In this document: in pieces, positions 1 through 36,958 of the stretch | Layout of the letters: every line of letters starts with the position of its first letter | Numbering within the stretch: the first letter of the stretch is position 1 | Source of the DNA: a virus | Taxonomy: Duplodnaviria > Heunggongvirae > Uroviricota > Caudoviricetes | Reading direction: 5' to 3' (one strand) | Virus record (IMG/VR): IMGVR_UViG_2897346870_000003 | Span: 1-36,958 of that record | DNA: 36,958 nucleotides | Notes under the pieces: model-generated | The model's database searches: none | The model's input: the letters and a program-made list of their open reading frames with translations, nothing else | What the model was told of the DNA's origin: nothing | Translations under genes and position numbers: made by a program

Positions 1-1131
1 TCACCATGCTACTTTGCTCCATCCTTTGCCTCGGTCGTCATGATAACGATCGGTTTGTTGTTGTGTTTTGTGACCAAGTAGTTTTTGTGTATCTAACCCC
101 TGTTCTTTATACAGGCGTTCAGATAACGACCTTTGCTCATGGAATGTTGCAGGTGAACCTTTCCCCCAGTCAATTCCTGCTAAGTCCCTCGCTTTACTGA
201 AATTCATCGTCAATGTGTTAGATTTAACCTGTGTTCCACGTTCAGCCTGTGAAGTCGTACGGGAAAAATGTACAAGGTATGGGCTGACTGCATAGTCACG
301 GCAGCGGGCTACTACATCGCGTAAACTCCAGTTAATCGCATTGAGGTGAAGAGAAAGAGGAATTGCGATTTTGCTCCCGGTCTTTTCCTGAATGACGTGA
401 AGATGATCCTCCCAAATATCACTAAATTTCATTTTGGATATATCTCCCAAACGCTGCCCAGTGACTAAAGCTAGGAGCATGGCATTTCCCATGTAACGAT
501 GAGTGGCGTCTGCGATATCGAATATTTTTTGCCATTCTTCCAGGCTGAGGCGTTGACGGGTAATTTTTCTTCTTGGTTGTTTAGTGGCTAATGCTGGGTT
601 ATAGCCAGGCGGAACTTCGCCGTAATGCTGTGCTTCCTTAAACACATCGATCAATACAGACCTTACGACTTGGGCCATTCTCGGCTGTCCCGCAGAGATA
701 TACTCTTCAAGCAATTGTGCTATATCTCTGACATCAACGGCTGAGATCAACTTCATTCCTGCTCGTTCCCTGAGCAAGGATACTGGTTTAGCTTTTTGCT
801 TATAGGTGTTGAGTCTTATATCACCACTTTTGAGCCTGTCATCCTGGATCGCTTGATAGCGATCTAACCAGGTTGACGTTGTTATCGCTTTTCCTTTACT
901 GGTTGCGATCCTGTCACTGATGGCCAGAATCTGCCGGGTTCTTTGTTCAGCCAGGCGCGTATTGGCTTCAGTGGCAATAGCGATAGCTTCAGCTTCGTTT
1001 GTTCCCAAAGCATGGAATTTCCCTGTTATTGGATGCTTATACCGCCAATAGACTTTATTTACCTTCCTACTATAAAGCGGATATAAGTTAGGGACTGAAA
1101 CATTATTCTTACGCGGTCTGGCTGCCATCAA
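1..1131 (-). CDS. int: Tyrosine integrase (lambda Int family), complete; stop codon at window positions 1-3
   Basis: 376-aa ORF; C-terminal HxxR...Y region (LLGHKTQQQTDRYHDDRGKGW) resembles the lambda Int catalytic tail as recalled; N-terminus is Int-like. Confidence 0.95.
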   Translation of the reverse strand: MMAARPRKNNVSVPNLYPLYSRKVNKVYWRYKHPITGKFHALGTNEAEAIAIATEANTRLAEQRTRQILAISDRIATSKGKAITTSTWLDRYQAIQDDRLKSGDIRLNTYKQKAKPVSLLRERAGMKLISAVDVRDIAQLLEEYISAGQPRMAQVVRSVLIDVFKEAQHYGEVPPGYNPALATKQPRRKITRQRLSLEEWQKIFDIADATHRYMGNAMLLALVTGQRLGDISKMKFSDIWEDHLHVIQEKTGSKIAIPLSLHLNAINWSLRDVVARCRDYAVSPYLVHFSRTTSQAERGTQVKSNTLTMNFSKARDLAGIDWGKGSPATFHEQRSLSERLYKEQGLDTQKLLGHKTQQQTDRYHDDRGKGWSKVAW

Positions 1132-1354
1132 TCAAAATCCGTTGCAAAAGTAATGAGTTATTTTTCTTAATTACTGGCGTTACCAGCTCTCCAACTAACT
1201 CGGCGTCCTCGCGCACTCGCCATAACCGACCTTGTTTCATTGCCGGTGGACAAAACAAATTCTGCTTAGCATAACGACGCAATGTGGAAACGCTTGGAGG
1301 ATTACTTCTGTATTTTTCAGAAGCCCATTCTTCAAGAGTTAACATTTGAAGCAT
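1109..1354 (-). CDS. xis: Excisionase (lambda Xis-like)
   Basis: 81 aa; MLTLEEWA...RRYAKQNLFCPPAMKQGRLW resembles lambda Xis as recalled; overlaps int start; AAGGTGA Shine-Dalgarno upstream. Confidence 0.8.
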   Translation of the reverse strand: MLQMLTLEEWASEKYRSNPPSVSTLRRYAKQNLFCPPAMKQGRLWRVREDAELVGELVTPVIKKNNSLLLQRILIDGSQTA

Positions 1355-1427
1355 ATGCGATCACCTTATTACTTCACTAACTGTTCAGTCTCTGCATATC
1401 GACCCTGCACGGTCGGTTAGTTTCTCC

Positions 1428-1516
1428 ACAAAACAGAGAAGAACACCTGCGGTGGCAGCAGCCCGGATGGATTGGGTTATGAGCCCGTCGTCCGATGATG
1501 CTCTTCTCTGTTTTGT
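1428..1516. repeat. 15-bp perfect inverted repeat (ACAAAACAGAGAAGA / TCTTCTCTGTTTTGT) flanking a 59-nt GC-rich spacer; part of a structured non-coding region
   Basis: Read directly: 1428-1442 is the exact reverse complement of 1502-1516. A further 10-bp stem at 1525-1534/1552-1561 follows. Confidence 0.7.
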
Positions 1517-1780
1517 AAAAAGGACGGTACCAGCCGGAAGCAAGGGTACAAGCTGGTACCGCCAAGACTACACACAGCATAAAGTTGTGGTGCCGGGTGC
1601 CTCCCGGTGCCTGGCGAAGGTTGTACACCAGACGGGTGGGTATCCACAGAAGGTCGACTGTCAGCCTCAACCTTAACCCGCGTGCGCTGAGCCGCATTCA
1701 CCACAACGCTAAGGATTCTCTCTGGTTGAAAATACTTAGCTGTTATGTGCCTGCTTTTAGCCACATCAGGCGAGGTGGAC

Positions 1781-1840
1781 CTGGTTATTCCCCAACAACA
1801 AGGATTCGGTTAATCTGGTTATCCCCAACAACGCAAAAGG
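1781..1840 (+). repeat. Two direct repeats CTGGTTAT(T)CCCCAACAAC immediately upstream of the 1848 ORF (candidate regulator-binding sites)
   Basis: Read directly: CTGGTTATTCCCCAACAAC at 1781-1799 and CTGGTTATCCCCAACAAC at 1815-1832. Confidence 0.6.
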
Positions 1841-1847
1841 AAAAGAA

Positions 1848-2282
1848 ATGTCCGGTAATATCTATACGCTGTACAAATCCCACTGTGAAAATGTTGGAAA
1901 GTATCGGGGCATTGAAATCAGTGGGGTAGTGTCATCAGTCGAAATAAGCAAAGTGGAATCAAGGGCAACATTACTTACTCTTCTGGACCTTGTCTTACAT
2001 GAGCACCGGAAGAAATTCGGCACTCCCTATAATCAGTTGAATGGGAAAAAGGCTCTGGTTCACCTTATTCTGATGAAGCATCACTGGATGCCAAAACAGA
2101 TTAATGAGATGAAATTTGATGAACTTCTTCTTTCAATTCAGGATGAACTCACACTTGATAAAATAAGCGTAACCGCCCAGAAATTTTTAGATTATCGAGA
2201 CTGGAGATCACAAATTCATCACTTTGATGATTTTGATGAAAATGAATGGGATCCTAATTTGTCTGCACAATATCTAAAGTAG
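1848..2282 (+). CDS. Hypothetical protein (144 aa), rightward accessory gene convergent with the leftward early operon
   Basis: ATG with AAGGAAAAG Shine-Dalgarno; no family recognised from the sequence. Confidence 0.6.
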   Translation: MSGNIYTLYKSHCENVGKYRGIEISGVVSSVEISKVESRATLLTLLDLVLHEHRKKFGTPYNQLNGKKALVHLILMKHHWMPKQINEMKFDELLLSIQDELTLDKISVTAQKFLDYRDWRSQIHHFDDFDENEWDPNLSAQYLK

Positions 2283-2460
2283 CATCCCGTGATAAAACCG
2301 TGATTTCCTGATCCAGTTTTTTTAAGGAGTCTATTGTTTCCTGTCGATAAGACAGCAATTCACGAAGCTGGTTTATAGCTGCCAGCTTCTTTGTCATCCA
2401 CTCGTAAATTTCCTCATTTGTGTATCCGGGCGCGACGATTTTTGGTTCTGTTTTGTGCAT
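2254..2460 (-). CDS. Hypothetical small coiled-coil protein (68 aa), first gene of the leftward early operon
   Basis: Start placed at the internal ATG (MHKTEPKIV...) because it is preceded by a strong GAGGAGGTG Shine-Dalgarno; sits downstream of the pL-like promoter. Confidence 0.6.
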   Translation of the reverse strand: MHKTEPKIVAPGYTNEEIYEWMTKKLAAINQLRELLSYRQETIDSLKKLDQEITVLSRDATLDIVQTN

Positions 2461-2519
2461 TTCACACCTCCTCAAGTTATCAGTTACTTGTTGATGGGGA
2501 CCAGATTGTTAAAGAGCTA

Positions 2520-2543
2520 AGCGTCCTGTAGGGCGCTTTTTTG
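2520..2543 (+). terminator. Rho-independent terminator on the plus strand (7-bp stem AGCGTCC/GGGCGCT, loop TGTA, T6)
   Basis: Hairpin followed by TTTTTT read directly; on the minus strand the stem is preceded, not followed, by the A/T run. Confidence 0.55.
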
Positions 2544-2610
2544 TTGCTAACGAATCATCCTGGACTTCATATGCCCCAGGCGGCTACTTCGTGGGCGTCC
2601 TGCCTGTTCG

Positions 2611-2655
2611 TTGTTTCTCTTGGGTACATTATGTATCTCATGGGTACATTGTCAA
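2611..2655 (-). promoter_or_regulatory. pL-like promoter (minus strand TTGACA-16-CATAAT) overlapping OL operators
   Basis: Minus-strand -35 at 2650-2655 and -10 at 2628-2633. ATGTATCTCATGGGTACAT (2631-2649) has the same 19-bp architecture as the operator at 3436-3454. Confidence 0.55.
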
Positions 2656-2694
2656 GTATGAAAAAACCTGCCGAAGCAGGTTCATAGACATTGA

Positions 2695-3369
2695 TTAGGC
2701 TTTGATTTTGTATCTTCTTGGTTTTCCTGAGAAAATCACTGTACCAATTATAGAGCAATTACCGTTGATTTTAATGTAAGGCTCAGGCCAATTTGGGTTT
2801 AACGCTTTGAGATAACGCTGTGTCCCATCTTCTATCAACCTTTTGAAGGTGGTTTCACCTGTATCGTGCATCAGTGCAATAACGTCGTCACCGTGGCAGG
2901 CAGGTACTTCAGGATCGACAAAAATCATGTCTCCCGGGCGGTACTCATCAATCATTGAATCACCTATCACCCGCAAGATATAAGTCATTTCCCCACAGGG
3001 TACAGGGCAGGGATACGTTTCTGCTGTGCTCAAATCAACCTCAGAATATCCAACTTCTTTCCATGCTCCGGCCTGTACCCATGATATGACAGGGACTAAT
3101 GTGATTTGTTTATTAGTGATTGAAACATCAGGTTTTTTTGTGATGTTCGTTGTCTGGTGTTCTTGATCGAGCCATCCGACAGGCAGGTCGAAACATTTTT
3201 CGATGTGTCGTGCCATGCTGTCACCGATATTTTTAGTAGCACCATCTCCCATAAACCTGCTGGTCTGGGTTGGCTCGCGATCAATCATAGTGGCAAAGGA
3301 AGAATTCCCGCCAACACCATCTCTCAGTTTTCTGGCGTTAGACCGCCGGATGTCATGGATTGTTTTCAT
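2695..3369 (-). CDS. cI: CI-type repressor with LexA-like S24 autopeptidase domain
   Basis: 224 aa; N-terminal HTH region and C-terminal S24-like segment (LVPVISWVQAGAW...RVIGDSMIDEY); divergent from cro across an operator region. Confidence 0.92.
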   Translation of the reverse strand: MKTIHDIRRSNARKLRDGVGGNSSFATMIDREPTQTSRFMGDGATKNIGDSMARHIEKCFDLPVGWLDQEHQTTNITKKPDVSITNKQITLVPVISWVQAGAWKEVGYSEVDLSTAETYPCPVPCGEMTYILRVIGDSMIDEYRPGDMIFVDPEVPACHGDDVIALMHDTGETTFKRLIEDGTQRYLKALNPNWPEPYIKINGNCSIIGTVIFSGKPRRYKIKA

Positions 3370-3375
3370 AACGAA

Positions 3376-3454
3376 ATTAAAACCCTTGTACCGTTAAGGT
3401 ACAAGTATCTTGAAGGTTCATTTCAATCATGTAATATGTACACCGGAGGTACAT
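3376..3454. promoter_or_regulatory. OR region: perfect 21-bp palindrome CTTGTACCGTTAAGGTACAAG (3385-3405) and operator ATGTACACCGGAGGTACAT (3436-3454), with candidate pRM and pR
   Basis: Palindromes read directly. Minus-strand TTGTAC-17-TTTAAT ends about 7 nt before the cI ATG, implying a leaderless cI mRNA; plus-strand TTGAAG...TAATAT is a pR candidate. Confidence 0.6.
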
Positions 3455-3459
3455 ATTGT

Positions 3460-3660
3460 ATGAAAGCGTATTGGGACTCTTTAACCAAAGAACAGCAGGA
3501 CGAGTTGGCCGGAAAAGTTGGCTCAACACCTGGCTACTTACGGCTGGTTTTCAATGGCTATAAAAAAGCCAGTTTTGTGCTGGCTAAAAAACTTGAGCAA
3601 TGCACGTCAGGTGCAATTACGAAATCTGACTTAAGACCGGATATCTATCCGAAAGATTAG
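3460..3660 (+). CDS. cro: Cro-like HTH regulator
   Basis: 66 aa, GGAGG Shine-Dalgarno, divergent from cI; HTH-like segment ELAGKVGSTPGYLRLVFNG. Confidence 0.85.
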   Translation: MKAYWDSLTKEQQDELAGKVGSTPGYLRLVFNGYKKASFVLAKKLEQCTSGAITKSDLRPDIYPKD

Positions 3661-3691
3661 CAGAACACTTTCAATTTTTAACCACAGAACG

Positions 3692-4255
3692 ATGAGGCTA
3701 ATCGTGGGTAAGCATCACTGGAAAATAGAAAAACAGCCTGAGTGGTACGTGAAAGCTGTCAGAAAAACTATCGCGGCGTTGCCGGGTGGTTACGCTGAAG
3801 CGGCTGACTGGCTGGATGTAACAGAGAACGCTTTATTCAACCGCCTTCGTGCAGATGGCGATCAGATTTTTCCGCTGGGATGGGCAATGGTTTTACAGCG
3901 TGCTGGTGGCACTCACTTCATTGCTGATGCTGTGGCGCAGTCTGCAAATGGCGTATTTGTGTCTCTTCCTGACGTCGAGGATGTGGACAACGCCGATATT
4001 AACCAGCGTCTGCTGGAAGTCATTGAACAGATCGGCAGTTATTCAAAACAGATTCGTTCAGCAATCGAAGACGGTGTAGTGGAACCGCATGAGAAGACAG
4101 CAATTAACGACGAGCTGTATCTCTCAATTTCGAAGCTGCAGGAGCATGCAGCACTGGTCTACAAAATCTTTTGCATTTCAGAAAGTAATGACGCCCGCGA
4201 GTGTGCAGCTCCGGGCGCCGTGGCGTGTCGTGACTGTGGAGAAACTAACGCATGA
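3692..4255 (+). CDS. CII-like regulatory protein (CP76 family-like), putative
   Basis: 187 aa directly downstream of cro; family assignment is from recalled features, not searched. Confidence 0.6.
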
Positions 4256-4590
4256 ACAGTTTAACAACACACTACCGTCGCTCGCAACTGATTGCGCTTC
4301 CTGTACCGGGTGGAAAAGCGAAGGTGGAGTATTGCTATGCAGTAAATGTACCAGGTGACAGGGAAATTGTAACCCACAGCTTTGCTGAGTGGGCTGTGGG
4401 TGATTTCAACCGGCAGAAGGAGACAGTCCTTTGCGACAAGTTAACCGCTGGTTCAAAGATCACTACGGAGTGCCCGTCAGAGTCATTCGTTGGGAACCGG
4501 AAACACAACGTGTTATCTACCTCCGCGAAGGCTATGAGCATGAGTGCTTCAGCCCGCTCGAACAGTTTCGTCGTAAATTCAGGGAAATAG
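4252..4590 (+). CDS. Hypothetical protein (112 aa)
   Basis: ATGA overlap with the upstream gene; a more protein-like alternative frame is noted in findings. Confidence 0.5.
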
Positions 4591-4599
4591 AGGTCGGTC

Positions 4600-5541
4600 A
4601 TGAGCACTAAATTAACCGGCTATGTATGGGATGGTTGTGCTGCATCAGGCATGAAATTATCCAGCGTGGCAATTATGGCCCGCCTGGCTGATTTCAGTAA
4701 TGACGAAGGTGTGTGCTGGCCATCAATTGAAACCATTGCCCGCCAGATTGGCGCGGGGATGAGTACCGTCAGAACGGCTATCGCACGGCTGGAAGCAGAA
4801 GGCTGGTTAACGCGTAGGGCGCGTCGCCAGGGTAACCGCAATGCGTCGAATGTTTATCAGCTTAACGTTGCGAAGCTTCAGGCAGCGGCATTTTCTCAAC
4901 TGTCAGATTCTGACCCGTCAAAATCTGACGCATCAAAATCTGACCCGTCAAAATTTGATGCGTCGAAATCTGGCAAAAAAGCGGGTTTTCACCCGTCAGA
5001 ATCTGGTGGGGATCCGTCAGTAAAATCAAAACATGATCCGTCAGATAAAAAAACTTCTCGTCCGGACGCTTCGCAACCGGACACGCAGACGGCTGAACAG
5101 GATTTTTTAACTCGCCATCCTGATGCGGTTGTATTCAGCCCTAAAAAGCGCCAGTGGGGGACGCAGGATGATTTGACCTGCGCACAGTGGCTCTGGAAAA
5201 AAATCATCGCCCTGTACGAGCATGCCGCCGAATGTGACGGCGAGGTGGTTCGTCCCAAAGAACCGAACTGGACAGCCTGGGCAAACGAAATTCGCCTGAT
5301 GTGTGTGCAGGATGGTCGTACTCATAAACAAATCTGCGAGATGTACAGCCGCGTCAGTCGCGATCCGTTCTGGTGCCGTAACGTGCTCAGCCCGTCGAAG
5401 CTGCGGGAAAAATGGGATGAGCTTTCCCTGCGCTTATCGCCGTCCGTCAGCACGTACACCGAAAAACGCGAAGACCCGTACTTCAAAGCCAGTTACGACA
5501 ACGTGGACTACAGCCAGATCCCGGCAGGATTCAGGGGGTGA
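4600..5541 (+). CDS. Replication initiation protein (lambda O-like; N-terminal HTH, internal iteron-encoded repeats)
   Basis: 313 aa; HTH-like N-terminus; the central SDSDPSKSDASKSDPSKFDASKS repeat is encoded by DNA iterons, the lambda-O arrangement. Confidence 0.8.
   Translation: MSTKLTGYVWDGCAASGMKLSSVAIMARLADFSNDEGVCWPSIETIARQIGAGMSTVRTAIARLEAEGWLTRRARRQGNRNASNVYQLNVAKLQAAAFSQLSDSDPSKSDASKSDPSKFDASKSGKKAGFHPSESGGDPSVKSKHDPSDKKTSRPDASQPDTQTAEQDFLTRHPDAVVFSPKKRQWGTQDDLTCAQWLWKKIIALYEHAAECDGEVVRPKEPNWTAWANEIRLMCVQDGRTHKQICEMYSRVSRDPFWCRNVLSPSKLREKWDELSLRLSPSVSTYTEKREDPYFKASYDNVDYSQIPAGFRG
4897..5050 (+). repeat. Origin-like iterons: about five tandem 15-bp repeats (CCGTCAAAATCTGAC-like) plus two GATCCGTCAG repeats, followed by an A-rich tract
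   Basis: Read directly within the O-like coding sequence. Confidence 0.7.
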
Positions 5542-5543
5542 TC

Positions 5544-6032
5544 ATGAGTCTTTTGAATGACGTTCAGAAATTCATTGAAGCCCATCCGGGGTGTACTTCC
5601 GGAGACATTGCGGATGCTTTTGCAGGTTACTCACGACAGCGCGTTCTGCAGTCAGCAAGCAAGTTACGTCAGAGTGGGCGTGTGGCTCACCGTTGTGAAG
5701 GGGATACACGCAGACATTTCCCGCGGCTGACTGAGATACCGCAGGAGCCGGAACCGCAACCAGTTCGTGAATCCAGACCTGTGCGCAATTTCTATGTCGG
5801 CACTAACGATCCCCGGGTGATTTTGTGCCTGACCCGCCAGGCGGAAGAACTGGAGTCCAGGGGCTTATACCGTCGTGCTGCAACGGTGTGGATGGCGGCA
5901 TTCCGTGAAAGCCACTCCCAGCAAGAGCGAAACAATTTTCTTGCGCGTCGTGAGCGGTGTTTACGGAAAAGCAGCAAGCGCGCTGTATCGGTTGAAGAGT
6001 GGTATCTGTCAGGGAATTACGTGGGGGCTTAA
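5544..6032 (+). CDS. Putative transcriptional regulator with a PerC-like C-terminal motif
   Basis: Start at the ATG 5 nt after AGGGGG; segment AEELESRGLYRRAATVWMAAF resembles the recalled PerC/Pch-family signature; unverified. Confidence 0.5.
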   Translation: MSLLNDVQKFIEAHPGCTSGDIADAFAGYSRQRVLQSASKLRQSGRVAHRCEGDTRRHFPRLTEIPQEPEPQPVRESRPVRNFYVGTNDPRVILCLTRQAEELESRGLYRRAATVWMAAFRESHSQQERNNFLARRERCLRKSSKRAVSVEEWYLSGNYVGA

Positions 6033-6358
6033 TGACGACGTTAACTCAATGCCAGCAGCAGGTGCTGGATATGCTGATTTCTTACCAGAAAGAACGTGGC
6101 TTCCCGCCAACCAATCAGGAGGTGGCTACCATGCTGGGATACCGTTCAGTGAATGCAGCGGTGGAGCATCTTCGCGCACTGGAGAAAAAAGGCGTCATCA
6201 CGATAAAGCGTGGCGTGGCCCGGGGCATCACGCTTCATACCGCGGTGAAGGACGACGACAGCGAGGTGGCCGGGATTATCCGCGCACTGCTTGCTGGTGA
6301 GGAAAACGCCAGGCTGCGTGCAGCCCACTGGTTACATGAGAGGGGGCTGAAAGTATGA
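6032..6358 (+). CDS. LexA N-terminal DNA-binding-domain homologue without the peptidase domain
   Basis: 108 aa; MTTLTQCQQQVLDMLISYQKERGFPPTNQEVATMLGYRSVNAAVEHLRALEKKGVITIKRGVARGI parallels the recalled LexA N-terminus; no S24 domain follows. Confidence 0.7.
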   Translation: MTTLTQCQQQVLDMLISYQKERGFPPTNQEVATMLGYRSVNAAVEHLRALEKKGVITIKRGVARGITLHTAVKDDDSEVAGIIRALLAGEENARLRAAHWLHERGLKV

Positions 6359-6744
6359 AGCTGATTCTGCCTTTTCCACCCAGCGTGAACACCTACTGGC
6401 GACACCCCAACAAAGTGGCATTTGCTGGTAAGAGCCTGATAAGCGCGGCGGGGCGAAAATTCCAGAGTGCGGCGTGCACAGCAATAGTTGAGCAGTTACG
6501 TCGTCTGCCGAAACCAACGTCGGCACCTGCTTCAGTGGAGATCGTGTTGTTTCCTCCGGATAACCGGATCCGCGATCTGGACAACTATAACAAGGCGCTG
6601 TTTGACGCCCTGACCCACGCGGGTGTGTGGGAAGACGACAGCCAGGTGAAAAGAATGCTGGTGGAGTGGGGACCGGTTATCCCGGAAGGGAAGGTCGAGA
6701 TCACTATCAGTAAGTACGAGAAAACGGCGGGTGCAGCCGCCTGA
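6355..6744 (+). CDS. rusA: Holliday junction resolvase RusA
   Basis: 129 aa; ...RIRDLDNYNKALFDALTHAGVWEDDSQV is a RusA-type catalytic region. Confidence 0.9.
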   Translation: MKLILPFPPSVNTYWRHPNKVAFAGKSLISAAGRKFQSAACTAIVEQLRRLPKPTSAPASVEIVLFPPDNRIRDLDNYNKALFDALTHAGVWEDDSQVKRMLVEWGPVIPEGKVEITISKYEKTAGAAA

Positions 6745-6763
6745 TCAAGAGGAGAAACGAAGT

Positions 6764-7561
6764 ATGAATAATCTGATGGTCATTGATGGTATTGAAGTTC
6801 GTCGTGATGCTTATGGGCGTTACAGCCTGAACGATCTGCACAGGGCTGCCGGTTCTCTGGATAAGCATAAGCCTGCATTCTGGCTCCGCAATGAGCAAAC
6901 TGAACGTTTAATAAGCGAGTTGCAGATTTGCAACTCGGTCAATATAGAGCCAGTTAACGTTATTCGTGGCGGAAATAACCAGGGGACGTATGTCTGCAAA
7001 GAACTGGTGTATGCCTATGCAATGTGGATCAGCCCGTCATTCCATCTGAAGGTGATCCGTACTTTCGATATGGTAACCAGCGCATCGGAAAAATTATCCG
7101 GGCAGGCTGCTGACAAGATGCAGGCTGGCGTGATTCTGCTGGACTTTATGCGCCGGGAGTTAAACCTGTCTAACTCTTCAGTGCTTGGTGCCTGTCAGAA
7201 ACTCCAGGAGGCTGTTGGCTTACCGAATCTGGCACCGCGCTATGCCATTGATGCTCCTGCTGACGCGCCTGATGGCTCAAGCCGTCCCACGCTGTCACTG
7301 AGTGCACTGCTGAAGCAGTATGGTATCCGCCTGACAGCTAATCAGGCATATCACCAGATGGTGAAGCTGGGGATCGTCGAGCAGCGCGAACGATACAGCC
7401 GTACCGCGATTAACAACATCAAAAAATTCTGGTCGCTGACAGCGAAAGGCTGCATGTTCGGCAAGAACATCACCAGTCCCGCAAATCCGCGCGAGACGCA
7501 GCCGCATTTCTTCGAATCCCGATTCCCTGAGCTGTTAAAGCTGCTCGATACCGTTCATTGA
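6764..7561 (+). CDS. KilA-N domain DNA-binding protein (antirepressor-like C-terminus)
   Basis: Start at the ATG after AGGAG; N-terminal KilA-N-like segment (MVIDGIEVRRDAYGRYSLNDLHRAAG). Confidence 0.8.
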   Translation: MNNLMVIDGIEVRRDAYGRYSLNDLHRAAGSLDKHKPAFWLRNEQTERLISELQICNSVNIEPVNVIRGGNNQGTYVCKELVYAYAMWISPSFHLKVIRTFDMVTSASEKLSGQAADKMQAGVILLDFMRRELNLSNSSVLGACQKLQEAVGLPNLAPRYAIDAPADAPDGSSRPTLSLSALLKQYGIRLTANQAYHQMVKLGIVEQRERYSRTAINNIKKFWSLTAKGCMFGKNITSPANPRETQPHFFESRFPELLKLLDTVH

Positions 7562-7562
7562 G

Positions 7563-8558
7563 GTGACCGTGAGAGCACTACTGACCCCTGAAATTGCCCC
7601 GCGTATGGGGATCGTATTGTTCAGGCCCGGTTCAGAGCTGATGCCCCTGTTTATGCAGGGGCGTGTACTGCTGGAGCCTGAGCCGGAGCATTATTCATCT
7701 TTCGCCAGTGGTGCCGTTCCCGCGGCATCACAACCGCTGGCGGATGATCCTGCCGTTCGGGCCGTGTTCCGCAATGAGGCAGTGATCCGTCGTGCTGGTG
7801 GCGTGGAATGTCTTGAAAGCTGGTTACTTCGTGAAAAAGGCTGCCAGTGGCCTCATTCCGACTGGCACAGCGAGAACATGACCACAATGCGACACGCGCC
7901 GGGCGCAATCCGTCTGTGCTGGCACTGCGATAATCAGTTACGTGATCAGTTCACGGAGCGGCTGGAATCAATGGCAACGGATAACTGTGCCCGTTGGGTG
8001 TTGTCTGTAGTCCGTCGGGATCTCGATTTTAATGATAACCATGCCGTGACAATGCCGGAACTGTGCTGGTGGCTGGTTCGTAATGACCTGGCGGATGCCT
8101 TACCGGAAAGCGCAGCCCGTAAGGCACTGAGATTACCGAAGTCTGTTTTGCCGTCTGTCACCCGGGAAAGTGACCTTGTGCCTTCGGTTCCTGCCACCAG
8201 CATTATCCAGGATAAAGCGAAAAAGGTGCTGGCGCTGAAAGTGGATCCGGAGTCGCCGGAGTCTTTTATGTTACGCCCCAAACGTCGTCGCTGGGTTAAT
8301 GAACAGTACACGCGCTGGGTTAAGACGCAGCCGTGTGCATGTTGTGGAAAGCCAGCTGATGATCCGCATCATCTGATAGGCCATGGTCAGGGTGGAATGG
8401 GTACAAAAGCGCATGACCTTTTTGTGCTGCCTTTGTGCAGAAAACACCACGACGAACTGCATGCGGATACCGTGGCATTTGAAGAGAAGTATGGCTCCCA
8501 GCTGGAGCTGATATTTCGTTTTATCGATCGTGCGCTGGCAATTGGCGTGCTGGCCTGA
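7563..8558 (+). CDS. DUF968-family protein with C-terminal Cys/His zinc-finger-like motif; start codon uncertain
   Basis: 331 aa; C-terminal CACCGK...HHLIGHG...CRKHHDELH; typical rusA-to-Q position. Confidence 0.75.
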   Translation: MTVRALLTPEIAPRMGIVLFRPGSELMPLFMQGRVLLEPEPEHYSSFASGAVPAASQPLADDPAVRAVFRNEAVIRRAGGVECLESWLLREKGCQWPHSDWHSENMTTMRHAPGAIRLCWHCDNQLRDQFTERLESMATDNCARWVLSVVRRDLDFNDNHAVTMPELCWWLVRNDLADALPESAARKALRLPKSVLPSVTRESDLVPSVPATSIIQDKAKKVLALKVDPESPESFMLRPKRRRWVNEQYTRWVKTQPCACCGKPADDPHHLIGHGQGGMGTKAHDLFVLPLCRKHHDELHADTVAFEEKYGSQLELIFRFIDRALAIGVLA

Positions 8559-8575
8559 TTTTGTGGAGAAGGTTG

Positions 8576-8926
8576 ATGCGTGATATGTATGAAGTATTGG
8601 ACCGCTGGGGTGCATGGGCTGCAGCAGATAACAGTGGTGTGGACTGGCAGCCTGTTGCTGCAGGGTTTAAAGGTTTACTACCTCATGGAAAGAAAACACG
8701 CCAACAATGCGATGATGATGAAGGCATCATGATTGACAGCTGTGTTGCGCGATTGCGGAAATATAAGCCAGAAGAATATGAACTGATCATTGCTCACTTT
8801 GTTATCGGTATTTCACTCCGTTCAATAGCAAAGAAACGGAAATGCTCTGACGGGTCAATCAGAAAACAACTTCAAGCAGCAATAGGAGTGATTGAAGGTA
8901 TTTTGTTGATTATTAAGCCCCTGTAG
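8576..8926 (+). CDS. Q: Late-gene antitermination protein Q
   Basis: MRDMYEVLDRWGAWAA... with conserved YELIIAHFVIGISLRSIAKKRKCSDGSIRKQL segment; GGAGAAGG Shine-Dalgarno. Confidence 0.88.
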   Translation: MRDMYEVLDRWGAWAAADNSGVDWQPVAAGFKGLLPHGKKTRQQCDDDEGIMIDSCVARLRKYKPEEYELIIAHFVIGISLRSIAKKRKCSDGSIRKQLQAAIGVIEGILLIIKPL

Positions 8927-8929
8927 GGC

Positions 8930-9514
8930 TTAATAATTCATATGAATTCTGTTTCCGAGATAATATAATCCAAAGAAAGTTGATACTAAGAGTTGCCAAA
9001 CGAGGAAAGTAAATACAACAGTATAAACCATTAAAACAATACTGTTTTGATAGACATTGATTAATGGTGAAAATATAGCATTAAGTATTATTATAACAAT
9101 GCTTAATGCTGTTAAAAAAGAGAATAGCATGCAAAGAAATAATCGTCTGGTCAGAACCTCCTCTGAATTTACTACTTTTCCATTTTCTTTTGTTACTTTT
9201 ATTTCAATAGAGGCATTTCTTTCATTGCTAATCAATGGTAAATCAATCTCAGCTCTATTGAAAGTTGCTATGGCGGCCAGAGCGGCAATATAAAACCCTG
9301 GTAGGTTAGAGATAAATGAAACGATTGATTTAATGAAACCATTGTCATCAAATAAATCTTTGACAGGGATTTTTAATAGAATGAAAAGTACTGCTGTGAT
9401 AGAAGTAAGTAGAATTGGTGCTACCCAATCATATGCAGCTTTGCCGCTAATACCTTTAATAAAAAGATATCCAAACGGCTTGCCTAGATGAGAGAAAACT
9501 GAAAGTATTGGCAT
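8930..9514 (-). CDS. Hypothetical 194-aa integral membrane protein with four predicted TM helices (candidate membrane effector)
   Basis: Four hydrophobic helices (WVAPILLTSITAVLFILL; IVSFISNLPGFYIAALAAIATF; LFLCMLFSFLTALSIVIIILNAIF; IVLMVYTVVFTFLVWQLLVSTFFGLYYL); GAGG Shine-Dalgarno; 7-nt gap to the upstream gene. Confidence 0.75.
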   Translation of the reverse strand: MPILSVFSHLGKPFGYLFIKGISGKAAYDWVAPILLTSITAVLFILLKIPVKDLFDDNGFIKSIVSFISNLPGFYIAALAAIATFNRAEIDLPLISNERNASIEIKVTKENGKVVNSEEVLTRRLFLCMLFSFLTALSIVIIILNAIFSPLINVYQNSIVLMVYTVVFTFLVWQLLVSTFFGLYYLGNRIHMNY

Positions 9515-9521
9515 AATAACC

Positions 9522-10544
9522 TCACATCAAATCTATCATTTTCACAACAAACTCTAGTTCAATTTTAACATATGAATCCTTCAGGCGCGAATTAAAGTTA
9601 TCGATAATGCTTTTCTTAATAAATGTTTTTTCTAAATTATTAAGATTGATGTTTGAGGTTTTGAAATCAACCTGCCTTGGTTTATTTGTTTCAGGATCTT
9701 GGAATTTAACCTTTAATTTATCATAACCACCATTCATTTTTTTATTGAAATGAGATGCTACATTTTTAATCCATCCAATAACATTGTCACCATGATTTGG
9801 AAGTAATTTTAATGTACTTTCAGTCGGAATGTAAGGTGAATTAACATCAGGAGCATTAATTGTTCCGAATTGATCCTTGACTAATATGACATCTGATAAT
9901 CCTTTTTGGCTTATTTTATTAAAAAGCTCCTTGTCTAACATTCCTGTAAATTCAAATATTGGTTTGTATCGTATTTTTACTTCTTTTTTTGATGTTGCAG
10001 AAATAACGTTAGTTGGATGTTTTGCGGTAAATAAGTCTTCATTGTCTTTCGCCACTTCAAAGAGAATTTTGTCTAAAAAACTATTTAACCGGGCCGTAGA
10101 TACACCTGGGGTAGATGTACAAATCATATCATAGGTTCTTTTATTTCCATTTAATGATATGACAACATAGGTAGAAACTTCATAGCCTTCACCTTGTTCA
10201 TATTTTGGTTGGATTTCAACGCGTTCATTAGTATTTATATTTTTTACAACGGTAGTACTTCCATTTTTATCAACACTATTAATAAGAAGGACAATATGCG
10301 TGGGTGAGTTATCTGGAAGTAAAGGATAAAGTTGTACATCTTGGAGAGTAACTACAATATTCCCAGAATCATATGAATGAACGAGTCCCTTTTGTTTAAC
10401 AATCAATGGGGCAAGCATGTACATTTCCGGAACAGGACATATACACTGGGCTTTTACCTCTTGTGTTGCCTTGGTTCTAAACTTTGTGTCAATGGTCAGA
10501 CTATGATGAGTAACGAGTCTTTCGCTAGCATTTAATTTTGCCAT
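9522..10544 (-). CDS. Hypothetical 340-aa soluble protein; first gene of an AT-rich antisense cargo operon (candidate sensor of a defence-like pair)
   Basis: Long ORF antisense to the late operon, visibly AT-rich with Lys/Asn-rich product; no family recognised by eye; no nucleotidyltransferase GS...DxD motif seen. Confidence 0.75.
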   Translation of the reverse strand: MAKLNASERLVTHHSLTIDTKFRTKATQEVKAQCICPVPEMYMLAPLIVKQKGLVHSYDSGNIVVTLQDVQLYPLLPDNSPTHIVLLINSVDKNGSTTVVKNINTNERVEIQPKYEQGEGYEVSTYVVISLNGNKRTYDMICTSTPGVSTARLNSFLDKILFEVAKDNEDLFTAKHPTNVISATSKKEVKIRYKPIFEFTGMLDKELFNKISQKGLSDVILVKDQFGTINAPDVNSPYIPTESTLKLLPNHGDNVIGWIKNVASHFNKKMNGGYDKLKVKFQDPETNKPRQVDFKTSNINLNNLEKTFIKKSIIDNFNSRLKDSYVKIELEFVVKMIDLM

Positions 10545-10580
10545 GAAATCATCCGATTATGATTTTTCGATTTATTTGTT

Positions 10581-10609
10581 AATCTTACAAAAACGCTAAC
10601 GCGTACGCA
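10581..10609 (-). promoter_or_regulatory. Candidate sigma70 promoter for the antisense cassette (minus strand TTGCGT-17-TAAGAT)
   Basis: Hexamers read on the minus strand about 35 nt upstream of the 340-aa gene start. Confidence 0.35.
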
Positions 10610-10655
10610 AAAATTATTGTATCGTGTTAAGAGTGGTTACTTCGCCACACAGCTT

Positions 10656-10687
10656 AAACCCGCCGTCGAGCGGGTTTTGTCGTTTCT
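10656..10687 (+). terminator. Rho-independent terminator on the plus strand upstream of holin; candidate tR' (Q target)
   Basis: AAACCCGC-CGTCGA-GCGGGTTT followed by a T-rich tract, about 140 nt before the holin gene. Confidence 0.5.
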
Positions 10688-10829
10688 GGGGCTGGGGATT
10701 CGTTGGTCCTGGTCTATTCCGCAGTTATCCATTGGTTCGGCTTCTTTGACGTTTCCGCTTCTAATTTGCTGTACATGATGTTCCCTCAATTTGCACCTGC
10801 TGTATCAGCGAGGTGAGAGATAACTACAA

Positions 10830-11156
10830 ATGCCTCATAACCCAAATACCTGGCTGGAGTTGTTCCAGAGCTGGTGGCGTGGAGACACACCGCTGGGCGC
10901 AGTGATTATGTCGATCGTTATGGCTGGCTTGCGCATTGCCTATTTTGGCGGTGGTGGTGGCTGGAAACGAAAAACGCTCGAGATTTTGCTCTGTGGTGCT
11001 CTGACGCTGACTTTTGCATCCGCTCTTGAGTATGTCGGATGGCCTAAATCTCTTTCTGTTGCCATTGGTGGCGGCGTTGGGCTGATCGGGGTCGATGCTA
11101 TTCGTGGGGCTGCAATGAGAGTAATCGGTAATAAGTTTGGTGGCTCTAAGGAGTAA
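10830..11156 (+). CDS. Holin (three predicted TM segments)
   Basis: 108 aa, hydrophobic segments, charged C-terminus, directly upstream of the endolysin. Confidence 0.75.
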   Translation: MPHNPNTWLELFQSWWRGDTPLGAVIMSIVMAGLRIAYFGGGGGWKRKTLEILLCGALTLTFASALEYVGWPKSLSVAIGGGVGLIGVDAIRGAAMRVIGNKFGGSKE

Positions 11157-11159
11157 TTT

Positions 11160-11636
11160 ATGCAGGTACTAAATTCCCAGCGTAAAGCTTTCCTCGATAT
11201 GGTGGCATGGTCAGAAGGAACGGATAACGGGCGAAAACCGACACGTAACCACGGTTATGATGTTATTGTCGGTGGAGAACTCTTCACTGATTACTCCGAT
11301 CACCCTCGCAAGCTTGTCACGCTAAACCCGAAACTCAAATCAACAGCTGCAGGCCGTTATCAACTTCTTTCGCGCTGGTGGGATGCTTACCGCAAGCAGT
11401 TAGGGCTGACAGACTTCTCTCCTAAAAGCCAGGATGCTGTTGCATTACAGCAGATTAAAGAGCGTGGCGCTTTACCGATGATTGATCGCGGCGATATTCG
11501 TCAGGCTATCGATCGTTGCAGCAATATCTGGGCGTCGTTACCTGGTGCAGGTTACGGTCAGTATGAACATAAAATCGGTGACCTGATTTCCCGGTTTAAA
11601 GAGGCTGGTGGGGTGGTAAATGAAGTTGAGCTATAA
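11160..11636 (+). CDS. R: Endolysin, lambda R-type lytic transglycosylase
   Basis: 158 aa; near-collinear with the lambda R sequence as recalled (QRKAFLDMVAWSEGTDNGRKPTRNHGYDVIVGGELFTDYSDHPRK...). Confidence 0.95.
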   Translation: MQVLNSQRKAFLDMVAWSEGTDNGRKPTRNHGYDVIVGGELFTDYSDHPRKLVTLNPKLKSTAAGRYQLLSRWWDAYRKQLGLTDFSPKSQDAVALQQIKERGALPMIDRGDIRQAIDRCSNIWASLPGAGYGQYEHKIGDLISRFKEAGGVVNEVEL

Positions 11637-12012
11637 GCTGGTTATCGCTGCATTCTTCTTTACTGTCATCGGTTCTTTCATCTGGTCTGCCAACCACTAC
11701 TACAGCAAATATCAGCACGAAAAGAAACGTGCTGATGAGGCTGTACAAAATGCTGAATCTGCAACAGCCATTACCCGTAACGTCCTGCAATCACTGCAAA
11801 TCGTCAATACAGTTATAGAGGTTAACCAGCATGCAAAACAGCAGATCGCACTGGAGTCACAGAGAACCCAGAAAGATATCAAAGTGGCTGTTGCGGATGA
11901 TGATTGTGCTGCACGCCTTGTGCCTGCTGCCGCTGCTGAGCGGTTGCGGAAGTACGCGGACAGTTTACGTACAAGTTCCGGCAGTACCACTCCCGACGAA
12001 TCTGATCGCTGA
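11620..12012 (+). CDS. Rz: Spanin inner-membrane subunit (Rz)
   Basis: N-terminal TM anchor, coiled-coil body, position after the endolysin. Confidence 0.85.
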   Translation: MKLSYKLVIAAFFFTVIGSFIWSANHYYSKYQHEKKRADEAVQNAESATAITRNVLQSLQIVNTVIEVNQHAKQQIALESQRTQKDIKVAVADDDCAARLVPAAAAERLRKYADSLRTSSGSTTPDESDR

Positions 12013-12154
12013 AACCTCGCAACCAGTTATTCCTGAGCCGCTGACTTTTGAGGGCAGCCTAGATTTGAACGTTAGTCTGTTATCGGCGTTGGGTCAATGT
12101 AACCTTGACAAGGCTAGCATCAGACAGATTGAACAATCACGATTCTCACAATAG
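11897..12154 (+). CDS. Rz1: Spanin outer-membrane lipoprotein subunit (Rz1), +1 frame overlapping Rz
   Basis: MMIVLHALCLLPLLSGC lipoprotein signal with lipobox, Pro-rich mature part; extends past the Rz stop. Confidence 0.65.
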   Translation: MMIVLHALCLLPLLSGCGSTRTVYVQVPAVPLPTNLIAETSQPVIPEPLTFEGSLDLNVSLLSALGQCNLDKASIRQIEQSRFSQ

Positions 12155-12302
12155 CGAGTTTTTATCATAAGAAAGGTGCTTTTCACTAAATCCCTGCATT
12201 TGAAGCTGAAGATGGAAAGAAACGCTACTGGGTATACTACTACTGGTCGCTTATTCTGAATCAGAAGAGAACGGCGTCCTTCAGCTCGAAGAGTCGGCTA
12301 TA

Positions 12303-12325
12303 AACAGGCACTTTGGGTGCCTGTT
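12303..12325. repeat. Hairpin AACAGGCAC-TTTGG-GTGCCTGTT just 3' of the minus-strand 131-aa gene
   Basis: Read directly; shares CAGGCAC arms with the palindrome at 12815-12839. Confidence 0.5.
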
Positions 12326-12330
12326 AATGA

Positions 12331-12726
12331 TTAGTCCTGCATGAATCTCTCTCTTTCTATTTCATAACCGTCGCTTTCTTCTCGGCAGTTTTGACATAAG
12401 AGATCTCCATAGTAACCTTGTAAGTTATAAGCTTCTTCTAGCTCATAGCCAGAGATAACCTTAGAGCAACCGTTATGGTGCCCGCCTGGATTTCTAACAC
12501 CACCACATGGGTGAGAAAGGAAAGGTTGCAATACCCTCTTTTGCGGTGCAGAAAGACTATCAAATCCTTTGGTTACAGCTAACTTAGCGATTCCACTAAC
12601 TTTGCCATCTTCATGATAAAATGCGTCACAATTAAGCATTGTATTGAGTAATGATTCTACTTCGTCAGACACTGGAAATACCTCTCTATAAACAAAAGTA
12701 ATAGCTATCACACAAAGCTTAAGCAC
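12331..12726 (-). CDS. Hypothetical Cys/His-rich small protein (up to 131 aa; start uncertain, ATG at 12639 possible)
   Basis: ORF in an AT-rich antisense island; C-terminal HPCGG...GGHHNGC...CQNC motif suggests a zinc-binding fold; no clear Shine-Dalgarno. Confidence 0.5.
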   Translation of the reverse strand: MLKLCVIAITFVYREVFPVSDEVESLLNTMLNCDAFYHEDGKVSGIAKLAVTKGFDSLSAPQKRVLQPFLSHPCGGVRNPGGHHNGCSKVISGYELEEAYNLQGYYGDLLCQNCREESDGYEIERERFMQD

Positions 12727-12814
12727 ATAAACTAAAATAAATCAAAATGTTAATGATAATCGTATAGTAAAAAGAAAAGGCTGAAGTAGCCGAGAGGTAG
12801 CAATAGCAGGTTAA

Positions 12815-12839
12815 GGCAGGCACTTAGTAAGTGCCTGCC
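12815..12839. repeat. Perfect 25-bp palindrome GGCAGGCACTTA-G-TAAGTGCCTGCC just 3' of the minus-strand 69-aa gene
   Basis: Read directly. Confidence 0.55.
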
Positions 12840-12844
12840 ACTGG

Positions 12845-13054
12845 TTAGTAACAAGATGGTGTATTGTTGAATCTGTAAGAGAGGCGAACTATTTCAGAAA
12901 CCCCTTTTCGGTTTAACAATCGCCTTATATTCTCTGGATTTTTGTAAATAAAAGGATTCCTTAGATCCTCGAACACTCCTCCTGCAATGCAAATCAAATA
13001 TTCCAGATCTTCTTGTGTTGGTAAGGTTGAAAGTTTGTTATTTGCATTATTCAT
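12845..13054 (-). CDS. Hypothetical small protein (69 aa)
   Basis: Start chosen at MNNANNK because AGGAG lies 8 nt upstream; AT-rich, antisense to flanking phage genes. Confidence 0.55.
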   Translation of the reverse strand: MNNANNKLSTLPTQEDLEYLICIAGGVFEDLRNPFIYKNPENIRRLLNRKGVSEIVRLSYRFNNTPSCY

Positions 13055-13175
13055 TTTACAGCTCCTAATTATTGCCGTTATTGGCGTGGTGCATGATAGG
13101 AAGTTTGTGATTTTTAACGGTAGCTGGGGCAAGCTTTTTGTGAATCCTATGCACATCATCAAATCGAGTTTTTCA

Positions 13176-13526
13176 ATGCCACAACGAACCCCAAAAGCCT
13201 GCCGTGTTCGCGGCTGCCACCATACCACTACTGACCCGTCAGGCTACTGCGAAAGCCACAAAAGCGAAGGCTGGAAGCAATACAAGCCAGGCCAGTCCCG
13301 ACACCAGCGCGGTTATGGTTCGAAATGGGATGTTATCCGTGAACGTGTGCTCAAGCGTGACAAAGGCCTGTGTCAGTTGTGCCTGCGTGCTGGTGTGGTG
13401 CGTGAGGCGAAGACCGTTGACCACATCATCCCTAAATCGCATGGCGGCACTGATGTCGACAGTAATCTGCAGAGTTTGTGCTGGCCGTGTCATAAGGCGA
13501 AGACGGCCCGTGAACGGCTAAAGTGA
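13176..13526 (+). CDS. HNH endonuclease (terminase-associated)
   Basis: CxxC...HH...CxxCH motif (ACRVRGCHH...VDHIIPKSHGGTDVDSNLQSLCWPCH), immediately upstream of the terminase genes. Confidence 0.85.
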   Translation: MPQRTPKACRVRGCHHTTTDPSGYCESHKSEGWKQYKPGQSRHQRGYGSKWDVIRERVLKRDKGLCQLCLRAGVVREAKTVDHIIPKSHGGTDVDSNLQSLCWPCHKAKTARERLK

Positions 13527-13620
13527 TAATAATTCTCAACTGCCAGTGGGGAGGGGCGGGTCAAATCCCTGTGACCTGACGTCTTCCGGACTGCCCGCCC
13601 CATCGTTTTTTTATACCCGC
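13527..13620. other. Putative packaging site (cos-like) or terminator: GGGGCGGG...CCCGCCCC inverted repeat followed by a T7 run
   Basis: Read directly between the HNH and small-terminase genes; GGGCGG-containing motif loosely reminiscent of lambda cosN. Confidence 0.3.
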
Positions 13621-13651
13621 GAAAAATGAAATTTAACCAGGAGTGCCGCAT

Positions 13652-14146
13652 ATGGCTGGAACGGCGGGGCGTTCCGGGCGTCGCCCCAAGCCAACGGCGC
13701 GCAAGGCGCTGGCCGGAAACCCCGGCAAGCGAGCCCTGAATAAAGATGAACCTGTTTTTACGCCCATCAAAGGTGTTGAGCCACCGGAGTGGTTCGCTGA
13801 AGAAGATCTCCCTCTCGCTACGATCATGTGGCAACTGACAACTAAAGAACTCTGCGGTCAGGGCCTGCTGTGCGTGACTGACCTCGCGGTGCTTGAGCGG
13901 TGGTGCGTGGCCTACGAGTTCTGGCGACGTGCCGTGAAAAATATTGCCAGACAGGGCAACACCATCATCGGTGCAATGGGCGGTATGGTCAAAAATCCGG
14001 AGCTGACCGCCAAAAAAGAACAGGAGTCCGAGATGAGCAGTACGGGGGCAATGCTCGGACTCGACCCCAGCAGCCGCCAGCGTCTGATTGGCCTGGCGGG
14101 GAAGAAGAAAGCCACTAACCCGTTTCTGAAAATCATCGAATCATGA
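13652..14146 (+). CDS. Terminase small subunit
   Basis: Position upstream of and overlapping the large terminase; AGGAG Shine-Dalgarno; basic N-terminus. Confidence 0.85.
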
Positions 14147-15876
14147 GCCGGAAATCTTACCCCAACGTAAATGCTGCCAATCAGTATGCCCGGGATGTCG
14201 TGCGCGGAAAGATTGTGGCCTGCCAGTTTGTGATTCAGGCCTGCCAGCGCCATCTTGATGACCTAATGGCGGAAAAAAGTAAGTCGTTTCGTTACCGCTT
14301 CGACAAGGACCTGGCTGAACGGGCCGCCAAATTTATTCAGCTGTTGCCGCACACCAAGGGTGAGTGGGCATTTAAGAGGATGCCCATCACGCTGGAGCCG
14401 TGGCAGCTCTTTGTGATCTGCTGCGCGTTTGGCTGGGTCAATAAAGGCTCCCGGCTGCGCCGCTTCCGTGAGGTGTATACCGAAATCCCCCGTAAGAACG
14501 GCAAATCGGCAATCTCTGCCGGTGTCGCCCTGTATTGTTTTGCCTGTGATAACGAGTTCGGCGCGGAAGTGTATTCCGGTGCCACGACGGAGAAACAGGC
14601 ATGGGAAGTCTTTCGTCCGGCAAGACTGATGTGTAAACGCACACCCATGCTGACGGAAGCGTTCGGGATTGAGGTTAACGCCTCAAACATGAACCGTCCG
14701 GAGGATGGTGCGCGTTTTGAACCGCTGATCGGTAACCCCGGTGATGGTTCATCACCCCACTGTGCGGTGGTGGATGAATATCACGAGCACGCCACAGATG
14801 CACTTTACACCACGATGCTTACCGGGATGGGGGCGCGACGTCAGCCACTGATGTGGGCTATCACTACCGCCGGGTACAACATTGAGGGGCCGTGCTACGA
14901 CAAACGGCGGGAAGTCATCGAGATGCTCAACGGCTCGGTGCCTAACGATGAACTGTTCGGGATCATCTATACCGTTGATGAAGGTGACGACTGGACCGAC
15001 CCGCAGGTGCTGGAAAAAGCTAACCCGAATATCGGGGTGTCGGTTTATCGCGAGTTTTTGTTAAGTCAGCAGCAGCGTGCGAAAAATAACGCCCGTCTGG
15101 CAAACGTCTTTAAAACAAAACACCTCAATATCTGGGTGTCGGCGCGTTCGGCGTATTTCAACCTGGTGAGCTGGCAGAGCTGCGAGGATAAATCACTGAC
15201 CCTTGAGCAGTTCGAGGGGCAGCCGTGCATTCTGGCCTTTGACCTGGCGCGTAAGCTGGATATGAACAGCATGGCGCGACTTTATACCCGCGAGATTGAC
15301 GGTAAAACGCATTACTACAGTGTGGCTCCGCGCTTCTGGGTACCGTATGACACGGTGTACAGCGTCGAGAAAAATGAAGATCGACGGACAGCCGAACGCT
15401 TTCAGAAATGGGTGGAAATGGGCGTTCTGACCGTTACCGATGGTGCGGAGGTGGATTATCGCTACATCCTCGAGGAGGCCAAAGCGGCGAACAAAATCAG
15501 CCCGGTCAGTGAGTCACCCATCGACCCCTTCGGGGCGACCGGGCTGTCGCATGACCTTGCTGATGAAGACCTGAACCCCATCACCATCATTCAGAACTAC
15601 ACCAACATGTCCGATCCGATGAAAGAACTGGAAGCGGCGATTGAATCGGGGCGCTTTCATCATGACGGCAATCCCATCATGACCTGGTGTATCGGCAACG
15701 TGGTCGGCAAAACCATTCCGGGTAACGATGATGTGGTGAAGCCCGTCAAAGAGCAGGCGGAAAACAAAATCGATGGTGCAGTTGCGCTGATTATGGCGGT
15801 TGGCAGAGCCATGCTGTACGAGAAAGAAGACACGTTGTCTGACCACATTGAGTCCTATGGGATCCGCTCGCTTTAA
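14143..15876 (+). CDS. Terminase large subunit
   Basis: 577 aa; Walker A-like EIPRKNGKS and a C-terminal nuclease region. Confidence 0.95.
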
Positions 15877-15887
15877 CTGAGGTAATT

Positions 15888-16070
15888 ATGATCATGCTGA
15901 TTCTCGCGCCTCTGGTGGGCGTGCTGGGGGCGCTTTTGCTGGCGTATGGTGCCTGGCTGATTTATCCCCCGGCGGGGTTTGTTGTTGCCGGGGCGTTGTG
16001 CCTGTTCTGGTCGTGGCTGGTGGCGCGATATCTCGACCGTACACAGTCGTCTGTCGGCGGAGGTAAATAG
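15888..16070 (+). CDS. Hypothetical small membrane protein (60 aa)
   Basis: GAGGT Shine-Dalgarno; two hydrophobic segments; tight fit between terminase and portal. Confidence 0.45.
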
Positions 16071-17311
16071 TGTTCTTTTCGGGATTATTTCAACGAAAAA
16101 GTGACGCACCGGTGACCACGCCAGCAGAGCTGGCGGATGCTATCGGGTTGTCCTACGACACCTATACCGGAAAGCAGATCAGCAGCCAGCGGGCCATGCG
16201 ACTGACGGCGGTTTTTTCCTGTGTCAGGGTGCTGGCGGAGTCGGTCGGGATGTTGCCCTGCAATCTGTATCACCTGAACGGCAGCCTTAAACAGAGAGCC
16301 ACCGGCGAACGTCTGCATAAGCTGATCTCCACGCATCCCAATGGCTATATGACGCCGCAGGAGTTCTGGGAGCTGGTGGTCACCTGTCTGTGCCTGAGGG
16401 GAAACTTTTACGCCTACAAAGTGAAAGCATTTGGCGAAGTGGCTGAACTGCTGCCCGTCGATCCCGGCTGTGTGGTACCGAAGCTTAACAGTAGCTGGGA
16501 GCCGGTCTATCAGGTCACATTCCCGGACGGCTCAACGGATGTGCTGACCCAGGAGGATATCTGGCATGTGCGCACGCTGACGCTGGACGGTCTGGTGGGA
16601 CTGAATCCCATCGCCTATGCCCGCGAGGCAATATCGCTGGCAGCAGCGACTGAAGAGCACGGTGCCAGACTGTTCAGCAATGGCGCGGTGACGTCCGGTG
16701 TGTTGCGTACAGAACAGACGCTGTCGGATCAGGCTTATGAGCGCCTGAAGAAAGATTTTGAGGAGCGTCACACCGGGCTTGGCAATGCTCACCGCCCGAT
16801 GATCCTTGAGATGGGGCTGGACTGGAAGTCGATGGCATTGAACGCCGAGGACAGCCAGTTCCTGGAAACCCGCAAGTTTCAGCTTGAAGAAATCTGTCGT
16901 CTGTTCCGTGTGCCATTGCACATGGTGCAGAACACCGATCGCGCCACCTTCAACAATATCGAAGAGCTGGGGCTGGGATTTATCAACTATTCACTGGTGC
17001 CGTATCTGACCCGCATTGAGCAGCGGATCAACACCGGACTGGTACGAAAAAGTAAGCAGGGCATTTATTACGCCAAATTTAACGCCGGGGCGTTACTGCG
17101 CGGGGATATGAAGTCACGTTTTGAAGCCTACGCTACCGGGATCAACTGGGGCATTTACTCTCCCAATGACTGCCGCGACCTGGAAGATATGAATCCGCGT
17201 CCCGGTGGTGATGTCTATCTCACACCGATGAACATGACCACGAAACCCTCCGATGGCAGTAAAGCCGGTAAGCAGAAGGATAACGCCAATGCAGACGAAA
17301 CAACGTCTTGA
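16070..17311 (+). CDS. Portal protein (HK97 family-like)
   Basis: 413 aa after the terminase; GTG start with GGCGGAGG Shine-Dalgarno. Confidence 0.9.
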   Translation: MFFSGLFQRKSDAPVTTPAELADAIGLSYDTYTGKQISSQRAMRLTAVFSCVRVLAESVGMLPCNLYHLNGSLKQRATGERLHKLISTHPNGYMTPQEFWELVVTCLCLRGNFYAYKVKAFGEVAELLPVDPGCVVPKLNSSWEPVYQVTFPDGSTDVLTQEDIWHVRTLTLDGLVGLNPIAYAREAISLAAATEEHGARLFSNGAVTSGVLRTEQTLSDQAYERLKKDFEERHTGLGNAHRPMILEMGLDWKSMALNAEDSQFLETRKFQLEEICRLFRVPLHMVQNTDRATFNNIEELGLGFINYSLVPYLTRIEQRINTGLVRKSKQGIYYAKFNAGALLRGDMKSRFEAYATGINWGIYSPNDCRDLEDMNPRPGGDVYLTPMNMTTKPSDGSKAGKQKDNANADETTS

Positions 17312-17939
17312 TGTACCGCTGAGTCTGAAATCTGTCAGTGACTCCGGCGAGTTTGAAGGGTATGGCTCCGTCTTTGGTGTAAAGGACAGCCACGATGATG
17401 TGGTGATGTCCGGGGCATTTGCTGCTTCCCTGCGGGCGTGGAGTGACAGAAAAGCGTTACCTGCGCTGCTCTGGCAGCACCGCATGGATGAACCCATCGG
17501 TGTTTACACCGAAATGAAGGAAGACGATGTCGGGCTTTACGTCAGGGGACGGTTGCTCATTGATGATGATCCCCTCGCAAAACGCGCACATGCACACATG
17601 AAGGCCGGTTCGTTAACCGGCCTTTCTATTGGGTACGTCCTGAAAGACTGGGAATACGACCGGAGCAAAGAAGCCTTTCTGTTGAAAGAAATCGACCTCT
17701 GGGAAGTCAGTCTGGTGACGTTCCCGTCTAACGACGAGGCGCGGATCAGCAACGTCAAGAACGCGCTGGCCCGCGGGGAAATCCCCGAACAGAAAAAAAT
17801 CGAAAGAGTCCTGCGTGATGTCGGACTCTCCCGTACCCAGGCCAAAGCATTCATGGCCGGGGGCTATGGCGCACTGTCCCTGCGCGACGCTGAGGATGTG
17901 GGCTCTGCACTGAATGCACTTAAAAATCTGAACTTCTAA
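17289..17939 (+). CDS. Prohead protease (HK97 gp4-like)
   Basis: Position between portal and capsid; start at the ATG yielding MQTKQRLDV... Confidence 0.85.
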   Translation: MQTKQRLDVPLSLKSVSDSGEFEGYGSVFGVKDSHDDVVMSGAFAASLRAWSDRKALPALLWQHRMDEPIGVYTEMKEDDVGLYVRGRLLIDDDPLAKRAHAHMKAGSLTGLSIGYVLKDWEYDRSKEAFLLKEIDLWEVSLVTFPSNDEARISNVKNALARGEIPEQKKIERVLRDVGLSRTQAKAFMAGGYGALSLRDAEDVGSALNALKNLNF

Positions 17940-17953
17940 TCAGGAGAAATACG

Positions 17954-19159
17954 ATGGCGGTTGATATTAAAGATGTGGAACAGGTCGCGCAGGAGCTGCA
18001 GCAGAAGTTTGACGACTTCAGGGCAAAGAACGACAAGCGCGTGGATGCGATTGAGCAGGAAAAAGGTAAACTTGCCGGGCAGGTGGAAACCCTGAACGGG
18101 AAACTCAGCGAGCTGGAAAATCTCAAAAGCGACCTTGAAAAAGAGCTGCTTGAGCTGAAACGTCCGGCAGGTGGTGCGCAAAATAAACTGGCCACAGAGC
18201 ACAAAGAGGCGTTTGTGGGCTTTCTACGTAAAGGCCGTGAAGACGGTCTGCGCGATCTGGAGCGCAAGGCATTGCAGGTGGGCACCGATGAAGACGGTGG
18301 CTATGCCGTGCCGGAAGCACTGGATCGCAACATTCTCACCCTGCTGAAAGATGAAGTGGTGATGCGCCAGGAAGCCACGGTAATCACTGTTGGCGGTTCC
18401 GACTACAAAAAACTGGTGAATCTGGGCGGCACGGCTTCCGGATGGGTTGGCGAGACTGACGCGCGCTCCCAGACCGCCACCTCAAAACTGGGACTGATTG
18501 AACCTTTCATGGGGGAAATCTACGGTAACCCGCAGGCCACCCAGAAAATGCTGGATGATGCCTTTTTCAACGTGGAAGCATGGATCAACAGCGAGCTGGC
18601 AACCGAATTTGCCGAACAGGAAGAAATTGCCTTTACCACCGGCGATGGTACCAAGAAGCCGAAAGGGTTCCTGGCGTATGAATCCACTGATGAAACCGAT
18701 AAGGTCCGGGCGTTCGGCAAACTTCAGCATATTGTATCCGGCGAAGCGACGGCGGTGACCGCAGACGCCATTATCAAACTGATTTACACGCTGCGTAAGG
18801 CACACCGCACTGGCGCGAAGTTCATGATGAACAACAACAGCCTGTTTGCCATCCGTCTGCTTAAAGACAGCGAGGGTAACTATCTGTGGCGTCCGGGGCT
18901 GGAACTGGGGCAGCCGTCCTCTCTGGCGGGTTACGGTATCGCTGAAAACGAACAGATGCCGGATATCGCCGCTGATGCGAAAGCCATTGCATTTGGTAAC
19001 TTCAAACGGGGTTACACCATCGTTGACCGTATCGGCACCCGCATTCTGCGTGACCCGTACACCAATAAACCGTTTGTCGGTTTTTATACCACCAAGCGCA
19101 CCGGCGGGATGCTGGTCGATTCGCAGGCCATCAAACTGCTGAAGATTGCAGCGGCGTAA
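17954..19159 (+). CDS. Major capsid protein (HK97 fold) with N-terminal coiled-coil scaffold domain
   Basis: 401 aa; coiled-coil N-terminus then capsid-like body; position after the protease. Confidence 0.92.
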   Translation: MAVDIKDVEQVAQELQQKFDDFRAKNDKRVDAIEQEKGKLAGQVETLNGKLSELENLKSDLEKELLELKRPAGGAQNKLATEHKEAFVGFLRKGREDGLRDLERKALQVGTDEDGGYAVPEALDRNILTLLKDEVVMRQEATVITVGGSDYKKLVNLGGTASGWVGETDARSQTATSKLGLIEPFMGEIYGNPQATQKMLDDAFFNVEAWINSELATEFAEQEEIAFTTGDGTKKPKGFLAYESTDETDKVRAFGKLQHIVSGEATAVTADAIIKLIYTLRKAHRTGAKFMMNNNSLFAIRLLKDSEGNYLWRPGLELGQPSSLAGYGIAENEQMPDIAADAKAIAFGNFKRGYTIVDRIGTRILRDPYTNKPFVGFYTTKRTGGMLVDSQAIKLLKIAAA

Positions 19160-19208
19160 TCACTCAGGGGCGCGGAACCGCACCCCCTGTTCTGACGGGT
19201 GAAGAATC

Positions 19209-19409
19209 ATGATCCTGAAACAAGATCTGAAATGGTCACCGGACGGTATGCGTGTTGAGGTCATTCGGGCCGGTGAGTATGACGACGGGGCGCTTCCTGC
19301 CCGGGTGCAGGAGATTGCACTTCAGGCCGGGTTAGCAGAGCGCGGAATCAGTGCAAAAAGCAGTAAAGCGGCAAAAGAGAAAAAAGCCACGACCAGTAAA
19401 GAGGGCTGA
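19209..19409 (+). CDS. Hypothetical small head-associated protein (66 aa)
   Basis: Shine-Dalgarno present; located between capsid and connector genes. Confidence 0.45.
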   Translation: MILKQDLKWSPDGMRVEVIRAGEYDDGALPARVQEIALQAGLAERGISAKSSKAAKEKKATTSKEG

Positions 19410-19411
19410 GT

Positions 19412-19735
19412 ATGCTTCTGACAATGGAAGAGATTAAATCCCAACTCCGGCTGGATGAGGATTTCGATGCTGATGACCGTCATCTGCAACTGCTGGCCTG
19501 TGCGGCGCAAAAGCGGACGGAAACGTATCTGAACCGGAAGCTCTATGCACCGGATGAAACCATTCCGGACAGCGATCCGGACGGGCTGCACCTGCCGGAT
19601 GATATTCGTCTGGGGATGCTGATGCTTATCAGCCATTTTTACGAAAATCGCTCGTCGGTTACGGAAGTGGAGAAACTCGACATGCCGCAGAGTTTTGGCT
19701 GGCTTGTCGGCCCGTACAGGTACTTTCCGCAATGA
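19412..19735 (+). CDS. Head-tail connector protein (gp6-like)
   Basis: 107 aa; position and size. Confidence 0.75.
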   Translation: MLLTMEEIKSQLRLDEDFDADDRHLQLLACAAQKRTETYLNRKLYAPDETIPDSDPDGLHLPDDIRLGMLMLISHFYENRSSVTEVEKLDMPQSFGWLVGPYRYFPQ

Positions 19736-20142
19736 AAATTCGTCAGGCGCAGACCAGCGCAACCTACATTCTGCCGGACCCCGGTGAACTGAATAAACGC
19801 GTCCTGATCCGCCAGCGGGTGGATATGCCCGCGGATAACTTTGGCGTGGAGCCTCAATACCCGGTTGCGTTCCGGACATGGGCGAAGGTTGTCCAGACCA
19901 GTGCCACCACCTGGCAGGAAACCGCGCAGACCGGTGACGCCATCACCCATTACATCACCATTCGTTACCGCCGGGTGATCACCGCTGATTATGAGGTGGT
20001 CTGCGGTGACAGTGTGTACCGGGTGAAATGTCAGCGCGATCTGAACGGGGCACGGCGCTTTCTGCTGCTGGAGTGTACGGAGCTGGGCGAATGTAGGCAG
20101 AGTCACGGAGGCAACAATGACGACTTCCTTTTTGCACGTTGA
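19732..20142 (+). CDS. Head closure / head-tail joining protein (gp7-like)
   Basis: Overlapping start/stop in the head-completion block. Confidence 0.7.
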   Translation: MKIRQAQTSATYILPDPGELNKRVLIRQRVDMPADNFGVEPQYPVAFRTWAKVVQTSATTWQETAQTGDAITHYITIRYRRVITADYEVVCGDSVYRVKCQRDLNGARRFLLLECTELGECRQSHGGNNDDFLFAR

Positions 20143-20623
20143 TTTTCAGCAGCCCGCGGAGATGCGCTTTAACCGCGCCCGTGTCCGGCGGGCGTTTGTC
20201 ACGATTGGTCAGCGTCATATGCGTGATGCCCGTCGGCTGGTGATGCGCCGTGCGCGGTCGGCACCGGGTGAAAACCCCGGTTATCAGACCGGACGCCTGG
20301 CTCGTTCGATTGGTTACATGGTACCCAGAGCCAGTAAACATCGCCCTGGTTTTATGGCACGTATAGCCCCTAACCAGCGTAATGGAGAGGGAAACCGCCG
20401 TATCACCGGTGATTTTTATCCGGCTTTTTTGTTCTATGGCGTGAGGCGAGGTGCAAAGCGTCGTCGCAGCCATCATCGTGGTGCATCCGGTGGCAGCGGC
20501 TGGCGACTGGCTCCACGTAATAACTTCATGGTGGAAACGCTTGAAAAGAACCGCAGCTGGACACGCTATTTTCTGGCGCGGGAATTGCGTAAATCACTGA
20601 AGCCGGAGCGACGACACAGATGA
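20117..20623 (+). CDS. HK97 gp10-like virion morphogenesis protein
   Basis: 168 aa, basic; position. Confidence 0.7.
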   Translation: MTTSFLHVDFQQPAEMRFNRARVRRAFVTIGQRHMRDARRLVMRRARSAPGENPGYQTGRLARSIGYMVPRASKHRPGFMARIAPNQRNGEGNRRITGDFYPAFLFYGVRRGAKRRRSHHRGASGGSGWRLAPRNNFMVETLEKNRSWTRYFLARELRKSLKPERRHR

Positions 20624-21180
20624 AACTGACGCCTGTTATTGCTGCGCTGCGTGCCCGCTGCCCGTATTTTGAAAACCGGGTGGCAGGCGCGGCACAGTTC
20701 AAAAATCTGCCGGAGGTCGGAAAGCTGAGACTCCCGGCGGCGTATGTGGTACCGGGGGATGATTCTCCGGGAGAAAACAAAAGCCAGACCGACTACTGGC
20801 AGGAGCTGAAAGAGGGCTTCTCCGTGGTTGTCATACTGAGTAACGGTCGTGATGAGCGCGGTCAGTTTGCTTCGTATGATGTGGTGGACGATGTCCGGCA
20901 GATGCTCTTTAAGGCCCTGCTGGGCTGGAACCCGGAAGCGTGCGGTAACCCGATTAACTATGACGGCGGCACGCTGCTGGATCTGAATCGTCATGAGCTG
21001 ATTTATCAGTTCGATTTTTCGATCATCAGCGAGCTGACCGAAGACGATACCCGCCAGCAGGATGATCTGAACAGTCTGGATGAACTGCAAACGCTGGCGA
21101 TTGATGTTGATTATCTCGAGCCCGGTAACGGGCCTGACGGCGATATCGAACATCACACCGAAATAACCCTTCCTTCCTGA
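20620..21180 (+). CDS. Putative virion/tail completion protein (Mu-like module)
   Basis: 186 aa, acidic C-terminus; lies between the gp10-like gene and the sheath gene. Confidence 0.6.
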   Translation: MKLTPVIAALRARCPYFENRVAGAAQFKNLPEVGKLRLPAAYVVPGDDSPGENKSQTDYWQELKEGFSVVVILSNGRDERGQFASYDVVDDVRQMLFKALLGWNPEACGNPINYDGGTLLDLNRHELIYQFDFSIISELTEDDTRQQDDLNSLDELQTLAIDVDYLEPGNGPDGDIEHHTEITLPS

Positions 21181-21188
21181 GGATCCTC

Positions 21189-21359
21189 ATGTTTGTCAAA
21201 CCTGTTAAAGGGCGGTCAGTTCCTGACCCTGCCCGCGGCGACCTTTTGCCCGCCGAAGGGCGAAATGTTGACGAGAACAACTACTGGCTGCGCCGTGAAG
21301 CAGCGGGTGATATCCGGCGCGTGAATAAAAAGGTGAATACCGATGACGATAAGCTTTAA
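21189..21359 (+). CDS. Small protein preceding the sheath (DUF2635-like, 56 aa); absent from the supplied ORF track because it is under 60 aa
   Basis: Translated by hand: MFVKPVKGRSVPDPARGDLLPAEGRNVDENNYWLRREAAGDIRRVNKKVNTDDDKL; GAGGA Shine-Dalgarno. Confidence 0.45.
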   Translation: MFVKPVKGRSVPDPARGDLLPAEGRNVDENNYWLRREAAGDIRRVNKKVNTDDDKL

Positions 21360-22839
21360 CACCATTCCGTCGAATACGCTGGTTCCGTTGTTTTATGCGG
21401 AAATGGATAACCAGGCGGCGAATACTGCACAGGACAGCGGAGCATCGCTGCTGATTGGTCATGCCAATAACGGTGCAGAGATTGTTGCCAACAGTCTGGT
21501 ACTGATGCCGTCGGCAGACTATGCACGCCAGATTTGTGGTGCGGGAAGTCAGCTGGCGCGTATGGTCGAGGCTTATCGCCAGACTGACCCGTTTGGCGAG
21601 CTGTATGTGATTGCCGTTCCTGAATCCACAGGCGCGGCGGCAACGGTTACGCTGACGGTGACCGGGGAAGCAACCGAAAGCGGCACGGTGAATGTCTATG
21701 TGGGACGTACCCGCGTGCAGGCTCCGGTGACCAACGGCGATAACGTCACGACGATTGCCAGCAGTATCCAGGATGCCATCAATGCCGTTCCGACTCTGCC
21801 GTTTACAGCTTCATCTTCGGCTGGTGTTGTCACGCTGACCGCGCGTCATAAGGGGCTTTGCGGGAATGAAATTCCTGTCAGCCTCAATTACTACGGCTTC
21901 GGTGGGGGTGAAGTGCTGCCAGCGGGCGTACAGATTGCCGTGGCGACGGGGACCGCCGGAACGGGCGCTCCGGTTCTCACCGGCGCGGTGGCTGCAATGG
22001 CGGATGAGCCGTTTGATTATATCGGTCTGCCGTTCAACGACACGGCCTCCGTTAACACACTGGTGACCGAGATGAACGATACCAGCGGTCGCTGGAGCTA
22101 TGCGCGTCAGCTGTATGGTCATGTGTATACGGCAAAGACCGGCACACTGTCAGAACTGGTGAACGCAGGTGACCAGTTTAACCAGCAGCACATCACCCTG
22201 GCGGGGTACGAAAAAGAGACCCAGACGCCTGCCGACGAGCTGGCGGCAAGCCGTACCGCCCGCGCAGCGGTGTTTATCCGCAACGATCCGGCACGTCCCA
22301 CGCAGACCGGTGAGCTGGTGGGTATGCTGCCTGCGCCGAAGGGGAAACGGTTCACGATGACCGAGCAGCAGACCCTGCTGTCTCATGGCGTGGCAACGGC
22401 GTATGTCGAAAGCGGGGGGCTGCGCATTCAGCGTGATGTCACCACGTACAGGAAAAATGCTTACGGGGTTGCGGATAACAGCTACCTCGACAGCGAGACG
22501 CTGCATACCAGTGCGTATGTACTGCGCAAACTGAAATCCGTCATTACCAGTAAGTACGGGCGTCACAAGCTTGCCAGCGACGGTACCCGCTTTGGTCCCG
22601 GTCAGGCGATTGTCACCCCGGCGGTAATCAAAGGGGAACTGCTGGCAACCTACCGTCAGCTTGAGCGTGCGGGGATCGTGGAAAACTACGAACTGTTTAA
22701 GCAGTACCTGGTTGTGGAGCGTGATGCCAGCGATCCGAACCGCCTGAACACGCTGTTCCCGCCTGACTATGTTAACCAGTTGCGTGTCTTTGCCTTGGTT
22801 AACCAGTTCCGTCTTCAGTATTCAGAGGAGTCTGCATAA
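21343..22839 (+). CDS. Contractile tail sheath protein (Mu gpL-like)
   Basis: 498 aa, followed by the tube gene. Confidence 0.88.
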   Translation: MTISFNTIPSNTLVPLFYAEMDNQAANTAQDSGASLLIGHANNGAEIVANSLVLMPSADYARQICGAGSQLARMVEAYRQTDPFGELYVIAVPESTGAAATVTLTVTGEATESGTVNVYVGRTRVQAPVTNGDNVTTIASSIQDAINAVPTLPFTASSSAGVVTLTARHKGLCGNEIPVSLNYYGFGGGEVLPAGVQIAVATGTAGTGAPVLTGAVAAMADEPFDYIGLPFNDTASVNTLVTEMNDTSGRWSYARQLYGHVYTAKTGTLSELVNAGDQFNQQHITLAGYEKETQTPADELAASRTARAAVFIRNDPARPTQTGELVGMLPAPKGKRFTMTEQQTLLSHGVATAYVESGGLRIQRDVTTYRKNAYGVADNSYLDSETLHTSAYVLRKLKSVITSKYGRHKLASDGTRFGPGQAIVTPAVIKGELLATYRQLERAGIVENYELFKQYLVVERDASDPNRLNTLFPPDYVNQLRVFALVNQFRLQYSEESA

Positions 22840-23195
22840 TGGCCCGTATCGGGGGAACCTGTTATTTCAAAATTGACGGTCAGCAGCTATCGCTGACCGG
22901 CGGCATTGAGGTGCCCATGAACAGGACGGTCAATGATGACATCATCGGCCTGGACGGTTCAGTGGACCGCAAGGAAACTCACCGTGCGCCCTATGTCAAA
23001 GGGACCTTCAAGGTGCCGAAGAATTTTCCGGTGAGCAAAATCACCTCGTCTGATGAGATGACCATCACTGCCGAGCTGGCGAACGGTCAGGTCTATGTAC
23101 TGTCGTCTGCCTGGCTGCACGGCGAAGCGAACCATAATGCCGAAGAAGGCACGGTCGATCTTGAGTTCCACGGTGAAGAAGGGGATTACCAGTAA
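22839..23195 (+). CDS. Tail tube protein (Mu gpM-like)
   Basis: 118 aa immediately after the sheath. Confidence 0.8.
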   Translation: MARIGGTCYFKIDGQQLSLTGGIEVPMNRTVNDDIIGLDGSVDRKETHRAPYVKGTFKVPKNFPVSKITSSDEMTITAELANGQVYVLSSAWLHGEANHNAEEGTVDLEFHGEEGDYQ

Positions 23196-23464
23196 TGAAA
23201 GAGCTTGAGTTAAAGAAACCGATTACCGCTCATGGCGAGACACTCTCCGTACTGGAGTTTGATGAGCCCACCGGGAAAGATGTCCGCGAGCTGGGGTATC
23301 CCTACCAGATGAATCAGGATGAGTCCGTCAGACTTCTGGCGCATGTGGTGTCGAAATACATTGTGCGGCTGGCGAAAGTGCCGCAAAACTCTGTCGACCA
23401 GATGTCTCCGGCAGACCTGAATGCAGCGGCGTGGCTTGTGGCTGGTTTTTTCCTCCAGGCCTGA
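23195..23464 (+). CDS. Tail assembly chaperone (short form)
   Basis: 89 aa directly upstream of the tape measure gene. Confidence 0.75.
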   Translation: MKELELKKPITAHGETLSVLEFDEPTGKDVRELGYPYQMNQDESVRLLAHVVSKYIVRLAKVPQNSVDQMSPADLNAAAWLVAGFFLQA

Positions 23465-23613
23465 CGGCTGAATACCTCACTGATCGCTTCTTTGACTGCG
23501 CCAGCTACTGGCGCATTAATCCTTTCGAATTGCTGAATATGCCGATCAGTGAAATTCCCTTACTGGTCAGTCAGGCAAACAGGATAGAGCAGGAGAAACG
23601 CACACATGGCTGA
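23446..23613 (+). CDS. -1 frameshift extension of the tail assembly chaperone (long fusion form); slippery heptamer T_TTT_TTC at 23446-23452
   Basis: The -1 frame ORF overlaps the chaperone 3' end and runs to the tape measure start; the heptamer was read in the zero frame. Confidence 0.6.
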   Translation, partial: FFPPGLTAEYLTDRFFDCASYWRINPFELLNMPISEIPLLVSQANRIEQEKRTHG

Positions 23614-25438
23614 ATTTGAGCTTAAGGCGTTGATCACCGGTGTCGACAGGCTTTCTCCCGCGCTGTCGAAAATGCAAAAGAAAATCCGGGGATTTAAACG
23701 CCAGGCGGAAGAAGCGTCACAGGGTGGGCTGGCGCTTGGTGGCGGACTGGCAGCGGGTCTGACGCTTTCCCTGAAATCTTATGCCGATCAGGAAAACGCC
23801 GCCACCGGGCTGAAAGTCGCCATGATGGATGCGAACGGCGAGGTTGGAAAGAGCTTTCAGGACATCAATAAACTGGCTATTGGCCTGGGTAACCAGCTAC
23901 CCGGTACAACGGCTGATTTCCAGAACATGATGCAGATGCTGGTGCGTCAGGGGATCCCGGCAGAAAACATTCTTGGTGGTGTGGGTAAAGCGACAGCTTA
24001 TCTTGCGGTACAACTGAAAAAAACACCGGAAGCGGCTGCTGAGTTTGCTGCAAAGATGCAGGATGCTACCGGAACTGCGTCAGAAGACATGATGGGGCTG
24101 TTCGACACTATCCAGAAGGCGTTTTATCTGGGCGTTGACGATACCAACATGTTGTCCTTCTTCACTAAAACCAGTTCTGTTCTGAAGATGGTGAATAAGG
24201 ACGGACTTCAGGCTGCACAGAGCCTTGCCCCTATCAGCGTCATGATGGATCAGATGGGGATGAACGGGGAGTCGGCAGGTAATGCCCTGCGAAAAGTTAT
24301 CCAGTCCGGATTAAGCGTTAAGAAAATCAGGGACGTCAATAAAGTCATGGCCCGCCAGAAACTCGGAGTGCAGCTCGATTTTACTGACGGCAAAGGGAGT
24401 TTTGGCGGTCTTGATAACATGTTTAAGCAACTGGCAAAGCTGCGAAAACTGACCGACGTTAAGCGAACAGGTGTACTTAAGGCAATATTTGGTGATGATG
24501 CCGAAACCCTTCAGGTGGTCAATGCTCTGATCGATAAAGGAAAGGATGGTTACGATCAGATCCAGCAGAAGATGAATAAACAGGCCAGCCTGAATAAACG
24601 TGTTCAGGCACAGCTTGGTACGCTGTCCAACCTGTGGGAGGCAATGACGGGGACCGCAACTAACGGTCTTGCAGCTATTGGCGGCGCATTTTCTGGTGAC
24701 GCTAAAAATATCACGCAATGGCTGGGGGAGTTGGGGGAAAAATTCACGAAGTTTGCGGATGAAAATCCCCGGGTTATTCGCGGCGTCGTCGGGCTTGCTG
24801 CCGGTCTTGCGATTCTGAAACTGGGATTGATGGGCGTGGGCAGTGCCATCAGTATTGTCAGCAGGATCATGTCGATGACGCCGATTGGCATGATTGCGAC
24901 GGCGATTGCTCTGGCTGCGGGATTAATTATCACTAACTGGGATGTTGTCGGACCTTATTTCAAGAAGCTCTGGGAAACCATTGGTCCTTATTTTGAGGCT
25001 GGCCGGGAACTTCTGAAGAAGGTTTTTGCCTGGTCGCCGCTGGGGATGGTGATCAATAACTGGGGACCGGTTGTTAAGTGGTTTCAGGATATGTGGGATA
25101 AGCTGAAGCCGATTATTGAATGGTTTACCGGCAGTTCCGGTGACACGGTCGATACCATTAACTCGGCGCAGTGGGGCGCGGGTGCTTATGATGCTTATGG
25201 GACGGGAATACCGGCACGGGGATACACTCCTTATCCGGCGGTGGATCCGGCTCAGGCAAACAACGCCTCCGATGCCACAGGCTCGAATCCCTTCATGATT
25301 AATAAAGCTACCGCGCCAAAAGTTGATGGTGAGATCAAGGTATCATTTATAAATATGCCACCAGGTATGCGGGTTACGGAAACACGCTCCAGTGGCATTG
25401 ATATAAATCACGATGTTGGCTATACCCGATTTTGGTAG
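23606..25438 (+). CDS. Tail tape measure protein
   Basis: 610 aa, Ala/Gly-rich with hydrophobic stretch; position after the chaperone. Confidence 0.92.
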   Translation: MAEFELKALITGVDRLSPALSKMQKKIRGFKRQAEEASQGGLALGGGLAAGLTLSLKSYADQENAATGLKVAMMDANGEVGKSFQDINKLAIGLGNQLPGTTADFQNMMQMLVRQGIPAENILGGVGKATAYLAVQLKKTPEAAAEFAAKMQDATGTASEDMMGLFDTIQKAFYLGVDDTNMLSFFTKTSSVLKMVNKDGLQAAQSLAPISVMMDQMGMNGESAGNALRKVIQSGLSVKKIRDVNKVMARQKLGVQLDFTDGKGSFGGLDNMFKQLAKLRKLTDVKRTGVLKAIFGDDAETLQVVNALIDKGKDGYDQIQQKMNKQASLNKRVQAQLGTLSNLWEAMTGTATNGLAAIGGAFSGDAKNITQWLGELGEKFTKFADENPRVIRGVVGLAAGLAILKLGLMGVGSAISIVSRIMSMTPIGMIATAIALAAGLIITNWDVVGPYFKKLWETIGPYFEAGRELLKKVFAWSPLGMVINNWGPVVKWFQDMWDKLKPIIEWFTGSSGDTVDTINSAQWGAGAYDAYGTGIPARGYTPYPAVDPAQANNASDATGSNPFMINKATAPKVDGEIKVSFINMPPGMRVTETRSSGIDINHDVGYTRFW

Positions 25439-25466
25439 CCAGGATTCCCCTCACATGTATTGCTGG

Positions 25467-25494
25467 TTGTAAGTCATAAATAGAGTGATAGAAT
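25467..25494 (+). promoter_or_regulatory. Candidate sigma70 promoter of the tail-module moron (TTGTAA-16-TAGAAT)
   Basis: Hexamers read directly about 35 nt upstream of the moron ATG. Confidence 0.35.
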
Positions 25495-25529
25495 TAATGC
25501 ACATTTAGAAAAATGTTAATAGGCGAAAA

Positions 25530-26060
25530 ATGAAAGGCTATATCACAGCAAGTGTAATTCTTGGATCAGCGGCTATTTTTTCATCTCTCATAATCTCTGG
25601 CAACATCTCCTTTAAAGATGAACATATTATTCAGTTATCTGGAGGAGCCATAAAACTTGGTGATGTTTATAAAGAAAATAAATTGATAAGTGCAAAGATT
25701 ATTTTTCCAGATAATCAGGGTGAACAGATTCTTGTTGTCGACGGCAATCCTGAAAACTTTAAGGAGGATTTTCAGGAGAAATTAAATAAAGTAATAAAAA
25801 CTTTAAATGCGTCAAAGAAAAAAGATGAAGAGAAAGTTAGCCTGGATAATTTAAGTGTTATTGAAGAGTCTAAACTAGAGCTCGTTTCTGCGGTGCGTTA
25901 CTCTGCTCAGTATGTTCCTATGTTTACTCTGACGCTGGACAAAAAAGAAATTACCATGCCTAAAAATACGGTAATATTTCCATTTGCCAGCGATGAAACA
26001 GCTAAGTATTTAAATGAACAACAGCAAAAGTATAAAGATTCGTTGTTTCTGACTCGCTAA
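25530..26060 (+). CDS. Hypothetical moron protein with N-terminal signal-anchor/TM helix (176 aa)
   Basis: AT-rich ORF between tape measure and baseplate genes; ITASVILGSAAIFSSLIIS hydrophobic N-terminus; Lys/Glu-rich body. Confidence 0.7.
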   Translation: MKGYITASVILGSAAIFSSLIISGNISFKDEHIIQLSGGAIKLGDVYKENKLISAKIIFPDNQGEQILVVDGNPENFKEDFQEKLNKVIKTLNASKKKDEEKVSLDNLSVIEESKLELVSAVRYSAQYVPMFTLTLDKKEITMPKNTVIFPFASDETAKYLNEQQQKYKDSLFLTR

Positions 26061-26078
26061 TTAATAAAATTCATTACA

Positions 26079-26108
26079 AGGCCACCTTCTAATAGGTGGC
26101 TTTTTAAT
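26079..26108 (+). terminator. Rho-independent terminator after the moron gene
   Basis: GCCACC-loop-GGTGGC stem followed by TTTTT. Confidence 0.7.
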
Positions 26109-26121
26109 TTTCGGAGTATAT

Positions 26122-27450
26122 ATGACGTGGAAAGACAGGCTTCAGGACGCGTCATTTCGCGGCGTGCCGTTTAAGGTTGAAGAAGAAAGTGCGGGAACCG
26201 GTCGCCGTGTGGAAACACATGAATACCCGAACCGCGACAAACCCTATACCGAAGACCTGGGGAAAATCACTTTTCGCCCGTCCATCACGGCTTATGTGGT
26301 GGGAGATGACTGCTTTGACCAGCGCGATCGCCTGATTGACGCGCTGAATAAACCCGGTCCCGGCACGCTTGTCCACCCGACATACGGTGAGTTGAAAGTC
26401 TGTGTTGACGGGGAAGTTCGGGTCAGCACATCGAAGAGTGAAGGGCGTATTGTCCGCTTTGACCTGAAGTTTGTCGAAGCGGGAGATCTCTCTTACCCCA
26501 CATCAGGCGTGGCGACGGCGCAGACGCTGATGTCATCCTGTTCTGCACTGGATGACTGCATCAGTGACAGCTTCAGCGGTTTCAGTATCGATGGCGTGGC
26601 GGATTTTGTGCAGAACGACGTTATCGGTAATGCCAGCACAATGCTTGGGTATGTTTCTGATGCGATGAAAGTGGTGGATTCTGCTGTATCGGATGCCGCC
26701 AGGCTGTTGCAGGGGGATATCTCGGTACTTATGCCGCCGCCATCGTCAGGAAAAAATTTCGTTGAGCAGGTGCAGAAAATGTGGCGTACCGGGAAACGCC
26801 TTTATGGTAACGCCAGCGACCTGGTCACCATGATCAAAACGCTTTCTGGTGTCAGCCTCGGCAGCGATTTGCAACCGCGCGGCGTCTGGAAAACGGACAG
26901 TAAAACCACCGCCACAGCGACGCAGCAGCGTAACATGGTTGCCAGCACCCTTCGTACGACTGCAATCAGCGAAGCGGCGTATGCCGTTACCCGATTGCCT
27001 GCGCCAACAACTTCTGCGGTGATGCAGAATGCCGCAGTGGGGCAGTCAACAACACCCGCGCAGAGCTCCGGCTGGCCTGCCGTCACGCATCCGGTGCTGA
27101 ACAATGCACCGGCGGTGAAAAACACGGTTGACCTGCCAACGTGGGAAGAACTGACCGACATTCGCGACACACTGAATATGGCAATTGATAAGGAGTTGTC
27201 CCGTACAACCAGTGATGCGCTGTTTCTGGCGCTGCGCCGGGTGAAAGCAGATCTGAATGCGGATATCAACACGCGCCTTGAACAGTCTGCTCGGATCATT
27301 CAGCGCACGCCGGATGAGGTTTTACCCGCGCTGGTGCTGGCGGCGACCTGGTTTGATAACGCGGCGCGTGACGCGGACATTATCCGGCGTAATGCCATTA
27401 CGCATCCCGGCTTTGTGCCGGTGATCCCTCTGAAGGTGCCAGTGCAATGA
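26122..27450 (+). CDS. DNA circulation protein (Mu gpN-like)
   Basis: 442 aa after the tape measure/moron; N-terminal region typical of Mu N-like proteins. Confidence 0.85.
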   Translation: MTWKDRLQDASFRGVPFKVEEESAGTGRRVETHEYPNRDKPYTEDLGKITFRPSITAYVVGDDCFDQRDRLIDALNKPGPGTLVHPTYGELKVCVDGEVRVSTSKSEGRIVRFDLKFVEAGDLSYPTSGVATAQTLMSSCSALDDCISDSFSGFSIDGVADFVQNDVIGNASTMLGYVSDAMKVVDSAVSDAARLLQGDISVLMPPPSSGKNFVEQVQKMWRTGKRLYGNASDLVTMIKTLSGVSLGSDLQPRGVWKTDSKTTATATQQRNMVASTLRTTAISEAAYAVTRLPAPTTSAVMQNAAVGQSTTPAQSSGWPAVTHPVLNNAPAVKNTVDLPTWEELTDIRDTLNMAIDKELSRTTSDALFLALRRVKADLNADINTRLEQSARIIQRTPDEVLPALVLAATWFDNAARDADIIRRNAITHPGFVPVIPLKVPVQ

Positions 27451-28526
27451 ACGATAACGTCACGCTACGGGTAAATGGCCGGGAGTGGAATGGCTGGACA
27501 TCGGTGCGCATCGGTGCCGGTATTGAACGGCTGGCGCGGGATTTCAGCGTGGAGATCACCCGCCAGTGGCCGGGAGATGAGGGTATCACCACGCTTCAGC
27601 CGCGCATTAAAAATGGTTCAAAAGTGGAAGTGCTGATTGGTGATGAGCTGGTGATCACCGGCTGGGTGGAGGCGACCCCCGTTCGTTACGATGCCCGTTC
27701 GGTCAGCACCGGTATTGCCGGACGTAGTCTGACTGCTGACCTGATTGACTGTGCAGCCGAACCGACACAGTTTAACGGACGATCGCTGGTACAGATTGCG
27801 CAGGCGCTTGCTGCGCCTTTCGGCATTGAGGTGGTGAACAGCGATGCGCCGTCGGGTGTTATTCCGGATGTCCAGCCTGATCACGGTGAAACGGTGATCG
27901 AGGTGATCAACAAAATACTCGGTCAGCAGCAGGCGCTGGCTTATGACGACCCGCACGGCAGGCTGGTGATTGGTGGTATTGGCTCAACGCGGGCACATAC
28001 CGCGCTGGTACTTGGGGAAAACATCCTTTCCTGTGATACGGAGAAGAGTATCCGGGAGCGGTTTTCAGTTTACCAGGTGGCGGGGCAGCGTGCCGGAAAC
28101 GACGATGATTTCGGTGAGGCCACCACCACCGCGCTGCGGGCCCGCACAGAGGATGCATTTATTGCCCGTTACCGTCCGATGTATATCAGGCAGACAGGGC
28201 AGGCTACGGGGGCAGGCTGTATTGCGCGTGCTGACTTTGAAGCCCGACAACGGGCGGCGCGGACGGATGAAACCACCTATGTGGTGCAGGGCTGGCGACA
28301 GGGTAACGGTACGCTGTGGCAGCCCAACCAGCGGGTGATTGTCTTCGATCCGGTCTGTGGTTTCGACAATACCGAACTGCTTGTCTCGGAAGTCACGTTT
28401 ACTCAGGACCAGAATGGCACCCTGACGGAAATCCGTGTCGGCCCACCTGATGCTTATCTGCCTGAACCCGAAGCCCCCGGCGCGCGGAAAAAGAAAAAAG
28501 CCAGAGTACAGGAGGACCCGTTCTGA
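27447..28526 (+). CDS. Baseplate hub protein (Mu gpP / P2 gpD-like)
   Basis: 359 aa; position and size. Confidence 0.85.
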   Translation: MNDNVTLRVNGREWNGWTSVRIGAGIERLARDFSVEITRQWPGDEGITTLQPRIKNGSKVEVLIGDELVITGWVEATPVRYDARSVSTGIAGRSLTADLIDCAAEPTQFNGRSLVQIAQALAAPFGIEVVNSDAPSGVIPDVQPDHGETVIEVINKILGQQQALAYDDPHGRLVIGGIGSTRAHTALVLGENILSCDTEKSIRERFSVYQVAGQRAGNDDDFGEATTTALRARTEDAFIARYRPMYIRQTGQATGAGCIARADFEARQRAARTDETTYVVQGWRQGNGTLWQPNQRVIVFDPVCGFDNTELLVSEVTFTQDQNGTLTEIRVGPPDAYLPEPEAPGARKKKKARVQEDPF

Positions 28527-29074
28527 TGAAGGCGATTGAAACCATACAGCGACAACTCCTCGGCCTGATTGGGCGGGCGGTGGTGAAAAGCATCAGTGCC
28601 GCCACGAAATGTCAGACCGTGGATGTGTCCCTGATTGCCGGTGAACCCAAAGCCGGGGTTGAACATCTTGAACCCTACGGTTTTACCGCAAGGGCAAACA
28701 GCGGTGCGGAAGCGGTGGTGTTGTTTCCGGATGGTGACCGTTCTCATGCGGTGGTTGTTACGGTGTCGGACCGGCGCTACCGCCTGAAAGGGCTGCAGAC
28801 GGGTGAGGTGGCTGTCTATGACGATCAGGGGCAGTCCGTGACGCTGACCCGGGAGGGGATCGTGGTGGACGGTGCAGGTAAAACGATCACGTTTCGCAAT
28901 TCACCTAAAGCACGTTTTGAAATGGACCTGGAAGTGACAGGACAGGTGAAAGACCTGTGCGACTCCAGCGGCACCACCATGTCAGCGATGCGGCTTGCCT
29001 ATAACGGGCATCGTCACAGAGAGAACGGTCAGGGCAGTAACACCGACAAACCTGATAAAGCGATGGAGGCATGA
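28526..29074 (+). CDS. Baseplate spike/assembly protein (Mu gp45 / gpV-like)
   Basis: 182 aa; position. Confidence 0.8.
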   Translation: MKAIETIQRQLLGLIGRAVVKSISAATKCQTVDVSLIAGEPKAGVEHLEPYGFTARANSGAEAVVLFPDGDRSHAVVVTVSDRRYRLKGLQTGEVAVYDDQGQSVTLTREGIVVDGAGKTITFRNSPKARFEMDLEVTGQVKDLCDSSGTTMSAMRLAYNGHRHRENGQGSNTDKPDKAMEA

Positions 29075-29499
29075 TGGAACTGTGGCTGACGGTGAACGGT
29101 AAACGCACCTGCGCCAGCGCACCGCTGGATCCGCTGACCCGCGCCGTGGTGATTTCCCTGTTTACCTGGCGGCGGGCGGAGCCTGATGACAACGCCGACG
29201 TCCCGATGGGATGGTGGGGGGATACCTGGCCTGCGGTACAGAATGACCGTTACGGCTCCCGACTGTGGCTGCTTCAGCGCAGCAAACTGACCAATCAGCT
29301 GGTGCTGACGGTAAGGGGGTATATCCGCGAATGCCTGCAATGGATGATTGATGACGGCGTGGTGTCCCGTATTGATCTGGATATCCGCCGCACCGGGATT
29401 AATGAACTGGGTAACAGTATCACTCTCTGGCGTCGTGACGGACCGGTAATGATTTCTTTTGATGATCTGTGGAGTGCGATAACGCATGGCGGACAGTGA
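29071..29499 (+). CDS. Baseplate protein (Mu gp46-like)
   Basis: 142 aa; position. Confidence 0.8.
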   Translation: MMELWLTVNGKRTCASAPLDPLTRAVVISLFTWRRAEPDDNADVPMGWWGDTWPAVQNDRYGSRLWLLQRSKLTNQLVLTVRGYIRECLQWMIDDGVVSRIDLDIRRTGINELGNSITLWRRDGPVMISFDDLWSAITHGGQ

Positions 29500-30544
29500 A
29501 TTTCAGCGCCCGACGCTGGCAGAAAATATCAGTATGCTCCGTAACGATTTATTCGCCAGGCTGGACGTCAGCGACACGCTCCGGCGCATGGATGAAGACG
29601 TGCGGGCAAAGGTGTATGCGGCGGCGCTGCATACGGTTTACGGGTACATCGATTATCTGGCAATGAACATGCTGCCTGACCTGTGCGATGAGTTCTGGCT
29701 GGCGCGACATGCTGCGATGAAACGGTGTCCGCGCAAGGGGGCCACGGCTGCCAGCGGGTATATGCGCTGGGAAGGTGTCAGCGATGGCCTGAAGGTGACC
29801 GCCGGGAGTGTTATTCAGCGCGATGACCTGGTTCAGTATACTGCAACTGCCGATGCAACCAGCTCCGGTGGTGTCCTGCGCGTGCCGATCGCCTGCTCAA
29901 ATGCAGGCGCGGTCGGTAACGCTGACGACGGTACGGCATTAATCCTGGTCACGCCGGTGAATGGTCTGCCGTCTTCCGGTGTGGCTGACACCCTGACAGG
30001 CGGATTTGAAACTGAAGAGCTGGAAACGTGGCGCGCCCGCGTCATTGAGCGGTATTACTGGACGCCGCAGGGCGGGGCTGACGGGGACTATGTCGTCTGG
30101 GCTAAAGAAGTGCCCGGCATTACCCGCGCATGGACATACCGTCACTGGATGGGAACGGGAACTGTCGGTGTGATGATTGCCAGCAGTGACCTGATTAATC
30201 CCATTCCGGAAGAATCAACGGAAACGGCGGCAAGACAACATATCGGGCCACTGGCCCCGGTGGCAGGCTCTGATTTGTATGTGTTCAGGCCGGTGGCACA
30301 TACGGTGGATTTTCATATCCGCGTGACGCCGGACACACCGGAAATACGGGCTGCCATCACCGCGGAGTTGCGTTCGTTCCTGCTGCGTGATGGTTATCCG
30401 CAGGGAGAACTGAAGGTATCGCGTATCAGTGAGGCGATTTCCGGTGCGAACGGGGAATACAGCCATCAGTTGCTTGCACCGGCAGACGATATCTCCATTG
30501 CAAAAAATGAACTGGCGGTACTGGGGACGATTTCATGGACGTGA
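29486..30544 (+). CDS. Baseplate J-like protein (Mu gp47-like)
   Basis: 352 aa; position. Confidence 0.88.
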
Positions 30545-31119
30545 CAAACGATGATTACATCCGCCTGTTATCGGCACTGTTGCCGCCCGGTCCGGCGTGG
30601 TCAGCCAGCGATCCGGCGATTGCCGGTGCGGCACCGTCATTAACCCGTGTTCATCAGCGTGCGGATGCCCTGATGCGGGAGCTGGATCCGCGCACCACCA
30701 CTGAACTGATAAACCGCTGGGAGCGTCTGTGCGGTCTGCCGGATGAATGTATTCCGGCGGGAACGCAGACCCTTCGCCAGCGTCAGCAACGGCTGGATGC
30801 GAAGGTTAACCTGGCGGGCGGCATCAACGAGGATTTTTATCTTGCACAGCTTGCTGCCCTGGGCAGACCAGATGCCACCATCACGCGATACGACAAAAGC
30901 ACGTTCACCTGCTCATCGGCCTGTACTGACGCGGTGAATGCGCCGGAATGGCGGTATTACTGGCAGGTCAACATGCCAACCACCACCAACACCACCTGGA
31001 TGACATGTGGCGATCCCTGTGATTCCGCACTGCGTATCTGGGGTGACACCGTTGTCGAGTGTGTGCTTAACAAACTCTGCCCGTCGCATACCTACGTAAT
31101 TTTTAAATATCCGGAGTAA
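30535..31119 (+). CDS. Baseplate/tail protein (Mu gp48-like, DUF2313)
   Basis: 194 aa; position before the tail fibre gene. Confidence 0.85.
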
Positions 31120-31122
31120 TCC

Positions 31123-31875
31123 ATGCATCGTATAGACACGAAAACCGCGCAGAAGGATAAGTTCGGCGCGGGTAAGAACGGTTTTACCCGTGGTAACCCC
31201 CAGACTGGTACGCCTGCCACCGATCTGGATGATGACTACTTTGACATGTTGCAGGAGGAGCTTTGCAGCGTTGTGGAGGCATCCGGTGCCAGCCTGGAGA
31301 AGGGGCGGCATGACCAGCTGCTTACCGCGCTTCATGCGCTGCTGTTAAGCCGCAAGAATCCGTTTGGCGATATCAAATCGGATGGCACGGTGAAAACGGC
31401 TCTCGAAAACCTTGGTTTGGGGTTGGGTTCGGCATTACCCGTTGGCGTACCTGTTCCGTGGCCTTTGACCACACCGCCAACAGGCTGGATGAAATGCAAC
31501 GGTTCCAGATTTAGCCTGACAGGTTACCCCGCGCTTGCCGCTGTGTTCCCTTCTGGTGTGCTTCCAGACCTGCGCGGTGAGTTTATCCGAGGATGGGATG
31601 ATGGGCGCGGTGTCGATGCTGGCCGTGCAATAATGACAACGCAAGAGGATGCCATCCAAAATATTACCGGCGAAGTTGGTTTTATTCAGTATTTTGGCGA
31701 AACGCATCATTCTGGCGCGCTGTTTCCCGGTGGTGCTCAAAACATCACCAACGTAGATCCGGGCGGTGATACTAGAGCTCAAAGTGTGTTCTTTGATGCG
31801 TCAAGATCTGTACGAACCGCATCAGAAAACCGTCCGCGTAACATCGCGTTTAACTACATTGTAAGGGCAGCATGA
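31123..31875 (+). CDS. Tail fibre protein (constant N-terminus fused to the currently expressed variable C-terminus)
   Basis: 250 aa; the hix-like crossover site lies at codons 95-102 (ENLGLGLG). Confidence 0.85.
31400..31425. other. Left inversion crossover site (hix/gix-like): CTCTCGAAAACC-TT-GGTTTGGGGTTG
   Basis: Left half matches the recalled hixL half TTCTTGAAAACC in 10 of 11 positions; core TT. Confidence 0.7.
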
Positions 31876-32483
31876 TGACCGTAAACGAAATCACTTTAGA
31901 CGAAAATGGATTTGCCACGGAAGCTGGCTTTATTACCGTTTACAACTACAACGGCGAAACGCGGGAGTATATTTCTTCATCACTTGAATTCCTGCCTTTT
32001 GGTGTTGGCGTTCCTGCTCATTCCACAACTGAGGCACCAGGAGAAAGCAAGGCCGGTTTTGCCATCCGCAGGACCGCTGATTTGACTGGCTGGGAGCTTG
32101 CGCCAGACCATCGCGGCGAAACTGTTTACAGCACGACCAATGGCAAACCTGTAACTGTTTCACAGTTGGGCGAATACCCGGAAGGAACCACCGTCAAAGC
32201 GCCTTCTACGCAATACGACAAATGGGATGGCAAAAAATGGGTGACTGATAGCGATGAACAGCATCGCGCCGCAGTAGAAGCGGCAGAAGCACAGCGCCAG
32301 TCGCTGATTGATGCTGCAATGGCTTCCATCAGTCTGATTCAACTGAAATTACAGGCCGGGCGGAAGCTGACGCAGCCAGAAAACACCCGACTTAACGCTG
32401 TGCTGGATTATATTGACGCGGTGACGGCAACAGATACCAGCACAGCGCCGGATGTCATCTGGCCTGAACTGCCGGAGGCGTAG
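31872..32483 (+). CDS. Tail fibre assembly protein (expressed orientation)
   Basis: 203 aa after the fibre gene; conserved C-terminal ...VIWPELPEA. Confidence 0.85.
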
Positions 32484-32892
32484 GCCATTCAATATCTGGC
32501 ACACTGGAGGTATCAACCAGCTCCAGTGCGTCCAGATAATCCAGCCACGAATTATATTGCGCCAGTTCCTCGCCTTTCAGACGACCAATAGCGGCTTTAC
32601 CGGGCCATTGTTTACTGTTCATGTATTCGTTGGCCTGATTAATTAATAGCTGTCTTTTTGACTCAGAAATTTCAATAAGTTCTTCATGCGTGGGTGAAGG
32701 AATATCTGCCCACGCAGGCATTCCGTCTGCACCTGCAATACGTCGCTTACCCTGCGGAGGTGTCGCCATAAACGACTCGGCACGTCGGGTTTCAATATCT
32801 TTTGCATCATCAGGCCATGTGCCGGAATCGCGGTATACGGCCTCATTACCAGCCAGATAAAACGCATTTTTTTTAGCACTGTATTTGTACAT
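32455..32892 (-). CDS. Tail fibre assembly protein (alternative, silent orientation)
   Basis: 145 aa; related C-terminus ...[13 protein letters not shown]; inverted within the segment. Confidence 0.8.
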   Translation of the reverse strand: MYKYSAKKNAFYLAGNEAVYRDSGTWPDDAKDIETRRAESFMATPPQGKRRIAGADGMPAWADIPSPTHEELIEISESKRQLLINQANEYMNSKQWPGKAAIGRLKGEELAQYNSWLDYLDALELVDTSSVPDIEWPTPPAVQAR

Positions 32893-32893
32893 A

Positions 32894-33466
32894 TTATTTC
32901 CCTACCGCAATCCAGAAAAATGAACTCATGCTGGCTACTGGTGCTCCGCCCGCTGTTGGAATCATCAGATTTCGGACGCCGCATCCTAAATTAGTTATCG
33001 TTGGCGCTGAAATTACTGGCGACTGAACTACGTTAGGAAGCGATGCCTGCTGAGGACCAAATCCCACATACATCGGGTATGCAGAGAACGCGACAGGAAA
33101 CGTAATAAAGATCTCTCCAGTTGATGATGGATTGGCTGTCCCCCACTGAATAATCAGACCTGACGGTAATTTTTGCCAGCCATGGCTGGTCAGGCTGGAT
33201 GTGAAGTCATTCATATCCGGAATCTGATTTGCCCCTGAGCCAACATCCCTTTGAGCCGCACTTTTCAGATCAAGATAAGTTCTTAGTTCAGCCTTATCCT
33301 TACCGCTTAAATCTGTCAGTGTCTGGTCTTTTGGTTGCGCATAGTCTTTTGTTGCCAGACGAACTACTGTATTTGTTCTGGCGAATCGCATATACGGGGC
33401 ATTGACGTTACTACTGTCAAACCCTGCAATTTTACATTCATCACCAATTAATGCATCTCCCAAACC
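32894..33466 (-). CDS. Alternative tail-fibre variable C-terminal segment (no native start; expressed only after inversion)
   Basis: Minus-strand ORF whose 5' end crosses the right recombination site; joining the constant part at the crossover gives in-frame ...ENLGLGDALIGDECKIAG... Confidence 0.7.
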   Translation of the reverse strand, partial: GLGDALIGDECKIAGFDSSNVNAPYMRFARTNTVVRLATKDYAQPKDQTLTDLSGKDKAELRTYLDLKSAAQRDVGSGANQIPDMNDFTSSLTSHGWQKLPSGLIIQWGTANPSSTGEIFITFPVAFSAYPMYVGFGPQQASLPNVVQSPVISAPTITNLGCGVRNLMIPTAGGAPVASMSSFFWIAVGK

Positions 33467-33480
33467 AACGTTTATGAAAA
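33455..33480. other. Right inversion crossover site: ATCTCCCAAACC-AA-CGTTTATGAAAA, inverted relative to the left site
   Basis: Core AA is the reverse complement of the left core TT; the 13-bp inverted repeat AAC(C/G)TTGGTTTGGG is shared with the left site. Confidence 0.7.
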
Positions 33481-33534
33481 TGCAGAAATAACGAGCAAAT
33501 GGCATCATTCCTGCTTTTGTCAGGGAGATCTACC

Positions 33535-34089
33535 ATGCTTATTGGCTATGTACGTGTGTCAACAAATGACCAGAACACAGATCTACAACGTAATGCGCTG
33601 AACTGTGCAGGATGCGAGCTGATTTTTGAAGACAAGATAAGCGGTACAAAGTCCGAAAGGCCGGGACTGAAAAAACTGCTCAGGACATTATCGGCAGGTG
33701 ATACGCTGGTGGTCTGGAAACTGGACCGACTGGGGCGCAGTATGCGGCATCTTGTCGTGCTGGTGGAGGAGTTGCGCGAACGAGGCATCAACTTTCGTAG
33801 TCTGACGGATTCAATTGATACCAGTACCCCAATGGGGCGCTTTTTCTTTCATGTGATGGGTGCCCTGGCTGAAATGGAGCGTGAACTGATTGTTGAAAGA
33901 ACAAAAGCTGGACTGGAAGCTGCTCGCGCACAGGGACGAATTGGTGGACGTCGTCCCAAACTTACACCAGAACAATGGGAACAGGCCGGACGATTAATTG
34001 CATCAGGCGTTCCTCGCCAGAAGGTGGCGATTATCTATGATGTTGGTGTGTCAACTTTGTATAAGAGGTTTCCTGCAGGGGATAAATAA
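33535..34089 (+). CDS. pin: Serine DNA invertase (Hin/Gin/Pin family)
   Basis: MLIGYVRVSTNDQNTDLQ... with catalytic Ser, C-terminal HTH; AGGGAGA Shine-Dalgarno. Confidence 0.95.
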   Translation: MLIGYVRVSTNDQNTDLQRNALNCAGCELIFEDKISGTKSERPGLKKLLRTLSAGDTLVVWKLDRLGRSMRHLVVLVEELRERGINFRSLTDSIDTSTPMGRFFFHVMGALAEMERELIVERTKAGLEAARAQGRIGGRRPKLTPEQWEQAGRLIASGVPRQKVAIIYDVGVSTLYKRFPAGDK

Positions 34090-34195
34090 AGTTAAAGACA
34101 CTTTGTGTACAAAAGAAAGTAAAACAACAGCAACTTGTTGCAATTTTATCAATAAAAGTAGTATTGTCGTGAAAAATTGATTAAAGATTAATATT

Positions 34196-35029
34196 ATGCA
34201 TGTTTTTGATAATAATGGAATTGAACTGAAAGCTGAGTGTTCGATAGGTGAAGAGGATGGTGTTTATGGTCTAATCCTTGAGTCGTGGGGGCCGGGTGAC
34301 AGAAACAAAGATTACAATATCGCTCTTGATTATATCATTGAACGGTTGGTTGATTCTGGTGTATACCAAGTCGTAGTATATCTGGCGTCATCATCAGTCA
34401 GAAAACATATGCATTCTTTGGATGAAAGAAAAATCCATCCTGGTGAATATTTTACTTTGATTGGTAATAGCCCCCGCGATATACGCTTGAAGATGTGTGG
34501 TTATCAGGCTTATTTTAGTCGTGCGGGGAGAAAGGAAATTCCTTCCGGCAATAGAACGAAACGAATATTGATAAATGTTCCAAGTATTTATAGTGGCAGT
34601 TTTTGGGCGTCTATAATACGTGGAGAACTATCAGAGCTTTCACAGCCTACAGATGATGAATCGCTTCTGAATATGAGGGTTAGTAAATTAATTAAGAAAA
34701 CGTTGAGTCAACCCGAGGGCTCCAGGAAACCAGTTGAGGTAGAAAGACTACAAAAAGTTTATGTCCGAGACCCGATGGTAAAAGCTTGGATTTTACAGCA
34801 AAGTAAAGGTATATGTGAAAACTGTGGTAAAAATGCTCCGTTTTATTTAAATGATGGAAACCCATATTTGGAAGTGCATCATGTAATTCCCCTGTCTTCA
34901 GGTGGTGCTGATACAACAGATAACTGTGTTGCCCTTTGTCCGAATTGCCATAGAGAATTGCACTATAGTAAAAATGCAAAAGAACTAATCGAGATGCTTT
35001 ACGTTAATATAAACCGATTACAGAAATAA
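34196..35029 (+). CDS. mcrA: McrA-type HNH restriction endonuclease (modified-cytosine restriction)
   Basis: 277 aa; C-terminal HNH motif (CENCG...HHVIPLSSGGADTTDNCVALCPNCH); the pin-mcrA pairing next to the icd fragment matches the recalled e14 arrangement. Confidence 0.85.
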   Translation: MHVFDNNGIELKAECSIGEEDGVYGLILESWGPGDRNKDYNIALDYIIERLVDSGVYQVVVYLASSSVRKHMHSLDERKIHPGEYFTLIGNSPRDIRLKMCGYQAYFSRAGRKEIPSGNRTKRILINVPSIYSGSFWASIIRGELSELSQPTDDESLLNMRVSKLIKKTLSQPEGSRKPVEVERLQKVYVRDPMVKAWILQQSKGICENCGKNAPFYLNDGNPYLEVHHVIPLSSGGADTTDNCVALCPNCHRELHYSKNAKELIEMLYVNINRLQK

Positions 35030-35167
35030 AATTATTTATTAAAGTCACATTTAAGACGTAATATCCTACAGGGTAAAAATTTTCTCTGATCTTAACTTCT
35101 GCAAATGTTAACTGCTATTTTTATGCTAAAAATGGTTATCAAAACTCAAAAACACATGTTTATAATC

Positions 35168-35204
35168 AATGAGTTATAGAAATGCTAAGGGCTAATGAGT
35201 TATA
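35168..35204 (+). repeat. Direct repeats AATGAGTTATA (x2, 26 bp apart) in the AT-rich att-proximal arm; candidate Int arm-type or IHF sites
   Basis: Read directly at 35168-35178 and 35194-35204. Confidence 0.4.
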
Positions 35205-35262
35205 TGCAAATTAGTAAAATTATGTTGCTATGTCAAATAGTTACGATTTAGTCATCTAACTA

Positions 35263-35427
35263 ATGCTGCGCCATATGGGTTGGACTGAAGCGGCTGACCT
35301 GATTGTTAAAGGTATGGAAGGCGCAATCAATGCCAAGACCGTAACTTATGACTTCGAACGTCTGATGGAAGGCGCTAAGCTGCTGAAATGTTCAGAGTTT
35401 GGTGAAGCGATCATCGAAAACATGTAA
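35263..35427 (+). pseudogene. icdC: Displaced 3' end of isocitrate dehydrogenase gene icd (icdC remnant) marking attR
   Basis: Translates to [54 protein letters not shown], the Icd C-terminus as recalled; no upstream icd sequence. Confidence 0.9.
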
Positions 35428-35450
35428 TCTCTCCATGTGTTAAATATTGA

Positions 35451-35479
35451 AACGGGCGTATAACACGCCCGTTGTTTTA
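35451..35479 (+). terminator. Rho-independent terminator (icd terminator): AACGGGCG-TATAACA-CGCCCGTT plus T-rich tail
   Basis: Read directly 24 nt after the icd-fragment stop codon. Confidence 0.8.
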
Positions 35480-35529
35480 TTTATGTGGATATTATTAATA
35501 GCATATCGAGCATATTTATATGAAGCCCA

Positions 35530-35853
35530 TTACTTGAGCCCATATGGGCATATTTTTATAATGCAACTATTATGTAAACATTTATTTGTTATTTTGCTTT
35601 CTCCTGGAGGACACTCTTGACTGCTTTTGAGTAAACTCCATAAATCCTTGTTGAATGGTGCGATGTGATAAATAGTAATAGGATATTCTTTATCCTTAAG
35701 GATAATACCAGACTTAACCGGTGTAAATATACTGCCAGGAGGGAGAAATATAGTAGATTGATACCAGATGATCATTTTCATATTACCCCATATGGCTGAA
35801 AAAGATATACCACATGTAGGTTGAATTACCGTGTCAATTACTATCCACTTCAT
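35530..35853 (-). CDS. iraM: Anti-adaptor protein IraM-like (107 aa), host gene beyond attR
   Basis: 107-aa ORF in an AT-rich region right after the icd remnant; matches the recalled K-12 order mcrA-icdC-iraM-ycgX and IraM size; not searched. Confidence 0.7.
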
Positions 35854-36315
35854 TTGTTATGTCTTATCCCACGGTATTTAATATGGTTCATTAGGATGTT
35901 TGTTTCTTGATTTTGCATATGAGTATATTACCCCCCCCCTCAAAAAAATAAATTAATTAAAATGATGGCTTATATAAAATAAAATTTAAAGCAAGGAATC
36001 TCAATGGATGTTAAACAAAATGAGATTTTGTGAAAGCAATAAATTATTGACTTCGTTTTAGATTTGTTTAGCTATAATGTTATACATTCAAATGACTGAA
36101 CATCCTGTAATTAAAACATAGCCTTTATGCTACTTTGTGCCAATTTGCTAAACATTATGGTTGCCTTTTTATATAACGATAATAATGAATATAAGCATGA
36201 CATGAGAATAAGGTTTCAATTTTTGAGTTATATAGGAATGATTTAACCTGTTCCTGGCTAAAATACATATAACCGGATGATGACTAAACCAAAATACATG
36301 TGCGTTAAGTATTGA

Positions 36316-36345
36316 AACGGACGTGTGGCACGGCCGTTGTTTTTA
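36316..36345 (+). terminator. Diverged second copy of the icd-terminator-like hairpin (AACGGACGTG-TGG-CACGGCCGTT plus T5)
   Basis: 9 of 10 bp stem plus T-run; flanking TTAAGTATTGAAACGG...CCGTTGTTTTTAT parallels 35441-35480. Confidence 0.55.
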
Positions 36346-36553
36346 TAAATATGTTAACCGTTATAAAATAACGTATCAAAAGTCAAGTGATCACATTTCA
36401 AATATCAAGTTGATAGTATTAGTCTGGTGATTATTTATGGGTGACAATAAAAAGACAGTATTAATCATCCATAGAGATAGTCTCTGCACTTTTATTTCCA
36501 TTATGCTAATGCCTTACTGAATTATGAAGCATTTCTTAAGTATCCAACTTTAG

Positions 36554-36958
36554 CTAGATTAATGGTTTATTATTTTCTACATCTTCAATATATAAAAGCG
36601 TATTATCAATGGCGTAGTAACTGCGTTTGTTATGATTAACATCAGTAACCCACCGGAAAACGCCCGCGCCTGCCAGTGTTGAACAGTATTCCCGAAATGT
36701 AGATTTTCCGCAAATATGAAGCAATGCGGCCTCTTTTATTTTAGCAGGGTTCTTGGTCGTACTAACTTTTAACAGGTTCCTGGTTCCTCTTAATAACAAA
36801 ACCGTATCATCGTGAGTAATAATTCTGATGTTATCCGTAGCCAGATAATAAATGTAATGTGCAATACGGTGATGTTTTAATTCTGAATAAAACCAGGAGA
36901 AGTTTTGCTCTTTTCTCACTTGCTCAAACATCTTTTGAAAAACAACGACCTGATCCAT
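36554..36958 (-). CDS. ycgX: YcgX-like protein (134 aa); start codon at the window edge
   Basis: 134-aa ORF whose ATG is complementary to 36956-36958; assignment from recalled K-12 gene order and size. Confidence 0.65.
   Translation of the reverse strand: MDQVVVFQKMFEQVRKEQNFSWFYSELKHHRIAHYIYYLATDNIRIITHDDTVLLLRGTRNLLKVSTTKNPAKIKEAALLHICGKSTFREYCSTLAGAGVFRWVTDVNHNKRSYYAIDNTLLYIEDVENNKPLI

Follow-up and report, generated by a model that had tools for sequence, protein, structure and literature searches.

An apparently intact SfV/SfII-type myovirus prophage at the icd locus and its comparison with the K-12 element e14

The stretch of DNA analysed here (36,958 nucleotides; hereafter referred to as the window) carries pin, mcrA and icd sequence at its right-hand end in an arrangement reminiscent of the cryptic e14 element of Escherichia coli K-12, and raises the question whether a full-length relative of that defective element is preserved at this locus. 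The first-pass annotation had read positions 1-35427 as such an intact mosaic phage. According to the comparisons presented below, positions 1-35262 very probably belong to a temperate myovirus prophage that packages its DNA from cos, is a member of the SfV/SfI/SfII/SfIV/e14 group, sits in the 3' end of icd and is covered here from int to attR. SfV, SfI, SfII and SfIV are described phages with the same mosaic layout. The family, its mosaic architecture and the defectiveness of e14 are already part of the literature and of current annotations (a full-length "e14" from strain S88 was compared with SfI in a 2013 paper; PMC3636060), and the reading was largely known beforehand: the prophage is an ordinary, apparently intact member of the well-known SfV/SfII/e14 group.

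Extent, integration and immunity

Alignment with attL and attR of K-12 and with attL of E. coli 82.0312, together with the K-12 annotation, identified 35263..35427 (plus strand) as attR together with the 3' end of the host icd that was displaced (icdC), both the same as in K-12, with the homology to attL beginning at ATGCTGCGCCA (35263-35273). The phage portion consequently ends at 35262; the originally proposed extent held up to this position, but not for 35263-35427, which is host icd'. At the opposite end, the int stop codon occupies the very first bases of the window; the left arm (attL in icd and the cargo between int and icd) falls beyond it, and the apparent completeness refers to the visible right-hand part of approximately 35 kb. 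Since icd lies approximately 5 kb past int in genomes encoding an identical Int, the total element is predicted to span approximately 40 kb, which fits the range of 37-41.5 kb of the family.

The first gene (1..1131, minus strand; 375 aa from the ATG at 1128, stop codon at 1-3; Pfam Arm-DNA-bind_1 and Phage_integrase) encodes an intE-type tyrosine integrase with 96% amino acid identity to K-12 IntE over its full length; the xisE-type excisionase (1109..1354, minus strand) shares 95% with K-12 XisE, likewise at full length, and the PF07825 Exc domain is found in identical neighbours. IntE and XisE would excise the prophage at the icd att sites. The small ORF that follows (1377..1697, minus strand) is an orthologue of SfII orf35 (94% amino acid identity); the "ymfH" annotation of K-12 corresponds to another frame of the matching DNA, which differs by 1-bp indels. 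At the spot where K-12 e14 has ymfI/ymfJ, the window has an ECs1072-family phage-associated gene (1848..2282, plus strand; NCBIfam NF033230; 100% identity to 82.0312) and a gene of 68 aa.

The immunity region is closely shared with both K-12 and SfV. A pL-like promoter (2628..2655, minus strand; 11/12 matches to the sigma-70 consensus) is overlapped by an OL-like operator (2632-2648; TGTAC-N7-GTACA with 1 mismatch), and the OR region (3387..3453) between cI and cro contains two perfect copies of this operator; the motif was observed four times compared with 0.65 matches expected by chance. The cI-type, LexA-like repressor YmfK (2695..3369, minus strand; Pfam Peptidase_S24) is identical to the K-12 protein (100%) and 99% identical to SfV cI. 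On the plus strand follow the cro-type repressor YmfT (3460..3660; 97% amino acid identity to K-12, 98% to SfV Cro), the CII-like regulator YmfL (3704..4255; Pfam Phage_CP76; 96% to K-12) and YmfM (4252..4590; 96% to K-12), a cell division inhibitor according to the K-12 annotation. As the same repressor as SfV cI, YmfK would hold pL and pR via the TGTAC-N7-GTACA operators, and DNA damage would trigger its RecA-stimulated self-cleavage and derepress cro, cII and the O-like gene; this scheme of regulation is a prediction. Neither an N-type early antiterminator nor a P/DnaC-type helicase loader family was detected among the scanned ORFs (Pfam, PHROG); arginine is not enriched in the product of the 68-aa ORF downstream of pL, and the identical SfII arrangement is likewise without a recognisable helicase-loader gene.

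From replication to the invertible tail fibre

The O-like replication initiator (4600..5541, plus strand; PHROG 391 "replication initiation O-like"; 98.7% identity to the SfII primosomal protein) contains an internal ori of about six to seven 15-bp iterons (4888-5010), at which replication would begin. It is followed by a nin-like region (5538..8926, plus strand) with Pfam matches for PerC-like, LexA-DNA-binding-like, RusA, KilA-N, DUF968/HNHc and Q antiterminator (8576-8926) proteins; in contrast to its relatives 82.0312 and SfII, this region lacks dam. A tR'-like intrinsic terminator (10656..10677, plus strand) upstream of the lysis genes is placed as would be expected for a Q-dependent late leader, and Q would read through it into the late operon. 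The lysis cassette (10830..12154, plus strand) comprises an S-type holin (10830-11156; Pfam), an endolysin (11160-11636; PHROG 90), Rz (11620-12012) and the overlapping lipoprotein Rz1 (about 11897-12154), the lipobox (LLSGC) of which is intact in the translation. The proteins from CII to Q as well as holin, endolysin, Rz and the HNH protein are full length compared with SfII.

The HNH endonuclease gene (13176..13526, plus strand; Pfam HNH; 91-94% identity to the SfII and 82.0312 orthologues) adjoins cos; such endonucleases are packaging accessories of HK97-type terminases. The cos core TGCCCGCCCC (13592..13601, plus strand), whose flanks align with the genome ends of SfV and SfII, has the same letters as the 10-nt cohesive end that was determined experimentally for SfI (PMC3636060). 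The packaging and HK97-type head/neck module (13652..21180, plus strand; 93-100% amino acid identity to SfII, full length and gap-free) runs in the order terS, terL, ymfR, portal, S78 protease, major capsid, small ORF, connector, head closure, neck and tail terminator (Pfam: Terminase_4, TerL, Phage_portal, Peptidase_S78, Phage_capsid, gp6-like connector, head completion protein). The Mu-type contractile tail and baseplate module (21189..31119, plus strand; full length against SfII) continues with gp38-like, sheath, tube, chaperone, tape measure, DNA circularisation protein N, P/gp44, gp45, gp46, gp47(J) and gp48 (Pfam: tail terminator, sheath, tube, TAC_7, tape measure, DNA_circ_N, GpP, Gp45, GP46, Baseplate_J, Gp48). 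A slippery T TTT TTC at 23446-23452 in the tail-chaperone region would direct a programmed -1 frameshift extending the product to 23613 (feature 23446..23613, plus strand; ORF 23431-23613), by analogy with the conserved phage G/GT arrangement. HNH protein and TerS/TerL would cut at cos TGCCCGCCCC and fill the HK97-type capsid, to which the Mu-type sheath, tube and baseplate would then be added.

Between terS and gp48, 22 of 22 proteins are full length against SfII, and the nucleotide alignment of 13527-25432 and 26098-31421 (11.9 kb and 5.3 kb) has 0 gaps at 97% identity; compared with this plaque-forming relative, the 17 kb of late genes show no frameshift, stop or indel, and the ORFs are also full length against their orthologues in 82.0312. 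The late genes are coupled, as had been claimed, their starts overlapping or directly adjoining the stops before them (for example 14143/14146, 16070/16070, 19732/19735, 20620/20623, 22839/22839, 23195/23195, 27447/27450 and 29071/29074). The claim of uninterrupted packaging, head, tail, fibre, lysis and replication modules is borne out. Missense or regulatory defects would be compatible with the same sequence data.

At the right end, the tail fibre region (31123..33468; Pfam Collar, Caudo_TAP, Gp53-like_C; one collar-domain fibre and two Tfa) includes a Pin-invertible segment (31412-33468) flanked by inverted repeats (31407-31421 / 33459-33473). The present orientation provides a 250-aa fibre and a 203-aa Tfa; a silent cassette opposite to the active fibre (minus strand; Tfa' 32455-32892, fibre C-terminus 32894-33458) yields, upon simulated inversion, an in-frame fibre of 287 aa with a Tfa of 145 aa behind it. 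Pin would flip this 2-kb segment, so that one or the other of two fibre tips is expressed along with its dedicated chaperone. The DNA invertase gene pin (33535..34089, plus strand; Pfam Resolvase and HTH_7; 98% identity to K-12 PinE) is followed by mcrA, encoding a type IV methyl-directed restriction endonuclease (34196..35029, plus strand; 98.6% identity to K-12 McrA; PADLOC mREase_IV, E=1e-199).

The Pfam assignments agree module by module with the earlier description of lambdoid regulation, HK97-like head and Mu-like tail: the early genes match lambda-type integrase, S24 repressor, CII (CP76), O-like HTH replication protein, RusA and Q antiterminator. The order of the whole, int-xis / pL-OL-cI-OR-cro-cII-O(ori) / nin-Q / lysis / cos-terminase-head-tail, is lambda-like. 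A Mu-like transposable phage was rejected (no transposase family in the scanned ORFs, O/iteron replication, tyrosine integrase), the Mu likeness being confined to the tail module; an HK97-like siphovirus was rejected as well, as the head genes are of HK97 type but the tail possesses a sheath and a Mu-type baseplate.

Relatives, cargo genes and alternative readings

The nucleotide identity of the window to SfII and SfV amounts to 96-97%. SfII is collinear with the window from terS to gp48 (gap-free, 97% identical) and has in common with it the genes from cII to Q, the PDC-M53 pair described below, holin, endolysin, Rz and HNH; cI and cro of SfV (99% and 98%) and the cos core of SfI equal those of the window. 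The Shigella phages, however, integrate at tRNA-thrW by a different int/xis and carry the O-antigen modification genes gtrABC beside int. In the window, int/xis are of e14 type, the site is icd, and the gtr genes are replaced by pin, the invertible fibre and mcrA; furthermore, the window lacks dam and contains extra morons at 12334-13054 and 25530-26060. Matches to SfII int or xis, and any gtr-like ORF or Pfam match, were absent from the window. The missing gtr/thrW traits place it outside the serotype-converting subgroup but still within the SfV-like morphogenetic family.

The icd-site prophages of 82.0312, MEI2A-0323, S88 ("e14") and the vB_EcoM-689R6 record share locus, gene order and modules with the window; full-length relatives at this site cover 82-94% of window 1-25000 at 96-97% identity. 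They vary in the presence of dam, the KilA-N allele (67% amino acid identity), the morons downstream of Rz and of the tape measure gene, the fibre tips and the cargo between int and icd; in 82.0312, a GIY-YIG gene takes the place of mcrA, of which a remnant is left, and the fibre gene is truncated. The closest "phage" record with an e14-type int, vB_EcoM-689R6, stems from work on prophage sequences in the genomes of clinical isolates; it includes host genes and gives no indication of an isolated virion.

Three low-GC insertions were found in the window. Between Q and holin lies a two-gene moron (8930..10544, minus strand; 32% GC; B 8930-9514, A 9522-10544) that matched the PADLOC candidate defence system PDC-M53 (E=1.8e-54 and 2.1e-32) and is present identically in SfII as orf49/50. 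Two small reverse-strand genes between Rz1 and HNH (12334..13054; about 111 aa, Cys-rich, and 68 aa; PHROG 12178 and 22590, function unknown) were without match in Pfam, NCBIfam and PADLOC. A 176-aa protein with an N-terminal hydrophobic anchor (25530..26060, plus strand; 34% GC; PHROG 5485, function unknown), encoded between tape measure and gene N, was without match in PDB, Pfam and PADLOC; it is missing from SfII, and 82.0312 has an OB-fold gene at the same position. The moron positions appear as exchangeable "slots", in which relatives carry Kiwa, methyltransferases or the OB-fold protein. The additional genes lengthen the cos-packaged genome, a point that counts against the intact reading. 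That the membrane/soluble PDC-M53-like pair, the two small genes and the anchored protein serve uncharacterised host-protecting or anti-phage functions is a tentative suggestion, rather doubtful at present; if true, the e14/SfV family would offer a convenient natural scaffold for defence-gene finding.

The prophage might look intact and nevertheless be cryptic, owing to a defect in attL or the left arm or to subtle mutations, and be capable at most of an e14-like excision without virions. The position of attL outside the window would be in line with this view, as would the frequently partial state of prophages at the icd locus (partial matches to window 1-25000 in 5007 genomes versus at least 80% of it in 122 of 5426 complete E. 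coli genomes) and the damaged fibre gene and mcrA of 82.0312. It is nonetheless considered improbable, for the late genes are undisturbed relative to SfII, and every tested cis site is intact (cos core, slippery site, Rz1 lipobox, iterons, operators, attR and both fibre orientations); in addition, Int and Xis closely resemble the proteins of K-12, where e14 has been described as easily excisable (PMC2847215). Still far less probable, and already disfavoured, is the reading that the host has kept the element as a domesticated source of tails or particles (tailocin-like or transducing-particle-like) and that it is not a selfish phage: the contractile Mu-type tail with switchable fibres and the host-useful defence cargo (mcrA, PDC-M53 pair) would suit such an element, but the full set of head, packaging, cos, replication, immunity and integration functions is retained, the module loss typical of tailocins is not seen, and the nucleotide sequence is nearly that of the bona fide phages SfII and SfV. 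The preferred reading remains that of an apparently intact prophage: every gene known to be required in functional relatives was found at full length within the visible part as far as its sequence can tell, and induction and virion production of the icd-site prophage are predicted.

Gene loss in e14

The earlier suggestion that the window could serve as a natural reference for the losses of e14 was substantiated by whole-element alignment: e14 of K-12 is collinear with the window except for two clean deletions and two small module swaps. The first deletion corresponds to window 4834-14739 (9,906 bp), takes out ori, nin genes, Q, lysis genes, cos, terS and the 5' part of terL, and fuses the O-like gene to terL, resulting in ymfN, annotated in K-12 as a chimeric replication/terminase protein. 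The second (window 16478-29756; 13,279 bp) removes the head and tail genes from the 3' part of portal through the 5' part of baseplate J and joins the remainders of portal and J, which gives beeE/jayE. The junctions are exact at microhomologies of 3-4 bp (GGT and GGTA), and 23.2 kb are missing in all. The gene content, the intactness compared with SfII and SfV, the cis sites and these junctions are established here.

The retained parts are closely similar: the 3' part of terL, ymfR and the 5' part of portal show 98-100% identity, the 3' part of J and ymfQ 97-98%, and YmfT/L/M 96-97%, while YmfK is identical and the attR and icd' duplication the same. The pin-mcrA-icd corner, for which a match to e14 had been noted, shares 98.9% identity with K-12 e14 and the adjoining host flank over 33456-36958. 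The swaps concern ymfI/ymfJ and the fibre tips, whose cassettes in e14 are 45-70% identical to those of the window, with homologous cassettes oppositely oriented. Any counterpart of the left cargo of e14 (ymfD, ymfE, lit) would belong to the arm beyond the window; the proposed status as a full-length e14 relative is supported by the collinearity, with the qualification that the left end lies outside the window.

The genes lost in the two deletions account for the inability of e14, which can still excise, to replicate, lyse or make particles. K-12 e14 derives from the same phage type via illegitimate recombination, and the window, in a mainly confirmatory manner, gives the base-exact coordinates of its losses. 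Moreover, one immunity type is common to e14, SfV and the prophage of the window, which bears on the choice of indicator strains.

Gene content and integrity of the visible prophage

The lambdoid regulation, HK97-like head and Mu-like tail claimed in the first-pass annotation were each recovered by Pfam, PHROG and NCBIfam scans and by comparison with annotated relatives. The left end carries an e14-type int, xis, a small ORF orthologous to SfII orf35 and an ECs1072-family gene; next come a strong leftward promoter with overlapping operator (2628-2655), the S24 repressor YmfK and, between YmfK and cro, two perfect TGTAC-N7-GTACA operators (3387-3453). The early region comprises the CII-like YmfL, YmfM, an O-like initiator whose gene contains about six to seven 15-bp iterons, and a nin-like set (PerC-like, LexA-DNA-binding-like, RusA, KilA-N, DUF968) ending in Q. 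A terminator (10656-10677) lies after a reverse-strand moron pair and before the lysis genes, which encode holin, endolysin and Rz; Rz1 overlaps Rz and has a proper lipobox. The late region runs from HNH, cos, terS, terL, portal, S78 protease and HK97-family capsid (Pfam) over the connector, head closure, neck and tail terminator to a Mu-type series (gp38-like, sheath, tube, chaperone, tape measure, N, P, gp45, gp46, gp47, gp48), and the right end holds a fibre gene, Tfa, an inverted second Tfa plus fibre tip, pin and mcrA.

Phages known to grow served as the yardstick of intactness, and the genome sequence of the Shigella flexneri phage SfII was aligned against the window. Window 13527-25432 matched SfII 1-11906 with 97.3% identity and window 26098-31421 matched SfII 11952-17275 with 97.2% identity, both with zero gaps; from terS to gp48 all 22 proteins were full length (93-100% identity), as were cII, YmfM, the replication protein, RusA, KilA-N, DUF968, holin, endolysin, Rz and HNH. 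The 10-nt cohesive end of SfI, TGCCCGCCCC, which has been mapped experimentally (PMC3636060), is unchanged at 13592-13601, and its flanks align with the genome ends of SfV and SfII. The tail-chaperone gene ends in a T TTT TTC slippery heptamer from which a −1 frame ORF extends to the tape-measure start. A Pin-type site (AAACC TT GGTTT) crosses the fibre gene and has an inverted partner 2 kb off; in silico inversion yielded an in-frame alternative fibre of 287 aa, with a dedicated 145-aa assembly protein immediately downstream. The window genes of known role showed no IS element, stop codon or frameshift, and the earlier impression of an undisrupted gene set survived the search for hidden frameshifts and nonsense mutations. 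At the gene level, the visible part can be regarded with high confidence as intact, as judged from sequence; confidence in the viability of the prophage is moderate.

Three apparent defects were considered and rejected. A hidden frameshift in the ymfH homologue, the sole reading-frame oddity in the window, was suspected because K-12 YmfH aligned in two different frames, and the annotation of the full-length icd-site prophage in E. coli 82.0312 marks this homologue as frameshifted. The window's own ORF at this position has 106 aa and shares 94% identity with SfII orf35, and 1-bp indels separate it from K-12. The oddity is therefore a K-12 versus SfII-type difference in frame or annotation, in a small accessory ORF, and not a defect of the window. 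Rz appeared shortened compared with 82.0312 (130 versus 144 aa) but equals SfII Rz in length. The missing dam left no remnant at its position when searched with the 82.0312 and SfII genes, and the same dam-less arrangement occurs at L007 and L009-L012, loci found through an Int identical to that of the window.

Immediately ahead of xis, the ymfH/orf35 region contains a long perfect inverted repeat at 1430-1500 on the minus strand (ACAAAACAGAGAAGAG ... CTCTTCTCTGTTTTGT); K-12 and 82.0312 keep its stem arms but differ in the loop (alignment columns 275-375). It might represent a structured RNA or terminator rather than coding sequence. The Rfam scan revealed no RNA family in the window, and tRNAs were likewise absent from it.

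Prophage boundaries and the int-attL arm

The window is E. coli chromosome in which bases 1 to 35262 are all prophage. The first-pass annotation had extended the element to 35427; its start stands, whereas the displaced host icd 3' end begins at 35263 (ATGCTGCGCCA...) and matches K-12 attR/icdC base for base. The final 1.5 kb (icdC, iraM, ycgX) share 99-100% identity with K-12. The stop codon of the leftward integrase gene forms the very first bases, so that the attL/icd junction and the int-icd stretch fall outside; the description as a complete phage can therefore be upheld for the visible part alone.

In all eight genomes shown with an identical Int, which are relatives at 98.4-99.9% identity, the int-icd arm of approximately 5 kb encodes an 858-aa AAA/SMC-type ATPase and a divergent 366-aa gene (11767-15605 in L006-L012, 5985-9823 in L013, outside the window). 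If the left arm resembles that of these genomes, the whole prophage would measure approximately 40.3 kb, within the span from SfV to SfII (37.1-41.5 kb). Elsewhere the same arm holds ymfD/ymfE/lit in K-12, a DUF2357 pair in 82.0312 and a DUF262 pair in the phage record vB_EcoM-689R6; as the contents differ among relatives, it behaves as an exchangeable cargo slot, the cargo probably being defence. At locus L008 (1-7000), a window-type int-xis-cI-cro block (99.9% identity over 3.7 kb) directly abuts an unrelated lysis/terminase set (Terminase_6, ParB_N, TAGT, TrkH) and illustrates the free recombination of the e14-type integration/immunity module onto other phage bodies.

Accessory genes

Three further sites carry morons, and PDB sequence searches with these gave nothing significant. 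Two antisense genes of 32% GC (8930-10544, minus strand), located after Q and before the late terminator/holin, match both components of PDC-M53, a PADLOC candidate defence system of which no mention was found in the literature. Judged by eye, several long hydrophobic stretches give the 194-aa product the look of a membrane protein; neither Pfam nor PDB contains a relative of the 340-aa product. The pair recurs in SfII as orf49/50. Relatives have Kiwa (KwaA/KwaB, L006) or an N6_N4 methyltransferase (L007, L009, L010, L012) at this position. Inside the tail operon, the tape-measure gene and gene N are separated by a 176-aa ORF of 34% GC with an N-terminal hydrophobic anchor (25530-26060, plus strand). 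PDB, Pfam and PADLOC gave no match to it, and the PHROG that it matches, 5485, is of unknown function; SfII lacks this ORF, and in 82.0312 a reverse-strand OB-fold gene occupies the site. Between Rz1 and the HNH gene (12334-13054, minus strand), two small low-GC ORFs, one Cys/His-rich of approximately 111 aa and the other of 68 aa, match only PHROGs of unknown function; a hairpin lies within this region at approximately 12816-12845. In their place, SfII has an IS911 remnant and another ORF, and 82.0312 a 161-aa ORF.

Relation to K-12 e14 and the SfV family

The proposed full-length relationship to e14 was borne out by alignment with K-12 (blastn), which gave five collinear blocks: int-xis-ymfH (1-1778, 91% identity), ymfK to the first 79 codons of the O-like gene (2546-4833, 97.7%), 3' terL, ymfR and the first 140 codons of portal (14740-16477, 97.7%), 3' J, ymfQ and the constant fibre part (29757-31421, 98.0%), and pin, mcrA, attR and host flank (33456-36958, 98.9%). 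Compared with the window layout, e14 lacks two stretches of 9,906 bp and 13,279 bp, the K-12 junctions lying at GGT and GGTA microhomologies. The first deletion, which sets in approximately 55 bp ahead of the ori iterons, takes out replication, Q, lysis, cos and terS; with the second, e14 has lost its head and tail genes from mid-portal to mid-J. Together they yield exactly the annotated chimeras of K-12, ymfN (oweE'/aaaE') and beeE/jayE, and the 15.2 kb of e14 plus the 23.2 kb lost amount to 38.4 kb, a normal size for the SfV/e14 family. The K-12 junction was present in 283 of 5426 complete genomes; among the matches listed, all eight were K-12 or laboratory-type strains.

Some part of window 1-25000 was matched in 5007 of the 5426 complete E. 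coli genomes, and 122 held at least 80% of it. The whole layout occurs at the same locus in several genomes, both window halves being contiguous in MEI2A-0323. The closest phage-collection records were vB_EcoM-689R6, SfII, SfI, SfIV and SfV, with ST64B more distant. The first of these was dismissed as proof of a real virion, since it stems from a prophage-sequence study of clinical isolate genomes and contains host genes; NC-SV, another icd-site prophage, is a lambda-like siphovirus outside the family. The 2004 study by Mehta, Casjens and Krishnaswamy (BMC Microbiol 4:4), the primary and widely cited e14 analysis, reportedly already related e14 to SfV. The family has been described as lambdoid, cos-packaging Myoviridae, and SfI has already been aligned with the full-length 'e14' of strain S88 (PMC3636060). 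The initial picture is right, but not a discovery: the prophage is real, ordinary and already known.

YmfK has the same sequence as the K-12 protein and 99% identity with SfV cI, and Cro shares 98% identity with SfV Cro; the repressor/Cro pair and operators (2695-3660) are essentially identical in K-12 e14, SfV and this prophage. With these elements in common, K-12 strains that have e14 are expected to be immune to phages of SfV immunity, which bears on the choice of indicator strains.

Follow-up and report, generated by a model that had tools for sequence, protein, structure and literature searches.

We know of no member of the STnc100 family whose function is known. The family (RF02076) and its relative PasD are prophage small RNAs of Salmonella, EHEC and EPEC. 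Canonical STnc100 copies lie downstream of stx2B (PMC12370729), in the late region near Q, stx, nanS/esterase and lysis genes. PasD turned up in Hfq RIL-seq with many mRNA partners, and a northern blot confirmed it (bioRxiv 10.64898/2026.05.13.724894). Two other kinds of phage RNA are relevant. The put element of HK022 is about 70 nt long, forms two stem-loops just downstream of pL, and antiterminates as RNA alone (PMC9378689). The C4/CI RNAs of P1, P7, P4 and N15 (RF01695) form a three-way junction from a long closing stem and two hairpins, in operon leaders. DNA damage induces the genes ymfH, xisE and intE of the K-12 prophage e14 together (PMC11228462; PMC12132413).

Positions 1377-1847 are considered here within a 36,958-nucleotide stretch of a Caudoviricetes virus (the window; IMG/VR record IMGVR_UViG_2897346870_000003). 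Matches to this region occur in 2,770 of 5,426 complete E. coli genomes, as well as in SfV, SfII, SfIV, ST64B, mEp460, cdtI and Stx2/Stx2c phages, where it is currently annotated as 'hypothetical protein', as 'YmfH', or not at all. The locus consists of two RNA modules on the minus (int/xis) strand, running from 1740 to 1517 and then from 1516 to 1428 (Table 1), and reading it as two structured RNAs corrects the 'hypothetical protein' and 'YmfH' annotations. In a literature search on ymfH, xisE and lambdoid tRNA-like elements, neither RNA was found described for this locus, and the three-way-junction motif of the second module did not come up.

Table 1. Features of the locus, in window coordinates; minus-strand elements within a module are given 5' to 3'.
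Feature	Position	Strand	Remarks
Candidate pL promoter TTGACA-16-CATAAT	2628..2655	-	11/12 matches; just downstream of the LexA/cI-like repressor gene
Two direct repeats in a constant leader	1781..1832	+	CTGGTTATTCCCCAACAAC 1781-1799, CTGGTTATCCCCAACAAC 1815-1832
Conserved 38-nt 5' boundary CCUCGCCUGAUGUGGCUAAAAGCAGGCACAUAACAGC	1741..1778	-	92-97% identical in many phages with differing flanks
Structured small RNA, STnc100/PasD superfamily, about 220 nt, multi-helix	1517..1740	-	Rfam score, shared fold, compensatory pairs
STnc100-like RNA, 5' hairpin	1740-1708	-	
STnc100-like RNA, closing helix H1	1707-1699 with 1592-1584	-	
STnc100-like RNA, helix H2	about 1696-1683	-	Variable hairpins follow
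STnc100-like RNA, helix H4	about 1633-1609	-	
STnc100-like RNA, invariant hairpin CCGGG-AGGCA-CCCGG	1607-1593	-	
STnc100-like RNA, conserved single-stranded tail UGCUGUGUGUAGUCUU	1583-1564	-	Terminator next
Intrinsic terminator	1517..1561	-	Stem 1561-1552 / 1534-1525, 17-nt loop, UCC, UUUUU (1521-1517)
tRNA-like three-way-junction RNA, about 89 nt	1428..1516	-	Conserved core, independent folds, compensatory changes
Junction, closing stem P1	1516-1497 with 1447-1428	-	
Junction, P2	1495-1489 with 1469-1463	-	
Junction, apical hairpin	GGG 1486-1484, CUCAUAA 1483-1477, CCC 1476-1474	-	
Junction, P3	1462-1449	-	One U.C mismatch in the window copy
Conserved 3' flank GGAGAAAC...GGGUCGAUAUG	1395..1427	-	Shared 171-bp module ends at 1395
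ymfH-like ORF, 106 aa	1377..1697	-	Judged spurious; homologous to K-12 'ymfH'

Coding potential and folding

The ymfH-like ORF was compared among 41 homologs and the e14 copy. Its variable columns are distributed evenly over the three codon positions (27/30/32), and the aligned lengths range from 321 to 337 nt, with differences that are not multiples of three. A Pfam and NCBIfam search with the 106-aa product gave no match, and PGAP labels the identical sequence a frameshifted pseudogene. Given the flat codon-position split, the frame-shifting indels and the lack of a family match, the ORF is judged spurious. Neither codon-position bias, nor frame conservation, nor a family match was thus found for YmfH, which bears out the first-pass annotation of this DNA, where no credible ORF had been seen. 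Region 1377-1847 is non-coding.

It is scarcely credible that the region encodes the protein YmfH, of about 103-106 aa, as annotated in K-12. A 106-aa frame is open here, a related frame is annotated in K-12, and RcaT, the toxin of retron-Sen2, was triggered by a clone overexpressing ymfH (bioRxiv 10.1101/2020.06.22.160242). However, the frame spans a terminator and two covarying RNA folds, in addition to the deficits listed above, and the RcaT phenotype of the clone could come from RNA.

The region had also been described as GC-richer than its surroundings and as a structured ncRNA or cis-acting element. GC content reaches 0.54-0.565 over 1401-1800, whereas most 200-nt windows in the flanks have 0.34-0.46. 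The minus strand of 1377-1780 has a folding energy of -164.9 kcal/mol (z = -5.7), equalled by 0 of 100 shuffles; the plus strand also folds better than its shuffles, yet less so (z = -3.3). The earlier description is right in so far as this is a non-coding structured-RNA locus between a strong pL-like promoter and xis/int.

An STnc100/PasD-like RNA and its terminator

Although no known RNA family had previously been matched to the region, an Rfam scan returned STnc100 (RF02076) on the minus strand at 1514-1737, over the full length of the model (1-206), with 41.1 bits and E = 4e-7, just below the gathering score of 47. A homolog 95% identical to the window copy (L030) scores 49.1 bits, above the gathering score, and the SfV copy scores 39.5 bits, below it. 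Given this borderline score, the window copy is treated as a divergent STnc100 subfamily.

The same multi-helix fold was predicted independently in 10 homologs, including three canonical STnc100 copies, with a closing helix xUGGUG/CACCAx and the invariant hairpin adjoining its 3' strand. Compensatory changes are present in 15 of its 30 pairs, 92.9% of cells are paired (35-47% in slid controls), and the covariation score is 0.40, against at most 0.12 in slid controls. The motifs GGUGAAU, CGCGGGUU and CACCGGGAGGCACCCGGCACCA are common to the window RNA and the canonical STnc100 of Stx phages. The likeness to STnc100/PasD further comprises AAU after the closing helix, the order of the hairpins, CACCGGGAGGCACCCGGCACCA as the invariant hairpin, a CGCGGG motif, a 3' intrinsic terminator and carriage by prophages. 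In contrast with these relatives, the window RNA differs in the sequence of H2 and of the central hairpins, scores below the gathering score, has no clear promoter of its own and is followed by a three-way junction. It also lies, as in SfV-like phages, in the pL leader beside xis and int, and not in the late region. On fold and sequence together, 1517-1740 is a divergent relative of the prophage small RNA STnc100/PasD, and the range of this family thereby grows beyond late regions to include the pL leader and the P1 ban operon.

Two repeats listed by the first-pass annotation are explained by this module. The tandem repeat CCGGGTGCCT / CCCGGTGCCT at 1593-1612 is present as sequence, yet it is really a hairpin of 5 bp on the minus strand, namely the invariant one. 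The 10-bp stem 1525-1534 / 1552-1561 is present as described, with 100% complementarity, and is the terminator of the STnc100-like RNA: it is GC-rich, and a U-tract follows it on the minus strand only. Both the STnc100 and the DicF models of Rfam align it as a terminator stem, and other genera carry differing hairpins at the equivalent place, each followed by U5-7. The terminator scan made no call at 1561-1517 because the 17-nt loop exceeds its limit.

The likeness to DicF, of the Qin prophage, is weak and confined to the terminator stem (19.4 bits, E = 0.3); the score is far under the gathering score of 48, and the DicF seed region is absent. In P1, a dicF-like region and an STnc100-like core occur in one operon. 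The promoter scan called no sigma-70 site for an independent sRNA. By eye, a weak sigma-70-like cTGAtg-16-CATAAc is found upstream of 1740.

A tRNA-like three-way junction

The second module starts at the base directly after the terminator (1517 to 1516). The inverted repeat 1428-1442 / 1502-1516 noticed earlier is indeed perfect over 15 bp around a 59-nt spacer, extends to 25 nt at 84% complementarity (1428-1452 / 1492-1516), and is the closing stem of the junction. The junction core occurs once in the window, with 0 occurrences expected by chance. From IMG/VR, phage records and the genomes of 23 species, 55 distinct versions were collected, from about 20 Enterobacterales species and with 45 different P3 regions; independent minimum-energy folds converge on the same three-way junction. 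In this fold, 94.3% of cells are paired (35-51% in slid controls), and six pairs are changed on both sides, against 0-1 in controls; position 3 of P2, for instance, occurs as G-C, U-A and A-U. All stems vary, whereas the 19-nt apex is almost invariant across genera, with variants in ST64B (CUCAUUA), in the versions termed class C (G.U in the 3-bp stem) and in K-12 e14 (UUAAUAA), whose apical loop is degenerate. P3 is weakened in the window copy.

Compensatory changes are thus found at the paired positions of both modules, and the elements that had been listed as separate features are not independent repeats but parts of two minus-strand RNA folds. An action of the structures on the plus strand or as DNA, such as marking a recombination boundary or forming a palindrome for protein binding, is given next to no credence. 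The module boundaries are sharp (1395, 1565, 1778), with exchange among phages, and the plus strand does fold better than its shuffles. However, many conserved G.U pairs, including those of the junction, are compatible with the minus strand only and become A.C mismatches on the plus strand; the U-tract and the Rfam match are both confined to the minus strand; and the compensatory changes keep pairing, not sequence.

A scan against Rfam 15 matched the junction to no family. This motif new to Rfam 15, with clear covariation, is widespread in temperate phages of Enterobacterales, at two kinds of site: where early-left operons begin, with an intrinsic terminator immediately before it, or at the end of phage tRNA arrays. 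The order of a sequence-variable terminator with the junction directly after it is conserved in about 20 species. In Klebsiella and Raoultella phages tRNA genes immediately precede the junction, and NCCA comes after it. These class C copies, located in phage tRNA arrays, possess a 6-bp acceptor-like stem and carry NCCA at their end.

The architecture (long closing stem, two hairpins) is that of the Rfam C4 consensus, the operon-leader position matches, and the tRNA-like features, among them the NCCA end of class C versions, as in RNase P substrates, suggest RNase P processing, as for C4/CI RNAs. The junction could then be a C4/CI-type antisense RNA, excised by RNase P and pairing with the same transcript, as an immunity determinant or a brake on the early-left genes that blocks translation or causes premature termination. 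We consider this improbable. The apical sequence is unrelated to that of C4/CI RNAs, and the RF01695 model, which detects P4 CI (74.9 bits) and SfV C4 (82.3 bits), gave no match at E <= 10 over 1100-2700 or 1395-1530, even with lax filters. When the conserved apex was paired by RNAduplex with the flanks of 27 loci (1.3 kb upstream, 0.7 kb downstream), no complementary site of the a/b kind came out at a conserved position; weak or more distant targets may exist. The late-region context in Klebsiella does not fit either, and SfV has a true C4 module elsewhere.

That module also bears on a further candidate. Roberts, Allison and Verma (2007) reportedly described a transcription-termination-mediated immunity of SfV, and the present region was considered as its locus. 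The SfV immunity paper is cited for ncRNA-mediated superinfection immunity in another article (PMC3475682). An Rfam scan of SfV places a true isrK / c4-a1b1 / C4 module at L128 5792-5993, within the rightward operon, and this module is probably the subject of the immunity paper. Given it is the more likely subject, the link to the present region was withdrawn.

The anticodon arm of tRNA-fMet is defined by three G-C pairs and a CAU loop. The apical hairpin of the junction, GGG-CUCAUAA-CCC, reproduces this arm. In contrast with tRNA, the junction has no D arm and no T-loop consensus, its 'anticodon' arm consists of 7 bp, an internal loop and 3 bp, and in the window its closing stem measures about 19 bp with no CCA after it. 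The Rfam tRNA model and ARAGORN did not recognise the junction: ARAGORN found 0 tRNA genes in the window, and at the Klebsiella loci tRNA detection called only the neighbouring true tRNAs. A true tRNA or an attP remnant was rejected on the negative ARAGORN result and on the position of the element, which lies inside the prophage, a long way from its int-distal end.

As an explanation of the junction, a mimic of the initiator-tRNA anticodon arm, acting as decoy or docking site for a host or defence factor that recognises this arm (for instance a VapC-type toxin cleaving tRNA-fMet, MetRS, or the 30S P site with IF3), is very improbable. The arm itself, the near-invariance of the apex across genera despite varying stems, and the presence of the junction with NCCA in phage tRNA arrays speak for it. 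The evidence is, however, a resemblance of sequence, to which the three apex variants are exceptions, and the resemblance could reflect descent from a phage tRNA(CAU) gene. A functional version of this mimicry, in which an RNase P-processed decoy or docking site may couple terminator read-through to early expression or counter-defence, is unlikely in our estimation. The factor reading the arm could then be, for instance, MetRS, the 30S P site or a toxin that cleaves tRNA-fMet.

Genomic context and proposed mechanism

The candidate pL sequence is identical in SfV, and a transcript starting from it would cross the region into xis and int. The e14 counterpart of the region is transcribed together with xisE and intE upon DNA damage. 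In SfV, ST64B, mEp460, Stx2a_WGPS2, phiNP and phiES15, the elements are flanked by the repressor gene on one side and the first early-left genes on the other. These lambdoid phages, which lack N, must pass a strong terminator to express their early-left genes, including xis and int. Given that the two RNAs are located exactly at that terminator, they are obvious candidates for the control of excision and of early-left expression.

The position downstream of pL, upstream of the early-left genes and before or around terminators is shared with HK022 put and with lambda nutL/N; in contrast with the latter, the window phage has no N-like gene. The multi-helix RNA could therefore be a cis-acting antitermination element like put, letting polymerase from pL pass the RNA's own 3' terminator, so that the early-left genes (here xis and int) are expressed without N protein. 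We regard this as distinctly unlikely. In its favour are a strong terminator before the early-left genes although no N-like gene lies between them and the repressor, the multi-helix RNA just upstream of this terminator, and the HK022 precedent of antitermination by RNA alone (PMC9378689). The homologous core of P1, in an operon leader, runs directly into tciA with no terminator in between, and a role in cis is suggested for that copy. However, blastn with word size 7 of window positions 1354-2700 against the HK022 immunity region gave matches at chance level only, so that no sequence similarity to HK022 pL/put was found. Moreover, the architecture is a five-helix junction of about 125 nt where put has two stems in about 70 nt, some 900 nt separate the element from pL instead of its adjoining the promoter, and canonical STnc100 copies have promoter-like sequences and terminators of their own and were found as discrete sRNAs.

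With moderate confidence, we read the region instead as a composite RNA locus within the pL operon leader, made of an STnc100/PasD-type sRNA, a terminator gate and a tRNA-like processing element. The terminator at 1561-1517 would set the 3' end of a stable sRNA, which, by analogy with its relatives, probably binds Hfq, and would gate transcription into xis and int. Transcripts that pass this gate after SOS induction would include the junction, which may serve on them as a tRNA-like signal for processing or stabilisation (RNase P-type 'punctuation') or, alternatively, as a place where a conserved host factor docks. The idea of an RNase P substrate is drawn from the NCCA that follows the closing stem of class C junctions and from their placement directly after tRNA 3' ends, which is indirect.

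Points counted against the composite locus were the sub-threshold Rfam scores of the window and SfV copies, the absence of a convincing own promoter, the non-canonical context, the P1 core that lacks a terminator, the family's lack of any member with a known function, the failure to find a conserved complementary target for the junction, the weakened P3 in the window and the degenerate apical loop in K-12 e14.

Module boundaries and the downstream gene

Stx2/Stx2c phages, mEp460 and cdtI carry the segment 1395-1565 with 94-97% identity between flanks that differ on both sides, and GGAGAAAC follows P1 in most genera. At the other end, SfV and e14 are homologous up to 1778 and no further. The 38-mer at 1741-1778 is possibly a weak promoter or a 5' element. 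A sigma-54 promoter in it was rejected: by eye, the GG-N10-GC spacing is present in the window and absent from the SfV-type version.

Two direct repeats directly before the ATG at 1848 had been reported as part of the structured region. The repeats are there, yet they do not belong to the RNA element: the homology with SfV and e14 ends before them, and they lie in the leader of a cargo gene. This gene (1848-2282, plus strand) is a 144-aa ORF of the ECs1072 family (NF033230). A type III toxin-antitoxin system formed by the repeats and the 144-aa ORF was considered and discarded, given this family assignment and the several unrelated ORFs that the repeats precede. Pairings of the closing stem with 2077-2100 and of the invariant hairpin with 2003-2023 are treated as chance, since neither site is conserved and both fall within the variable cargo gene. 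At least four unrelated plus-strand ORFs are preceded by this same leader, and the second CCCCAACAAC always abuts the ribosome-binding site of the variable gene.

Genomic setting and coding potential

The beginning of the window is a lambdoid prophage left arm of the e14/SfV type, the features of which are presented in the table below. The region between the excisionase gene and the first rightward ORF (1377-1847) is very probably a non-coding minus-strand locus built of two RNA modules, an STnc100-like RNA and a three-way junction. Two covarying RNA folds lie on the xis/int strand with a terminator between them, and the terminator-junction order is conserved.

Features of the prophage left arm
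Feature	Coordinates	Strand	Remark
Integrase gene	1-1131	-	starts the window
Excisionase gene	1109-1354	-	Pfam Exc
ymfH-like frame	1377-1697	-	106 aa
Three-way junction	1516-1428	-	module 2
STnc100/PasD-like RNA	1740-1517	-	module 1
Constant leader	1741-1832	+	contains the direct repeats
Direct repeats	1781-1799, 1815-1832
ECs1072-family gene	1848-2282	+	family match
ymfJ-like small ORF	2254-2475	-	overlaps 3' end of the ECs1072-family cargo gene
Terminator of the ECs1072 gene	2519-2538	+	terminator scan
Candidate pL promoter, TTGACA-16-CATAAT	2655-2628	-	11/12 matches (promoter scan); near-consensus
LexA/cI-like repressor gene	2695-3369	-
cro-like gene			right of the region, last of the listed features

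The candidate leftward early promoter pL follows closely after the repressor gene and has the same sequence in SfV; GGTACA operator-like motifs are repeated on both its sides. Its surroundings (2543-2660, minus strand) also present repeated TGGGTACATT operator-like motifs, and GGTACA copies occur again at 3385-3450. Transcripts from pL would travel leftwards across the region into xis and int. In K-12 e14, the homologous genes ymfH, xisE and intE are co-induced upon DNA damage (PMC11228462) and are given as a single operon (PMC12132413).

The elements keep their position, downstream of pL and ahead of the first early-left gene, in SfV, ST64B, mEp460, Stx2a_WGPS2, phiNP and phiES15, in all of which an N-like gene is absent there. 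A put-like cis antiterminator is a rival reading of the locus; the HK022 pL/put region has no similarity to it. The stretch of about 80 nt following pL, which is conserved with SfV and might be functional itself, has no similarity to HK022 put either.

All features named in the first-pass annotation, which had described a GC-rich and structured region with no credible ORF, were found where it had placed them. The GC content is 0.54-0.565, against 0.34-0.46 in most flanks. A role of the plus strand, or of the DNA itself, would be an alternative to minus-strand RNA; when both strands were folded, the minus strand gave z = -5.7 relative to shuffled sequences, whereas the plus strand was weaker (z = -3.3).

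A homolog of the region in K-12 is the ORF "ymfH" (89.6% identity), and matches are present in 2,770 of the 5,426 complete genomes of E. coli, as well as in phages SfV, SfII, SfIV, ST64B, mEp460, cdtI and Stx2/Stx2c. A real YmfH protein was considered as an explanation. Among 41 homologs and e14, variable alignment columns are spread evenly over the codon positions (27/30/32), and aligned lengths range from 321 to 337 nt with differences that are not multiples of three. The frame has no match in Pfam or NCBIfam, PGAP annotates a pseudogene with a frameshift on the identical sequence, and the frame crosses the terminator and both covarying folds. Given the even variation, frame-shifting indels, lack of a family match and pseudogene call, the ORF was rejected as spurious. 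A ymfH overexpression clone reportedly triggered the retron-Sen2 toxin RcaT (bioRxiv 10.1101/2020.06.22.160242); as the frame appears not to encode a protein, RNA could be the source of this effect.

STnc100-like RNA

At gathering thresholds, Rfam yielded no match in the whole window. A permissive scan yielded a full-length match to STnc100 (RF02076) at 1514-1737 (minus strand; 41.1 bits, E = 4e-7), below the gathering score of 47; an IMG/VR homolog with 95% identity scores 49.1 bits and SfV 39.5 bits. Hence, the earlier remark that the region could not be matched to any known RNA family holds for module 2, which matches no Rfam 15 family, but not for module 1, which belongs to a known family of prophage sRNAs as a divergent member and occupies a new genomic position. 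The sequence reported as a tandem CCGGGTGCCT repeat is present, yet it is really the hairpin CCGGG-AGGCA-CCCGG, the most conserved piece of the family, which occurs once in the window. The 10-bp stem (1525-1561) is a terminator, with UCC and UUUUU (1521-1517) behind it on the minus strand and no T-run behind it on the plus strand.

Independent folds of ten homologs gave the same architecture, a 9-bp closing helix around four hairpins. These were three canonical STnc100 copies (from Stx2a, Stx2c and Klebsiella phages), the window, e14, ST64B, the Cronobacter phage phiES15, phage P1, SJ46 and the variant L040, whose core is similar to that of Stx2a_WGPS2. In a nine-sequence alignment, compensatory changes occur in 15 of 30 pairs, 92.9% of cells are paired (35-47% with partners slid), and the covariation score is 0.40, against at most 0.12 in slid controls. 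The closing helix reads GUUGUGGUG/CACCACAAC in the window, GUUGCGGUG/CACCGCAAC in phage P1 and GCAUGGUG/CACCAUGC in Stx phages. The covariation check proposed in the first pass supports both folds, here through compensatory changes and in the junction through changes on both sides of pairs.

Between closing helix and terminator lies a single-stranded tail, UGCUGUGUGUAGUCUU (1564-1583, minus strand), whose central stretch GCUGUGUG(U/A)AG is shared by many genera, including cases in which the body of the RNA is divergent. The tail is a candidate for a seed or for an Hfq-binding region. The promoter scan gave no convincing promoter of the sRNA's own.

STnc100 has been related to the prophage sRNA PasD, which was detected by Hfq RIL-seq, with confirmation on a northern blot (bioRxiv 10.64898/2026.05.13.724894). 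Canonical copies reside in late regions, where stx2B lies 75 nt upstream of them (PMC12370729; also seen in sequence), whereas window-type copies sit in the pL leader. In phage P1, the STnc100-like core (record 70077-70206) lies in the ban operon directly upstream of tciA and lacks the terminator. This operon (68.6-71.7 kb) is RNA-rich, with a dicF-like region, tRNA-Asn, tRNA-Thr, the core and tRNA-Ile in series, and resembles lambdoid late regions.

In Stx2a_WGPS2 (2672-3263, minus strand), L040 and mEp460, pL and the shared terminator-junction module are separated by a longer leader, about 480-590 nt of non-coding sequence, in which the closing helix GUUGUGGUGAAU...CACCACAAC is kept. This leader matches no Rfam family at E <= 1 and may be related to the STnc100 fold, as a larger form.

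tRNA-like three-way junction

According to BLAST, 1395-1565 is a separately travelling 171-bp module, and the loop of the large inverted repeat matches sequence immediately 3' of tRNA genes in Klebsiella lambdoid phages. The core ACGGGCUCAUAAYCCAAUCCAUC was scanned in IMG/VR and one genome per species, with phage records added, which yielded 55 distinct versions in about 20 Enterobacterales species. Carriers include Escherichia, Shigella, Salmonella phages, Citrobacter, Enterobacter, Kosakonia, Leclercia, Klebsiella, Raoultella, Mixta, Erwinia, Buttiauxella and Phytobacter.

Every example folded presents a three-way junction. The closing stem P1 has about 19 bp in the window, against 6 bp in the Klebsiella class; the P2 arm (7 bp) ends in a 19-nt apex that hardly varies and contains GGG-CUCAUAA-CCC; and P3 is a hairpin highly variable in sequence and length (45 variants), with one U.C mismatch in the window copy. 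Over the gap-free alignment of inner P1, P2 and apex, 94.3% of cells are paired (35-51% in slid controls), and six pairs show both-side changes, against 0-1. Position 3 of P2 appears as G-C, U-A and A-U, and position 5 as A-U, G.U and G-C. P2 and apex are position-fixed, while the 3' strand of P1 was placed by best complementarity, which biases P1 counts upwards; this placement is consistent with independent folds. The RNA is assigned to the minus strand, since its frequent G.U pairs would turn into A.C mismatches if the opposite strand were read.

Module 2 is a well-supported tRNA-like RNA motif. Neither Rfam nor ARAGORN recognises it, and no description was found in the literature searched. 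The GGG-CUCAUAA-CCC hairpin, with three G-C pairs and a CAU loop, corresponds to the anticodon arm of initiator tRNA, and a mimic or decoy of that tRNA is one alternative role. Another is a C4/CI-like antisense RNA, but the junction gives no match to the Rfam C4 model and no complementary target was found at a conserved position.

A "transcription-termination-mediated immunity" locus of SfV was reportedly described by Roberts et al. in 2007. The region was considered as this locus and rejected, since the isrK/C4 module in the SfV rightward operon fits better: at the orf36/orf37 boundary (5792-5993, plus strand), isrK scores 64 bits and C4 antisense RNA 82 bits, with a weak, sub-threshold c4-a1b1 match of 21 bits. 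None of the three is found in the window at Rfam gathering thresholds.

Junctions occur in two contexts. In the first, they directly follow an intrinsic terminator whose hairpin sequence differs by lineage, with zero bases between U-tract and P1 and with GGAGAAAC after P1. In the second, in Klebsiella and Raoultella phages, they directly follow tRNA-Arg/Asn downstream of the Q gene, with NCCA after the closing stem. Two different versions share one viral contig: a terminator-type junction and another whose GGCCUG closing stem is of the Klebsiella class. In the copy of K-12 e14, the apical loop is degenerate (GGGUUAAUAACCC) and P2 contains a mismatch, consistent with decay in a defective prophage; therefore, K-12 may be a poor model for the junction.

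Proposed mechanism

We lean towards a composite reading of sRNA, terminator gate and tRNA-like signal. The terminator would set the extent of a stable STnc100-type sRNA and gate transcription into xis and int. Read-through transcripts would carry the junction, which may serve as a tRNA-like signal for processing or stabilisation, or else offer a docking site to a conserved host factor.

Direct repeats and cargo slot

While the structured-RNA reading of the first pass stands for the two minus-strand modules, the direct repeats it had included lie outside the RNA module. SfV/e14 homology ends at 1778, and the repeats fall inside a constant leader that precedes at least four unrelated ORFs in different prophages. 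The second CCCCAACAAC always abuts the ribosome-binding site of the variable gene. Given this leader, the unrelated ORFs and the ECs1072 gene's own plus-strand terminator, the repeats are assigned to an exchangeable cargo ("moron") slot in antisense orientation. SfV and e14 types have another leader, with a covarying hairpin, in place of this one. The slot spans 1741-2545 (plus strand), comprises leader, variable ORF (here of the ECs1072 family) and terminator, and is antisense to the pL operon.

Follow-up and report, generated by a model that had tools for sequence, protein, structure and literature searches.

YfdN of an SfII/SfV-like prophage: a PerC-family protein with a predicted winged helix, encoded next to the phage replication gene

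Introduction

Whether a phage gene that bears the name of a virulence-regulator family acts on the virulence loci of the host or serves the phage itself is the question raised by the gene at 5544-6032 of the window, by which we mean the whole stretch of 36,958 nucleotides that was analysed (IMG/VR record IMGVR_UViG_2897346870_000003). A sequence-only reading of this DNA had described the gene as a regulator with a PerC-like motif, lying beside a gene for a LexA DNA-binding domain (LexA-DBD), and had regarded it as a candidate for cross-talk with the host. The gene and its PerC-family label are already known from RefSeq, PHROGs and the literature. A 100% identical protein at NCBI is named "PerC family transcriptional regulator", and the product shares 95% identity over all 162 residues with YfdN of Escherichia coli K-12 (b2357), the same protein under the same RefSeq name, encoded by the cryptic prophage CPS-53/KpLE1. 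Beyond this, we report here that the protein has two domains, that it matches only half of the PerC profile, and that its gene is coupled to replication genes in a conserved way.

The gene was termed "the K12 unique PerC homologue" by Uhlich et al. (2018), who deleted it for a clean ler::lacZ background (PMC5931665). In the literature that we searched, YfdN has only incidental mentions, which also include a glycogen phenotype upon over-expression and a filamentation fragment, and no direct experiment on it was found.

The yfdN gene and its distribution

The open reading frame that had been reported is intact: it comprises 162 codons on the + strand, from an ATG at 5544 to a TAA stop at 6030-6032, and encodes a protein of 162 aa. 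RefSeq starts yfdN at a GTG at 5538, which gives 164 aa. A Shine-Dalgarno-like AGGGGG (5533-5538, + strand) lies 5 nt upstream of the ATG and is built from the terminal Arg-Gly codons of the upstream replication gene, the TGA stop of which occupies 5539-5541. Because the ATG at 5544 has the better Shine-Dalgarno spacing and most YfdN homologues start with MSL, it is at least as good a start as the GTG. For 49 distinct alleles, dN/dS is about 0.17, and non-synonymous changes are few in both domains (described below) and frequent in the linker that joins them, the variable codons of which include 8 non-synonymous versus 7 synonymous. yfdN is a real gene, with purifying selection on both domains and not on the linker.

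We searched complete E. coli genomes and it turned out that yfdN DNA is present in 2673 of 5426, where it is mostly annotated as yfdN, while group 1 pch is present in 673. The same gene is known as orf40 of SfV and sb43 of ST64B, and it also exists in SfII, SfIV, mEp460 and several Stx2a and Stx2c converting phages.

In line with the cross-talk suggested by the sequence-only reading, such a gene might encode an activator that, like Pch, turns on virulence loci of the host (LEE1/ler or other horizontally acquired islands) during lysogeny, although we consider this very unlikely. This explanation would suit the full-length YfdN carried by Stx2a and Stx2c converting phages of O157 strains, as well as the PerC core that is common to YfdN and the proven activators PerC and PchA/B/C; however, yfdN is abundant in strains without the LEE. 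For instance, it was found in K-12 and CFT073, neither of which is known to carry the LEE. Since the gene is common in such strains, LEE control cannot be its main function, and the selected function should be phage-centred or general. Besides, a ler fusion in a yfdN deletion of MG1655 still needed group 1 Pch for its activation, which was 4- to 8-fold with PchA/B/C (PMC5931665).

Assignment to the PerC family

For the PerC-family call, a profile score above the gathering threshold had been named beforehand as the test, and this is what we obtained: the Pfam PerC model (PF06069) matches residues 98-150 of YfdN with 38.8 bits (E 1.2e-9), while its curated gathering score is 22.6 bits. The coverage is partial: the match spans no more than positions 5-57 of the 90 in the profile, and the C-terminal half of the profile has no counterpart in YfdN. 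The alignment to PerC and PchA/B/C, which the sequence-only reading had asked for, works as well. By pairwise BLASTP, YfdN shares 30% identity over 56 aa with PerC of EPEC (plasmid pMAR2, 89 aa; E 2e-6) and 42% over 50 aa with a group 1 Pch of EHEC (one copy from the O157:H7 chromosome, 104 aa; E 6e-9). These alignments leave residues 57-104 of Pch and residues 57-89 of PerC without an equivalent in YfdN. A profile of 33 YfdN homologues matches Pch with a probability of 97.5% in hhalign. The likeness to PerC thus goes well past what chance would give, and the family call of the sequence-only reading is supported.

The motif quoted from the C-terminal half, AEELESRGLYRRAATVWMAAF, was also found in its place, at residues 100-120 (5841-5903, + strand), inside the PerC core. 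The motif LE-x-[KR]G-[LF]-[YW]-RRAA-x-W followed by R-x-x-C-[LI] can be aligned between YfdN and PerC/PchA/B/C. Among 33 diverse homologues, L103, R111 and A112 are invariant, and A100, A113, R136 and C139 are nearly so. Over the full length, YfdN belongs to PHROG 1324, labelled "transcriptional activator" (phrog_1324; E 2.1e-77, residues 1-161), so that its orthology with b2357 is reflected in full-length similarity and a shared two-domain architecture.

PerC, PchA/B/C and YfdN are all encoded on mobile elements. The sequence-only reading had called the PerC/Pch activators prophage-encoded, which holds for the Pch copy that we examined, located between lysis genes and a terminase gene, and not for PerC, which is plasmid-borne in the perABC operon of the virulence plasmid pMAR2. 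In addition, short genes with a PerC-family annotation are found on many enterobacterial plasmids, among them conjugative F-like ones, and at least one of these genes adjoins ssb.

PchA/B/C of EHEC O157:H7 and PerC of EPEC share the three-helix core with YfdN and differ from it in most other respects. PerC (89 aa) and Pch (104 aa) are single-domain proteins, whereas YfdN, with 162 aa, lies outside this size range (about 89-104 aa) and has an extra winged helix and a linker. They have a C-terminal extension (Pfam positions 58-90) that YfdN is without, and the lack of this PerC/Pch half also argues against an activator of virulence loci. Their genes stand in accessory positions, while yfdN lies inside the early-right operon and is coupled to the replication gene.

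The PerC core also resembles the ANR family, for instance Aar of enteroaggregative E. coli. The NCBIfam ANR model (NF033650) matches residues 96-142 with 24.1 bits (E 2.3e-5; model positions 5-51 of 54), below its curated cut-off of 32 bits; at the level of sequence, the match is weak but real. ANR proteins consist of three short helices with a conserved cysteine (PMC4038620), and the core of YfdN shares this layout, with three predicted helices and the nearly invariant Cys139. Thus YfdN could be an ANR-like anti-regulator, in which the PerC core neutralises a transcription factor by protein contact and the net effect is repression; its targets might be an AraC-family protein, H-NS, or CII-like, Q or LexA-DBD proteins of the phage. 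This explanation gains from a PerC-family protein of a satellite, which silences LEE1 and for which the authors of that study propose an ANR-like action (PMC11773190). Nevertheless, we take it to be rather unlikely. The ANR score stays under the cut-off, and the PerC score clearly exceeds the threshold of the PerC model; ANR proteins are single-domain, below 10 kDa (39-80 aa) and bind AraC-type activators (PMC4038620), whereas YfdN has two domains; and the partners named are candidates only.

Domain architecture and predicted structure

We built an AlphaFold2 model on the 33-sequence alignment (mean pLDDT 87), in which YfdN is predicted to consist of two folded modules, a winged helix and a basic PerC core, joined by a floppy linker. 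Residues 1-60 (5544-5723, + strand; pI 9.4) are modelled with pLDDT 94-97 as a winged helix-turn-helix with the three helices (3-13, 19-25, 31-44) and the beta-hairpin wing (47-60) that are typical of this fold. The proline/acid-rich (Pro/Glu) linker, residues 61-89 (5724-5810, + strand), is predicted to be disordered (pLDDT about 58), and its length and sequence differ among YfdN homologues. The PerC core, residues 90-146 (5811-5981, + strand; pI 11.3), is modelled as three helices (90-106, 109-122 and 126-144), with pLDDT 96-98 for residues 90-144. The C-terminal tail, residues 147-162 (5982-6029, + strand), carries the subfamily motif W-x-L-[AS]-G-x-[YF]-x-G, which is absent from PerC and Pch; residues 145-162 are modelled at low confidence (pLDDT 59-76).

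With Foldseek, residues 1-60 gave SmtB, SlyA/MarR, DsrD, MecI/BlaI and F-93 at rmsd 1.5-2.8 A over about 60 residues, with marginal E-values (4e-3 to 7e-2), and the YfdN family profile matches the BlaI sequence at E 1.2e-4. The fold and this weak profile similarity are therefore shared with the BlaI/MecI, MarR/SlyA and ArsR/SmtB repressors, the dimerisation and sensor domains of which are absent from YfdN, where a PerC core is fused instead. From the fold and the basic residues in helix 3 and the wing, we infer that the predicted winged helix may bind DNA in a sequence-specific manner. Winged helices can also make protein contacts instead of binding DNA. The matches from the fold searches were to the N-terminal domain and all of them were generic winged helices, and no solved structure of the PerC core came up in the sequence or profile searches.

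The whole-library homologue search gave 102 cluster representatives, about thirty of which are full-length two-domain proteins (138-165 aa; 23-48% identity). A few representatives contain only the PerC domain and nevertheless the YfdN-type tail, and a few others have duplicated winged helices.

Genomic context of yfdN

The window is a prophage of the SfII/SfI/SfIV-like type with a contractile tail, and its late region is about 97% identical to phages of this type. It is a mosaic: only 2485-8586 is collinear (99.3%) with a prophage of Ecol_448 that carries an identical yfdN, and 1-2484 and 8587-36958 are outside this match. The early region has the order ymfK repressor, cro-like ymfT, CII-like ymfL, DUF4222, O-like initiator, yfdN, LexA-DBD, RusA, KilA-N, DUF968/HNH and then the Q antiterminator. 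Upstream, the O-like replication initiator gene (HTH_36, 313 aa; 4600-5541, + strand) stops 2 nt before the ATG of yfdN. Downstream, the gene that had been named as LexA-DBD neighbour is indeed present (108 aa; 6032-6358, + strand; PF01726, E 2.9e-19), and its ATG overlaps the stop of yfdN by one base (TAATG). The match covers positions 1-91 of 203 of the LexA model and there is no S24 peptidase domain, so the product would be a non-cleavable LexA-like binder from a phage early operon. In the range 2400-9200, terminator-like hairpins number 18 on both strands versus 6.7 expected from shuffled sequence.

Intact phages with YfdN have the same neighbours, with the replication gene upstream and methylase, LexA-DBD and RusA genes downstream. 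In K-12, yfdN is flanked by the truncated remnants yfdO and yfdM, whereas the early region of the window is intact. Most relatives have an additional gene at this point: in 53 of 73 related viral loci, yfdN and the LexA-DBD gene are separated by a Dam-family methylase gene of about 650 nt (compared with L019, 4456-5142). It is absent from the window and 20 other loci, which is why yfdN and the LexA-DBD gene abut at 6030-6034 here. The LexA-DBD gene is kept beside yfdN or dam in most relatives.

The position behind the replication gene is the most constant feature. yfdN directly follows it in SfV, ST64B, F1055 and Kp4866-6, usually a 4-nt ATGA overlap connects the replication gene with the yfdN-like gene, and the same position was found in 5 of 6 look-ups of distant relatives (23-34% identity). 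The exceptions are L011, where the YfdN relative follows recT with no replication gene nearby, and phage cdtI (see below). yfdN is thus a core early-operon gene of an SfII/SfV-like prophage, and not an added accessory gene.

A scan of the + strand near yfdN, which is weak evidence, gave no sigma-70-like site. Both this negative result and the position in the early operon speak against expression of yfdN in the lysogen, and so against an activator of virulence loci there; they suggest that YfdN is made in lytic development and is not a lysogenic-conversion factor. When CFT073 was under nitric-oxide stress, expression of yfdN increased 12.6-fold along with that of other prophage genes (PMC5320621), an increase that fits expression linked to induction.

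Relation to replication genes

Given its place, YfdN might be an accessory of the replication module and assist the O-like initiator where phage replication starts. Conceivably it attaches to DNA close to the origin, strips H-NS from the origin, or links the initiator with host replication proteins, the part that lambda P plays for O. We judge this unlikely, and the evidence points in both directions. In its favour, the gene comes right behind the replication gene and is translationally coupled to it almost everywhere, even in the relatives of 23-35% identity. A further point is an iteron-like array at 4888-5010 inside the O-like gene, with about six repeats spaced by 15 nt (TCAAAATCTGACNCG and variants) and two inverted repeats, in the segment that codes for SDSDPSKSDASKSDPSKFDASKS; it resembles an origin of the lambda type, with its iterons located within the initiator gene.

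The initiators share a conserved C-terminal peptide, (N)VDY..IPxGFRG, which ends as IPAGFRG in the window (5518-5541) and is also present in L003, L004, L008, L009, L013, L014, L016, L019, L049 and L122. Two initiator types that are 29% identical overall have an identical 24-residue tail beside nearly identical yfdN genes, which again favours a replication accessory. By a pattern scan of a viral-contig sample, we obtained 112 long ORFs ending in the IPxGFRG tail. The next gene belongs to the YfdN family in 72 cases, encodes a DnaC-like loader in 19 and a Dam-like methylase in 11, and the sharing of this slot by YfdN-family and DnaC-like genes is a further point for a replication accessory. As to a direct partnership between YfdN and the tail, it is not supported: DnaC-like or Dam-like genes also follow the tail, a YfdN-like gene in L012 follows an initiator without it, and the Arg-Gly codons of the tail double as ribosome-binding site.

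As YfdN occupies the slot of lambda P, we tested the idea that it is the helicase loader, and we conclude that it is not; it may have a looser role at the origin. Three observations decided it, and they also weigh against a replication accessory in general. Firstly, there are divergent relatives behind DnaC-like loaders: in Hafnia phage Pocitis76, a divergent YfdN-like gene comes after a lambda-O-type initiator and a DnaC-like loader, and in 10 of the 19 DnaC-like cases the loader gene is followed by a tandem winged-helix relative of the N-terminal domain of YfdN. Secondly, YfdN proteins at 96-99% identity stand beside two types of initiator that are less than 40% identical, the type of the window in 55 loci and the other in 22. 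Thirdly, phage cdtI (L015, NC_009514.1, 3501-3578) keeps only codons 1-26 of yfdN, followed by dam, and retains its initiator, a natural deletion which suggests that yfdN is dispensable. cdtI is reportedly an inducible phage. The relative after recT in L011 is likewise a point against a replication accessory.

In related prophages on the IMG/VR contigs L122 (6318-7860), L191 and L116, the same initiator type is followed by a DnaC-like ATPase of 248 aa and then by a protein of about 260 aa that has two winged helices in tandem, similar to the N-terminal domain of YfdN, and no PerC core.

Proposed role of YfdN

As its most likely role, we tentatively propose that YfdN is a delayed-early, DNA-tethered modulator of H-NS/regulator complexes in the lytic programme of the phage. 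The early-right promoter would drive yfdN, and with such transcription the product would be expected upon induction or infection and not in the quiescent lysogen. The winged helix would anchor YfdN on DNA, and the PerC core may loosen nucleoprotein complexes of H-NS, StpA and Hha in the fashion of Pch or, alternatively, may bind another regulator in the fashion of ANR proteins. The outcome would be phage genes that are de-silenced or re-tuned in lytic growth, with host genes affected incidentally; effects on virulence loci would be a side effect, only where the strain carries such loci.

The analogy comes from Pch, the only member that has been studied mechanistically. Pch activates LEE1 solely by relieving the silencing by H-NS, StpA and Hha; it lowers the occupancy of H-NS at the LEE1 promoter in vivo and in vitro, and no contact between Pch and H-NS was detected (PMC4764244). 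Activation of LEE1 by relief of H-NS silencing is known for Pch and PerC only. Other PerC-domain proteins of mobile elements, namely PchD, PchE and proteins of satellites (PICI) such as EcCIMP1_025, are no LEE1 activators; as far as their descriptions go, by which alone we compared them, they are encoded in satellites or defective elements and not in a phage early operon. PchD and PchE have hardly any effect on ler, and PchE represses curli and controls flagella. Together with the LEE1-repressing satellite protein, they indicate that the PerC core predicts neither the sign nor the target of regulation, and that the PerC domain does not fix the function.

Two further points stand against reading YfdN as a regulator. 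The PerC/Pch half that is absent from YfdN could be needed for anti-silencing, and the strict linkage to replication genes is unexplained by a purely transcriptional role. The YfdN type could instead be a core lambdoid factor at the junction of replication and early genes, from which PerC/Pch, and perhaps ANR, are captured offshoots that lost a domain; this seems improbable to us. Such a factor might, for example, clear H-NS from the origin and the early region or couple replication to delayed-early transcription, and the IPxGFRG tail of the initiator could belong to the same functional unit. The PerC-only proteins with a W-x-LAG-x-[YF]-x-G tail would be intermediates.

Conclusions

In conclusion, the predicted architecture, the half-profile match and the coupling to replication genes argue against taking the label "PerC family" as a statement of virulence function in the case of YfdN. 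To the naming of the gene itself this adds little, as yfdN was already labelled a PerC-family regulator. Nevertheless, few prophage genes of E. coli are as common as yfdN, which about half of the complete genomes carry, and it owes its label to virulence regulators that have only half of a domain in common with it. If YfdN is indeed a DNA-tethered phage anti-silencer of lytic development, the origin of the PerC/Pch regulators would be explained, and annotations of "PerC family" would have to be taken with caution as markers of virulence.

Follow-up and report, generated by a model that had tools for sequence, protein, structure and literature searches.

A divergent PDC-M53/RexABpp gene pair between Q and the lysis genes of an e14/SfII-type prophage is a probable RexAB-type phage-exclusion cassette

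Introduction

What does an AT-rich pair of antisense genes do between the antiterminator gene Q and the lysis genes of a lambdoid prophage, and has such a pair been described before? In this study, we addressed this question in a window of 36,958 nucleotides (the whole stretch of viral DNA that was analysed; IMG/VR record IMGVR_UViG_2897346870_000003), in which a preliminary description had proposed the pair as an undescribed abortive-infection or defence module. Our analyses suggested that the cassette is probably a RexAB-type two-component phage-exclusion system, carried as lysogen-expressed cargo and belonging to the PDC-M53/RexABpp family as a divergent enterobacterial member. The defence, Rex-like reading was right in substance, but the module is not undescribed, since the family is known and its member from Pseudomonas putida is a RexAB-type anti-phage system.

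Results

The cassette and its setting

Both minus-strand open reading frames of the preliminary description were present, separated by 7 nt of sequence (9515..9521, minus strand). Gene A (9522..10544, minus strand; family PDC-M53A) codes for a basic protein of 340 aa (pI 8.9), the proposed DNA-binding sensor or activator, which is soluble (no hydrophobic segments by hydropathy) and, as had been remarked, rich in lysine (10.6%) and asparagine (8.2%). Gene B (8930..9514, minus strand; PDC-M53B, a RexBpp homologue) codes for a 194-aa inner-membrane protein, the proposed membrane-damaging effector, with four transmembrane helices as described (hydropathy segments at residues ∼27-49, 64-85, 123-148, and 157-184, with which the AF2 model agrees). 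Each gene had also been credited with its own Shine-Dalgarno sequence, which is true of B (GAGG), but that of A is weak. The GAGG of B overlaps the TGA stop of A, so translational coupling of A and B is likely.

The cassette is convergent with Q (8561..8926, plus strand), whose identity was confirmed by Pfam (PF06530 Phage_antitermQ, E 8.7e-45), and the stop codon of B lies 3 nt from that of Q, in agreement with the preliminary description. Its position upstream of a tR'-like hairpin and the holin was likewise correct: a terminator scan placed this hairpin, followed by a T-run, at 10656-10677 on the plus strand (fold z -2.3), and the lambda-family holin gene S (10830..11156, plus strand; Pfam PF05106 Phage_holin_3_1, E 6.6e-25) is followed by an endolysin gene (11160-11636; RefSeq annotation) and then a spanin gene. 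A second hairpin (8908..8938, either strand), with a 13-bp stem, a perfect 11-bp core and a 5-nt loop, covers both the TAG of Q (8924-8926) and the TAA of B (8930-8932). Its minimum free energy is -16.8 kcal/mol on either strand (z -5.75 on the plus and -5.56 on the minus strand), and we regard it as a candidate for a bidirectional terminator and for the left boundary of the cassette. On the right, the cassette is bounded by a backbone block of ∼85 bp (10596..10680, plus strand) that was delimited by a four-locus alignment. The GC content amounts to 0.28-0.35 (about 0.32) across 8800-10600 versus 0.50-0.58 on both flanks, and the AT-richness that had been noticed is thus real.

According to the RefSeq record of E. 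coli PF9285, which is identical to the window over 8500-11200 and annotates genes A and B as "hypothetical," the prophage is of e14/SfII type at icd, with intE, xisE, ymfK, and ymfT. The repressor (ymfK region) is far from the cassette, and A and B are antisense to the late operon. Several other genes in and beside this prophage deserve mention in their own right. A second AT-rich island (12331-12726, minus strand; GC 0.36-0.43) lies between the spanin and the HNH/terminase genes and holds a Cys-rich minus-strand ORF of 131 aa from a GTG (the RefSeq CDS is shorter, ∼113 aa), which has no Pfam match and may be further accessory cargo. Upstream of Q, a DUF968 protein (7563-8558, plus strand) matched HNHc_6, a putative nuclease family, at E 3e-06, just above the Pfam cut-off. 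Just outside the window, E. coli PF9285 (L021:7025-10863) has a ComEC/Rec2-family gene between icd and intE together with a 2.6-kb gene for an AAA-family ATPase (about 860 aa), and these might form a separate accessory or defence-like insertion.

Assignment to the PDC-M53 and RexABpp family

The preliminary description saw no recognisable family in the 340-aa protein, a view that did not survive profile searches with PADLOC-DB v2.0.0 (2023), in which PDC systems are unpublished, unvalidated candidates. Protein A matched PDC-M53A over its full length (PDLC04696, E 2.1e-32, with residues 7-340 aligned to positions 4-318 of the 320-position profile) as well as four further PDC-M53A models (E 1e-12 to 1e-15), and B matched PDC-M53B (PDLC04699, E 1.8e-54, with residues 6-193 aligned to positions 2-187 of the 188-position profile). 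Gene A directly precedes B on the same strand, which is the PDC-M53 arrangement and was also seen in 8 other loci. Pfam and NCBIfam gave no matches for A or B, and in PHROGs they matched only the unknown-function families 9879 and 8257.

The experimentally validated anti-phage system RexABpp (PP_5643/PP_5644) of the P. putida prophage P1 (Rosendahl et al., Sci Rep 2026, PMC12894663) belongs to the same family. Its locus was recovered by way of the cloning primers in the supplement, which encode family-like protein termini: an exact-pattern scan of IMG/VR viral contigs found it, while the same pattern for rexBpp found nothing in the genome contigs scanned. Eleven of the 14 primers match the recovered locus, and the calculated mass of RexApp-His6 is 37.5 kDa, as published (PMC12894663). 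RexApp matched PDC-M53A at E 8.4e-157 with its best sub-model (PDLC04694) and at 9e-57 with the sub-model that matches the A protein of the window best (PDLC04696); RexBpp matched PDC-M53B at E 2.8e-72. In addition, alignment of the A-family profile with RexApp gave an hhalign probability of 100% (E 2.5e-47, 315 columns), and B of the window shares 37% identity with RexBpp (BLASTP E 2e-32). The shared HMMs, the profile alignment and the identity of B together establish the cassette as a divergent member of a family with a characterised representative. Pairwise, A and RexApp are barely alignable (about 19-21% identity, BLASTP E 0.026), and at this low identity the trigger and behaviour of the window pair may differ from those of RexABpp. 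In the searched literature no paper mentions the name PDC-M53, and the RexABpp paper (PMC12894663) does not mention PADLOC, so the equation of PDC-M53 with RexABpp has apparently not been stated there.

Diversity, spread, and selection

An exhaustive profile search retrieved at least 274 clusters of the A family (50% identity, E<=1e-3), mostly of 310-340 aa; the B family comprises at least 682 clusters (90% identity). The B family is the more conserved and has the invariant motifs LPGFYIAALAAIATF, TRR, and GLYYLG. The hosts were Gamma- and Betaproteobacteria, and the carriers were lambdoid prophages, P4-like satellites, and integrative elements. Every B homologue looked up (in Shewanella, Halomonas, Vibrio, Chromobacterium, Aeromonas, and Serratia) had a same-strand gene of 321-340 aa without a Pfam match upstream, and both of the two upstream partners tested were PDC-M53A; A-then-B pairing on mobile elements is therefore conserved. 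The Halomonas pair is found next to an Eco29kI R-M system in a prophage region and the Chromobacterium pair within an integrative element. The pair of Serratia marcescens (340+191 aa; L011/L012:6971-8576) adjoins int of a P4-like satellite, which in one of the two loci (L012) stands beside the integrase and repressor genes of a P2/186-like prophage; this site corresponds to the psu-int antiviral hotspot that was reported by Rousset et al. A second pair in the Vibrio locus ("330 + 197 aa") was not PDC-M53 and had no PADLOC or Pfam family matches. The rexABpp genes (L018:573-2134, P. putida P1 prophage, IMG/VR) are also AT-rich relative to their prophage, with a GC content of 0.45 versus 0.58 for the locus. 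In every setting found, the PDC-M53 family has the look of cargo acquired by horizontal transfer.

Identity to the window proteins in seven loci outside Enterobacterales was 21-30% for A and 41-49% for B. Protein A thus diverges far more quickly than B, and we take this to suggest trigger specificity in A and a common effector in B. A histidine that is at least 90% conserved in the A family (motif EG..S.H..I) is Tyr126 in A of the window (10167-10169) and Tyr also in the proteins closest to it, while two further members have Phe. This substitution either speaks against catalysis by the residue or signals that function has changed in this clade.

Among closer relatives, genes 49 and 50 of Shigella phage SfII are the same cassette, with A identical and B differing by one residue; WP_004030019 and WP_001122064, both "hypothetical" in RefSeq, are SfII_50 and SfII_49, respectively. 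The cassette was present in 24 of 5426 complete E. coli genomes, nine with this allele (>=99.8% identity) and 15 with a second allele of ∼67% DNA identity in the same slot. Against the second allele, pN was far below pS (pN/pS about 0.35 in gene A and 0.29 in gene B; synonymous sites were saturated), a pattern that points to purifying selection on both genes. In E. coli VTB96816v (L019:1315-2220), the second-allele A gene is annotated with 301 aa versus 342 aa in JMF1; this gene may be 5'-truncated and is possibly a decaying copy.

Protein folds and relation to lambda Rex

A fold search assigned to A a RexA/RdgC-like two-domain fold, which is one of the characters of the RexAB-type class. A Foldseek search of the A model against the PDB gave no match at E<1e-3 and weak partial matches of lipocalin/START/Aha1 type, and the A-family HMM gave no match to PDB sequences. 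The AF2 model of B (pLDDT 87.5) shows a membrane protein of four helices, an amphipathic segment at the N terminus, and a central cytoplasmic loop of ∼40 aa that contains a beta-hairpin. By the positive-inside rule only, B would have an N-in/C-in topology, and a four-TM inner-membrane partner with both termini on the same side is another character of the class. The B model had no significant match among viral models (BFVD, Foldseek). Its best match there was a 165-aa protein of Sbash (TMq 0.40 over 178 columns; others listed <=0.26), which on its own is not significant (E 1.3, probability 0.47); gene 31 is the sole 165-aa CDS in Sbash.

At the sequence level, tests for a Rex relationship were negative. 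The RexA and RexB HMMs (Pfam PF15969, Pfam RexB, PADLOC PDLC02339/02340) gave no match to A or B of the window at E<=1, nor did the Pfam and PADLOC RexA/RexB models match any of 116 A-family and 56 B-family members at E<=10, with lambda RexA (9e-110) and RexB (9e-61) as positive controls. By hhalign, the A family reached a probability of 0.5% with lambda RexA as a single sequence and 1.5% with a 25-sequence RexA family, the B family reached 0.7% with RexB, and Sbash gp30 and gp31 reached 0.5 and 0.1% with the A and B families, respectively. The published HHpred match of PP_5643 to lambda RexA (98%; PMC12894663) was thus not reproduced at the alignment depth used, and the link to lambda Rex rests on the fold and on that published result.

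Other cassettes in the post-Q slot

Comparison of loci revealed variable cargo in the post-Q slot of other phages. Stx2a_1447 (AP012536; L005:4438-6001), an Stx2a-converting phage from E. coli O157:H7, has an antisense pair of 343 aa and 179 aa (4 TM) after Q, E. coli FDAARGOS_1373 (L006:1946-3276) a pair of 273 aa and 161 aa (4 TM), and mEp460 (mEp460_4F5; L007:1966-2892) a single antisense gene of 308 aa. These cassettes are AT-rich, unrelated in sequence to that of the window, and without matches to PADLOC, Pfam, or PDC-M53 profiles. With PDC-M53 included, at least three unrelated post-Q cassettes share the architecture of a soluble protein of 270-345 aa and a 4-TM protein of 160-195 aa. 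The slot had been taken for the one where Stx phages carry stx; in Stx2a_1447, stx2AB follows ∼2 kb beyond the antisense pair, after the conserved hairpin block, a methylase gene and three tRNAs, and the post-Q slot is therefore not the stx slot.

The block at 10596-10680 is common to phages with different cassettes, and it contains the -35 element TTGCGT of the promoter proposed earlier for gene A (TTGCGT-17-TAAGAT; 10582..10610, minus strand, 37 nt upstream of its ATG). The motif does exist on the minus strand (10610 to 10582), but it agrees with the consensus at 7 of 12 positions and the promoter scan was silent on it. In all four cassettes, a TAnnnT hexamer (TAAGAT, TAAACT, TATATT, TAGAAT) follows exactly 17 nt after TTGCGT, 32-39 nt before the first ATG. 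This conservation of TTGCGT and spacing across four cassettes favours a real leftward promoter. The promoter scan identified no sigma-70 PR' promoter on the plus strand between the cassette and the hairpin.

Discussion

The model that we propose for the cassette follows the characterised homologues of the family, and its steps are transferred from them. Protein A would be a DNA-binding, probably dimeric sensor that is activated by a phage-derived signal. Activated A would engage the cytoplasmic face of an oligomeric, four-helix B, which might then compromise the inner membrane by depolarisation or permeabilisation, so that growth and ATP-dependent synthesis would stop and the infection would be aborted. 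In P. putida, RexApp binds DNA non-specifically and triggers RexBpp-dependent toxicity, defence needs both genes, and deletion of the homologue sensitises cells to foreign phages (PMC12894663). An interaction of RexApp with RexBpp was not detected by two-hybrid, and most RexBpp-arrested cells were intact (PMC12894663). Both findings count against the model, as do the low identity of A to RexApp, the negative sequence comparisons with Rex families, Tyr126 in place of the conserved histidine, and a location that is not next to the repressor gene. Phage exclusion also needs both genes in Sbash gp30/gp31 and in lambda RexAB.

The main rival to a sensor A and an effector B is an arrangement with the roles reversed, as in Butters gp30/gp31 or Kiwa, in which A would be the antiviral effector on phage DNA, possibly clamping it and blocking replication or recombination, and B would anchor, sequester, or sense while the host stays unharmed. 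The RexA/RdgC-like fold of A speaks for it, as rings of the RdgC type bind DNA and inhibit RecA; so do the Butters pair, whose RexA-like member acts as the effector and is sequestered by its RexB-like partner, and the intactness of most RexBpp-arrested cells. Nevertheless, toxicity of the closest characterised homologue requires RexBpp and is triggered by RexApp, with both needed for defence, B is more conserved than A, as expected of a common effector, and neither protein matches the KwaA/KwaB HMMs. We therefore regard reversed roles as unlikely, if worth keeping in mind.

It is very unlikely that the pair serves the biology of the prophage itself, such as its lysis-lysogeny switch, host energetics or proteolysis, instead of excluding other phages. 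Lambda RexA biases the CI/Cro switch independently of RexB, lambda RexB inhibits ClpXP/ClpAP, and the cassette is flanked by Q, the regulator of the late genes, and by the lysis genes, all of which would suit such a role. Against this, the pair runs antisense to the late operon, the repressor is far away, the family also occurs in P4-like satellites and integrative elements without a lambdoid switch, and the P. putida deletion affects sensitivity to foreign phages. The neighbourhood of the holin, endolysin, and spanin genes could also suggest that B is an antiholin-like protein for lysis timing, or, since many Sie or Imm proteins are likewise small with several TM segments, a superinfection-exclusion factor that blocks DNA injection, with A as an accessory. 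We give this hardly any credence: B points the other way from the lysis genes, members of the family occur away from any lysis cassette, no holin or Sie family was matched in Pfam or PHROGs, and such a role would not account for the strict pairing with a RexA-like cytoplasmic protein. Finally, decaying or functionless acquired DNA, as AT-richness, "hypothetical" annotations and rarity in complete E. coli genomes might imply, is next to negligible as an explanation in view of two intact ORFs that are almost unchanged relative to SfII, match the family HMMs end to end, and show pN far below pS against the second allele (58-65% identity).

Under the preferred RexAB-type reading, an unpublished PADLOC candidate, PDC-M53, is now linked to a validated system, and the "hypothetical" proteins WP_004030019 and WP_001122064 can be assigned a function. 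A RexAB-type pair native to E. coli, combined with coliphage tools, could help to find what activates Rex systems.

The observations on the slot may be of more interest than the PDC-M53 cassette itself. We suggest tentatively, as a possibility that falls short of an even chance, that the post-Q slot of e14/SfII/Stx2a-type lambdoid phages is a plug-in hotspot in which a leftward promoter of the backbone drives whichever cassette is resident. A prophage cargo slot with a common promoter-like element may hold further undescribed two-gene systems, one of them in Stx2a phages, and if the other post-Q pairs were Rex-like sensor and effector systems, Rex-type exclusion would be much broader and more modular than the five systems described so far, and the divergent A protein of the window would recognise a trigger other than that of RexApp.

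Comparison with known systems

Two other kinds of defence system were considered and rejected. Kiwa resembles the cassette in joining a 4-TM protein of ∼190 aa to a soluble partner of ∼320 aa, and KwaB binds DNA. The Kiwa order is KwaA (4 TM) then KwaB (DUF4868), which is reversed in the window, and there were no KwaA/KwaB matches in PADLOC and no DUF4868 match in Pfam; the searched literature offered nothing relevant on KwaB together with RdgC. As for CBASS type I and Pycsar, the nucleotidyltransferase of which the preliminary description had seen no motif in A is indeed absent by PADLOC and Pfam (no cyclase, CD-NTase, or other nucleotidyltransferase matches), and the fold of A is of RexA/RdgC type, not that of a Pol-beta nucleotidyltransferase.

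The Rex-like pairs are closer in kind. Sbash gp30/gp31 is a validated Rex-like pair whose RexB-like effector, gp31, has a functionally important central cytoplasmic loop; B of the window also has a central loop, and gp31 was its best structural match in BFVD. The hosts of this pair and of gp44/gp43 of Gordonia phage CarolAnn are actinobacterial. In comparison with lambda RexA and RexB, A of the window is 61 aa and B 50 aa longer, and the window pair lies outside the immunity region and does not share a transcript with the repressor gene. RexABpp, from P. putida, is encoded downstream of a CI-like repressor, whereas the window pair, from an Escherichia/Shigella host, is antisense after Q. The Rex pairs of lambda and P. 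putida are thus both found beside a repressor gene, unlike the window pair.

Follow-up and report, generated by a model that had tools for sequence, protein, structure and literature searches.

Two antisense genes, their 3' hairpins and a 40-bp palindromic element at the lysis-packaging junction of temperate enterobacterial phages

Genes and hairpins between Rz1 and the HNH gene

The window, by which we mean the whole stretch of 36,958 nt of viral DNA that was analysed, carries an AT-rich cargo block (12155-13175) within its late operon, between Rz1 and the HNH/terminase genes (Table 1). Two AT-rich minus-strand reading frames had been described at this position in an earlier note on the sequence, and both were recovered from the ORF list, with a GC content of 0.36-0.42 over 12300-13050 compared to 0.50-0.59 in the flanking lysis and terminase genes. 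Similarity to other E. coli prophages stops near 12141-12154.

Table 1. Window coordinates of the features between the lysis and packaging genes.
Feature	Position	Strand	Remarks
Rz1/LysC lipoprotein spanin gene	11831..12154	+	Left slot border; ORF list and PGAP annotation of the identical E. coli RX24 sequence
Non-coding spacer, 148 nt	12155..12302		Part of the cargo block
Hairpin H1	12303..12325		AACAGGCAC-tttgg-GTGCCTGTT; candidate diverged copy of the 40-bp element
ORF-A, 113 aa, cytoplasmic	12331..12672	-	GTG start (almost certainly) at 12672; four invariant cysteines, N-terminal helical domain
ORF-A 5' region	12673..12814	-	TATGAT-like -10 candidate, partly conserved; small palindrome GATAGCTAT at 12698-12711
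Hairpin H2	12815..12839		GGCAGGCACTTA-g-TAAGTGCCTGCC; candidate diverged copy of the 40-bp element
ORF-B, 69 aa, helical, cytoplasmic	12845..13054	-	ATG start
ORF-B 5' region	13055..13175	-	Contains the Shine-Dalgarno AGGAG at 13062-13066; divergent from the HNH gene
HNH endonuclease gene	13176..13526	+	Right slot border, first gene of the packaging block; Pfam HNH, E=1.5e-16; PGAP, 351 nt

The ORF list gives ORF-A as 131 aa from a GTG start (12331-12726), which is the size first proposed for it. The reading frame stands but this length does not: the true start is almost certainly the GTG at 12672, giving 113 aa, because an AGAGG lies 8 nt upstream of that codon, the PGAP gene in E. coli RX24 (WP_001361772.1) measures exactly 342 nt and the homologues are all 112 aa long with the N-terminus MSE. 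The product had also been called Cys/His-rich, and alignment of the homologues showed four invariant cysteines (C56, C69, C93 and C96), probably forming a Cys4 zinc site, whereas the histidines vary. The structural model of ORF-A is confident, yet structure comparison returned no match, and the model would suggest a compact novel fold. The palindrome GATAGCTAT in its 5' region was kept across the four ORF-A loci compared in a DNA alignment.

ORF-B, preceded by the AGGAG reported for it, is omitted from the PGAP annotation of E. coli RX24. Its protein matches phrog_22590 (E=1e-40), and the AlphaFold2 model is weak (pLDDT 64). An exhaustive HMMER search placed it in a family of small proteins of 56-70 aa from E. 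coli, Hafnia, Pantoea and Proteus phages, always antisense on the packaging-module side and adjacent to HNH in 5 of 6 contexts; the family is confined to the junction of lysis and packaging genes in temperate phages of enterobacteria. The ORF-B 5' region shares conservation with one homologue locus, L003. Codon-position bias supports coding in both frames and, taken together with the homologue families, identifies ORF-A and ORF-B as real genes. Neither matched a family in Pfam or NCBIfam, PADLOC returned no family at E<=1, PHROGs held only two entries for the two proteins, both of 'unknown function', and a sequence profile search of the PDB gave no useful match. No consensus sigma-70 promoter was found for either gene in a promoter scan.

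Occupancy of the slot and independence of the two genes

The interval between Rz1 and the HNH gene is variably occupied among related prophages. It is empty in a sister prophage of E. coli 20AR1039, where the two genes are separated by a gap of 26 nt; this gap holds no hairpin, and a hairpin belonging to the phage backbone was rejected on these grounds. The same slot is filled by other cargo in prophages of E. coli LR-03, PBS4 and Q5, including a trypsin-like peptidase (PADLOC PDC-S45, E=5e-21), a GrlR-family gene and hypotheticals, each with its own terminator. The cassette of ORF-A and ORF-B is carried by E. coli RX24, ARS-C101, STEC17-183 and S19-651. It was present in 4 of 5426 complete E. 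coli genomes, and the spacer at 12155-12302 was found solely in these four, sensitive blastn included; it holds no ORF of 30 aa or longer in the ORF list and is possibly a relic of earlier cargo. We consider it moderately probable, as one part of a joint explanation, that 12155-13175 is horizontally acquired cargo in a hypervariable accessory ('moron') slot of an HK97-like lambdoid E. coli prophage. The slot lies between the lysis cassette and the packaging block, which we take to be the position of bor in lambda. Elsewhere in the window, the other antisense cassette matches PADLOC PDC-M53A/B.

ORF-A and ORF-B were found together solely in near-identical copies of the present cassette, and elsewhere they occurred as single-gene loci (ORF-A only, n=23; ORF-B only, n=10). 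As two small neighbouring genes of one orientation, carried by a mobile element, they resemble a type II toxin-antitoxin pair, and a toxin-antitoxin or otherwise obligately paired module had been suggested for them, but this reading was abandoned as extremely unlikely: they are not co-inherited, as the 33 one-gene loci show, they are not translationally coupled, being separated by a 172-nt gap with a stable hairpin inside it and having a ribosome-binding site and upstream region each, and Pfam, NCBIfam and PADLOC gave no homology of either protein to known toxins or antitoxins, by fold or by family. We favour instead, at the same moderate strength as the rest of the joint explanation, two independent single-gene units placed against the late operon: ORF-A would be a separately mobile gene that brings its own upstream region, and ORF-B a gene at home in this slot across many phages of enterobacteria.

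Both upstream regions are conserved in the homologue loci, both genes have stable 3' hairpins lacking a U-tract, and each moves with its own hairpin into other phages. The proposal that these are modular cargo units was thus upheld, by the empty or differently filled slot in sister prophages, by the joint travel of gene and hairpin and by the position of the 40-bp element, described below, at mosaic breakpoints. More distant homologues of both genes have different terminators or none, so that the association of gene and hairpin could reflect the shared history of one phage lineage and not a functional need.

Judged by their context, ORF-A and ORF-B most likely provide a function accessory to the phage and expressed in the lysogen, such as phage exclusion or defence, and with candidate defence genes present both in this slot and in the one next to it, anti-defence or superinfection-exclusion roles are possible. 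The right end of lambda is injected first, and one or both genes might alternatively be anti-defence or early takeover genes, expressed from the first-injected end at the start of infection and not in the lysogen. They are small, fast-evolving proteins of no known family whose genes face inward at a distance of some 0.1-1 kb from the HNH/cos end, and the compact novel fold modelled for ORF-A would be in keeping with many anti-defence proteins; however, the antisense orientation, the separate upstream regions and the low GC content fit the classical pattern of a moron expressed in the lysogen, and the neighbouring cargo here and in sister phages consists of candidates for defence and not for anti-defence, so that we regard early expression as unlikely. 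Both proteins are rare, conserved and structurally unplaced, and with candidate defence genes in this slot elsewhere they are reasonable candidates for a functional screen.

The hairpins and the 40-bp palindromic element

A hairpin shortly after each stop codon had been reported, and this was exact for both, H1 and H2 each ending 5 nt from the stop codon of ORF-A and ORF-B, respectively. Their description as near-identical applies to a core of 7-9 bp, while the loops and outer pairs differ; the two share CAGGCACTT/AAGTGCCTG. In H1, 12300-12311 pairs with 12317-12328 (92% complementary) around a perfect 9-bp core at 12303-12325, and in H2 12-nt arms pair without mismatch (12815-12826 with 12828-12839, 100% complementary). 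The pattern CAGGCAC-N(1-12)-GTGCCTG occurs twice in the window compared to 0.00 expected, and a degenerate version twice compared to 0.01. As minus-strand RNA the two hairpins fold at -14.5 and -21.3 kcal/mol (z ~ -4), followed on the gene strand by UUUAU after H1 and UUAACC after H2, neither of them a proper U-tract. Rfam matched nothing in the window, and for the copy of the 40-bp element in phi80 its hits were noise.

The search for the palindrome in other phages that the earlier note had called for uncovered a family of 40-bp elements with the nearly invariant consensus GGCATTACA-GCAGGCATTCACTGAGTGCCTG-TGATAATGC (in full, GGCATTACAGCAGGCATTCACTGAGTGCCTGTGATAATGC), which occurs in over 120 viral contigs, in 47 sequenced phages and in 160 of 5426 E. 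coli genomes. Named carriers are phi80, phiP27, cdtI, ST64B and Fels-1, together with many Klebsiella and E. coli prophages. Scanning with a 22-nt core gave at least 120 loci compared to about 0.05 expected by our own estimate. A permissive scan with GCAGGCAC-N1-9-GTGCCTGC was set aside, its 119 hits being at about chance level and mostly noise until the TGTAAT flank or the full core was added. Neither the core sequence, in both orientations, nor a description of the element was found in the literature searched, and a prophage Pas sRNA reported in a preprint proved unrelated.

Conservation is limited to positions -9 to +9 around the core, and the approximately 121 listed instances fall into 63 left-flank and 83 right-flank classes, making at least 91 flank combinations. 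A stop codon of a co-oriented gene adjoins 87 of the 121 listed instances. Lysis or packaging genes lie within 4 kb at no fewer than 107 of the 120 loci listed, the counts of nearby packaging genes being lower bounds, and the strand bearing the wobble pairs is co-oriented with lysis and packaging genes in 286 of 294 gene hits at the loci listed, where HNH is the commonest gene downstream. Pairing within the element is conserved (89% of cells pair, compared to 26-39% when slid), with changes on both sides at 8 of 15 base pairs; the half-site spacing varies from 5 to 8 nt and, at locus L003, the inner core has the opposite orientation to its flanks. Near-invariance over 40 bp goes beyond what a generic stem-loop needs and points to a sequence-specific partner.

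H1 retains on its plus strand the stretches GGCtaTAaA (left) and T-TAATG (right) of this element, whereas H2 retains the core alone, which is nearly identical to the variant of Mu-like phages, GCAGGCACTT-nnnn-AAGTGCCTGC; the canonical flanks have been lost in both. A hairpin homologous to H1 follows the ORF-A homologues at loci L012 and L169 and is degenerate at L004, and the canonical element stands 3' of the ORF-B homologues at L003, L161 and L177 and upstream of ORF-A at L169. With the 7-9 bp core and these homologue contexts as its basis, the reading of H1 and H2 as diverged members of the element family is, like the joint explanation to which it belongs, one that we hold with moderate confidence.

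The GC-rich stems 5 nt past the stop codons, and the UUUAU after H1, would also suit ordinary, unrelated intrinsic terminators resembling one another by chance or convergence. An intrinsic terminator combines a GC-rich stem with a U-tract; the stems are present, but the terminator scan found no terminator-like site at H1 or H2, H2 has no U-tract, and what comes after the canonical element is UGAUAAUG. No fewer than three unrelated cargo genes, moreover, are followed by the same core with its flanks (TGTAAT / TGATAATG), which recurs in over 120 phage contigs, and phi80 carries a separate canonical terminator immediately after its element. The window has two matches where 0.00 were expected. Unrelated terminators are very unlikely.

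The element may instead be a packaging signal acting at the level of DNA, for example an accessory site near cos, with the antisense genes as mere neighbours. In many phage records, among them cdtI, ST64B, Kpn74, KpLi5 and EPP-1, no more than a few hundred bases separate it from the record end, and it stands just upstream of HNH/terminase. It also keeps one orientation with respect to the late genes, and hence to the direction of packaging. Against such a role, it is also present in Mu-like transposable phages, upstream of gemA/gp16 and far from cos, it may directly adjoin the terminase genes or lie over 2 kb away from them, some phages including the one in this window have two copies, and the wobble pairs favour one transcribed strand, a hint of a role at the RNA level. 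A packaging signal is thus most improbable.

Mosaic junctions and comparison with known systems

Homology to an element-less query ended exactly at the position of the element in 20 of 21 sequenced phages, and the cassette of a 157-aa gene ends 2 nt past the element in three different backbones. Two direct copies bracket single genes at loci L207, L226 and L241, and in the window H1 and H2, as direct copies 512 bp apart, bracket ORF-A. No empty element site between the DUF2560 gene and HNH was seen among the sequenced phages and no pair of empty and filled sites was found for the element, a result compatible alike with insertion, with recombination at the element and with simple inheritance.

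These sharp borders, with 40 bp near-invariant in at least 91 flank combinations and direct copies around single genes, could be those of an element that is itself mobile or is an enzyme site (MITE-, REP/RAYT- or attC-like), which the adjacent HNH protein might nick, H1 and H2 then being insertion footprints. The spacing of 5-8 nt between half-sites fits recognition of a folded hairpin better than of a duplex operator, and the flipped inner core at L003 and the frequency of HNH as the downstream neighbour at the loci listed would agree with this. No target-site duplication was recognised, however, and no empty site was found; the integron core GTTRRRY is lacking and, at 40 bp, the element is too short for an attC site. 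It occupies one to three places in each E. coli genome that carries it, those inspected all lying in prophages, and its TGTAAT variant was present in 1 of 185,579 species-representative genomes, from which it follows that it is not a REP-like genomic repeat; a chromosomal repeat of the REP type was rejected on the genome counts and the prophage locations. The element nearly always sits in the same slot, for which inheritance and recombination are a better fit than free transposition, and on balance we find a mobile element or enzyme site doubtful. It is possible, and we suggest it tentatively, that the element, as a folded or duplex recombination site, is the working part of a cassette-exchange system of temperate enterobacterial phages for which no description was found, in which single accessory or defence genes are excised as circles of gene plus element and re-inserted at any resident copy. 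If true, the lysis-packaging junction would be an integron-like or PeSL-like platform for gene shuffling, and ORF-A between its two copies, 512 bp apart, one such event preserved in place.

The explanation that we prefer as a whole, with moderate confidence, combines independent cargo genes, diverged copies of the element, and a stem-loop that serves as boundary and exchange patch. In this explanation the 40-bp element would punctuate accessory genes at the lysis-packaging junction of lambdoid and Mu-like enterobacterial phages, its stem-loop in the transcript closing the message of the upstream gene and acting as an attenuator or 3'-end stabiliser, not as a classical intrinsic terminator. Of 129 instances, 81 contain the right arm of the canonical element, TGTGATAAT; there is no -35 box, and a co-oriented ORF with a Shine-Dalgarno sequence follows in 79 of the 129 (median start 39 nt downstream). 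The arm is compatible with an extended -10 promoter and may restart transcription. As the sole sequence common to otherwise unrelated neighbours, the element could also be a homology patch for the exchange of accessory genes between phages, and ORF-A between direct copies has the arrangement expected if a unit of gene plus element had recombined in at a resident element.

The mosaicism of phages has been attributed both to illegitimate recombination followed by selection and to homologous exchange at short shared 'linker' sequences. The element offers a handle on this debate, and on the swapping of defence and fitness genes among prophages at a few hot spots, as it is a discrete 40 bp at the exact point where homology breaks, and in phages amenable to genetics it could be removed, relocated or altered by mutation. 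For annotation it is of relevance as a marker of cargo-gene borders; a standard pipeline misses ORF-B.

Compared to morons as previously defined (PMC3594210), the block shows the expected base composition unlike that of its neighbours, and presence or absence between the same flanking genes in relatives. Like the lambdoid morons HK97 gene 15 and lambda bor, it places extra genes of lower GC content between genes of the late operon, with their own upstream regions and a 3' stem-loop. In lambda, bor lies antisense between Rz and cos, and the cargo genes here are antisense likewise. Morons have a promoter and a terminator of their own and are expressed from the repressed prophage, whereas the scan detected neither a sigma-70 consensus promoter nor a terminator with a U-tract here. 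The cargo genes differ further in that ORF-A and ORF-B are unrelated to Bor or any characterised moron product, and in that the 3' stem-loop is common to many unrelated genes and not private to each.

REP/BIME sequences are also imperfect palindromes of approximately 35-40 bp just past stop codons, conserved in sequence and not in structure alone, and their likely role as mRNA 3' stabilisers is the one predicted for the 40-bp element. However, REPs, which are associated with RAYT transposases, number tens to hundreds of copies per chromosome and begin with a GTAG-type tetranucleotide, which the 40-bp element lacks. Integron attC cassettes are likewise promoter-poor single genes in tandem, each followed by an imperfect palindrome, and a circular intermediate of gene plus site would explain a gene between two copies. 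Their attC sites, though, are 55-141 bp long with a GTTRRRY / RYYYAAC core, whereas the element is 40 bp with the ends GGCATTACA and TGATAATGC and, read by eye, no GTTRRRY; ORF-A and ORF-B, situated in a phage late operon, each bring a ribosome-binding site and an upstream region.

A further comparison is with the promoter-early stem-loop (PeSL) cassettes of T4-type phages (Arbiol et al. 2010, PMC2839356; Comeau et al. 2014, PMC4122927). In both systems a repeated intergenic motif fills the interval between the stop codon of an accessory gene and the Shine-Dalgarno sequence of the gene that follows, with a stable stem-loop containing G-U pairs and a box that is promoter-like or, in the 40-bp element, a candidate for this role, and in both it occurs in a hyperplastic region, with direct copies around single ORFs. 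Promoter and terminator activity and mini-circles arising by recombination between copies are further marks of a PeSL cassette. The motif stands at insertion, deletion and replacement junctions here too (20 of 21 phages; 91 flank combinations), and the canonical element has the PeSL-like layout in its abutment on stop codons, its right arm and its downstream ORFs, at the frequencies given above. They differ in that PeSLs belong to lytic T4-like phages and the 40-bp element to temperate lambdoid and Mu-like phages, in that PeSLs are a loose class of motifs and the element is one nearly invariant sequence, and in that the element has no -35 box or AT-rich upstream tract and only a possible extended -10; H1 and H2, having lost the promoter-like arm, keep only the stem-loop of this layout. 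By analogy, the 40-bp element may be a portable stem-loop boundary comparable to the PeSL cassettes of T4.

Acquired genes between lysis and packaging

The window is a lambdoid, HK97-like E. coli prophage in which, as an earlier note on this DNA had described, two minus-strand ORFs (ORF-A and ORF-B) are present in an AT-rich block (GC 36-42%, compared with 50-59% around it) within the plus-strand late genes. DNA of this cassette was found in just 4 of 5426 complete E. coli genomes and had no match in any sequenced phage; the flanking lysis or HNH genes were common to more than 1300 E. coli genomes, with differing content between them. The slot from Rz1 to HNH was empty in one sister prophage, with 26 nt from Rz1 stop to HNH start and no hairpin; another carried an antisense trypsin-like peptidase matching the candidate defence gene PDC-S45, and other contents were a GrlR-family gene or paired hypotheticals, with an ordinary terminator after each. 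With the slot empty or differently filled in relatives, the description of the block as modular cargo units proved right. Lambda carries bor at the matching position. The 148 nt from Rz1 to the first hairpin (H1) were likewise seen only together with the cassette, and therefore all of 12155-13175 is acquired cargo; by the same evidence, the hairpins arrived with the cargo and not with the phage backbone. ORF-A and ORF-B are probably new genes of a known type, morons, and the block follows the classical moron pattern (PMC3594210).

Features of the window around the lysis-packaging slot
Feature	Position	Strand	Remark
Terminator-like hairpin	8921-8950		between Q-like gene end and convergent PDC-M53B gene
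PDC-M53-matching cassette	8930-10544	-	antisense, AT-rich; between Q-like antiterminator and holin
Holin	10830-11156	+	
GH24 lysozyme	11160-11636	+	
Rz	11620-12012	+	
Rz1/LysC	11831-12154	+	left-hand neighbour of the two minus-strand ORFs
Cargo block	12155-13175		
H1	12303-12325		hairpin 3' of ORF-A
ORF-A	12331-12672	-	
Small palindrome	12698-12711		~25-40 nt upstream of ORF-A start
H2	12815-12839		hairpin 3' of ORF-B
ORF-B	12845-13054	-	
HNH endonuclease	13176-13526	+	plus-strand genes resume here
Candidate cos region	13527-13642		HNH-to-small-terminase spacer
P27-family small terminase, then large terminase	after HNH	+	

ORF-A starts at a GTG (12672) and encodes 113 aa, in agreement with the PGAP call in E. 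coli RX24 and with all homologues, rather than the up to 131 aa first proposed; of its supposed Cys/His-rich character, four conserved cysteines were retained and the histidines were not conserved. The protein matches phrog_12178 (unknown function), has homologues in 12 clusters from Klebsiella, Pectobacterium, Enterobacter and metagenomes, and is 45% identical to a Halomonas phage protein. Changes relative to three homologues lay mostly at third codon positions (e.g. 23/13/60), and a confident AlphaFold2 model (pLDDT 91.6, pTM 0.80) predicts a helical N-terminal part and a small beta element bearing the cysteines. Genes of this family were antisense in the lysis-to-packaging region throughout, once between both terminase genes. 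The small palindrome GATAGCTAT (GATAGnTATC-like) was conserved across ORF-A loci (the window, L169, L012 and L004) and could be an operator or a 5'-UTR element.

ORF-B matches phrog_22590, and the family recovered by exhaustive HMMER searching comprises proteins of 56-70 aa that share the core EYLI..AAG.IEDLK.P.IYNNPENIRKLLNR.GVSEI; the predicted structure of ORF-B was a poor model. In all contexts examined (E. coli and Hafnia HK97-like phages, a Pantoea prophage and a Proteus phage with a lambda-type terminase) the gene was antisense between lysis cassette and packaging module, on the packaging side. Despite belonging to a conserved family with a PHROG it is without PGAP annotation in E. coli RX24, and small genes of this slot are systematically under-annotated.

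The two families occurred together solely in near-identical copies of this cassette, with 23 ORF-A loci lacking ORF-B and 10 ORF-B loci lacking ORF-A. Since each occurs without the other, an obligate pairing, for instance as toxin and antitoxin, is excluded, and the toxin-antitoxin reading once offered for these ORFs is not supported; they are real genes, independent of each other. Proteins of 194 aa (membrane) and 340 aa in the window's other antisense cassette match the PADLOC candidate defence system PDC-M53 (M53B E=1.8e-54; M53A E=2.1e-32), and E. coli RX24 has a cytosine methyltransferase, a DUF262 protein and a HEPN-like nuclease there instead. Since candidate defence genes lie in that cassette (PDC-M53) and, in a sister prophage, in the slot of ORF-A and ORF-B (PDC-S45), our best guess from genomic context is a lysogen-expressed exclusion or defence role, with anti-defence as the main alternative. 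The hairpin TTATTAAGCCC-ctgt-AGGGCTTAATAA beside the PDC-M53 genes is a separate, unrelated structure without a CAGGCAC core and looks like a conventional bidirectional terminator. Ahead of the small terminase gene, the spacer contains an inverted motif rich in GC (GGGGAGGGGCGGGTC ... CCGCCCC) with a T-run after it, and may be the cos region of this HK97-like phage; a similar CGCCCCGTGG...GGGAGTACCTT motif adjoins the antisense genes of L012 and of the Proteus locus L164.

A widespread 40-bp palindrome

Each minus-strand ORF was confirmed to be followed, after 5 nt, by a CAGGCAC hairpin with a perfect core; the 37-kb window has exactly two matches to CAGGCAC-N(1-12)-GTGCCTG, where 0.00 were expected, and a degenerate CAGGCAC pattern found the same two sites. 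The hairpins, described in the earlier note as near-identical, have a common 7-9 bp core and share nothing else: H1 retains GGCtaTAaA and TAATG (plus strand), H2 the core alone, and a promoter-like arm is missing from both of these worn copies.

These palindromes are copies of a widespread 40-bp element, whose 22-nt core GCAGGCAYTCASTGARTGCCTG was found at at least 120 loci in an IMG/VR scan against ~0.05 estimated by chance. Across ~121 instances among the matches listed, conservation was near-total from 9 nt left (GGCATTACA) to 9 nt right (TGATAATGC) of the core and fell to background beyond, the flanks forming at least 63 left classes, 83 right classes and 91 combinations. A co-oriented ORF ended at the element in 87 of the 121, with 43 of those ends exactly on its first base. 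Neighbours were accessory genes of diverse kinds, including DUF2560/phrog_571, Rz-like spanins, Rha, HNH, lipoproteins, DUF551 and many unknowns; lysis or packaging genes lay within 4 kb at at least 107 of 120 loci among the matches listed, and the strand bearing a U-G wobble (not a C-A mismatch) was co-oriented with them in 286 of 294 hits. Of 5426 E. coli genomes, 160 had the element. It was also found in 47 sequenced phages, including phi80, mEp390, phiP27, cdtI, ST64B, Fels-1, Pectobacterium ZF40 and many Klebsiella phages, and in every one of these phages that was inspected it was in or near the lysis-packaging junction.

Beside ORF-A homologues, GCAGGCAC-tcacagg-GTGCCTGC-TGTAATG was found downstream in L012, CAGGCACC-tata-GGTGCCTG downstream in L169 (a Pectobacterium prophage) and a decayed hairpin downstream in Klebsiella, more distant homologues having unrelated canonical terminators instead. 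L169 also has GCAGGCATTCACTGAGTGCCTGC-TGTAAT upstream, so that ORF-A is bracketed by two copies as in the window. The same GCAGGCATTCACTGAGTGCCTGC-TGTAAT follows an ORF-B homologue in L003, and in E. coli L161 and L177 it separates ORF-B from a convergent gene. Judged against L161, L169 and L177, the inner 13 nt of L003 781-803 (loop and wobble position) are inverted relative to the ATTACA/TGTAAT flank, as expected from strand switching or recombination between the palindrome's two arms.

A variant with the same flanks, CATTACA-GCAGGCACTT-nnnn-AAGTGCCTGC-GATAATG, has an invariant stem and a loop free to vary. It lies upstream of gemA/gp16 in Mu-like prophages (L028, L030, L040, L055, L176 and others), with a small ORF, 71-81 aa long in two loci, on its other side; the H2 core is one base away from this variant. 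The genomic context of these transposable prophages is quite unlike the lambdoid lysis-packaging junction.

A chromosomal REP-type repeat was rejected because the TGTAAT variant occurred in only 1 of 185,579 species-representative genomes. No Rfam family corresponds to the element and no published paper containing its sequence was found; as far as we found, it is undescribed. A 43-nt copy in Elizabethkingia phage EKP1 (OM284015.1, INPHARED, 35841-35883) is 100% identical to the enterobacterial element although EKP1 is attributed to a Bacteroidota host, and either this assignment may be wrong or the record may be contaminated.

Structure and possible transcript signals

Comparison of 22 diverse members showed a stem-loop conserved as structure: 89% of stem cells were paired, against 26-39% with partners slid, both-sided changes occurred in 8 of 15 stem pairs, and the innermost pair was C-G ten times, U-A eight times and U-G four times. 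Orientation bias and wobble pairs on the transcribed strand suggest a role of the element in the late-strand transcript, either attenuating it or stabilising its 3' end. A classical intrinsic terminator was rejected, because the element is without a U-tract and is directly followed, in phi80, by a separate terminator of canonical type (AGCCCGT-acaaa-ACGGGCTT). In phi80 (L175 2501-2560, the E. coli DH5alpha prophage) the element has a Rha-family gene on one side and a convergent antisense gene of 204 aa on the other, and it is therefore present in common cloning strains with phi80 lacZ-delta-M15. The right arm may be an extended -10 promoter; among the matches listed, TGTGATAAT was found in 81 of 129 instances, and 79 of 129 had a co-oriented ORF with a Shine-Dalgarno sequence downstream (median distance 39 nt). 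Near-invariance of 40 bp exceeds the needs of a stem-loop and suggests very recent spread or a sequence-specific partner; the variable half-site spacing (5-8 nt) speaks for a folded hairpin, and not a duplex operator, as the form recognised.

Probable gene exchange at the element

When an element-less query, the end of a DUF2560 gene joined to the start of the neighbouring HNH gene, was compared with sequenced phages, no empty site was found; in 20 of 21 the query matched only up to, or only from, the element's exact position, and the element was present at every such junction inspected, showing it to be a discrete unit at mosaic junctions. Single genes lay between two direct copies in L207, L226 and L241, and in the window two copies 512 bp apart bracket ORF-A. 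An unrelated 157-aa gene cassette ended in the same hairpin and TGTAATGC in three different backbones, between which homology ended 2 nt past the element. Unrelated neighbours would be joined by homologous exchange at the element, their only common sequence. In temperate enterobacterial phages the element marks where accessory genes are exchanged at the lysis-packaging junction, and it probably mediates this exchange, a result outside the frame of the earlier note and more interesting than the two genes themselves.

PeSL cassettes of T4-type phages consist of a stop codon, stem-loop, promoter box and Shine-Dalgarno sequence, lie at insertion/replacement junctions and form mini-circles between copies (Arbiol et al., PMC2839356). 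In its junctions, and probably in its layout, the element resembles them, mini-circles being a PeSL feature, and by this analogy we class it as a putative PeSL-like boundary cassette.

What the first reader, a model, noticed from the sequence alone, without database searches (positions are those of the whole stretch)
25467..26108. Self-contained moron (promoter-gene-terminator) inserted in the tail module, encoding a signal-anchored 176-aa protein
Between the tape measure gene and the DNA-circulation gene lies an AT-rich unit with a candidate sigma70 promoter (TTGTAA-16-TAGAAT), a 176-aa ORF with an N-terminal hydrophobic anchor, and a clean rho-independent terminator (26079-26108). The surrounding late genes are translationally coupled, so this is an insertion. 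Envelope-located moron products in tail regions are often superinfection-exclusion or receptor-masking factors, or lysogenic-conversion proteins.
Basis: partly seen in the sequence, partly recalled or inferred. Interest (0 to 1): 0.5.

Follow-up and report, generated by a model that had tools for sequence, protein, structure and literature searches.

The report
Envelope-protein moron in prophage tail operon
An SfV/e14-like E. coli prophage carries an optional, AT-rich gene cassette between its tape-measure and baseplate-hub genes; it encodes a membrane-anchored periplasmic protein of an uncharacterised family, probably an envelope-level block to infection by other phages, though its function has not been tested.

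Summary
Window 25439-26112 is an AT-rich island (GC 0.34; flanks 0.50-0.55). It contains a sigma-70-like site, a 176-aa ORF (25530-26060) and a strong intrinsic terminator, and lies between the tape-measure gene and the DNA-circularisation/hub gene.

Comparative data support an accessory cassette:
- The flanks occur in 1088 of 5426 complete E. coli genomes; the cassette occurs in 178.
- Phages SfV, SfI and SfII have the slot empty.
- At least five unrelated cargos occupy the same slot. Five of the six cargo types carry an export signal.

The ORF is a real gene. dN/dS is 0.03-0.17, the family has 77 representatives of about 175 aa, and the AlphaFold2 model reaches pLDDT 92. The predicted architecture is an N-terminal membrane anchor plus a roughly 150-aa periplasmic alpha/beta domain.

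It has no Pfam, NCBIfam, PADLOC or PDB match, and no relative in 50,697 deposited phage genomes. Orthologues sit in the same slot in Leclercia and Edwardsiella. Lelliottia keeps the gene alone beside icd.

Function is inferred, not shown. The best guess is superinfection exclusion at the inner membrane or periplasm, as with HK97 gp15. It is a new member of a known kind, of moderate interest.

The parts
25439..26112 (+). Whole AT-rich accessory cassette. It runs from the base after the TMP stop codon to just before the ribosome-binding site (GGAG, 26113-26116) of the DNA-circularisation gene.
   Evidence: GC is 0.337 against 0.50-0.55 in the flanks. In relatives, cargo replacement starts at the TMP stop codon and ends about 10 nt before the hub ATG. 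The cassette is at least 99% identical in 178 of the 180 matching records, which come from 178 E. coli genomes.
25467..25494 (+). Candidate sigma-70 promoter: TTGTAA, 16-nt spacer, TAGAAT, with a TG extended -10.
   Evidence: Found by the scan at 9 of 12 matches, a frequency no higher than chance. A -35/-10-like pair occupies the equivalent position upstream of orthologues in Leclercia, Lelliottia and IMG/VR contigs. Activity has not been tested.
25530..26060 (+). 176-aa ORF (WP_000679479.1-type hypothetical protein; phrog_5485).
   Evidence: dN/dS is 0.03-0.17. The family has 77 representatives at 50% clustering, nearly all 170-180 aa. The AlphaFold2 model has pLDDT 92.
25536..25613 (+). Codons 3-28: an uncharged hydrophobic segment, predicted to be an N-in signal anchor or possibly an uncleaved or cleaved signal peptide.
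   Evidence: Best 19-residue Kyte-Doolittle mean is 1.97; the family median is 2.2, with a median uncharged stretch of 23 aa. The N-flank is positive. The window protein has no Cys, and a lipobox pattern occurs in only 1 of 57 family members. AlphaFold2 predicts a helix at residues 2-23. UniRef labels one orthologue 'Secreted protein'.
25614..26057 (+). Predicted periplasmic alpha/beta domain of about 150 aa: a beta-hairpin followed by two beta-beta-alpha units. It carries the family motifs N-I-x4-G-x-V-x-L-G-x-V-Y-x-E and Y-x-S-E-x2-P-x-F-x-L.
26078..26108 (+). Rho-independent terminator: stem 26078-26103 and a T-run.
   Evidence: dG -17 kcal/mol, z = -6.8. Analogous hairpins close the slot in the PH, signal-peptide, lipoprotein and SfV-type empty variants.
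23606..25438 (+). Left flank: tail tape-measure gene.
   Evidence: PF10145 at 1.1e-26; phrog_28 and phrog_17727.
26122..27450 (+). Right flank: DNA-circularisation / baseplate-hub gene (Mu gp43/N-like).
   Evidence: PF07157 at 9.2e-34; phrog_184.
8561..8926 (+). Q-type late antiterminator. It provides the context that lets late transcription read through terminators inside the operon.
   Evidence: PF06530 at 8.7e-45, covering profile positions 1-112 of 118.

Best explanation
Shown here: this is a moron, an optional, compositionally foreign cassette of promoter-like site, gene and terminator. It occupies a recurrent cargo slot between the tape-measure and hub genes of SfV/e14-like temperate myoviruses.

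Its product is predicted to be a bitopic inner-membrane protein: short positive N-terminus in the cytoplasm, one transmembrane helix, and a periplasmic alpha/beta domain of about 150 aa. It belongs to a small, uncharacterised family under purifying selection.

Inferred: the gene is transcribed from its own promoter in the lysogen. The terminator stops read-through into the repressed baseplate genes. During lytic growth, Q-modified RNA polymerase ignores that terminator.

Inferred: the periplasmic domain, held at the inner membrane, interferes with incoming phages after adsorption. The most likely mechanism is engagement of the tail-tip, tape-measure or hub proteins, or of a host factor they need, as they cross the periplasm, which blocks formation of the DNA channel. 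That would be superinfection exclusion, analogous in logic to HK97 gp15.

I put the moron and envelope-protein part above 0.9. I put the exclusion mechanism at about 0.4.
For: Presence and absence at one junction:
- Flanks are in 1088 of 5426 E. coli genomes and the cassette is in 178.
- SfV, SfI and SfII, and the O157:H7 and UTI89 prophages, are empty.

Other cargos in the same slot:
- bPH_1 protein, 28 genomes and Edwardsiella phage EPP-1.
- tRNA_anti-like OB-fold protein with a transmembrane anchor, 79 genomes.
- 164-aa signal-peptide protein, 85 genomes and phage SKA5.
- 225-aa lipoprotein.
- 162-aa signal-peptide protein.
- Sources.
- Five of the six cargo types carry export signals, which points to an envelope-directed role for the slot.

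Cassette anatomy: AT-rich, strong terminator, conserved promoter-like position.

The gene is real and constrained: dN/dS 0.03-0.17, pLDDT 92.

Topology.

Dispensable for the phage but kept by a host: Lelliottia retains only the last 41 TMP codons, the intact gene and its terminator beside icd, with no hub gene. That copy shows dN/dS 0.03-0.04 against the same-slot copies L001 (Leclercia prophage) and L090 (an IMG/VR viral contig).

Company it keeps:
- Distant members lie in integrase or resolvase islands, one of them beside an Mrr-type nuclease.
- The window itself also carries McrA and a PDC-M53 candidate defence pair.
- The window encodes a complete Q antiterminator.

Precedent: HK97 gp15 is a moron beside the TMP gene. 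Its inner-membrane product blocks genome entry in a manner that depends on the tail of the incoming phage (PMC3594210, read; HK97 annotation).
Against: - There is no experimental or transcriptomic evidence for expression in lysogens.
- The promoter match is weak and no more frequent than chance.
- No homology to any known exclusion or defence protein. PADLOC, Pfam and NCBIfam give nothing. The family profile scores 4 bits or less against HK97 gp15, T4 Sp and T4 Imm.
- The fold has no informative neighbour.
- One cargo of the slot, the bPH_1 protein, is cytoplasmic.
- The gene also lies inside the late transcript, so a role in the lytic cycle is equally compatible with its position.
- Whether the N-terminus is an anchor or a cleaved signal peptide is unresolved.
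Confidence: 0.42

Rival explanations
1. It is a lysogenic-conversion envelope factor unrelated to phage exclusion. The periplasmic, membrane-anchored protein would change host envelope physiology, for example stress, serum, bile or colicin tolerance, or colonisation. This is how lambda Bor and Lom benefit their lysogens.
For: The moron anatomy and predicted envelope location are the same as for the best explanation. A Lelliottia chromosome retains the gene after the prophage decayed, which argues for a host benefit that need not concern phages. The cassette occurs in E. coli from many hosts and sources. Morons with such roles are documented (PMC3594210).
Against: There is no similarity to any known virulence or fitness factor. 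The same prophage and the distant islands carry anti-phage cargo, not virulence cargo. The slot lies next to the genes of the injection machinery.
Confidence: 0.25
2. It works for the phage during lytic growth and is expressed mainly from the Q-antiterminated late transcript. Possible roles are to stop progeny or sibling phages injecting into cells that are already infected or lysing (as T5 Llp and T4 Imm/Sp do), to counter a membrane-embedded host defence, or to adjust lysis or tail release at the envelope.
For: The gene is co-oriented inside the late operon, downstream of a complete Q gene, so it will be transcribed late whatever the status of its own promoter. That promoter is unproven. Orthologues have stayed in exactly this slot across Escherichia, Leclercia and Edwardsiella. 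They are about as diverged as the neighbouring TMP and hub genes: 52% identity for the ORF, 36% for TMP and 63% for the hub gene.
Against: SfV, SfI and SfII are viable without it. The Lelliottia copy has survived, under purifying selection, with no phage around it. Distant members lie outside phages. A terminator directly downstream is what one expects for a unit expressed from the prophage.
Confidence: 0.2
3. It is a structural or assembly component of the Mu-like tail, for example a chaperone for TMP or hub, or an injection protein.
For: Only its position between the TMP and hub genes.
Against: It is absent from most relatives, including plaque-forming phages. It can be replaced by unrelated genes, one of them on the opposite strand. 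It has a deviant GC content and an N-terminal membrane anchor. It occurs outside phages.
Confidence: 0.02

Closest known systems
HK97 gp15 moron (Juhala et al. 2000; Cumby et al. 2012, as summarised in PMC3594210)
   Same: Both are small, autonomous, compositionally deviant cassettes inside a Q-dependent tail operon. Each lies directly beside the tape-measure gene and is followed by its own terminator (HK97 annotation). Each product has an N-terminal transmembrane segment and is absent from close relatives. gp15 is expressed from the prophage and blocks genome entry in a manner that depends on the tail of the incoming phage.
   Different: There is no sequence relationship; the family profile scores 1 bit. 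gp15 is 62 aa and essentially only a membrane helix plus a short tail. This protein has a folded periplasmic domain of about 150 aa. The host phage is a siphovirus for gp15 and a contractile Mu-like-tailed phage here. The slot is upstream of the TMP gene in HK97 and downstream of it here. No phenotype is known for this protein.
T4 Spackle (Sp) and Imm; P22 SieA (envelope-level superinfection exclusion proteins)
   Same: These are phage-encoded proteins of the inner membrane or periplasm that act on the incoming tail tip or on DNA transfer. Sp is a periplasmic protein of about 100 aa with an N-terminal export signal.
   Different: No homology to Sp or Imm (4 bits or less). P22 SieA was not compared. 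Those proteins belong to virulent phages or to P22-like phages and lie in other genomic contexts. The fold found here has no solved neighbour.
Cargo hotspots of temperate phages and satellites (the P2/P4 hotspots of Rousset et al. 2022, and the moron loci described for Tai systems in PMC11364771)
   Same: A fixed intergenic position between conserved genes holds alternative, unrelated, AT-rich cargos in different members of one phage family.
   Different: I found no description of this slot, between the TMP and hub genes of SfV/e14-like phages, in the papers I searched. None of its cargos matches a PADLOC defence model. The cargos are single small genes, mostly for envelope proteins, rather than multi-gene defence systems.
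Predicted lipoprotein A0A2H4P829 of Pseudomonas phage ventosus (BFVD)
   Same: It is the only significant structural neighbour: Foldseek E = 9.5e-7, TM-score 0.56 normalised to the query and 0.66 to the target. It is also a small phage-encoded protein tethered to the envelope.
   Different: Sequence identity is 16%. It is tethered by a lipid rather than a transmembrane helix. Its function is unknown and its structure is itself only predicted.

Membership tests
Moron (Hendrix/Juhala definition) | Present in some closely related phages and absent from others at the same map position | tested here: met
   Cassette in 178 genomes and flanks in 1088. SfV, SfI and SfII are empty.
Moron (Hendrix/Juhala definition) | Base composition differs from the surrounding genes | tested here: met
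   GC 0.337 against 0.50-0.55.
Moron (Hendrix/Juhala definition) | Own terminator | tested here: met
   dG -17 kcal/mol, z = -6.8. A hairpin also exists in the SfV-type empty slot.
Moron (Hendrix/Juhala definition) | Own promoter | tested here: inconclusive
   A 9-of-12 match with an extended -10, no more frequent than chance. Its position is conserved in orthologues.
Moron (Hendrix/Juhala definition) | Expressed from the repressed prophage | not testable with these tools
   Needs RNA-seq or 5' RACE on a lysogen.
HK97 gp15-type superinfection exclusion proteins | Sequence homology to gp15 | tested here: not met
   The A2 family profile scores 1.0 bit against HK97 gp15.
HK97 gp15-type superinfection exclusion proteins | Inner-membrane protein with an N-terminal transmembrane segment | tested here: met
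   Prediction only: a 26-aa uncharged segment, a positive N-flank and an AlphaFold2 helix at residues 2-23. Cleavage by signal peptidase is not excluded.
HK97 gp15-type superinfection exclusion proteins | Blocks genome entry by superinfecting phage without blocking the receptor | not testable with these tools
   Needs plating-efficiency, adsorption and DNA-entry assays.
T4 Sp / T4 Imm | Sequence homology | tested here: not met
   Scores of 2.4 bits (Sp) and -2.3 bits (Imm).
Known or candidate anti-phage defence systems (PADLOC-DB v2) | Match to any of the 5027 models | tested here: not met
   No families at E of 10 or less. The same holds at E of 0.1 or less for the three other slot cargos tested (bPH_1, OB-fold, 164-aa signal-peptide protein).
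Mu-like tail structural or assembly genes | Conserved at this position in all related tail clusters | tested here: not met
   Absent or replaced in most relatives.
PHROG phrog_5485 (unknown function) | Full-length profile match | tested here: met
   E = 1.3e-107, covering residues 1-176 of 176.

The most novel reading that the evidence does not exclude
The roughly 175-aa family (transmembrane anchor plus a periplasmic beta-beta-alpha x2 domain) is a new class of envelope-level anti-phage factor. It would recognise tape-measure or hub proteins of contractile-tailed phages as they cross the periplasm. The slot between the TMP and hub genes of SfV/e14-like phages would then be a previously undescribed hotspot dedicated to envelope-acting exclusion cargo. 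At least six cargo types use it, and five of them are exported.
Probability: 0.3. Interest if true: 0.6.

Novelty: new member of a known kind. Interest (0 to 1): 0.42.

Why it matters
If the function is confirmed, it would add a new protein family, with a fold that has no solved neighbour, to the short list of envelope-level superinfection-exclusion factors. It would also give a probe for how Mu-like contractile tails deliver the tape-measure protein, the hub and the DNA across the periplasm.

The slot can also be used without knowing the function. It is a defined position, in about 20% of complete E. coli genomes, where alternative single-gene cargos can be read off. Most are exported, none is characterised, and each could be tested one by one. 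The Lelliottia remnant is a small example of a moron outliving its phage.

Without experiments, this remains an ordinary moron of unknown function, although it is well documented.

Tried and rejected
- Pfam, NCBIfam and PADLOC scans of the protein gave nothing. A Pfam scan of all 57 family members gave only scattered noise.
- A PDB sequence-profile search gave nothing below E = 0.64.
- The afdb50 Foldseek library was not available.
- blastn in distant mode and tblastn against 50,697 deposited phage genomes found no match to the cassette or the protein.
- The search for related loci failed on the broad alignment because it has no conserved stretch. With the close alignment, the genome collection gave only one Edwardsiella locus.
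- Single distant members found nothing in IMG/VR. Contexts of distant members therefore rest on four short or medium contigs.
- Literature searches for the WP accession and for this slot found nothing specific. The ST64B transcriptome paper does not cover this junction.
- Rfam and tRNA scans of the whole window were negative.
- I considered a specialised cassette-exchange mechanism at the terminator hairpin and rejected it. The boundaries are explained by homologous recombination in the conserved 3' end of the TMP gene and 5' end of the hub gene.
- I considered a tail structural role and rejected it, as set out under the rival explanations.

Full report
**1. What is in the sequence**

The tape-measure gene (TMP, 23606-25438, PF10145) and the DNA-circularisation/baseplate-hub gene (26122-27450, PF07157, phrog_184) are separated by 683 bp. 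That spacer has GC 0.337; the neighbouring 500 bp have GC 0.504 on the left and 0.550 on the right.

The spacer contains:
- one ORF, 25530-26060, 176 aa;
- a sigma-70-like site upstream: TTGTAA 25467-25472, a 16-nt spacer, TAGAAT 25489-25494, with a TG extended -10;
- a hairpin with a T-run downstream, 26078-26108, dG -17 kcal/mol, z = -6.8, with no shuffle out of 200 as stable.

The other tail genes overlap or abut one another. The tool lists no minus-strand ORF of 40 aa or more in the island, and there is no Rfam or tRNA hit.

The weakest element is the promoter. It matches 9 of 12 positions, and sites of that quality are no more frequent in the region than in shuffled sequence (3 found, 3.5 +/- 1.9 expected).

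**2. What the element is embedded in**

The window is an SfV/e14-like temperate phage genome.
- It has lambdoid early genes, including an S24 repressor, RusA, KilA-N and DUF968.
- It has a complete Q antiterminator at 8561-8926 (PF06530, 8.7e-45), followed by a holin gene.
- It has an HK97-type head and a Mu-like contractile tail.
- A 99.8% identical copy in E. coli AMSHJX01 lies at the icd site, next to e14-named genes such as ymfR and ymfQ.
- SfV, SfI and SfII are the closest deposited phages across this junction.

Q-dependent late transcription explains why a terminator inside the late operon is tolerated. The HK97 record likewise annotates several terminators inside its tail operon.

**3. 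The comparative test**

- A 1-kb query spanning the junction finds the flanks in 1088 of 5426 complete E. coli genomes. Only 174 of them match across at least 80% of the query.
- The cassette alone is found in 178 genomes. It is at least 99% identical in 178 of the 180 matching records.

In the other genomes the slot takes several forms.

- Empty, with a 60-bp AT-rich spacer that is essentially just a terminator hairpin. This is seen in an O157:H7 prophage and in phage SfII, whose record annotates the terminator; UTI89, SfV and SfI show a slot of the same short length.
- Truly empty, 24 bp with no hairpin.
- Occupied by an unrelated cargo.

| Cargo | Export signal | Where found |
|---|---|---|
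| 125-aa bPH_1 protein | none | 28 genomes; also Edwardsiella phage EPP-1, about 89% identical by eye from the sequences |
| 148-aa tRNA_anti-like OB-fold protein, on the opposite strand | N-terminal transmembrane segment | 79 genomes |
| 164-aa protein | signal peptide | 85 genomes; also phage SKA5 |
| 225-aa protein | lipobox | one E. coli relative examined |
| 162-aa protein | signal peptide | one E. coli relative examined |

Four of the five spacers holding another cargo have GC 0.32-0.37; the lipoprotein slot has GC 0.41. Replacement begins at the TMP stop codon and ends about 10 nt before the hub start codon. Ordinary recombination in the conserved gene ends therefore suffices to shuffle the cargos.

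The condition 'integral tail gene conserved in all relatives' is not met. The slot is a cargo hotspot, and ORF176 is its most common occupant in E. coli.

Five of the six cargo types carry an export signal. If about 30% of genes encode exported proteins, the chance of five or more out of six is about 0.01. This is my own rough estimate, not a tool result.

**4. The gene is real and constrained**

- Orthologues 40-57% identical occupy the same slot in two Leclercia species and in Edwardsiella anguillarum.
- Between the window and Leclercia, ORF176 is 52% identical. TMP is 36%, the hub gene 63%, and sheath, tube and gpP 75-86%. The gene is therefore a long-standing resident of the slot, not a single recent event.
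- dN/dS is 0.03-0.17 wherever dS can be measured. The most reliable pair gives dS 1.15 and dN/dS 0.078.
- An exhaustive profile search finds 77 cluster representatives, almost all 170-180 aa. They share the N-terminal hydrophobic segment and two motifs, N-I-x4-G-x-V-x-L-G-x-V-Y-x-E and Y-x-S-E-x2-P-x-F-x-L.
- All sources name the protein 'hypothetical'. PHROGs lists it as phrog_5485, function unknown.

**5. A copy that outlived its phage, and distant members**

In Lelliottia amnigena, the locus downstream of icd holds only three things: the last 41 codons of a TMP gene, an intact orthologue (78% identical to the Leclercia protein) and its terminator. No hub gene follows. The copy shows dN/dS 0.03-0.04 against the same-slot copies L001 (a Leclercia prophage) and L090 (an IMG/VR viral contig). 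This is what one expects of a gene that is expressed on its own and is useful to the cell. A single case could still be chance.

Distant members (about 23% identity, from marine Pseudomonas-like genomes) lie in integrase or serine-recombinase islands. One is next to an Mrr-type nuclease and a secreted 180-aa protein. Another is next to a small two-transmembrane protein. The family is therefore mobile-element cargo in general and has no tie to tails.

**6. The protein**

- With the 57-sequence alignment, AlphaFold2 gives pLDDT 92 and pTM 0.77. The model has a helix at residues 2-23, a short beta-hairpin at 33-42, then two beta-beta-alpha units (strands 46-58 and 65-72 with helix 74-93; strands 114-126 and 132-143 with helix 149-171).
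- Across the family, the uncharged N-terminal stretch has a median of 23 aa. The N-flank is positive (1.1 K/R against 0.14 D/E) and the C-flank is slightly acidic. Only 1 of 57 members has a lipobox pattern, and most members have no cysteine.
- This fits an N-in, C-out signal anchor. A cleaved signal peptide cannot be excluded: Ser23 is invariant among close homologues, and UniRef labels one orthologue 'Secreted protein'. Either way, the folded domain is predicted to be periplasmic.
- The fold has no neighbour among solved structures. Its only significant match among predicted viral structures is a 'lipoprotein' of Pseudomonas phage ventosus, another phage protein tethered to the envelope, with unknown function.
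- There is no match in Pfam, NCBIfam or PADLOC, none in 50,697 phage genomes, and no relationship to HK97 gp15, T4 Sp or T4 Imm.

**7. How it most likely works**

Shown:
- it is an optional cassette in a hotspot;
- it has a strong terminator;
- a Q antiterminator is present;
- the product is predicted to be exported or membrane-anchored;
- the gene is under purifying selection;
- it has been retained outside a phage.

Inferred:
- it is transcribed from its own promoter in the lysogen, and the terminator insulates the repressed baseplate genes;
- Q-modified polymerase reads through that terminator during lytic growth;
- the periplasmic domain interferes with the tail-tip, TMP or hub proteins of an incoming phage, or with a host factor they need, and so blocks DNA entry.

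The closest precedent is HK97 gp15. It is a moron adjacent to the TMP gene whose inner-membrane product excludes phages in a way that depends on the tail of the incoming phage (PMC3594210).

Supporting context:
- the slot's cargos are enriched for exported proteins;
- the prophage also carries McrA (34196-35029) and a PDC-M53 candidate defence pair (8930-10544);
- a distant family member is associated with an Mrr-type nuclease.

I give the exclusion mechanism about 0.4. The rivals are:
- a non-phage lysogenic-conversion role at the envelope, about 0.25;
- a lytic-cycle role for the phage itself, including counter-defence or preventing re-injection into infected cells, about 0.2;
- a structural tail role, about 0.02, effectively excluded by the empty slots.

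**8. Novelty and verdict**

As a kind of element, this is a textbook moron in a classic location. The new points are modest but concrete:
- an uncharacterised family of about 175 aa, with a confident predicted fold that has no solved neighbour;
- a defined hotspot between the TMP and hub genes of SfV/e14-like phages, with at least six cargo types, five of them exported, that I did not find described in the literature I searched;
- a remnant in Lelliottia showing the gene persisting without its phage.

I rate it a new member of a known kind, with interest about 0.4. The function can be tested cheaply with expression in trans and a phage panel.

Noticed in passing
window 8930-10544 (minus strand): A two-gene AT-rich cassette (GC about 0.29-0.34) lies between the Q antiterminator (8561-8926) and the holin gene (10830-11156). 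Its products match the PADLOC candidate defence system PDC-M53: subunit B at 1.8e-54 and subunit A at 1.9e-32. A related prophage (L096) has a different Q gene (PF03589 type) and different genes at this position.
   Followed up: partly
window 34196-35029 (+): A McrA-like type IV methyl-directed restriction endonuclease (PADLOC mREase_IV at 1.4e-199, HNH domain), as in E. coli e14. It lies in an AT-rich region at the right end of the window.
   Followed up: partly
window 32455-34089: A Pin-like serine invertase (33499-34089; Resolvase plus HTH_7) lies beside opposed minus-strand ORFs (32455-32892, 32894-33508). Annotated tail-fibre assembly genes occupy the corresponding position in the near-identical prophage L096. 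This looks like an invertible host-range segment, as in e14 and Mu.
   Followed up: no
window 12331-13228 (minus strand): A further AT-rich stretch (GC about 0.38-0.39) between the lysis genes and the terminase genes holds two small minus-strand ORFs of 130 and 126 aa. Neither has a Pfam or PADLOC match. It may be another accessory cassette.
   Followed up: no
L005 7800-8570 (Lelliottia amnigena, beside icd): A prophage remnant of about 760 bp holds only the last 41 codons of a TMP gene, an intact ORF176 orthologue and its terminator. No hub gene follows.
   Followed up: yes
L103 (Edwardsiella phage EPP-1) and L006 (E. coli IrN): The bPH_1 cargo of the slot is about 89% identical in protein sequence between an Edwardsiella phage and E. 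coli prophages. The flanking DNA is only about 72% identical, which suggests the cassette has been exchanged across genera.
   Followed up: partly
NZ_CP081716.1 (37,667-bp 'plasmid' of E. coli CX04) and NZ_CP146678.1 (64 kb): Four cassette hits lie on records labelled as plasmids. One is a 37.7-kb record, phage-genome-sized, carrying a 97.8% variant of the cassette. It could be an excised or episomal form of the phage. A 104-aa truncated ORF variant (P0018) is recorded on a contig of the same length.
   Followed up: no
L091 2173-13541 (marine Pseudomonas-like genome): A distant family member sits in an island of about 11 kb bounded by two FKBP gene fragments. The island carries a large serine recombinase, a small resolvase, an Mrr-type nuclease and an adjacent secreted 180-aa protein of unknown family.
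   Followed up: partly
L006 1628-1663 (PH-cargo variant of the slot): A near-consensus promoter (TTGGCA, 15-nt spacer, TATAAT) overlaps the TMP stop codon upstream of the bPH_1 cargo. The scan missed it because it requires a 16-18 nt spacer. I read it directly from the sequences printed.
   Followed up: no

Follow-up and report, generated by a model that had tools for sequence, protein, structure and literature searches.

The window (the whole stretch of 36,958 bases that we analysed) very probably carries an invertible tail-fibre switch that has two sites and Pin as its catalyst. The switch lies at the right end of a prophage of the e14 family, SfII/SfV-like and apparently intact, which is integrated in icd. 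In kind it is the classical P-segment system of Pin, here with another cassette pair.

Recombination sites

Two imperfectly dyad-symmetric 26-bp sites bound the invertible segment. The left site lies at 31400-31425 (CTCTCGAAAACC-TT-GGTTTGGGGTTG, core TT at 31412-31413) and the right site at 33455-33480 (ATCTCCCAAACC-AA-CGTTTATGAAAA, core AA at 33467-33468); read from the sequence, the reverse complement of the right site is TTTTCATAAACG-TT-GGTTTGGGAGAT. The sites are inverted relative to each other and have the same 2-bp core, TT on the left and, on the right, AA on the plus strand, which is TT on the minus strand. All four half-sites are ended by AAAC[C/G], and the inner half-site of cassette A (CAACCCCAAACC) deviates from the others at its outer positions. 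A first-pass annotation of this DNA had placed inverted sites with these cores at the same positions, and a motif search agreed: AAAC[C/G]TTGGTTTGGG, with up to two mismatches, had two matches in all 36,958 bases, namely the two sites, one per strand, where shuffled sequence gave an expectation of 0.18. A multi-site system with more than two sites, such as the p15B Min type or the shufflons, was rejected on the same count, since allowing two mismatches still gave just two site matches across the window.

An inverted-repeat search recovered the sites as a 15-nt repeat (31407-31421 and 33459-33473), 93% complementary and with 2,037 nt between the arms. By length this repeat ranked only 8th of the 35 inverted pairs in 3.2 kb, which is unremarkable, and the case therefore rests on the uniqueness of the motif, on the identity to the K-12 sites and on the breakpoints described below. 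The outer half-sites and the core-proximal bases are those of the K-12 e14 sites, identical over 26-27 nt, and AAACC..GGTTT is common to these sites and Mu gix. At the left site, homology to many other phage fibre loci starts at 31401, while at the right site homology to K-12 picks up again at 33456. Homology to other phages begins or ends exactly at the sites, which marks them as module boundaries.

Sequence comparisons narrowed the exchange to the 10-bp interval TTGGTTTGGG (31412-31421). The earlier description of the sites as mapped to the base was a slight overstatement: exchange within this interval stands, but its placement at the central TT is one that we take over from the family. On that assumption, cleavage would fall exactly at TT.

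Fibre gene, cassettes and reading frames

The left site lies inside the expressed fibre gene (ORF 31123-31875, plus strand). Codons 1-97 (31123-31413) lie outside the invertible segment and form a constant N-terminal part that matches PHROG tail-fibre N-terminal entries and is identical to the N-terminus of K-12 e14 StfP at 95 of its 97 residues. Codons 98-250 (31414-31875, plus strand) encode the cassette A tip, which is expressed in the present orientation, has a Phage Tail Collar domain (Pfam PF07484, E 2.6e-13) and is part of a cassette found at 99.1% identity in a P2-like prophage of strains 0H15-0H26. The cassette A tail-fibre assembly chaperone (31872-32483, plus strand, 203 aa; Pfam Caudo_TAP, E 5e-31; PHROG 105) starts within the stop of the fibre gene (ATGA). 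Convergent with it, and overlapping it by 29 nt, is the cassette B chaperone (32455-32892, minus strand, 145 aa; Pfam Caudo_TAP, E 2.2e-29). Behind this lies the cassette B fibre tip (32894-33466, minus strand), silent in the present orientation, with a gp53-like C-terminal domain (Pfam PF21882, E 2.2e-13) and 99.8% identity to a P2-like fibre tip in E. coli B and C strains. For the fibre and chaperone proteins, NCBIfam has no model.

The left core occupies positions 2-3 of the Leu97 codon, in the context ..T-A-L-E-N-L-G-L-G.., which agrees with the ENLGLG codons named in the first-pass annotation; the right core occupies positions 2-3 of a Val codon on the minus strand, in the context ..F-I-N-V-G-L-G-D-A-L-I-G... 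Because both cores stand at codon positions 2-3, inversion is in frame. Inversion in silico at the cores gave a 287-aa fibre with the junction ...ENL-GLGDALIGDECKIAG, followed, 2 nt past the fibre stop, by the cassette B chaperone gene (tfaB). Both the in-frame alternative fibre and the assembly gene said to accompany it were borne out in this way.

Prophage setting and both orientations in public data

The switch lies next to mcrA, where the SfII/SfV-like myovirus prophage in icd, apparently intact, has its right end, and the order pin, mcrA, icd 3' fragment, iraM, ycgX is the K-12 order. Integrase, repressor, terminase, sheath, tape measure and baseplate genes were found, and the prophage is 96.6% identical to phage vB_EcoM-689R6 over 84% of a 25-kb query. 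Judged by this gene content, the prophage is apparently intact and looks viable. The K-12 e14 element is a deletion remnant of this SfII/SfV-like kind of phage.

It had been predicted that both orientations should exist, and both are indeed on record, though in different samples. An exact-protein look-up found the predicted 287-aa chimeric fibre, residue for residue, in the public collection. The contig that encodes it (L007, 6,872 bp) is the in-silico inverted window at 28505-35376, one SNP apart; the SNP, at 35064, is far from the sites, the inversion breakpoints are at both sites, and the cassette B tip is joined to the constant part. The window's own orientation was found in four other assemblies (L008-L011). 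With the inversion and one SNP as the only differences in 6.9 kb between L007 and the window, the flip must be very recent. Among 5,426 complete E. coli genomes, the predicted inverted junction was absent, as was the cassette pair in e14 in either orientation, the best match covering 63% at 89.6%.

Related loci behaved in the same way. Two isogenic strains with complete genomes, 0H26 and 0H23, are told apart only by an inversion around cassette A in their P2-like prophage, and the exchange between them is confined to TTGGTTTGGG, the same 10-bp interval as in the window. For K-12 e14, both junctions occur at 100% identity among complete genomes, 166 genomes having one and 515 the other (counting matches that covered at least 80% of the query).

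The silent cassette as a possible free protein

The right site is spanned by an ATG-initiated ORF (32894-33508, minus strand) that starts with a 14-codon leader (MMPFARYFCIFINV, 33469-33508, minus strand) lying outside the segment. Thanks to the leader, the silent cassette has an ORF with an ATG start whichever way the segment lies, of 204 aa here and of 166 aa for the counterpart in L007. This raises the possibility that the function under selection is host defence, instead of or besides virion host range, with the leader-fused 'silent' tip made as a free receptor-binding protein that would mask surface receptors against other phages. The leader is conserved in K-12 stfE (15 of 18 residues), the S' ORF of Mu likewise starts outside the G segment, and K-12 StfE2, a leader joined to a gp53-like tip, is reported in PMC12529663 to block T2 adsorption; the window's leader is also joined to a gp53-like tip. 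However, that effect is itself reported from producing the protein, and cassette B and the K-12 StfP tip share only about 31% identity over 62 aa. A promoter scan found no promoter-like site for the orphan ORF, and the AGGA that abuts its first ATG is poorly spaced. Promoter and terminator scans overall returned chance-level hits, none of them of use for pin or the orphan ORF. Finally, each cassette has kept a chaperone of its own in a prophage that looks intact, as would suit use in the virion. We consider a defensive function unlikely, and just as unlikely its fuller form, in which one inversion toggles both the host range of the virion and the set of foreign phages that the lysogen excludes by receptor masking. 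If true, what was reported in 2025 for StfE2 of the K-12 remnant would also apply to an intact phage.

The invertase Pin and a candidate enhancer

The gene for the invertase directly follows the sites, as the first reading had stated: pin (33535-34089, plus strand) starts 54 nt after the right site and encodes a 184-aa serine DNA invertase with an N-terminal catalytic Resolvase domain (Pfam, E 1.5e-51) and a C-terminal helix-turn-helix (HTH_7, E 1.4e-13). The protein aligns end to end with the Gin structure 3uj3 (E 5.5e-95), is 97.8% identical to K-12 PinE, from which it differs at 4 residues, and is 78% identical to Mu Gin. The catalytic residues S9, R7, D64, R65 and R68 are all there, which places Pin among the small serine recombinases. 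The invertase subclass is set apart in Hin by K47, R/K48 and R/K51 in helix B and by Q151, R154 and L155 at the Fis contact (PMC3798978); Pin, whose numbering is that of Hin minus one, has the basic helix-B residues K46, K47 and R50 and the Fis-contact residues Q150, R153 and L154. Inactivating mutations in the invertase had been named as something that would speak against the switch, but Pin is full length and every catalytic and invertase-subclass residue that was checked is in place. Pin is the probable catalyst of inversion in this strain.

These features bear on whether the switch still works. It could be a fossil in this strain, the sites and the gene remaining after inversion had ceased, so that the orientations in the databases would be old events. 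Locked relatives are known: pinE is frameshifted in G47-1, and the invertase is truncated in the P2-like remnant of E. coli B. Here, however, the catalytic and Fis-contact residues are intact in a full-length protein that is 4 residues from the active K-12 PinE, and a single SNP in 6.9 kb between L007 and the window points to a very recent flip. A fossil is therefore very unlikely. Least credible of all is that the orientations differ through RecA recombination between short inverted repeats, or through an assembly artefact, without site-specific inversion. A 15-nt repeat does lie at the breakpoints, but RecA needs longer repeats to recombine efficiently, and 15 nt is also below usual assembly k-mers. 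Both RecA recombination and misassembly were rejected as the source of the inverted contig, because the repeat is too short, the breakpoints match the sites of a family that needs its invertase for inversion (K-12 pinE mutants are locked; PMC12529663), and an independent pair of isogenic strains with complete genomes shows exchange in the same interval.

Site-specific inversion by Pin is expected to draw on a recombinational enhancer with two Fis sites, and a candidate Fis enhancer was located inside the 5' end of pin, at 33556-33619. Its block GT[A/G]TCAACAAATGACCAGAA (33556-33578) is invariant across pin, gin and one P2-like invertase gene, and identical codons are in excess within codons 1-20 of the invertase gene (8/17 versus 21/108), a modest signal. 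The Fis motifs assigned within it are putative. The first element of the candidate is centred about 95 bp from the centre of the right site, close to the distance of about 100 bp between the hin enhancer and its site (PMC3798978). By homology and codon conservation, the 5' end of pin may hold a Fis enhancer, and inversion may depend on Fis and on this element and, as is usual in the family, on supercoiling; calling the switch 'complete', as the first-pass annotation did, depends on this candidate.

Discussion

The proposed mechanism is as follows. Pin dimers would bind both 26-bp sites, and the sites would synapse, probably on a Fis-bound enhancer within the 5' end of pin. Staggered cuts of 2 nt at the central TT, rotation and religation would then invert about 2,055 bp, core to core. 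The first 97 fibre codons and the upstream late-operon transcription would stay fixed, while the fibre tip and its cognate chaperone would flip. Orientation 1, that of the window, would yield a 250-aa fibre with the Collar-domain tip together with the 203-aa Tfa, and orientation 2 a 287-aa fibre with the gp53-like tip together with the 145-aa Tfa. Because tip and chaperone flip together, a lysogen population should release virions with two receptor specificities, and the inversion would be expected to switch host range in the phase-variable manner that was first suggested.

The mechanism, the type of site, the invertase and even the chromosomal locus were already known in the 1980s, and the locus has little value as a discovery; the first-pass annotation had not connected it with the e14 Pin system. 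It is a clean worked example of an apparently intact e14-type phage with a switch that looks to be working and has both orientations on record, and it offers an intact-phage setting for examining the recently claimed role of e14 inversion in host defence. P2-like prophages also have its two fibre tips, at exactly the same join site, so the recombination sites double as module boundaries for the exchange of host-range cassettes. A possible use lies in forecasting which hosts SfII/SfV-like phages can infect once induced.

Comparison with known systems

The closest system is the e14 P segment of K-12 with PinE, for which PMC4272514 cites Plasterk and van de Putte (1985) and which is also treated in PMC12529663. 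Both occupy the icd attachment site and are followed on the right by mcrA, the icd 3' fragment and iraM, and both have the gene order fibre, tfa, tfa', fibre', pin; the outer half-sites and core are identical, as are 97.8% of the invertase and 95/97 residues of the constant part. In contrast, both variable cassettes differ, and the K-12 stfP/tfaP and stfE/tfaE cassettes (a 1,797-bp segment) are not carried in the window. K-12 has 1,797 nt between its repeats rather than 2,037 nt, inner half-sites that differ from the window's at the outer 4-5 positions, and a perfect repeat of 16 nt where the window has 15 nt with one mismatch. The terminase, portal and baseplate J genes of K-12 e14 are truncated, whereas the window's prophage appears intact. 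Inside the segment, identity to K-12 is 77-79% over the tfa region, and the cassette B tip has no match there. As the interior is only partly K-12-like and the pair is absent from the complete genomes, the locus is best described as an allele of the e14 system with different cassettes. The K-12 segment has been inverted experimentally by PinE and by PinQ, and a pinE mutant is locked (PMC12529663; PMC4272514).

The G segment of Mu with Gin is built alike: the N-terminal part of the fibre is constant, two tip-plus-chaperone cassettes converge, the sites are 26 bp long and the invertase gene lies just outside. The invertase is 78% identical, the AAACC..GGTTT site core is common to both, and the silent S' ORF of Mu also begins outside the segment. 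Unlike the window, Mu has the gix core TC instead of TT, a much longer constant part, cassettes unrelated at the DNA level and another phage backbone.

P2-like prophages have the cassettes themselves, cassette A in 0H15-0H26 (99.1%) and cassette B in the E. coli B/C remnant (99.8%), joined at the same NLGLG/NVGLG site. They differ in a long P2 H-type constant part, in the other partner cassettes and in an invertase of 193 aa that is 84% identical to Pin; the copy in E. coli B is locked by its truncated invertase. The H segment of Salmonella has an invertase of the same subclass, Hin, with the helix-B basic and Fis-contact residues conserved (PMC3798978), and likewise 26-bp sites. Its enhancer sits within the 5' part of hin, where pin has its candidate. 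The H segment flips a promoter for flagellin genes instead of fusing fibre coding sequences.

Results

The locus was mapped by reading positions 29800-34600 together with the ORF listing, and domains were assigned with Pfam. The baseplate J gene (29486-30544, +; Baseplate_J) and the Mu gp48-like gene ymfQ (30535-31119, +; Phage_Mu_Gp48) are followed by genes for a 250-aa fibre (31123-31875, +; Collar) and a 203-aa tail-fibre assembly chaperone, or Tfa (31872-32483, +; Caudo_TAP); this expressed tip and chaperone are termed cassette A. The silent cassette B, on the minus strand, comprises a 145-aa assembly gene (32455-32892; Caudo_TAP) and a 204-aa ORF with a fibre-tip domain (32894-33508; Gp53-like_C). 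To its right lie the 184-aa recombinase gene pin (33535-34089, +; Resolvase and HTH_7), mcrA (34196-35029, +; HNH), a 54-codon 3' fragment of icd (35263-35427, +; Iso_dh) and, in the ORF listing, iraM (35530-35853, −). The two chaperone genes are convergent and overlap by 29 nt (32455-32483). An 18-nt inverted repeat (89%; 32402-32419 and 32528-32545) spans this overlap and was rejected as a recombination site, since it encodes the common C-terminal Tfa motif (LDYIDA/LDYLDAL).

The left recombination site (31400-31425) reads CTCTCGAAAACC-TT-GGTTTGGGGTTG, and the right site (33455-33480) reads ATCTCCCAAACC-AA-CGTTTATGAAAA, with the reverse complement TTTTCATAAACG-TT-GGTTTGGGAGAT. In a repeat search they shared a 15-nt inverted repeat that has a single mismatch and arms 2,037 nt apart, which by length alone is unexceptional for the region. 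However, the pattern AAAC[C/G]TTGGTTTGGG, allowing up to two mismatches, matched the two sites only, one per strand, in the whole window (0.18 matches expected), which argues for a two-site switch. A multi-site switch was rejected, as the looser pattern AAACCNNGGTTT gave just two further matches in the window, at chance level. The left core occupies positions 2-3 of the Leu97 codon (...ALENLGLG...), and the right core positions 2-3 of a Val codon on the minus strand (...FINVGLGDALIG...), in agreement with the reading frames proposed in the first-pass annotation.

The window was then inverted in silico from core to core. The fibre ORF became 287 aa long, with constant residues 1-97 followed by GLGDALIGDECKIAG... 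and ending ...FFWIAVGK, and the 145-aa chaperone gene began 2 nt past its stop. An exact-sequence search of public data recovered the 250-aa fibre as well as the predicted 287-aa chimera. The chimera lies on L007, a 6,872-bp contig from the Logan assembly of SRR26255011, in the order baseplate genes, 287-aa fibre, 145-aa Tfa (+), 203-aa Tfa (−), 166-aa Collar ORF (−), 184-aa recombinase and HNH gene. L007 is colinear with positions 28505-35376 of the inverted window, and both junctions match the prediction base for base. The single mismatch, at 35064, is distant from the sites; it is a T/C difference in the interval from mcrA to the icd fragment, and it sets the window apart from L007 and also from L008. 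Against the uninverted window, L007 splits into three aligned blocks, with overlaps at 31407-31421 and 33459-33473. The bases on either side differ (C/G at 31411/33469 and G/A at 31422/33458), which places the exchange within TTGGTTTGGG; by analogy with the family mechanism, it would occur exactly at the central TT. The window's own orientation is present in four other assemblies (L008-L011) at 99.98-100% identity; L009 and L010 each carry one mismatch and a 1-nt indel. The first-pass annotation, which had predicted inversion to an in-frame alternative fibre accompanied by the alternative assembly gene, was thus accurate. In several NCBI records the 287-aa fibre and its close relatives (P0016-P0018, P0027) are labelled 'RNA polymerase beta' or 'ybl47', which appears to be an annotation error spread between records.

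When pin, K-12 pinE, Mu gin and a P2-like invertase gene were aligned over the stretch that begins at the right site and continues into the 5' end of the gene, an invariant block, GT[A/G]TCAACAAATGACCAGAA, appeared at 33556-33578, with a second conserved patch, CAGGATG, about 49 bp beyond it. Among pin, gin and the P2-like gene, nucleotide conservation across 33556-33619 is unusually strong, synonymous positions included. Where the amino acid is conserved, about 8 of 17 codons are identical within codons 1-20, compared with 21 of 108 elsewhere. This pattern is suggestive of a candidate Fis enhancer embedded in the coding sequence. In this invertase subclass the sites are 26 bp and the enhancer is 65 bp, with a Fis site at both ends, about 100 bp from one recombination site; basic helix-B residues (Hin 47, 48 and 51) are conserved, and Q151, R154 and L155 of Hin contact Fis (McLean et al., PMC3798978). 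Pin carries K46, K47 and R50, and Q150, R153 and L154, its numbering being that of Hin minus one. Pin can be aligned over its full length with the sequence of the Gin crystal structure (E 5.5e-95) and is 78% identical to Mu Gin and 84% to the P2-like prophage invertase.

Both cassettes recur in other prophages. Cassette A (31426-32480) shares 99.1% identity with a P2-like prophage cassette in the isogenic strains 0H15-0H26, of which 0H23 holds it reversed. Comparison of 0H26 with 0H23 gave a clean inversion with 16-nt overlaps, and the two differences fall at the C/G position immediately 5' to TT, indicating the same exchange interval as in the window's element. For cassette B (32484-33454), the counterpart is the tip and chaperone of a P2-like remnant found in E. 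coli B and C strains (99.8% identity), where the tip is joined at the same site to a long P2 H-type fibre. The invertase of this remnant is truncated in BL21(DE3) (locus L005, 2589-2828), and that switch appears locked. Many invertible fibre loci in the phage collection match only from query position 302 onwards, corresponding to window position 31401 at the left site. The recombination sites thus double as borders of exchangeable host-range modules, a pattern reportedly noted by Sandmeier and colleagues in the 1990s.

The rest of the window comprises an integrase (1-1131, −), an S24 repressor (2695-3369, −), a CII-like regulator (3692-4255, +), replication-protein-like (HTH/DnaD-N), KilA-N and DUF968 genes (4600-8558, +), terminase (14143-15876, +), sheath (21343-22839, +), tape measure (23606-25438, +) and a Mu-like baseplate region (27447-31119, +). 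The early region is lambdoid, while the sheath and baseplate genes are Mu-like. Positions 6001-31000 are 96.6% identical to phage vB_EcoM-689R6 across 84% of their length, and the morphogenesis half is about 97% identical to Shigella phages SfII, SfI, SfIV and SfV. Positions 1-31119 make up a nearly whole SfII/SfV/vB_EcoM-689R6-like myovirus prophage at icd. A low-GC (~31%) two-gene insert (8930-10544, −) separates the DUF968 gene from the lysis region and matches the PADLOC candidate defence system PDC-M53 (protein B, 8930-9514, −, E 1.8e-54; protein A, 9522-10544, −, E 2.1e-32); neither protein matched a Pfam family above the curated cutoff. A 176-aa ORF (25530-26060) in a local GC dip (~42%), between the tape measure and DNA-circulation genes, had no Pfam match, and its PHROG matches were solely to unknown-function families.

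Discussion

A Pin-catalysed invertible fibre switch is very probably the best explanation of these data. Pin would invert the segment, probably with the assistance of Fis, replacing one fibre tip and its chaperone with the other while the N-terminal 97 residues stay constant. The predicted outcome is two virion receptor specificities, which we hold with less confidence than the switch itself. Because the prophage is nearly whole, use of the switch by the virion is plausible.

In a rival or additional role, the unselected tip would be made as a receptor-blocking product. The 14-codon leader MMPFARYFCIFINV (33469-33508, −) lies outside the right site and provides an ATG-initiated ORF for the unselected tip in either orientation. 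K-12 stfE has the conserved leader as well, and annotation of the Mu S' ORF follows similar lines, with its start outside G. The K-12 analogue StfE2 (leader plus gp53-like product) is reported to block T2 adsorption (PMC12529663). However, a promoter scan found none for the leader ORF and its Shine-Dalgarno spacing is poor, so we give this role only a small chance.

A fossil switch, in which inversion no longer occurs, is unlikely: Pin is full length and retains its catalytic and Fis-contact residues, and the inversion and one SNP are all that distinguish L007 from the window, which points to a very recent flip. RecA recombination or an artefact is likewise an unlikely source of the inversion, since the breakpoints fall at sites of a family in which inversion requires the invertase, and the 0H26/0H23 pair uses the same interval. 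We regard L007 as real sequence and not a misassembly, a judgement about k-mer length: assemblers normally work with k-mers longer than the 15-nt repeat.

The closest known system is e14 of K-12, where the segment is a documented invertible element with flanking repeats TTGGTTTGGGAGAAGG; it is reported to be inverted by PinE and by PinQ, to be locked in a pinE mutant, and to occur in both orientations together in cultures (PMC12529663; PMC4272514). Both K-12 junctions were found at 100% identity in complete genomes (e.g. C600 and J53 versus MG1655 and DH5alpha), and matches covering at least 80% of the query placed 166 genomes in one orientation and 515 in the other. In E. coli G47-1 (locus L002, 5481-6036) pinE is frameshifted, and this related switch appears locked. 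Homology between K-12 e14 and the window covers 30900-31506 and picks up again precisely at the right site (33456), with the same rightward gene order (pinE, mcrA, icd fragment, iraM, ycgX, bluR). PinE is 97.8% identical to Pin (4 substitutions), and 95 of the 97 constant fibre residues are shared. In their outer half-sites and the bases next to the core, the K-12 sites match both window sites exactly, whereas the inner half-sites diverge at the outer 4-5 positions, a consequence of the different cassettes. Unlike in the window, the terminase, portal and baseplate J genes of K-12 e14 are truncated, so it looks like a deletion remnant of an SfII/SfV/vB_EcoM-689R6-like phage. The window's cassette pair was absent from the 5,426 complete E. 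coli genomes searched, and occurs in several draft assemblies. The switch is real and ordinary, and of a type already known: it amounts to the classical Pin/e14 system carrying a different cassette pair, in effect an allele.
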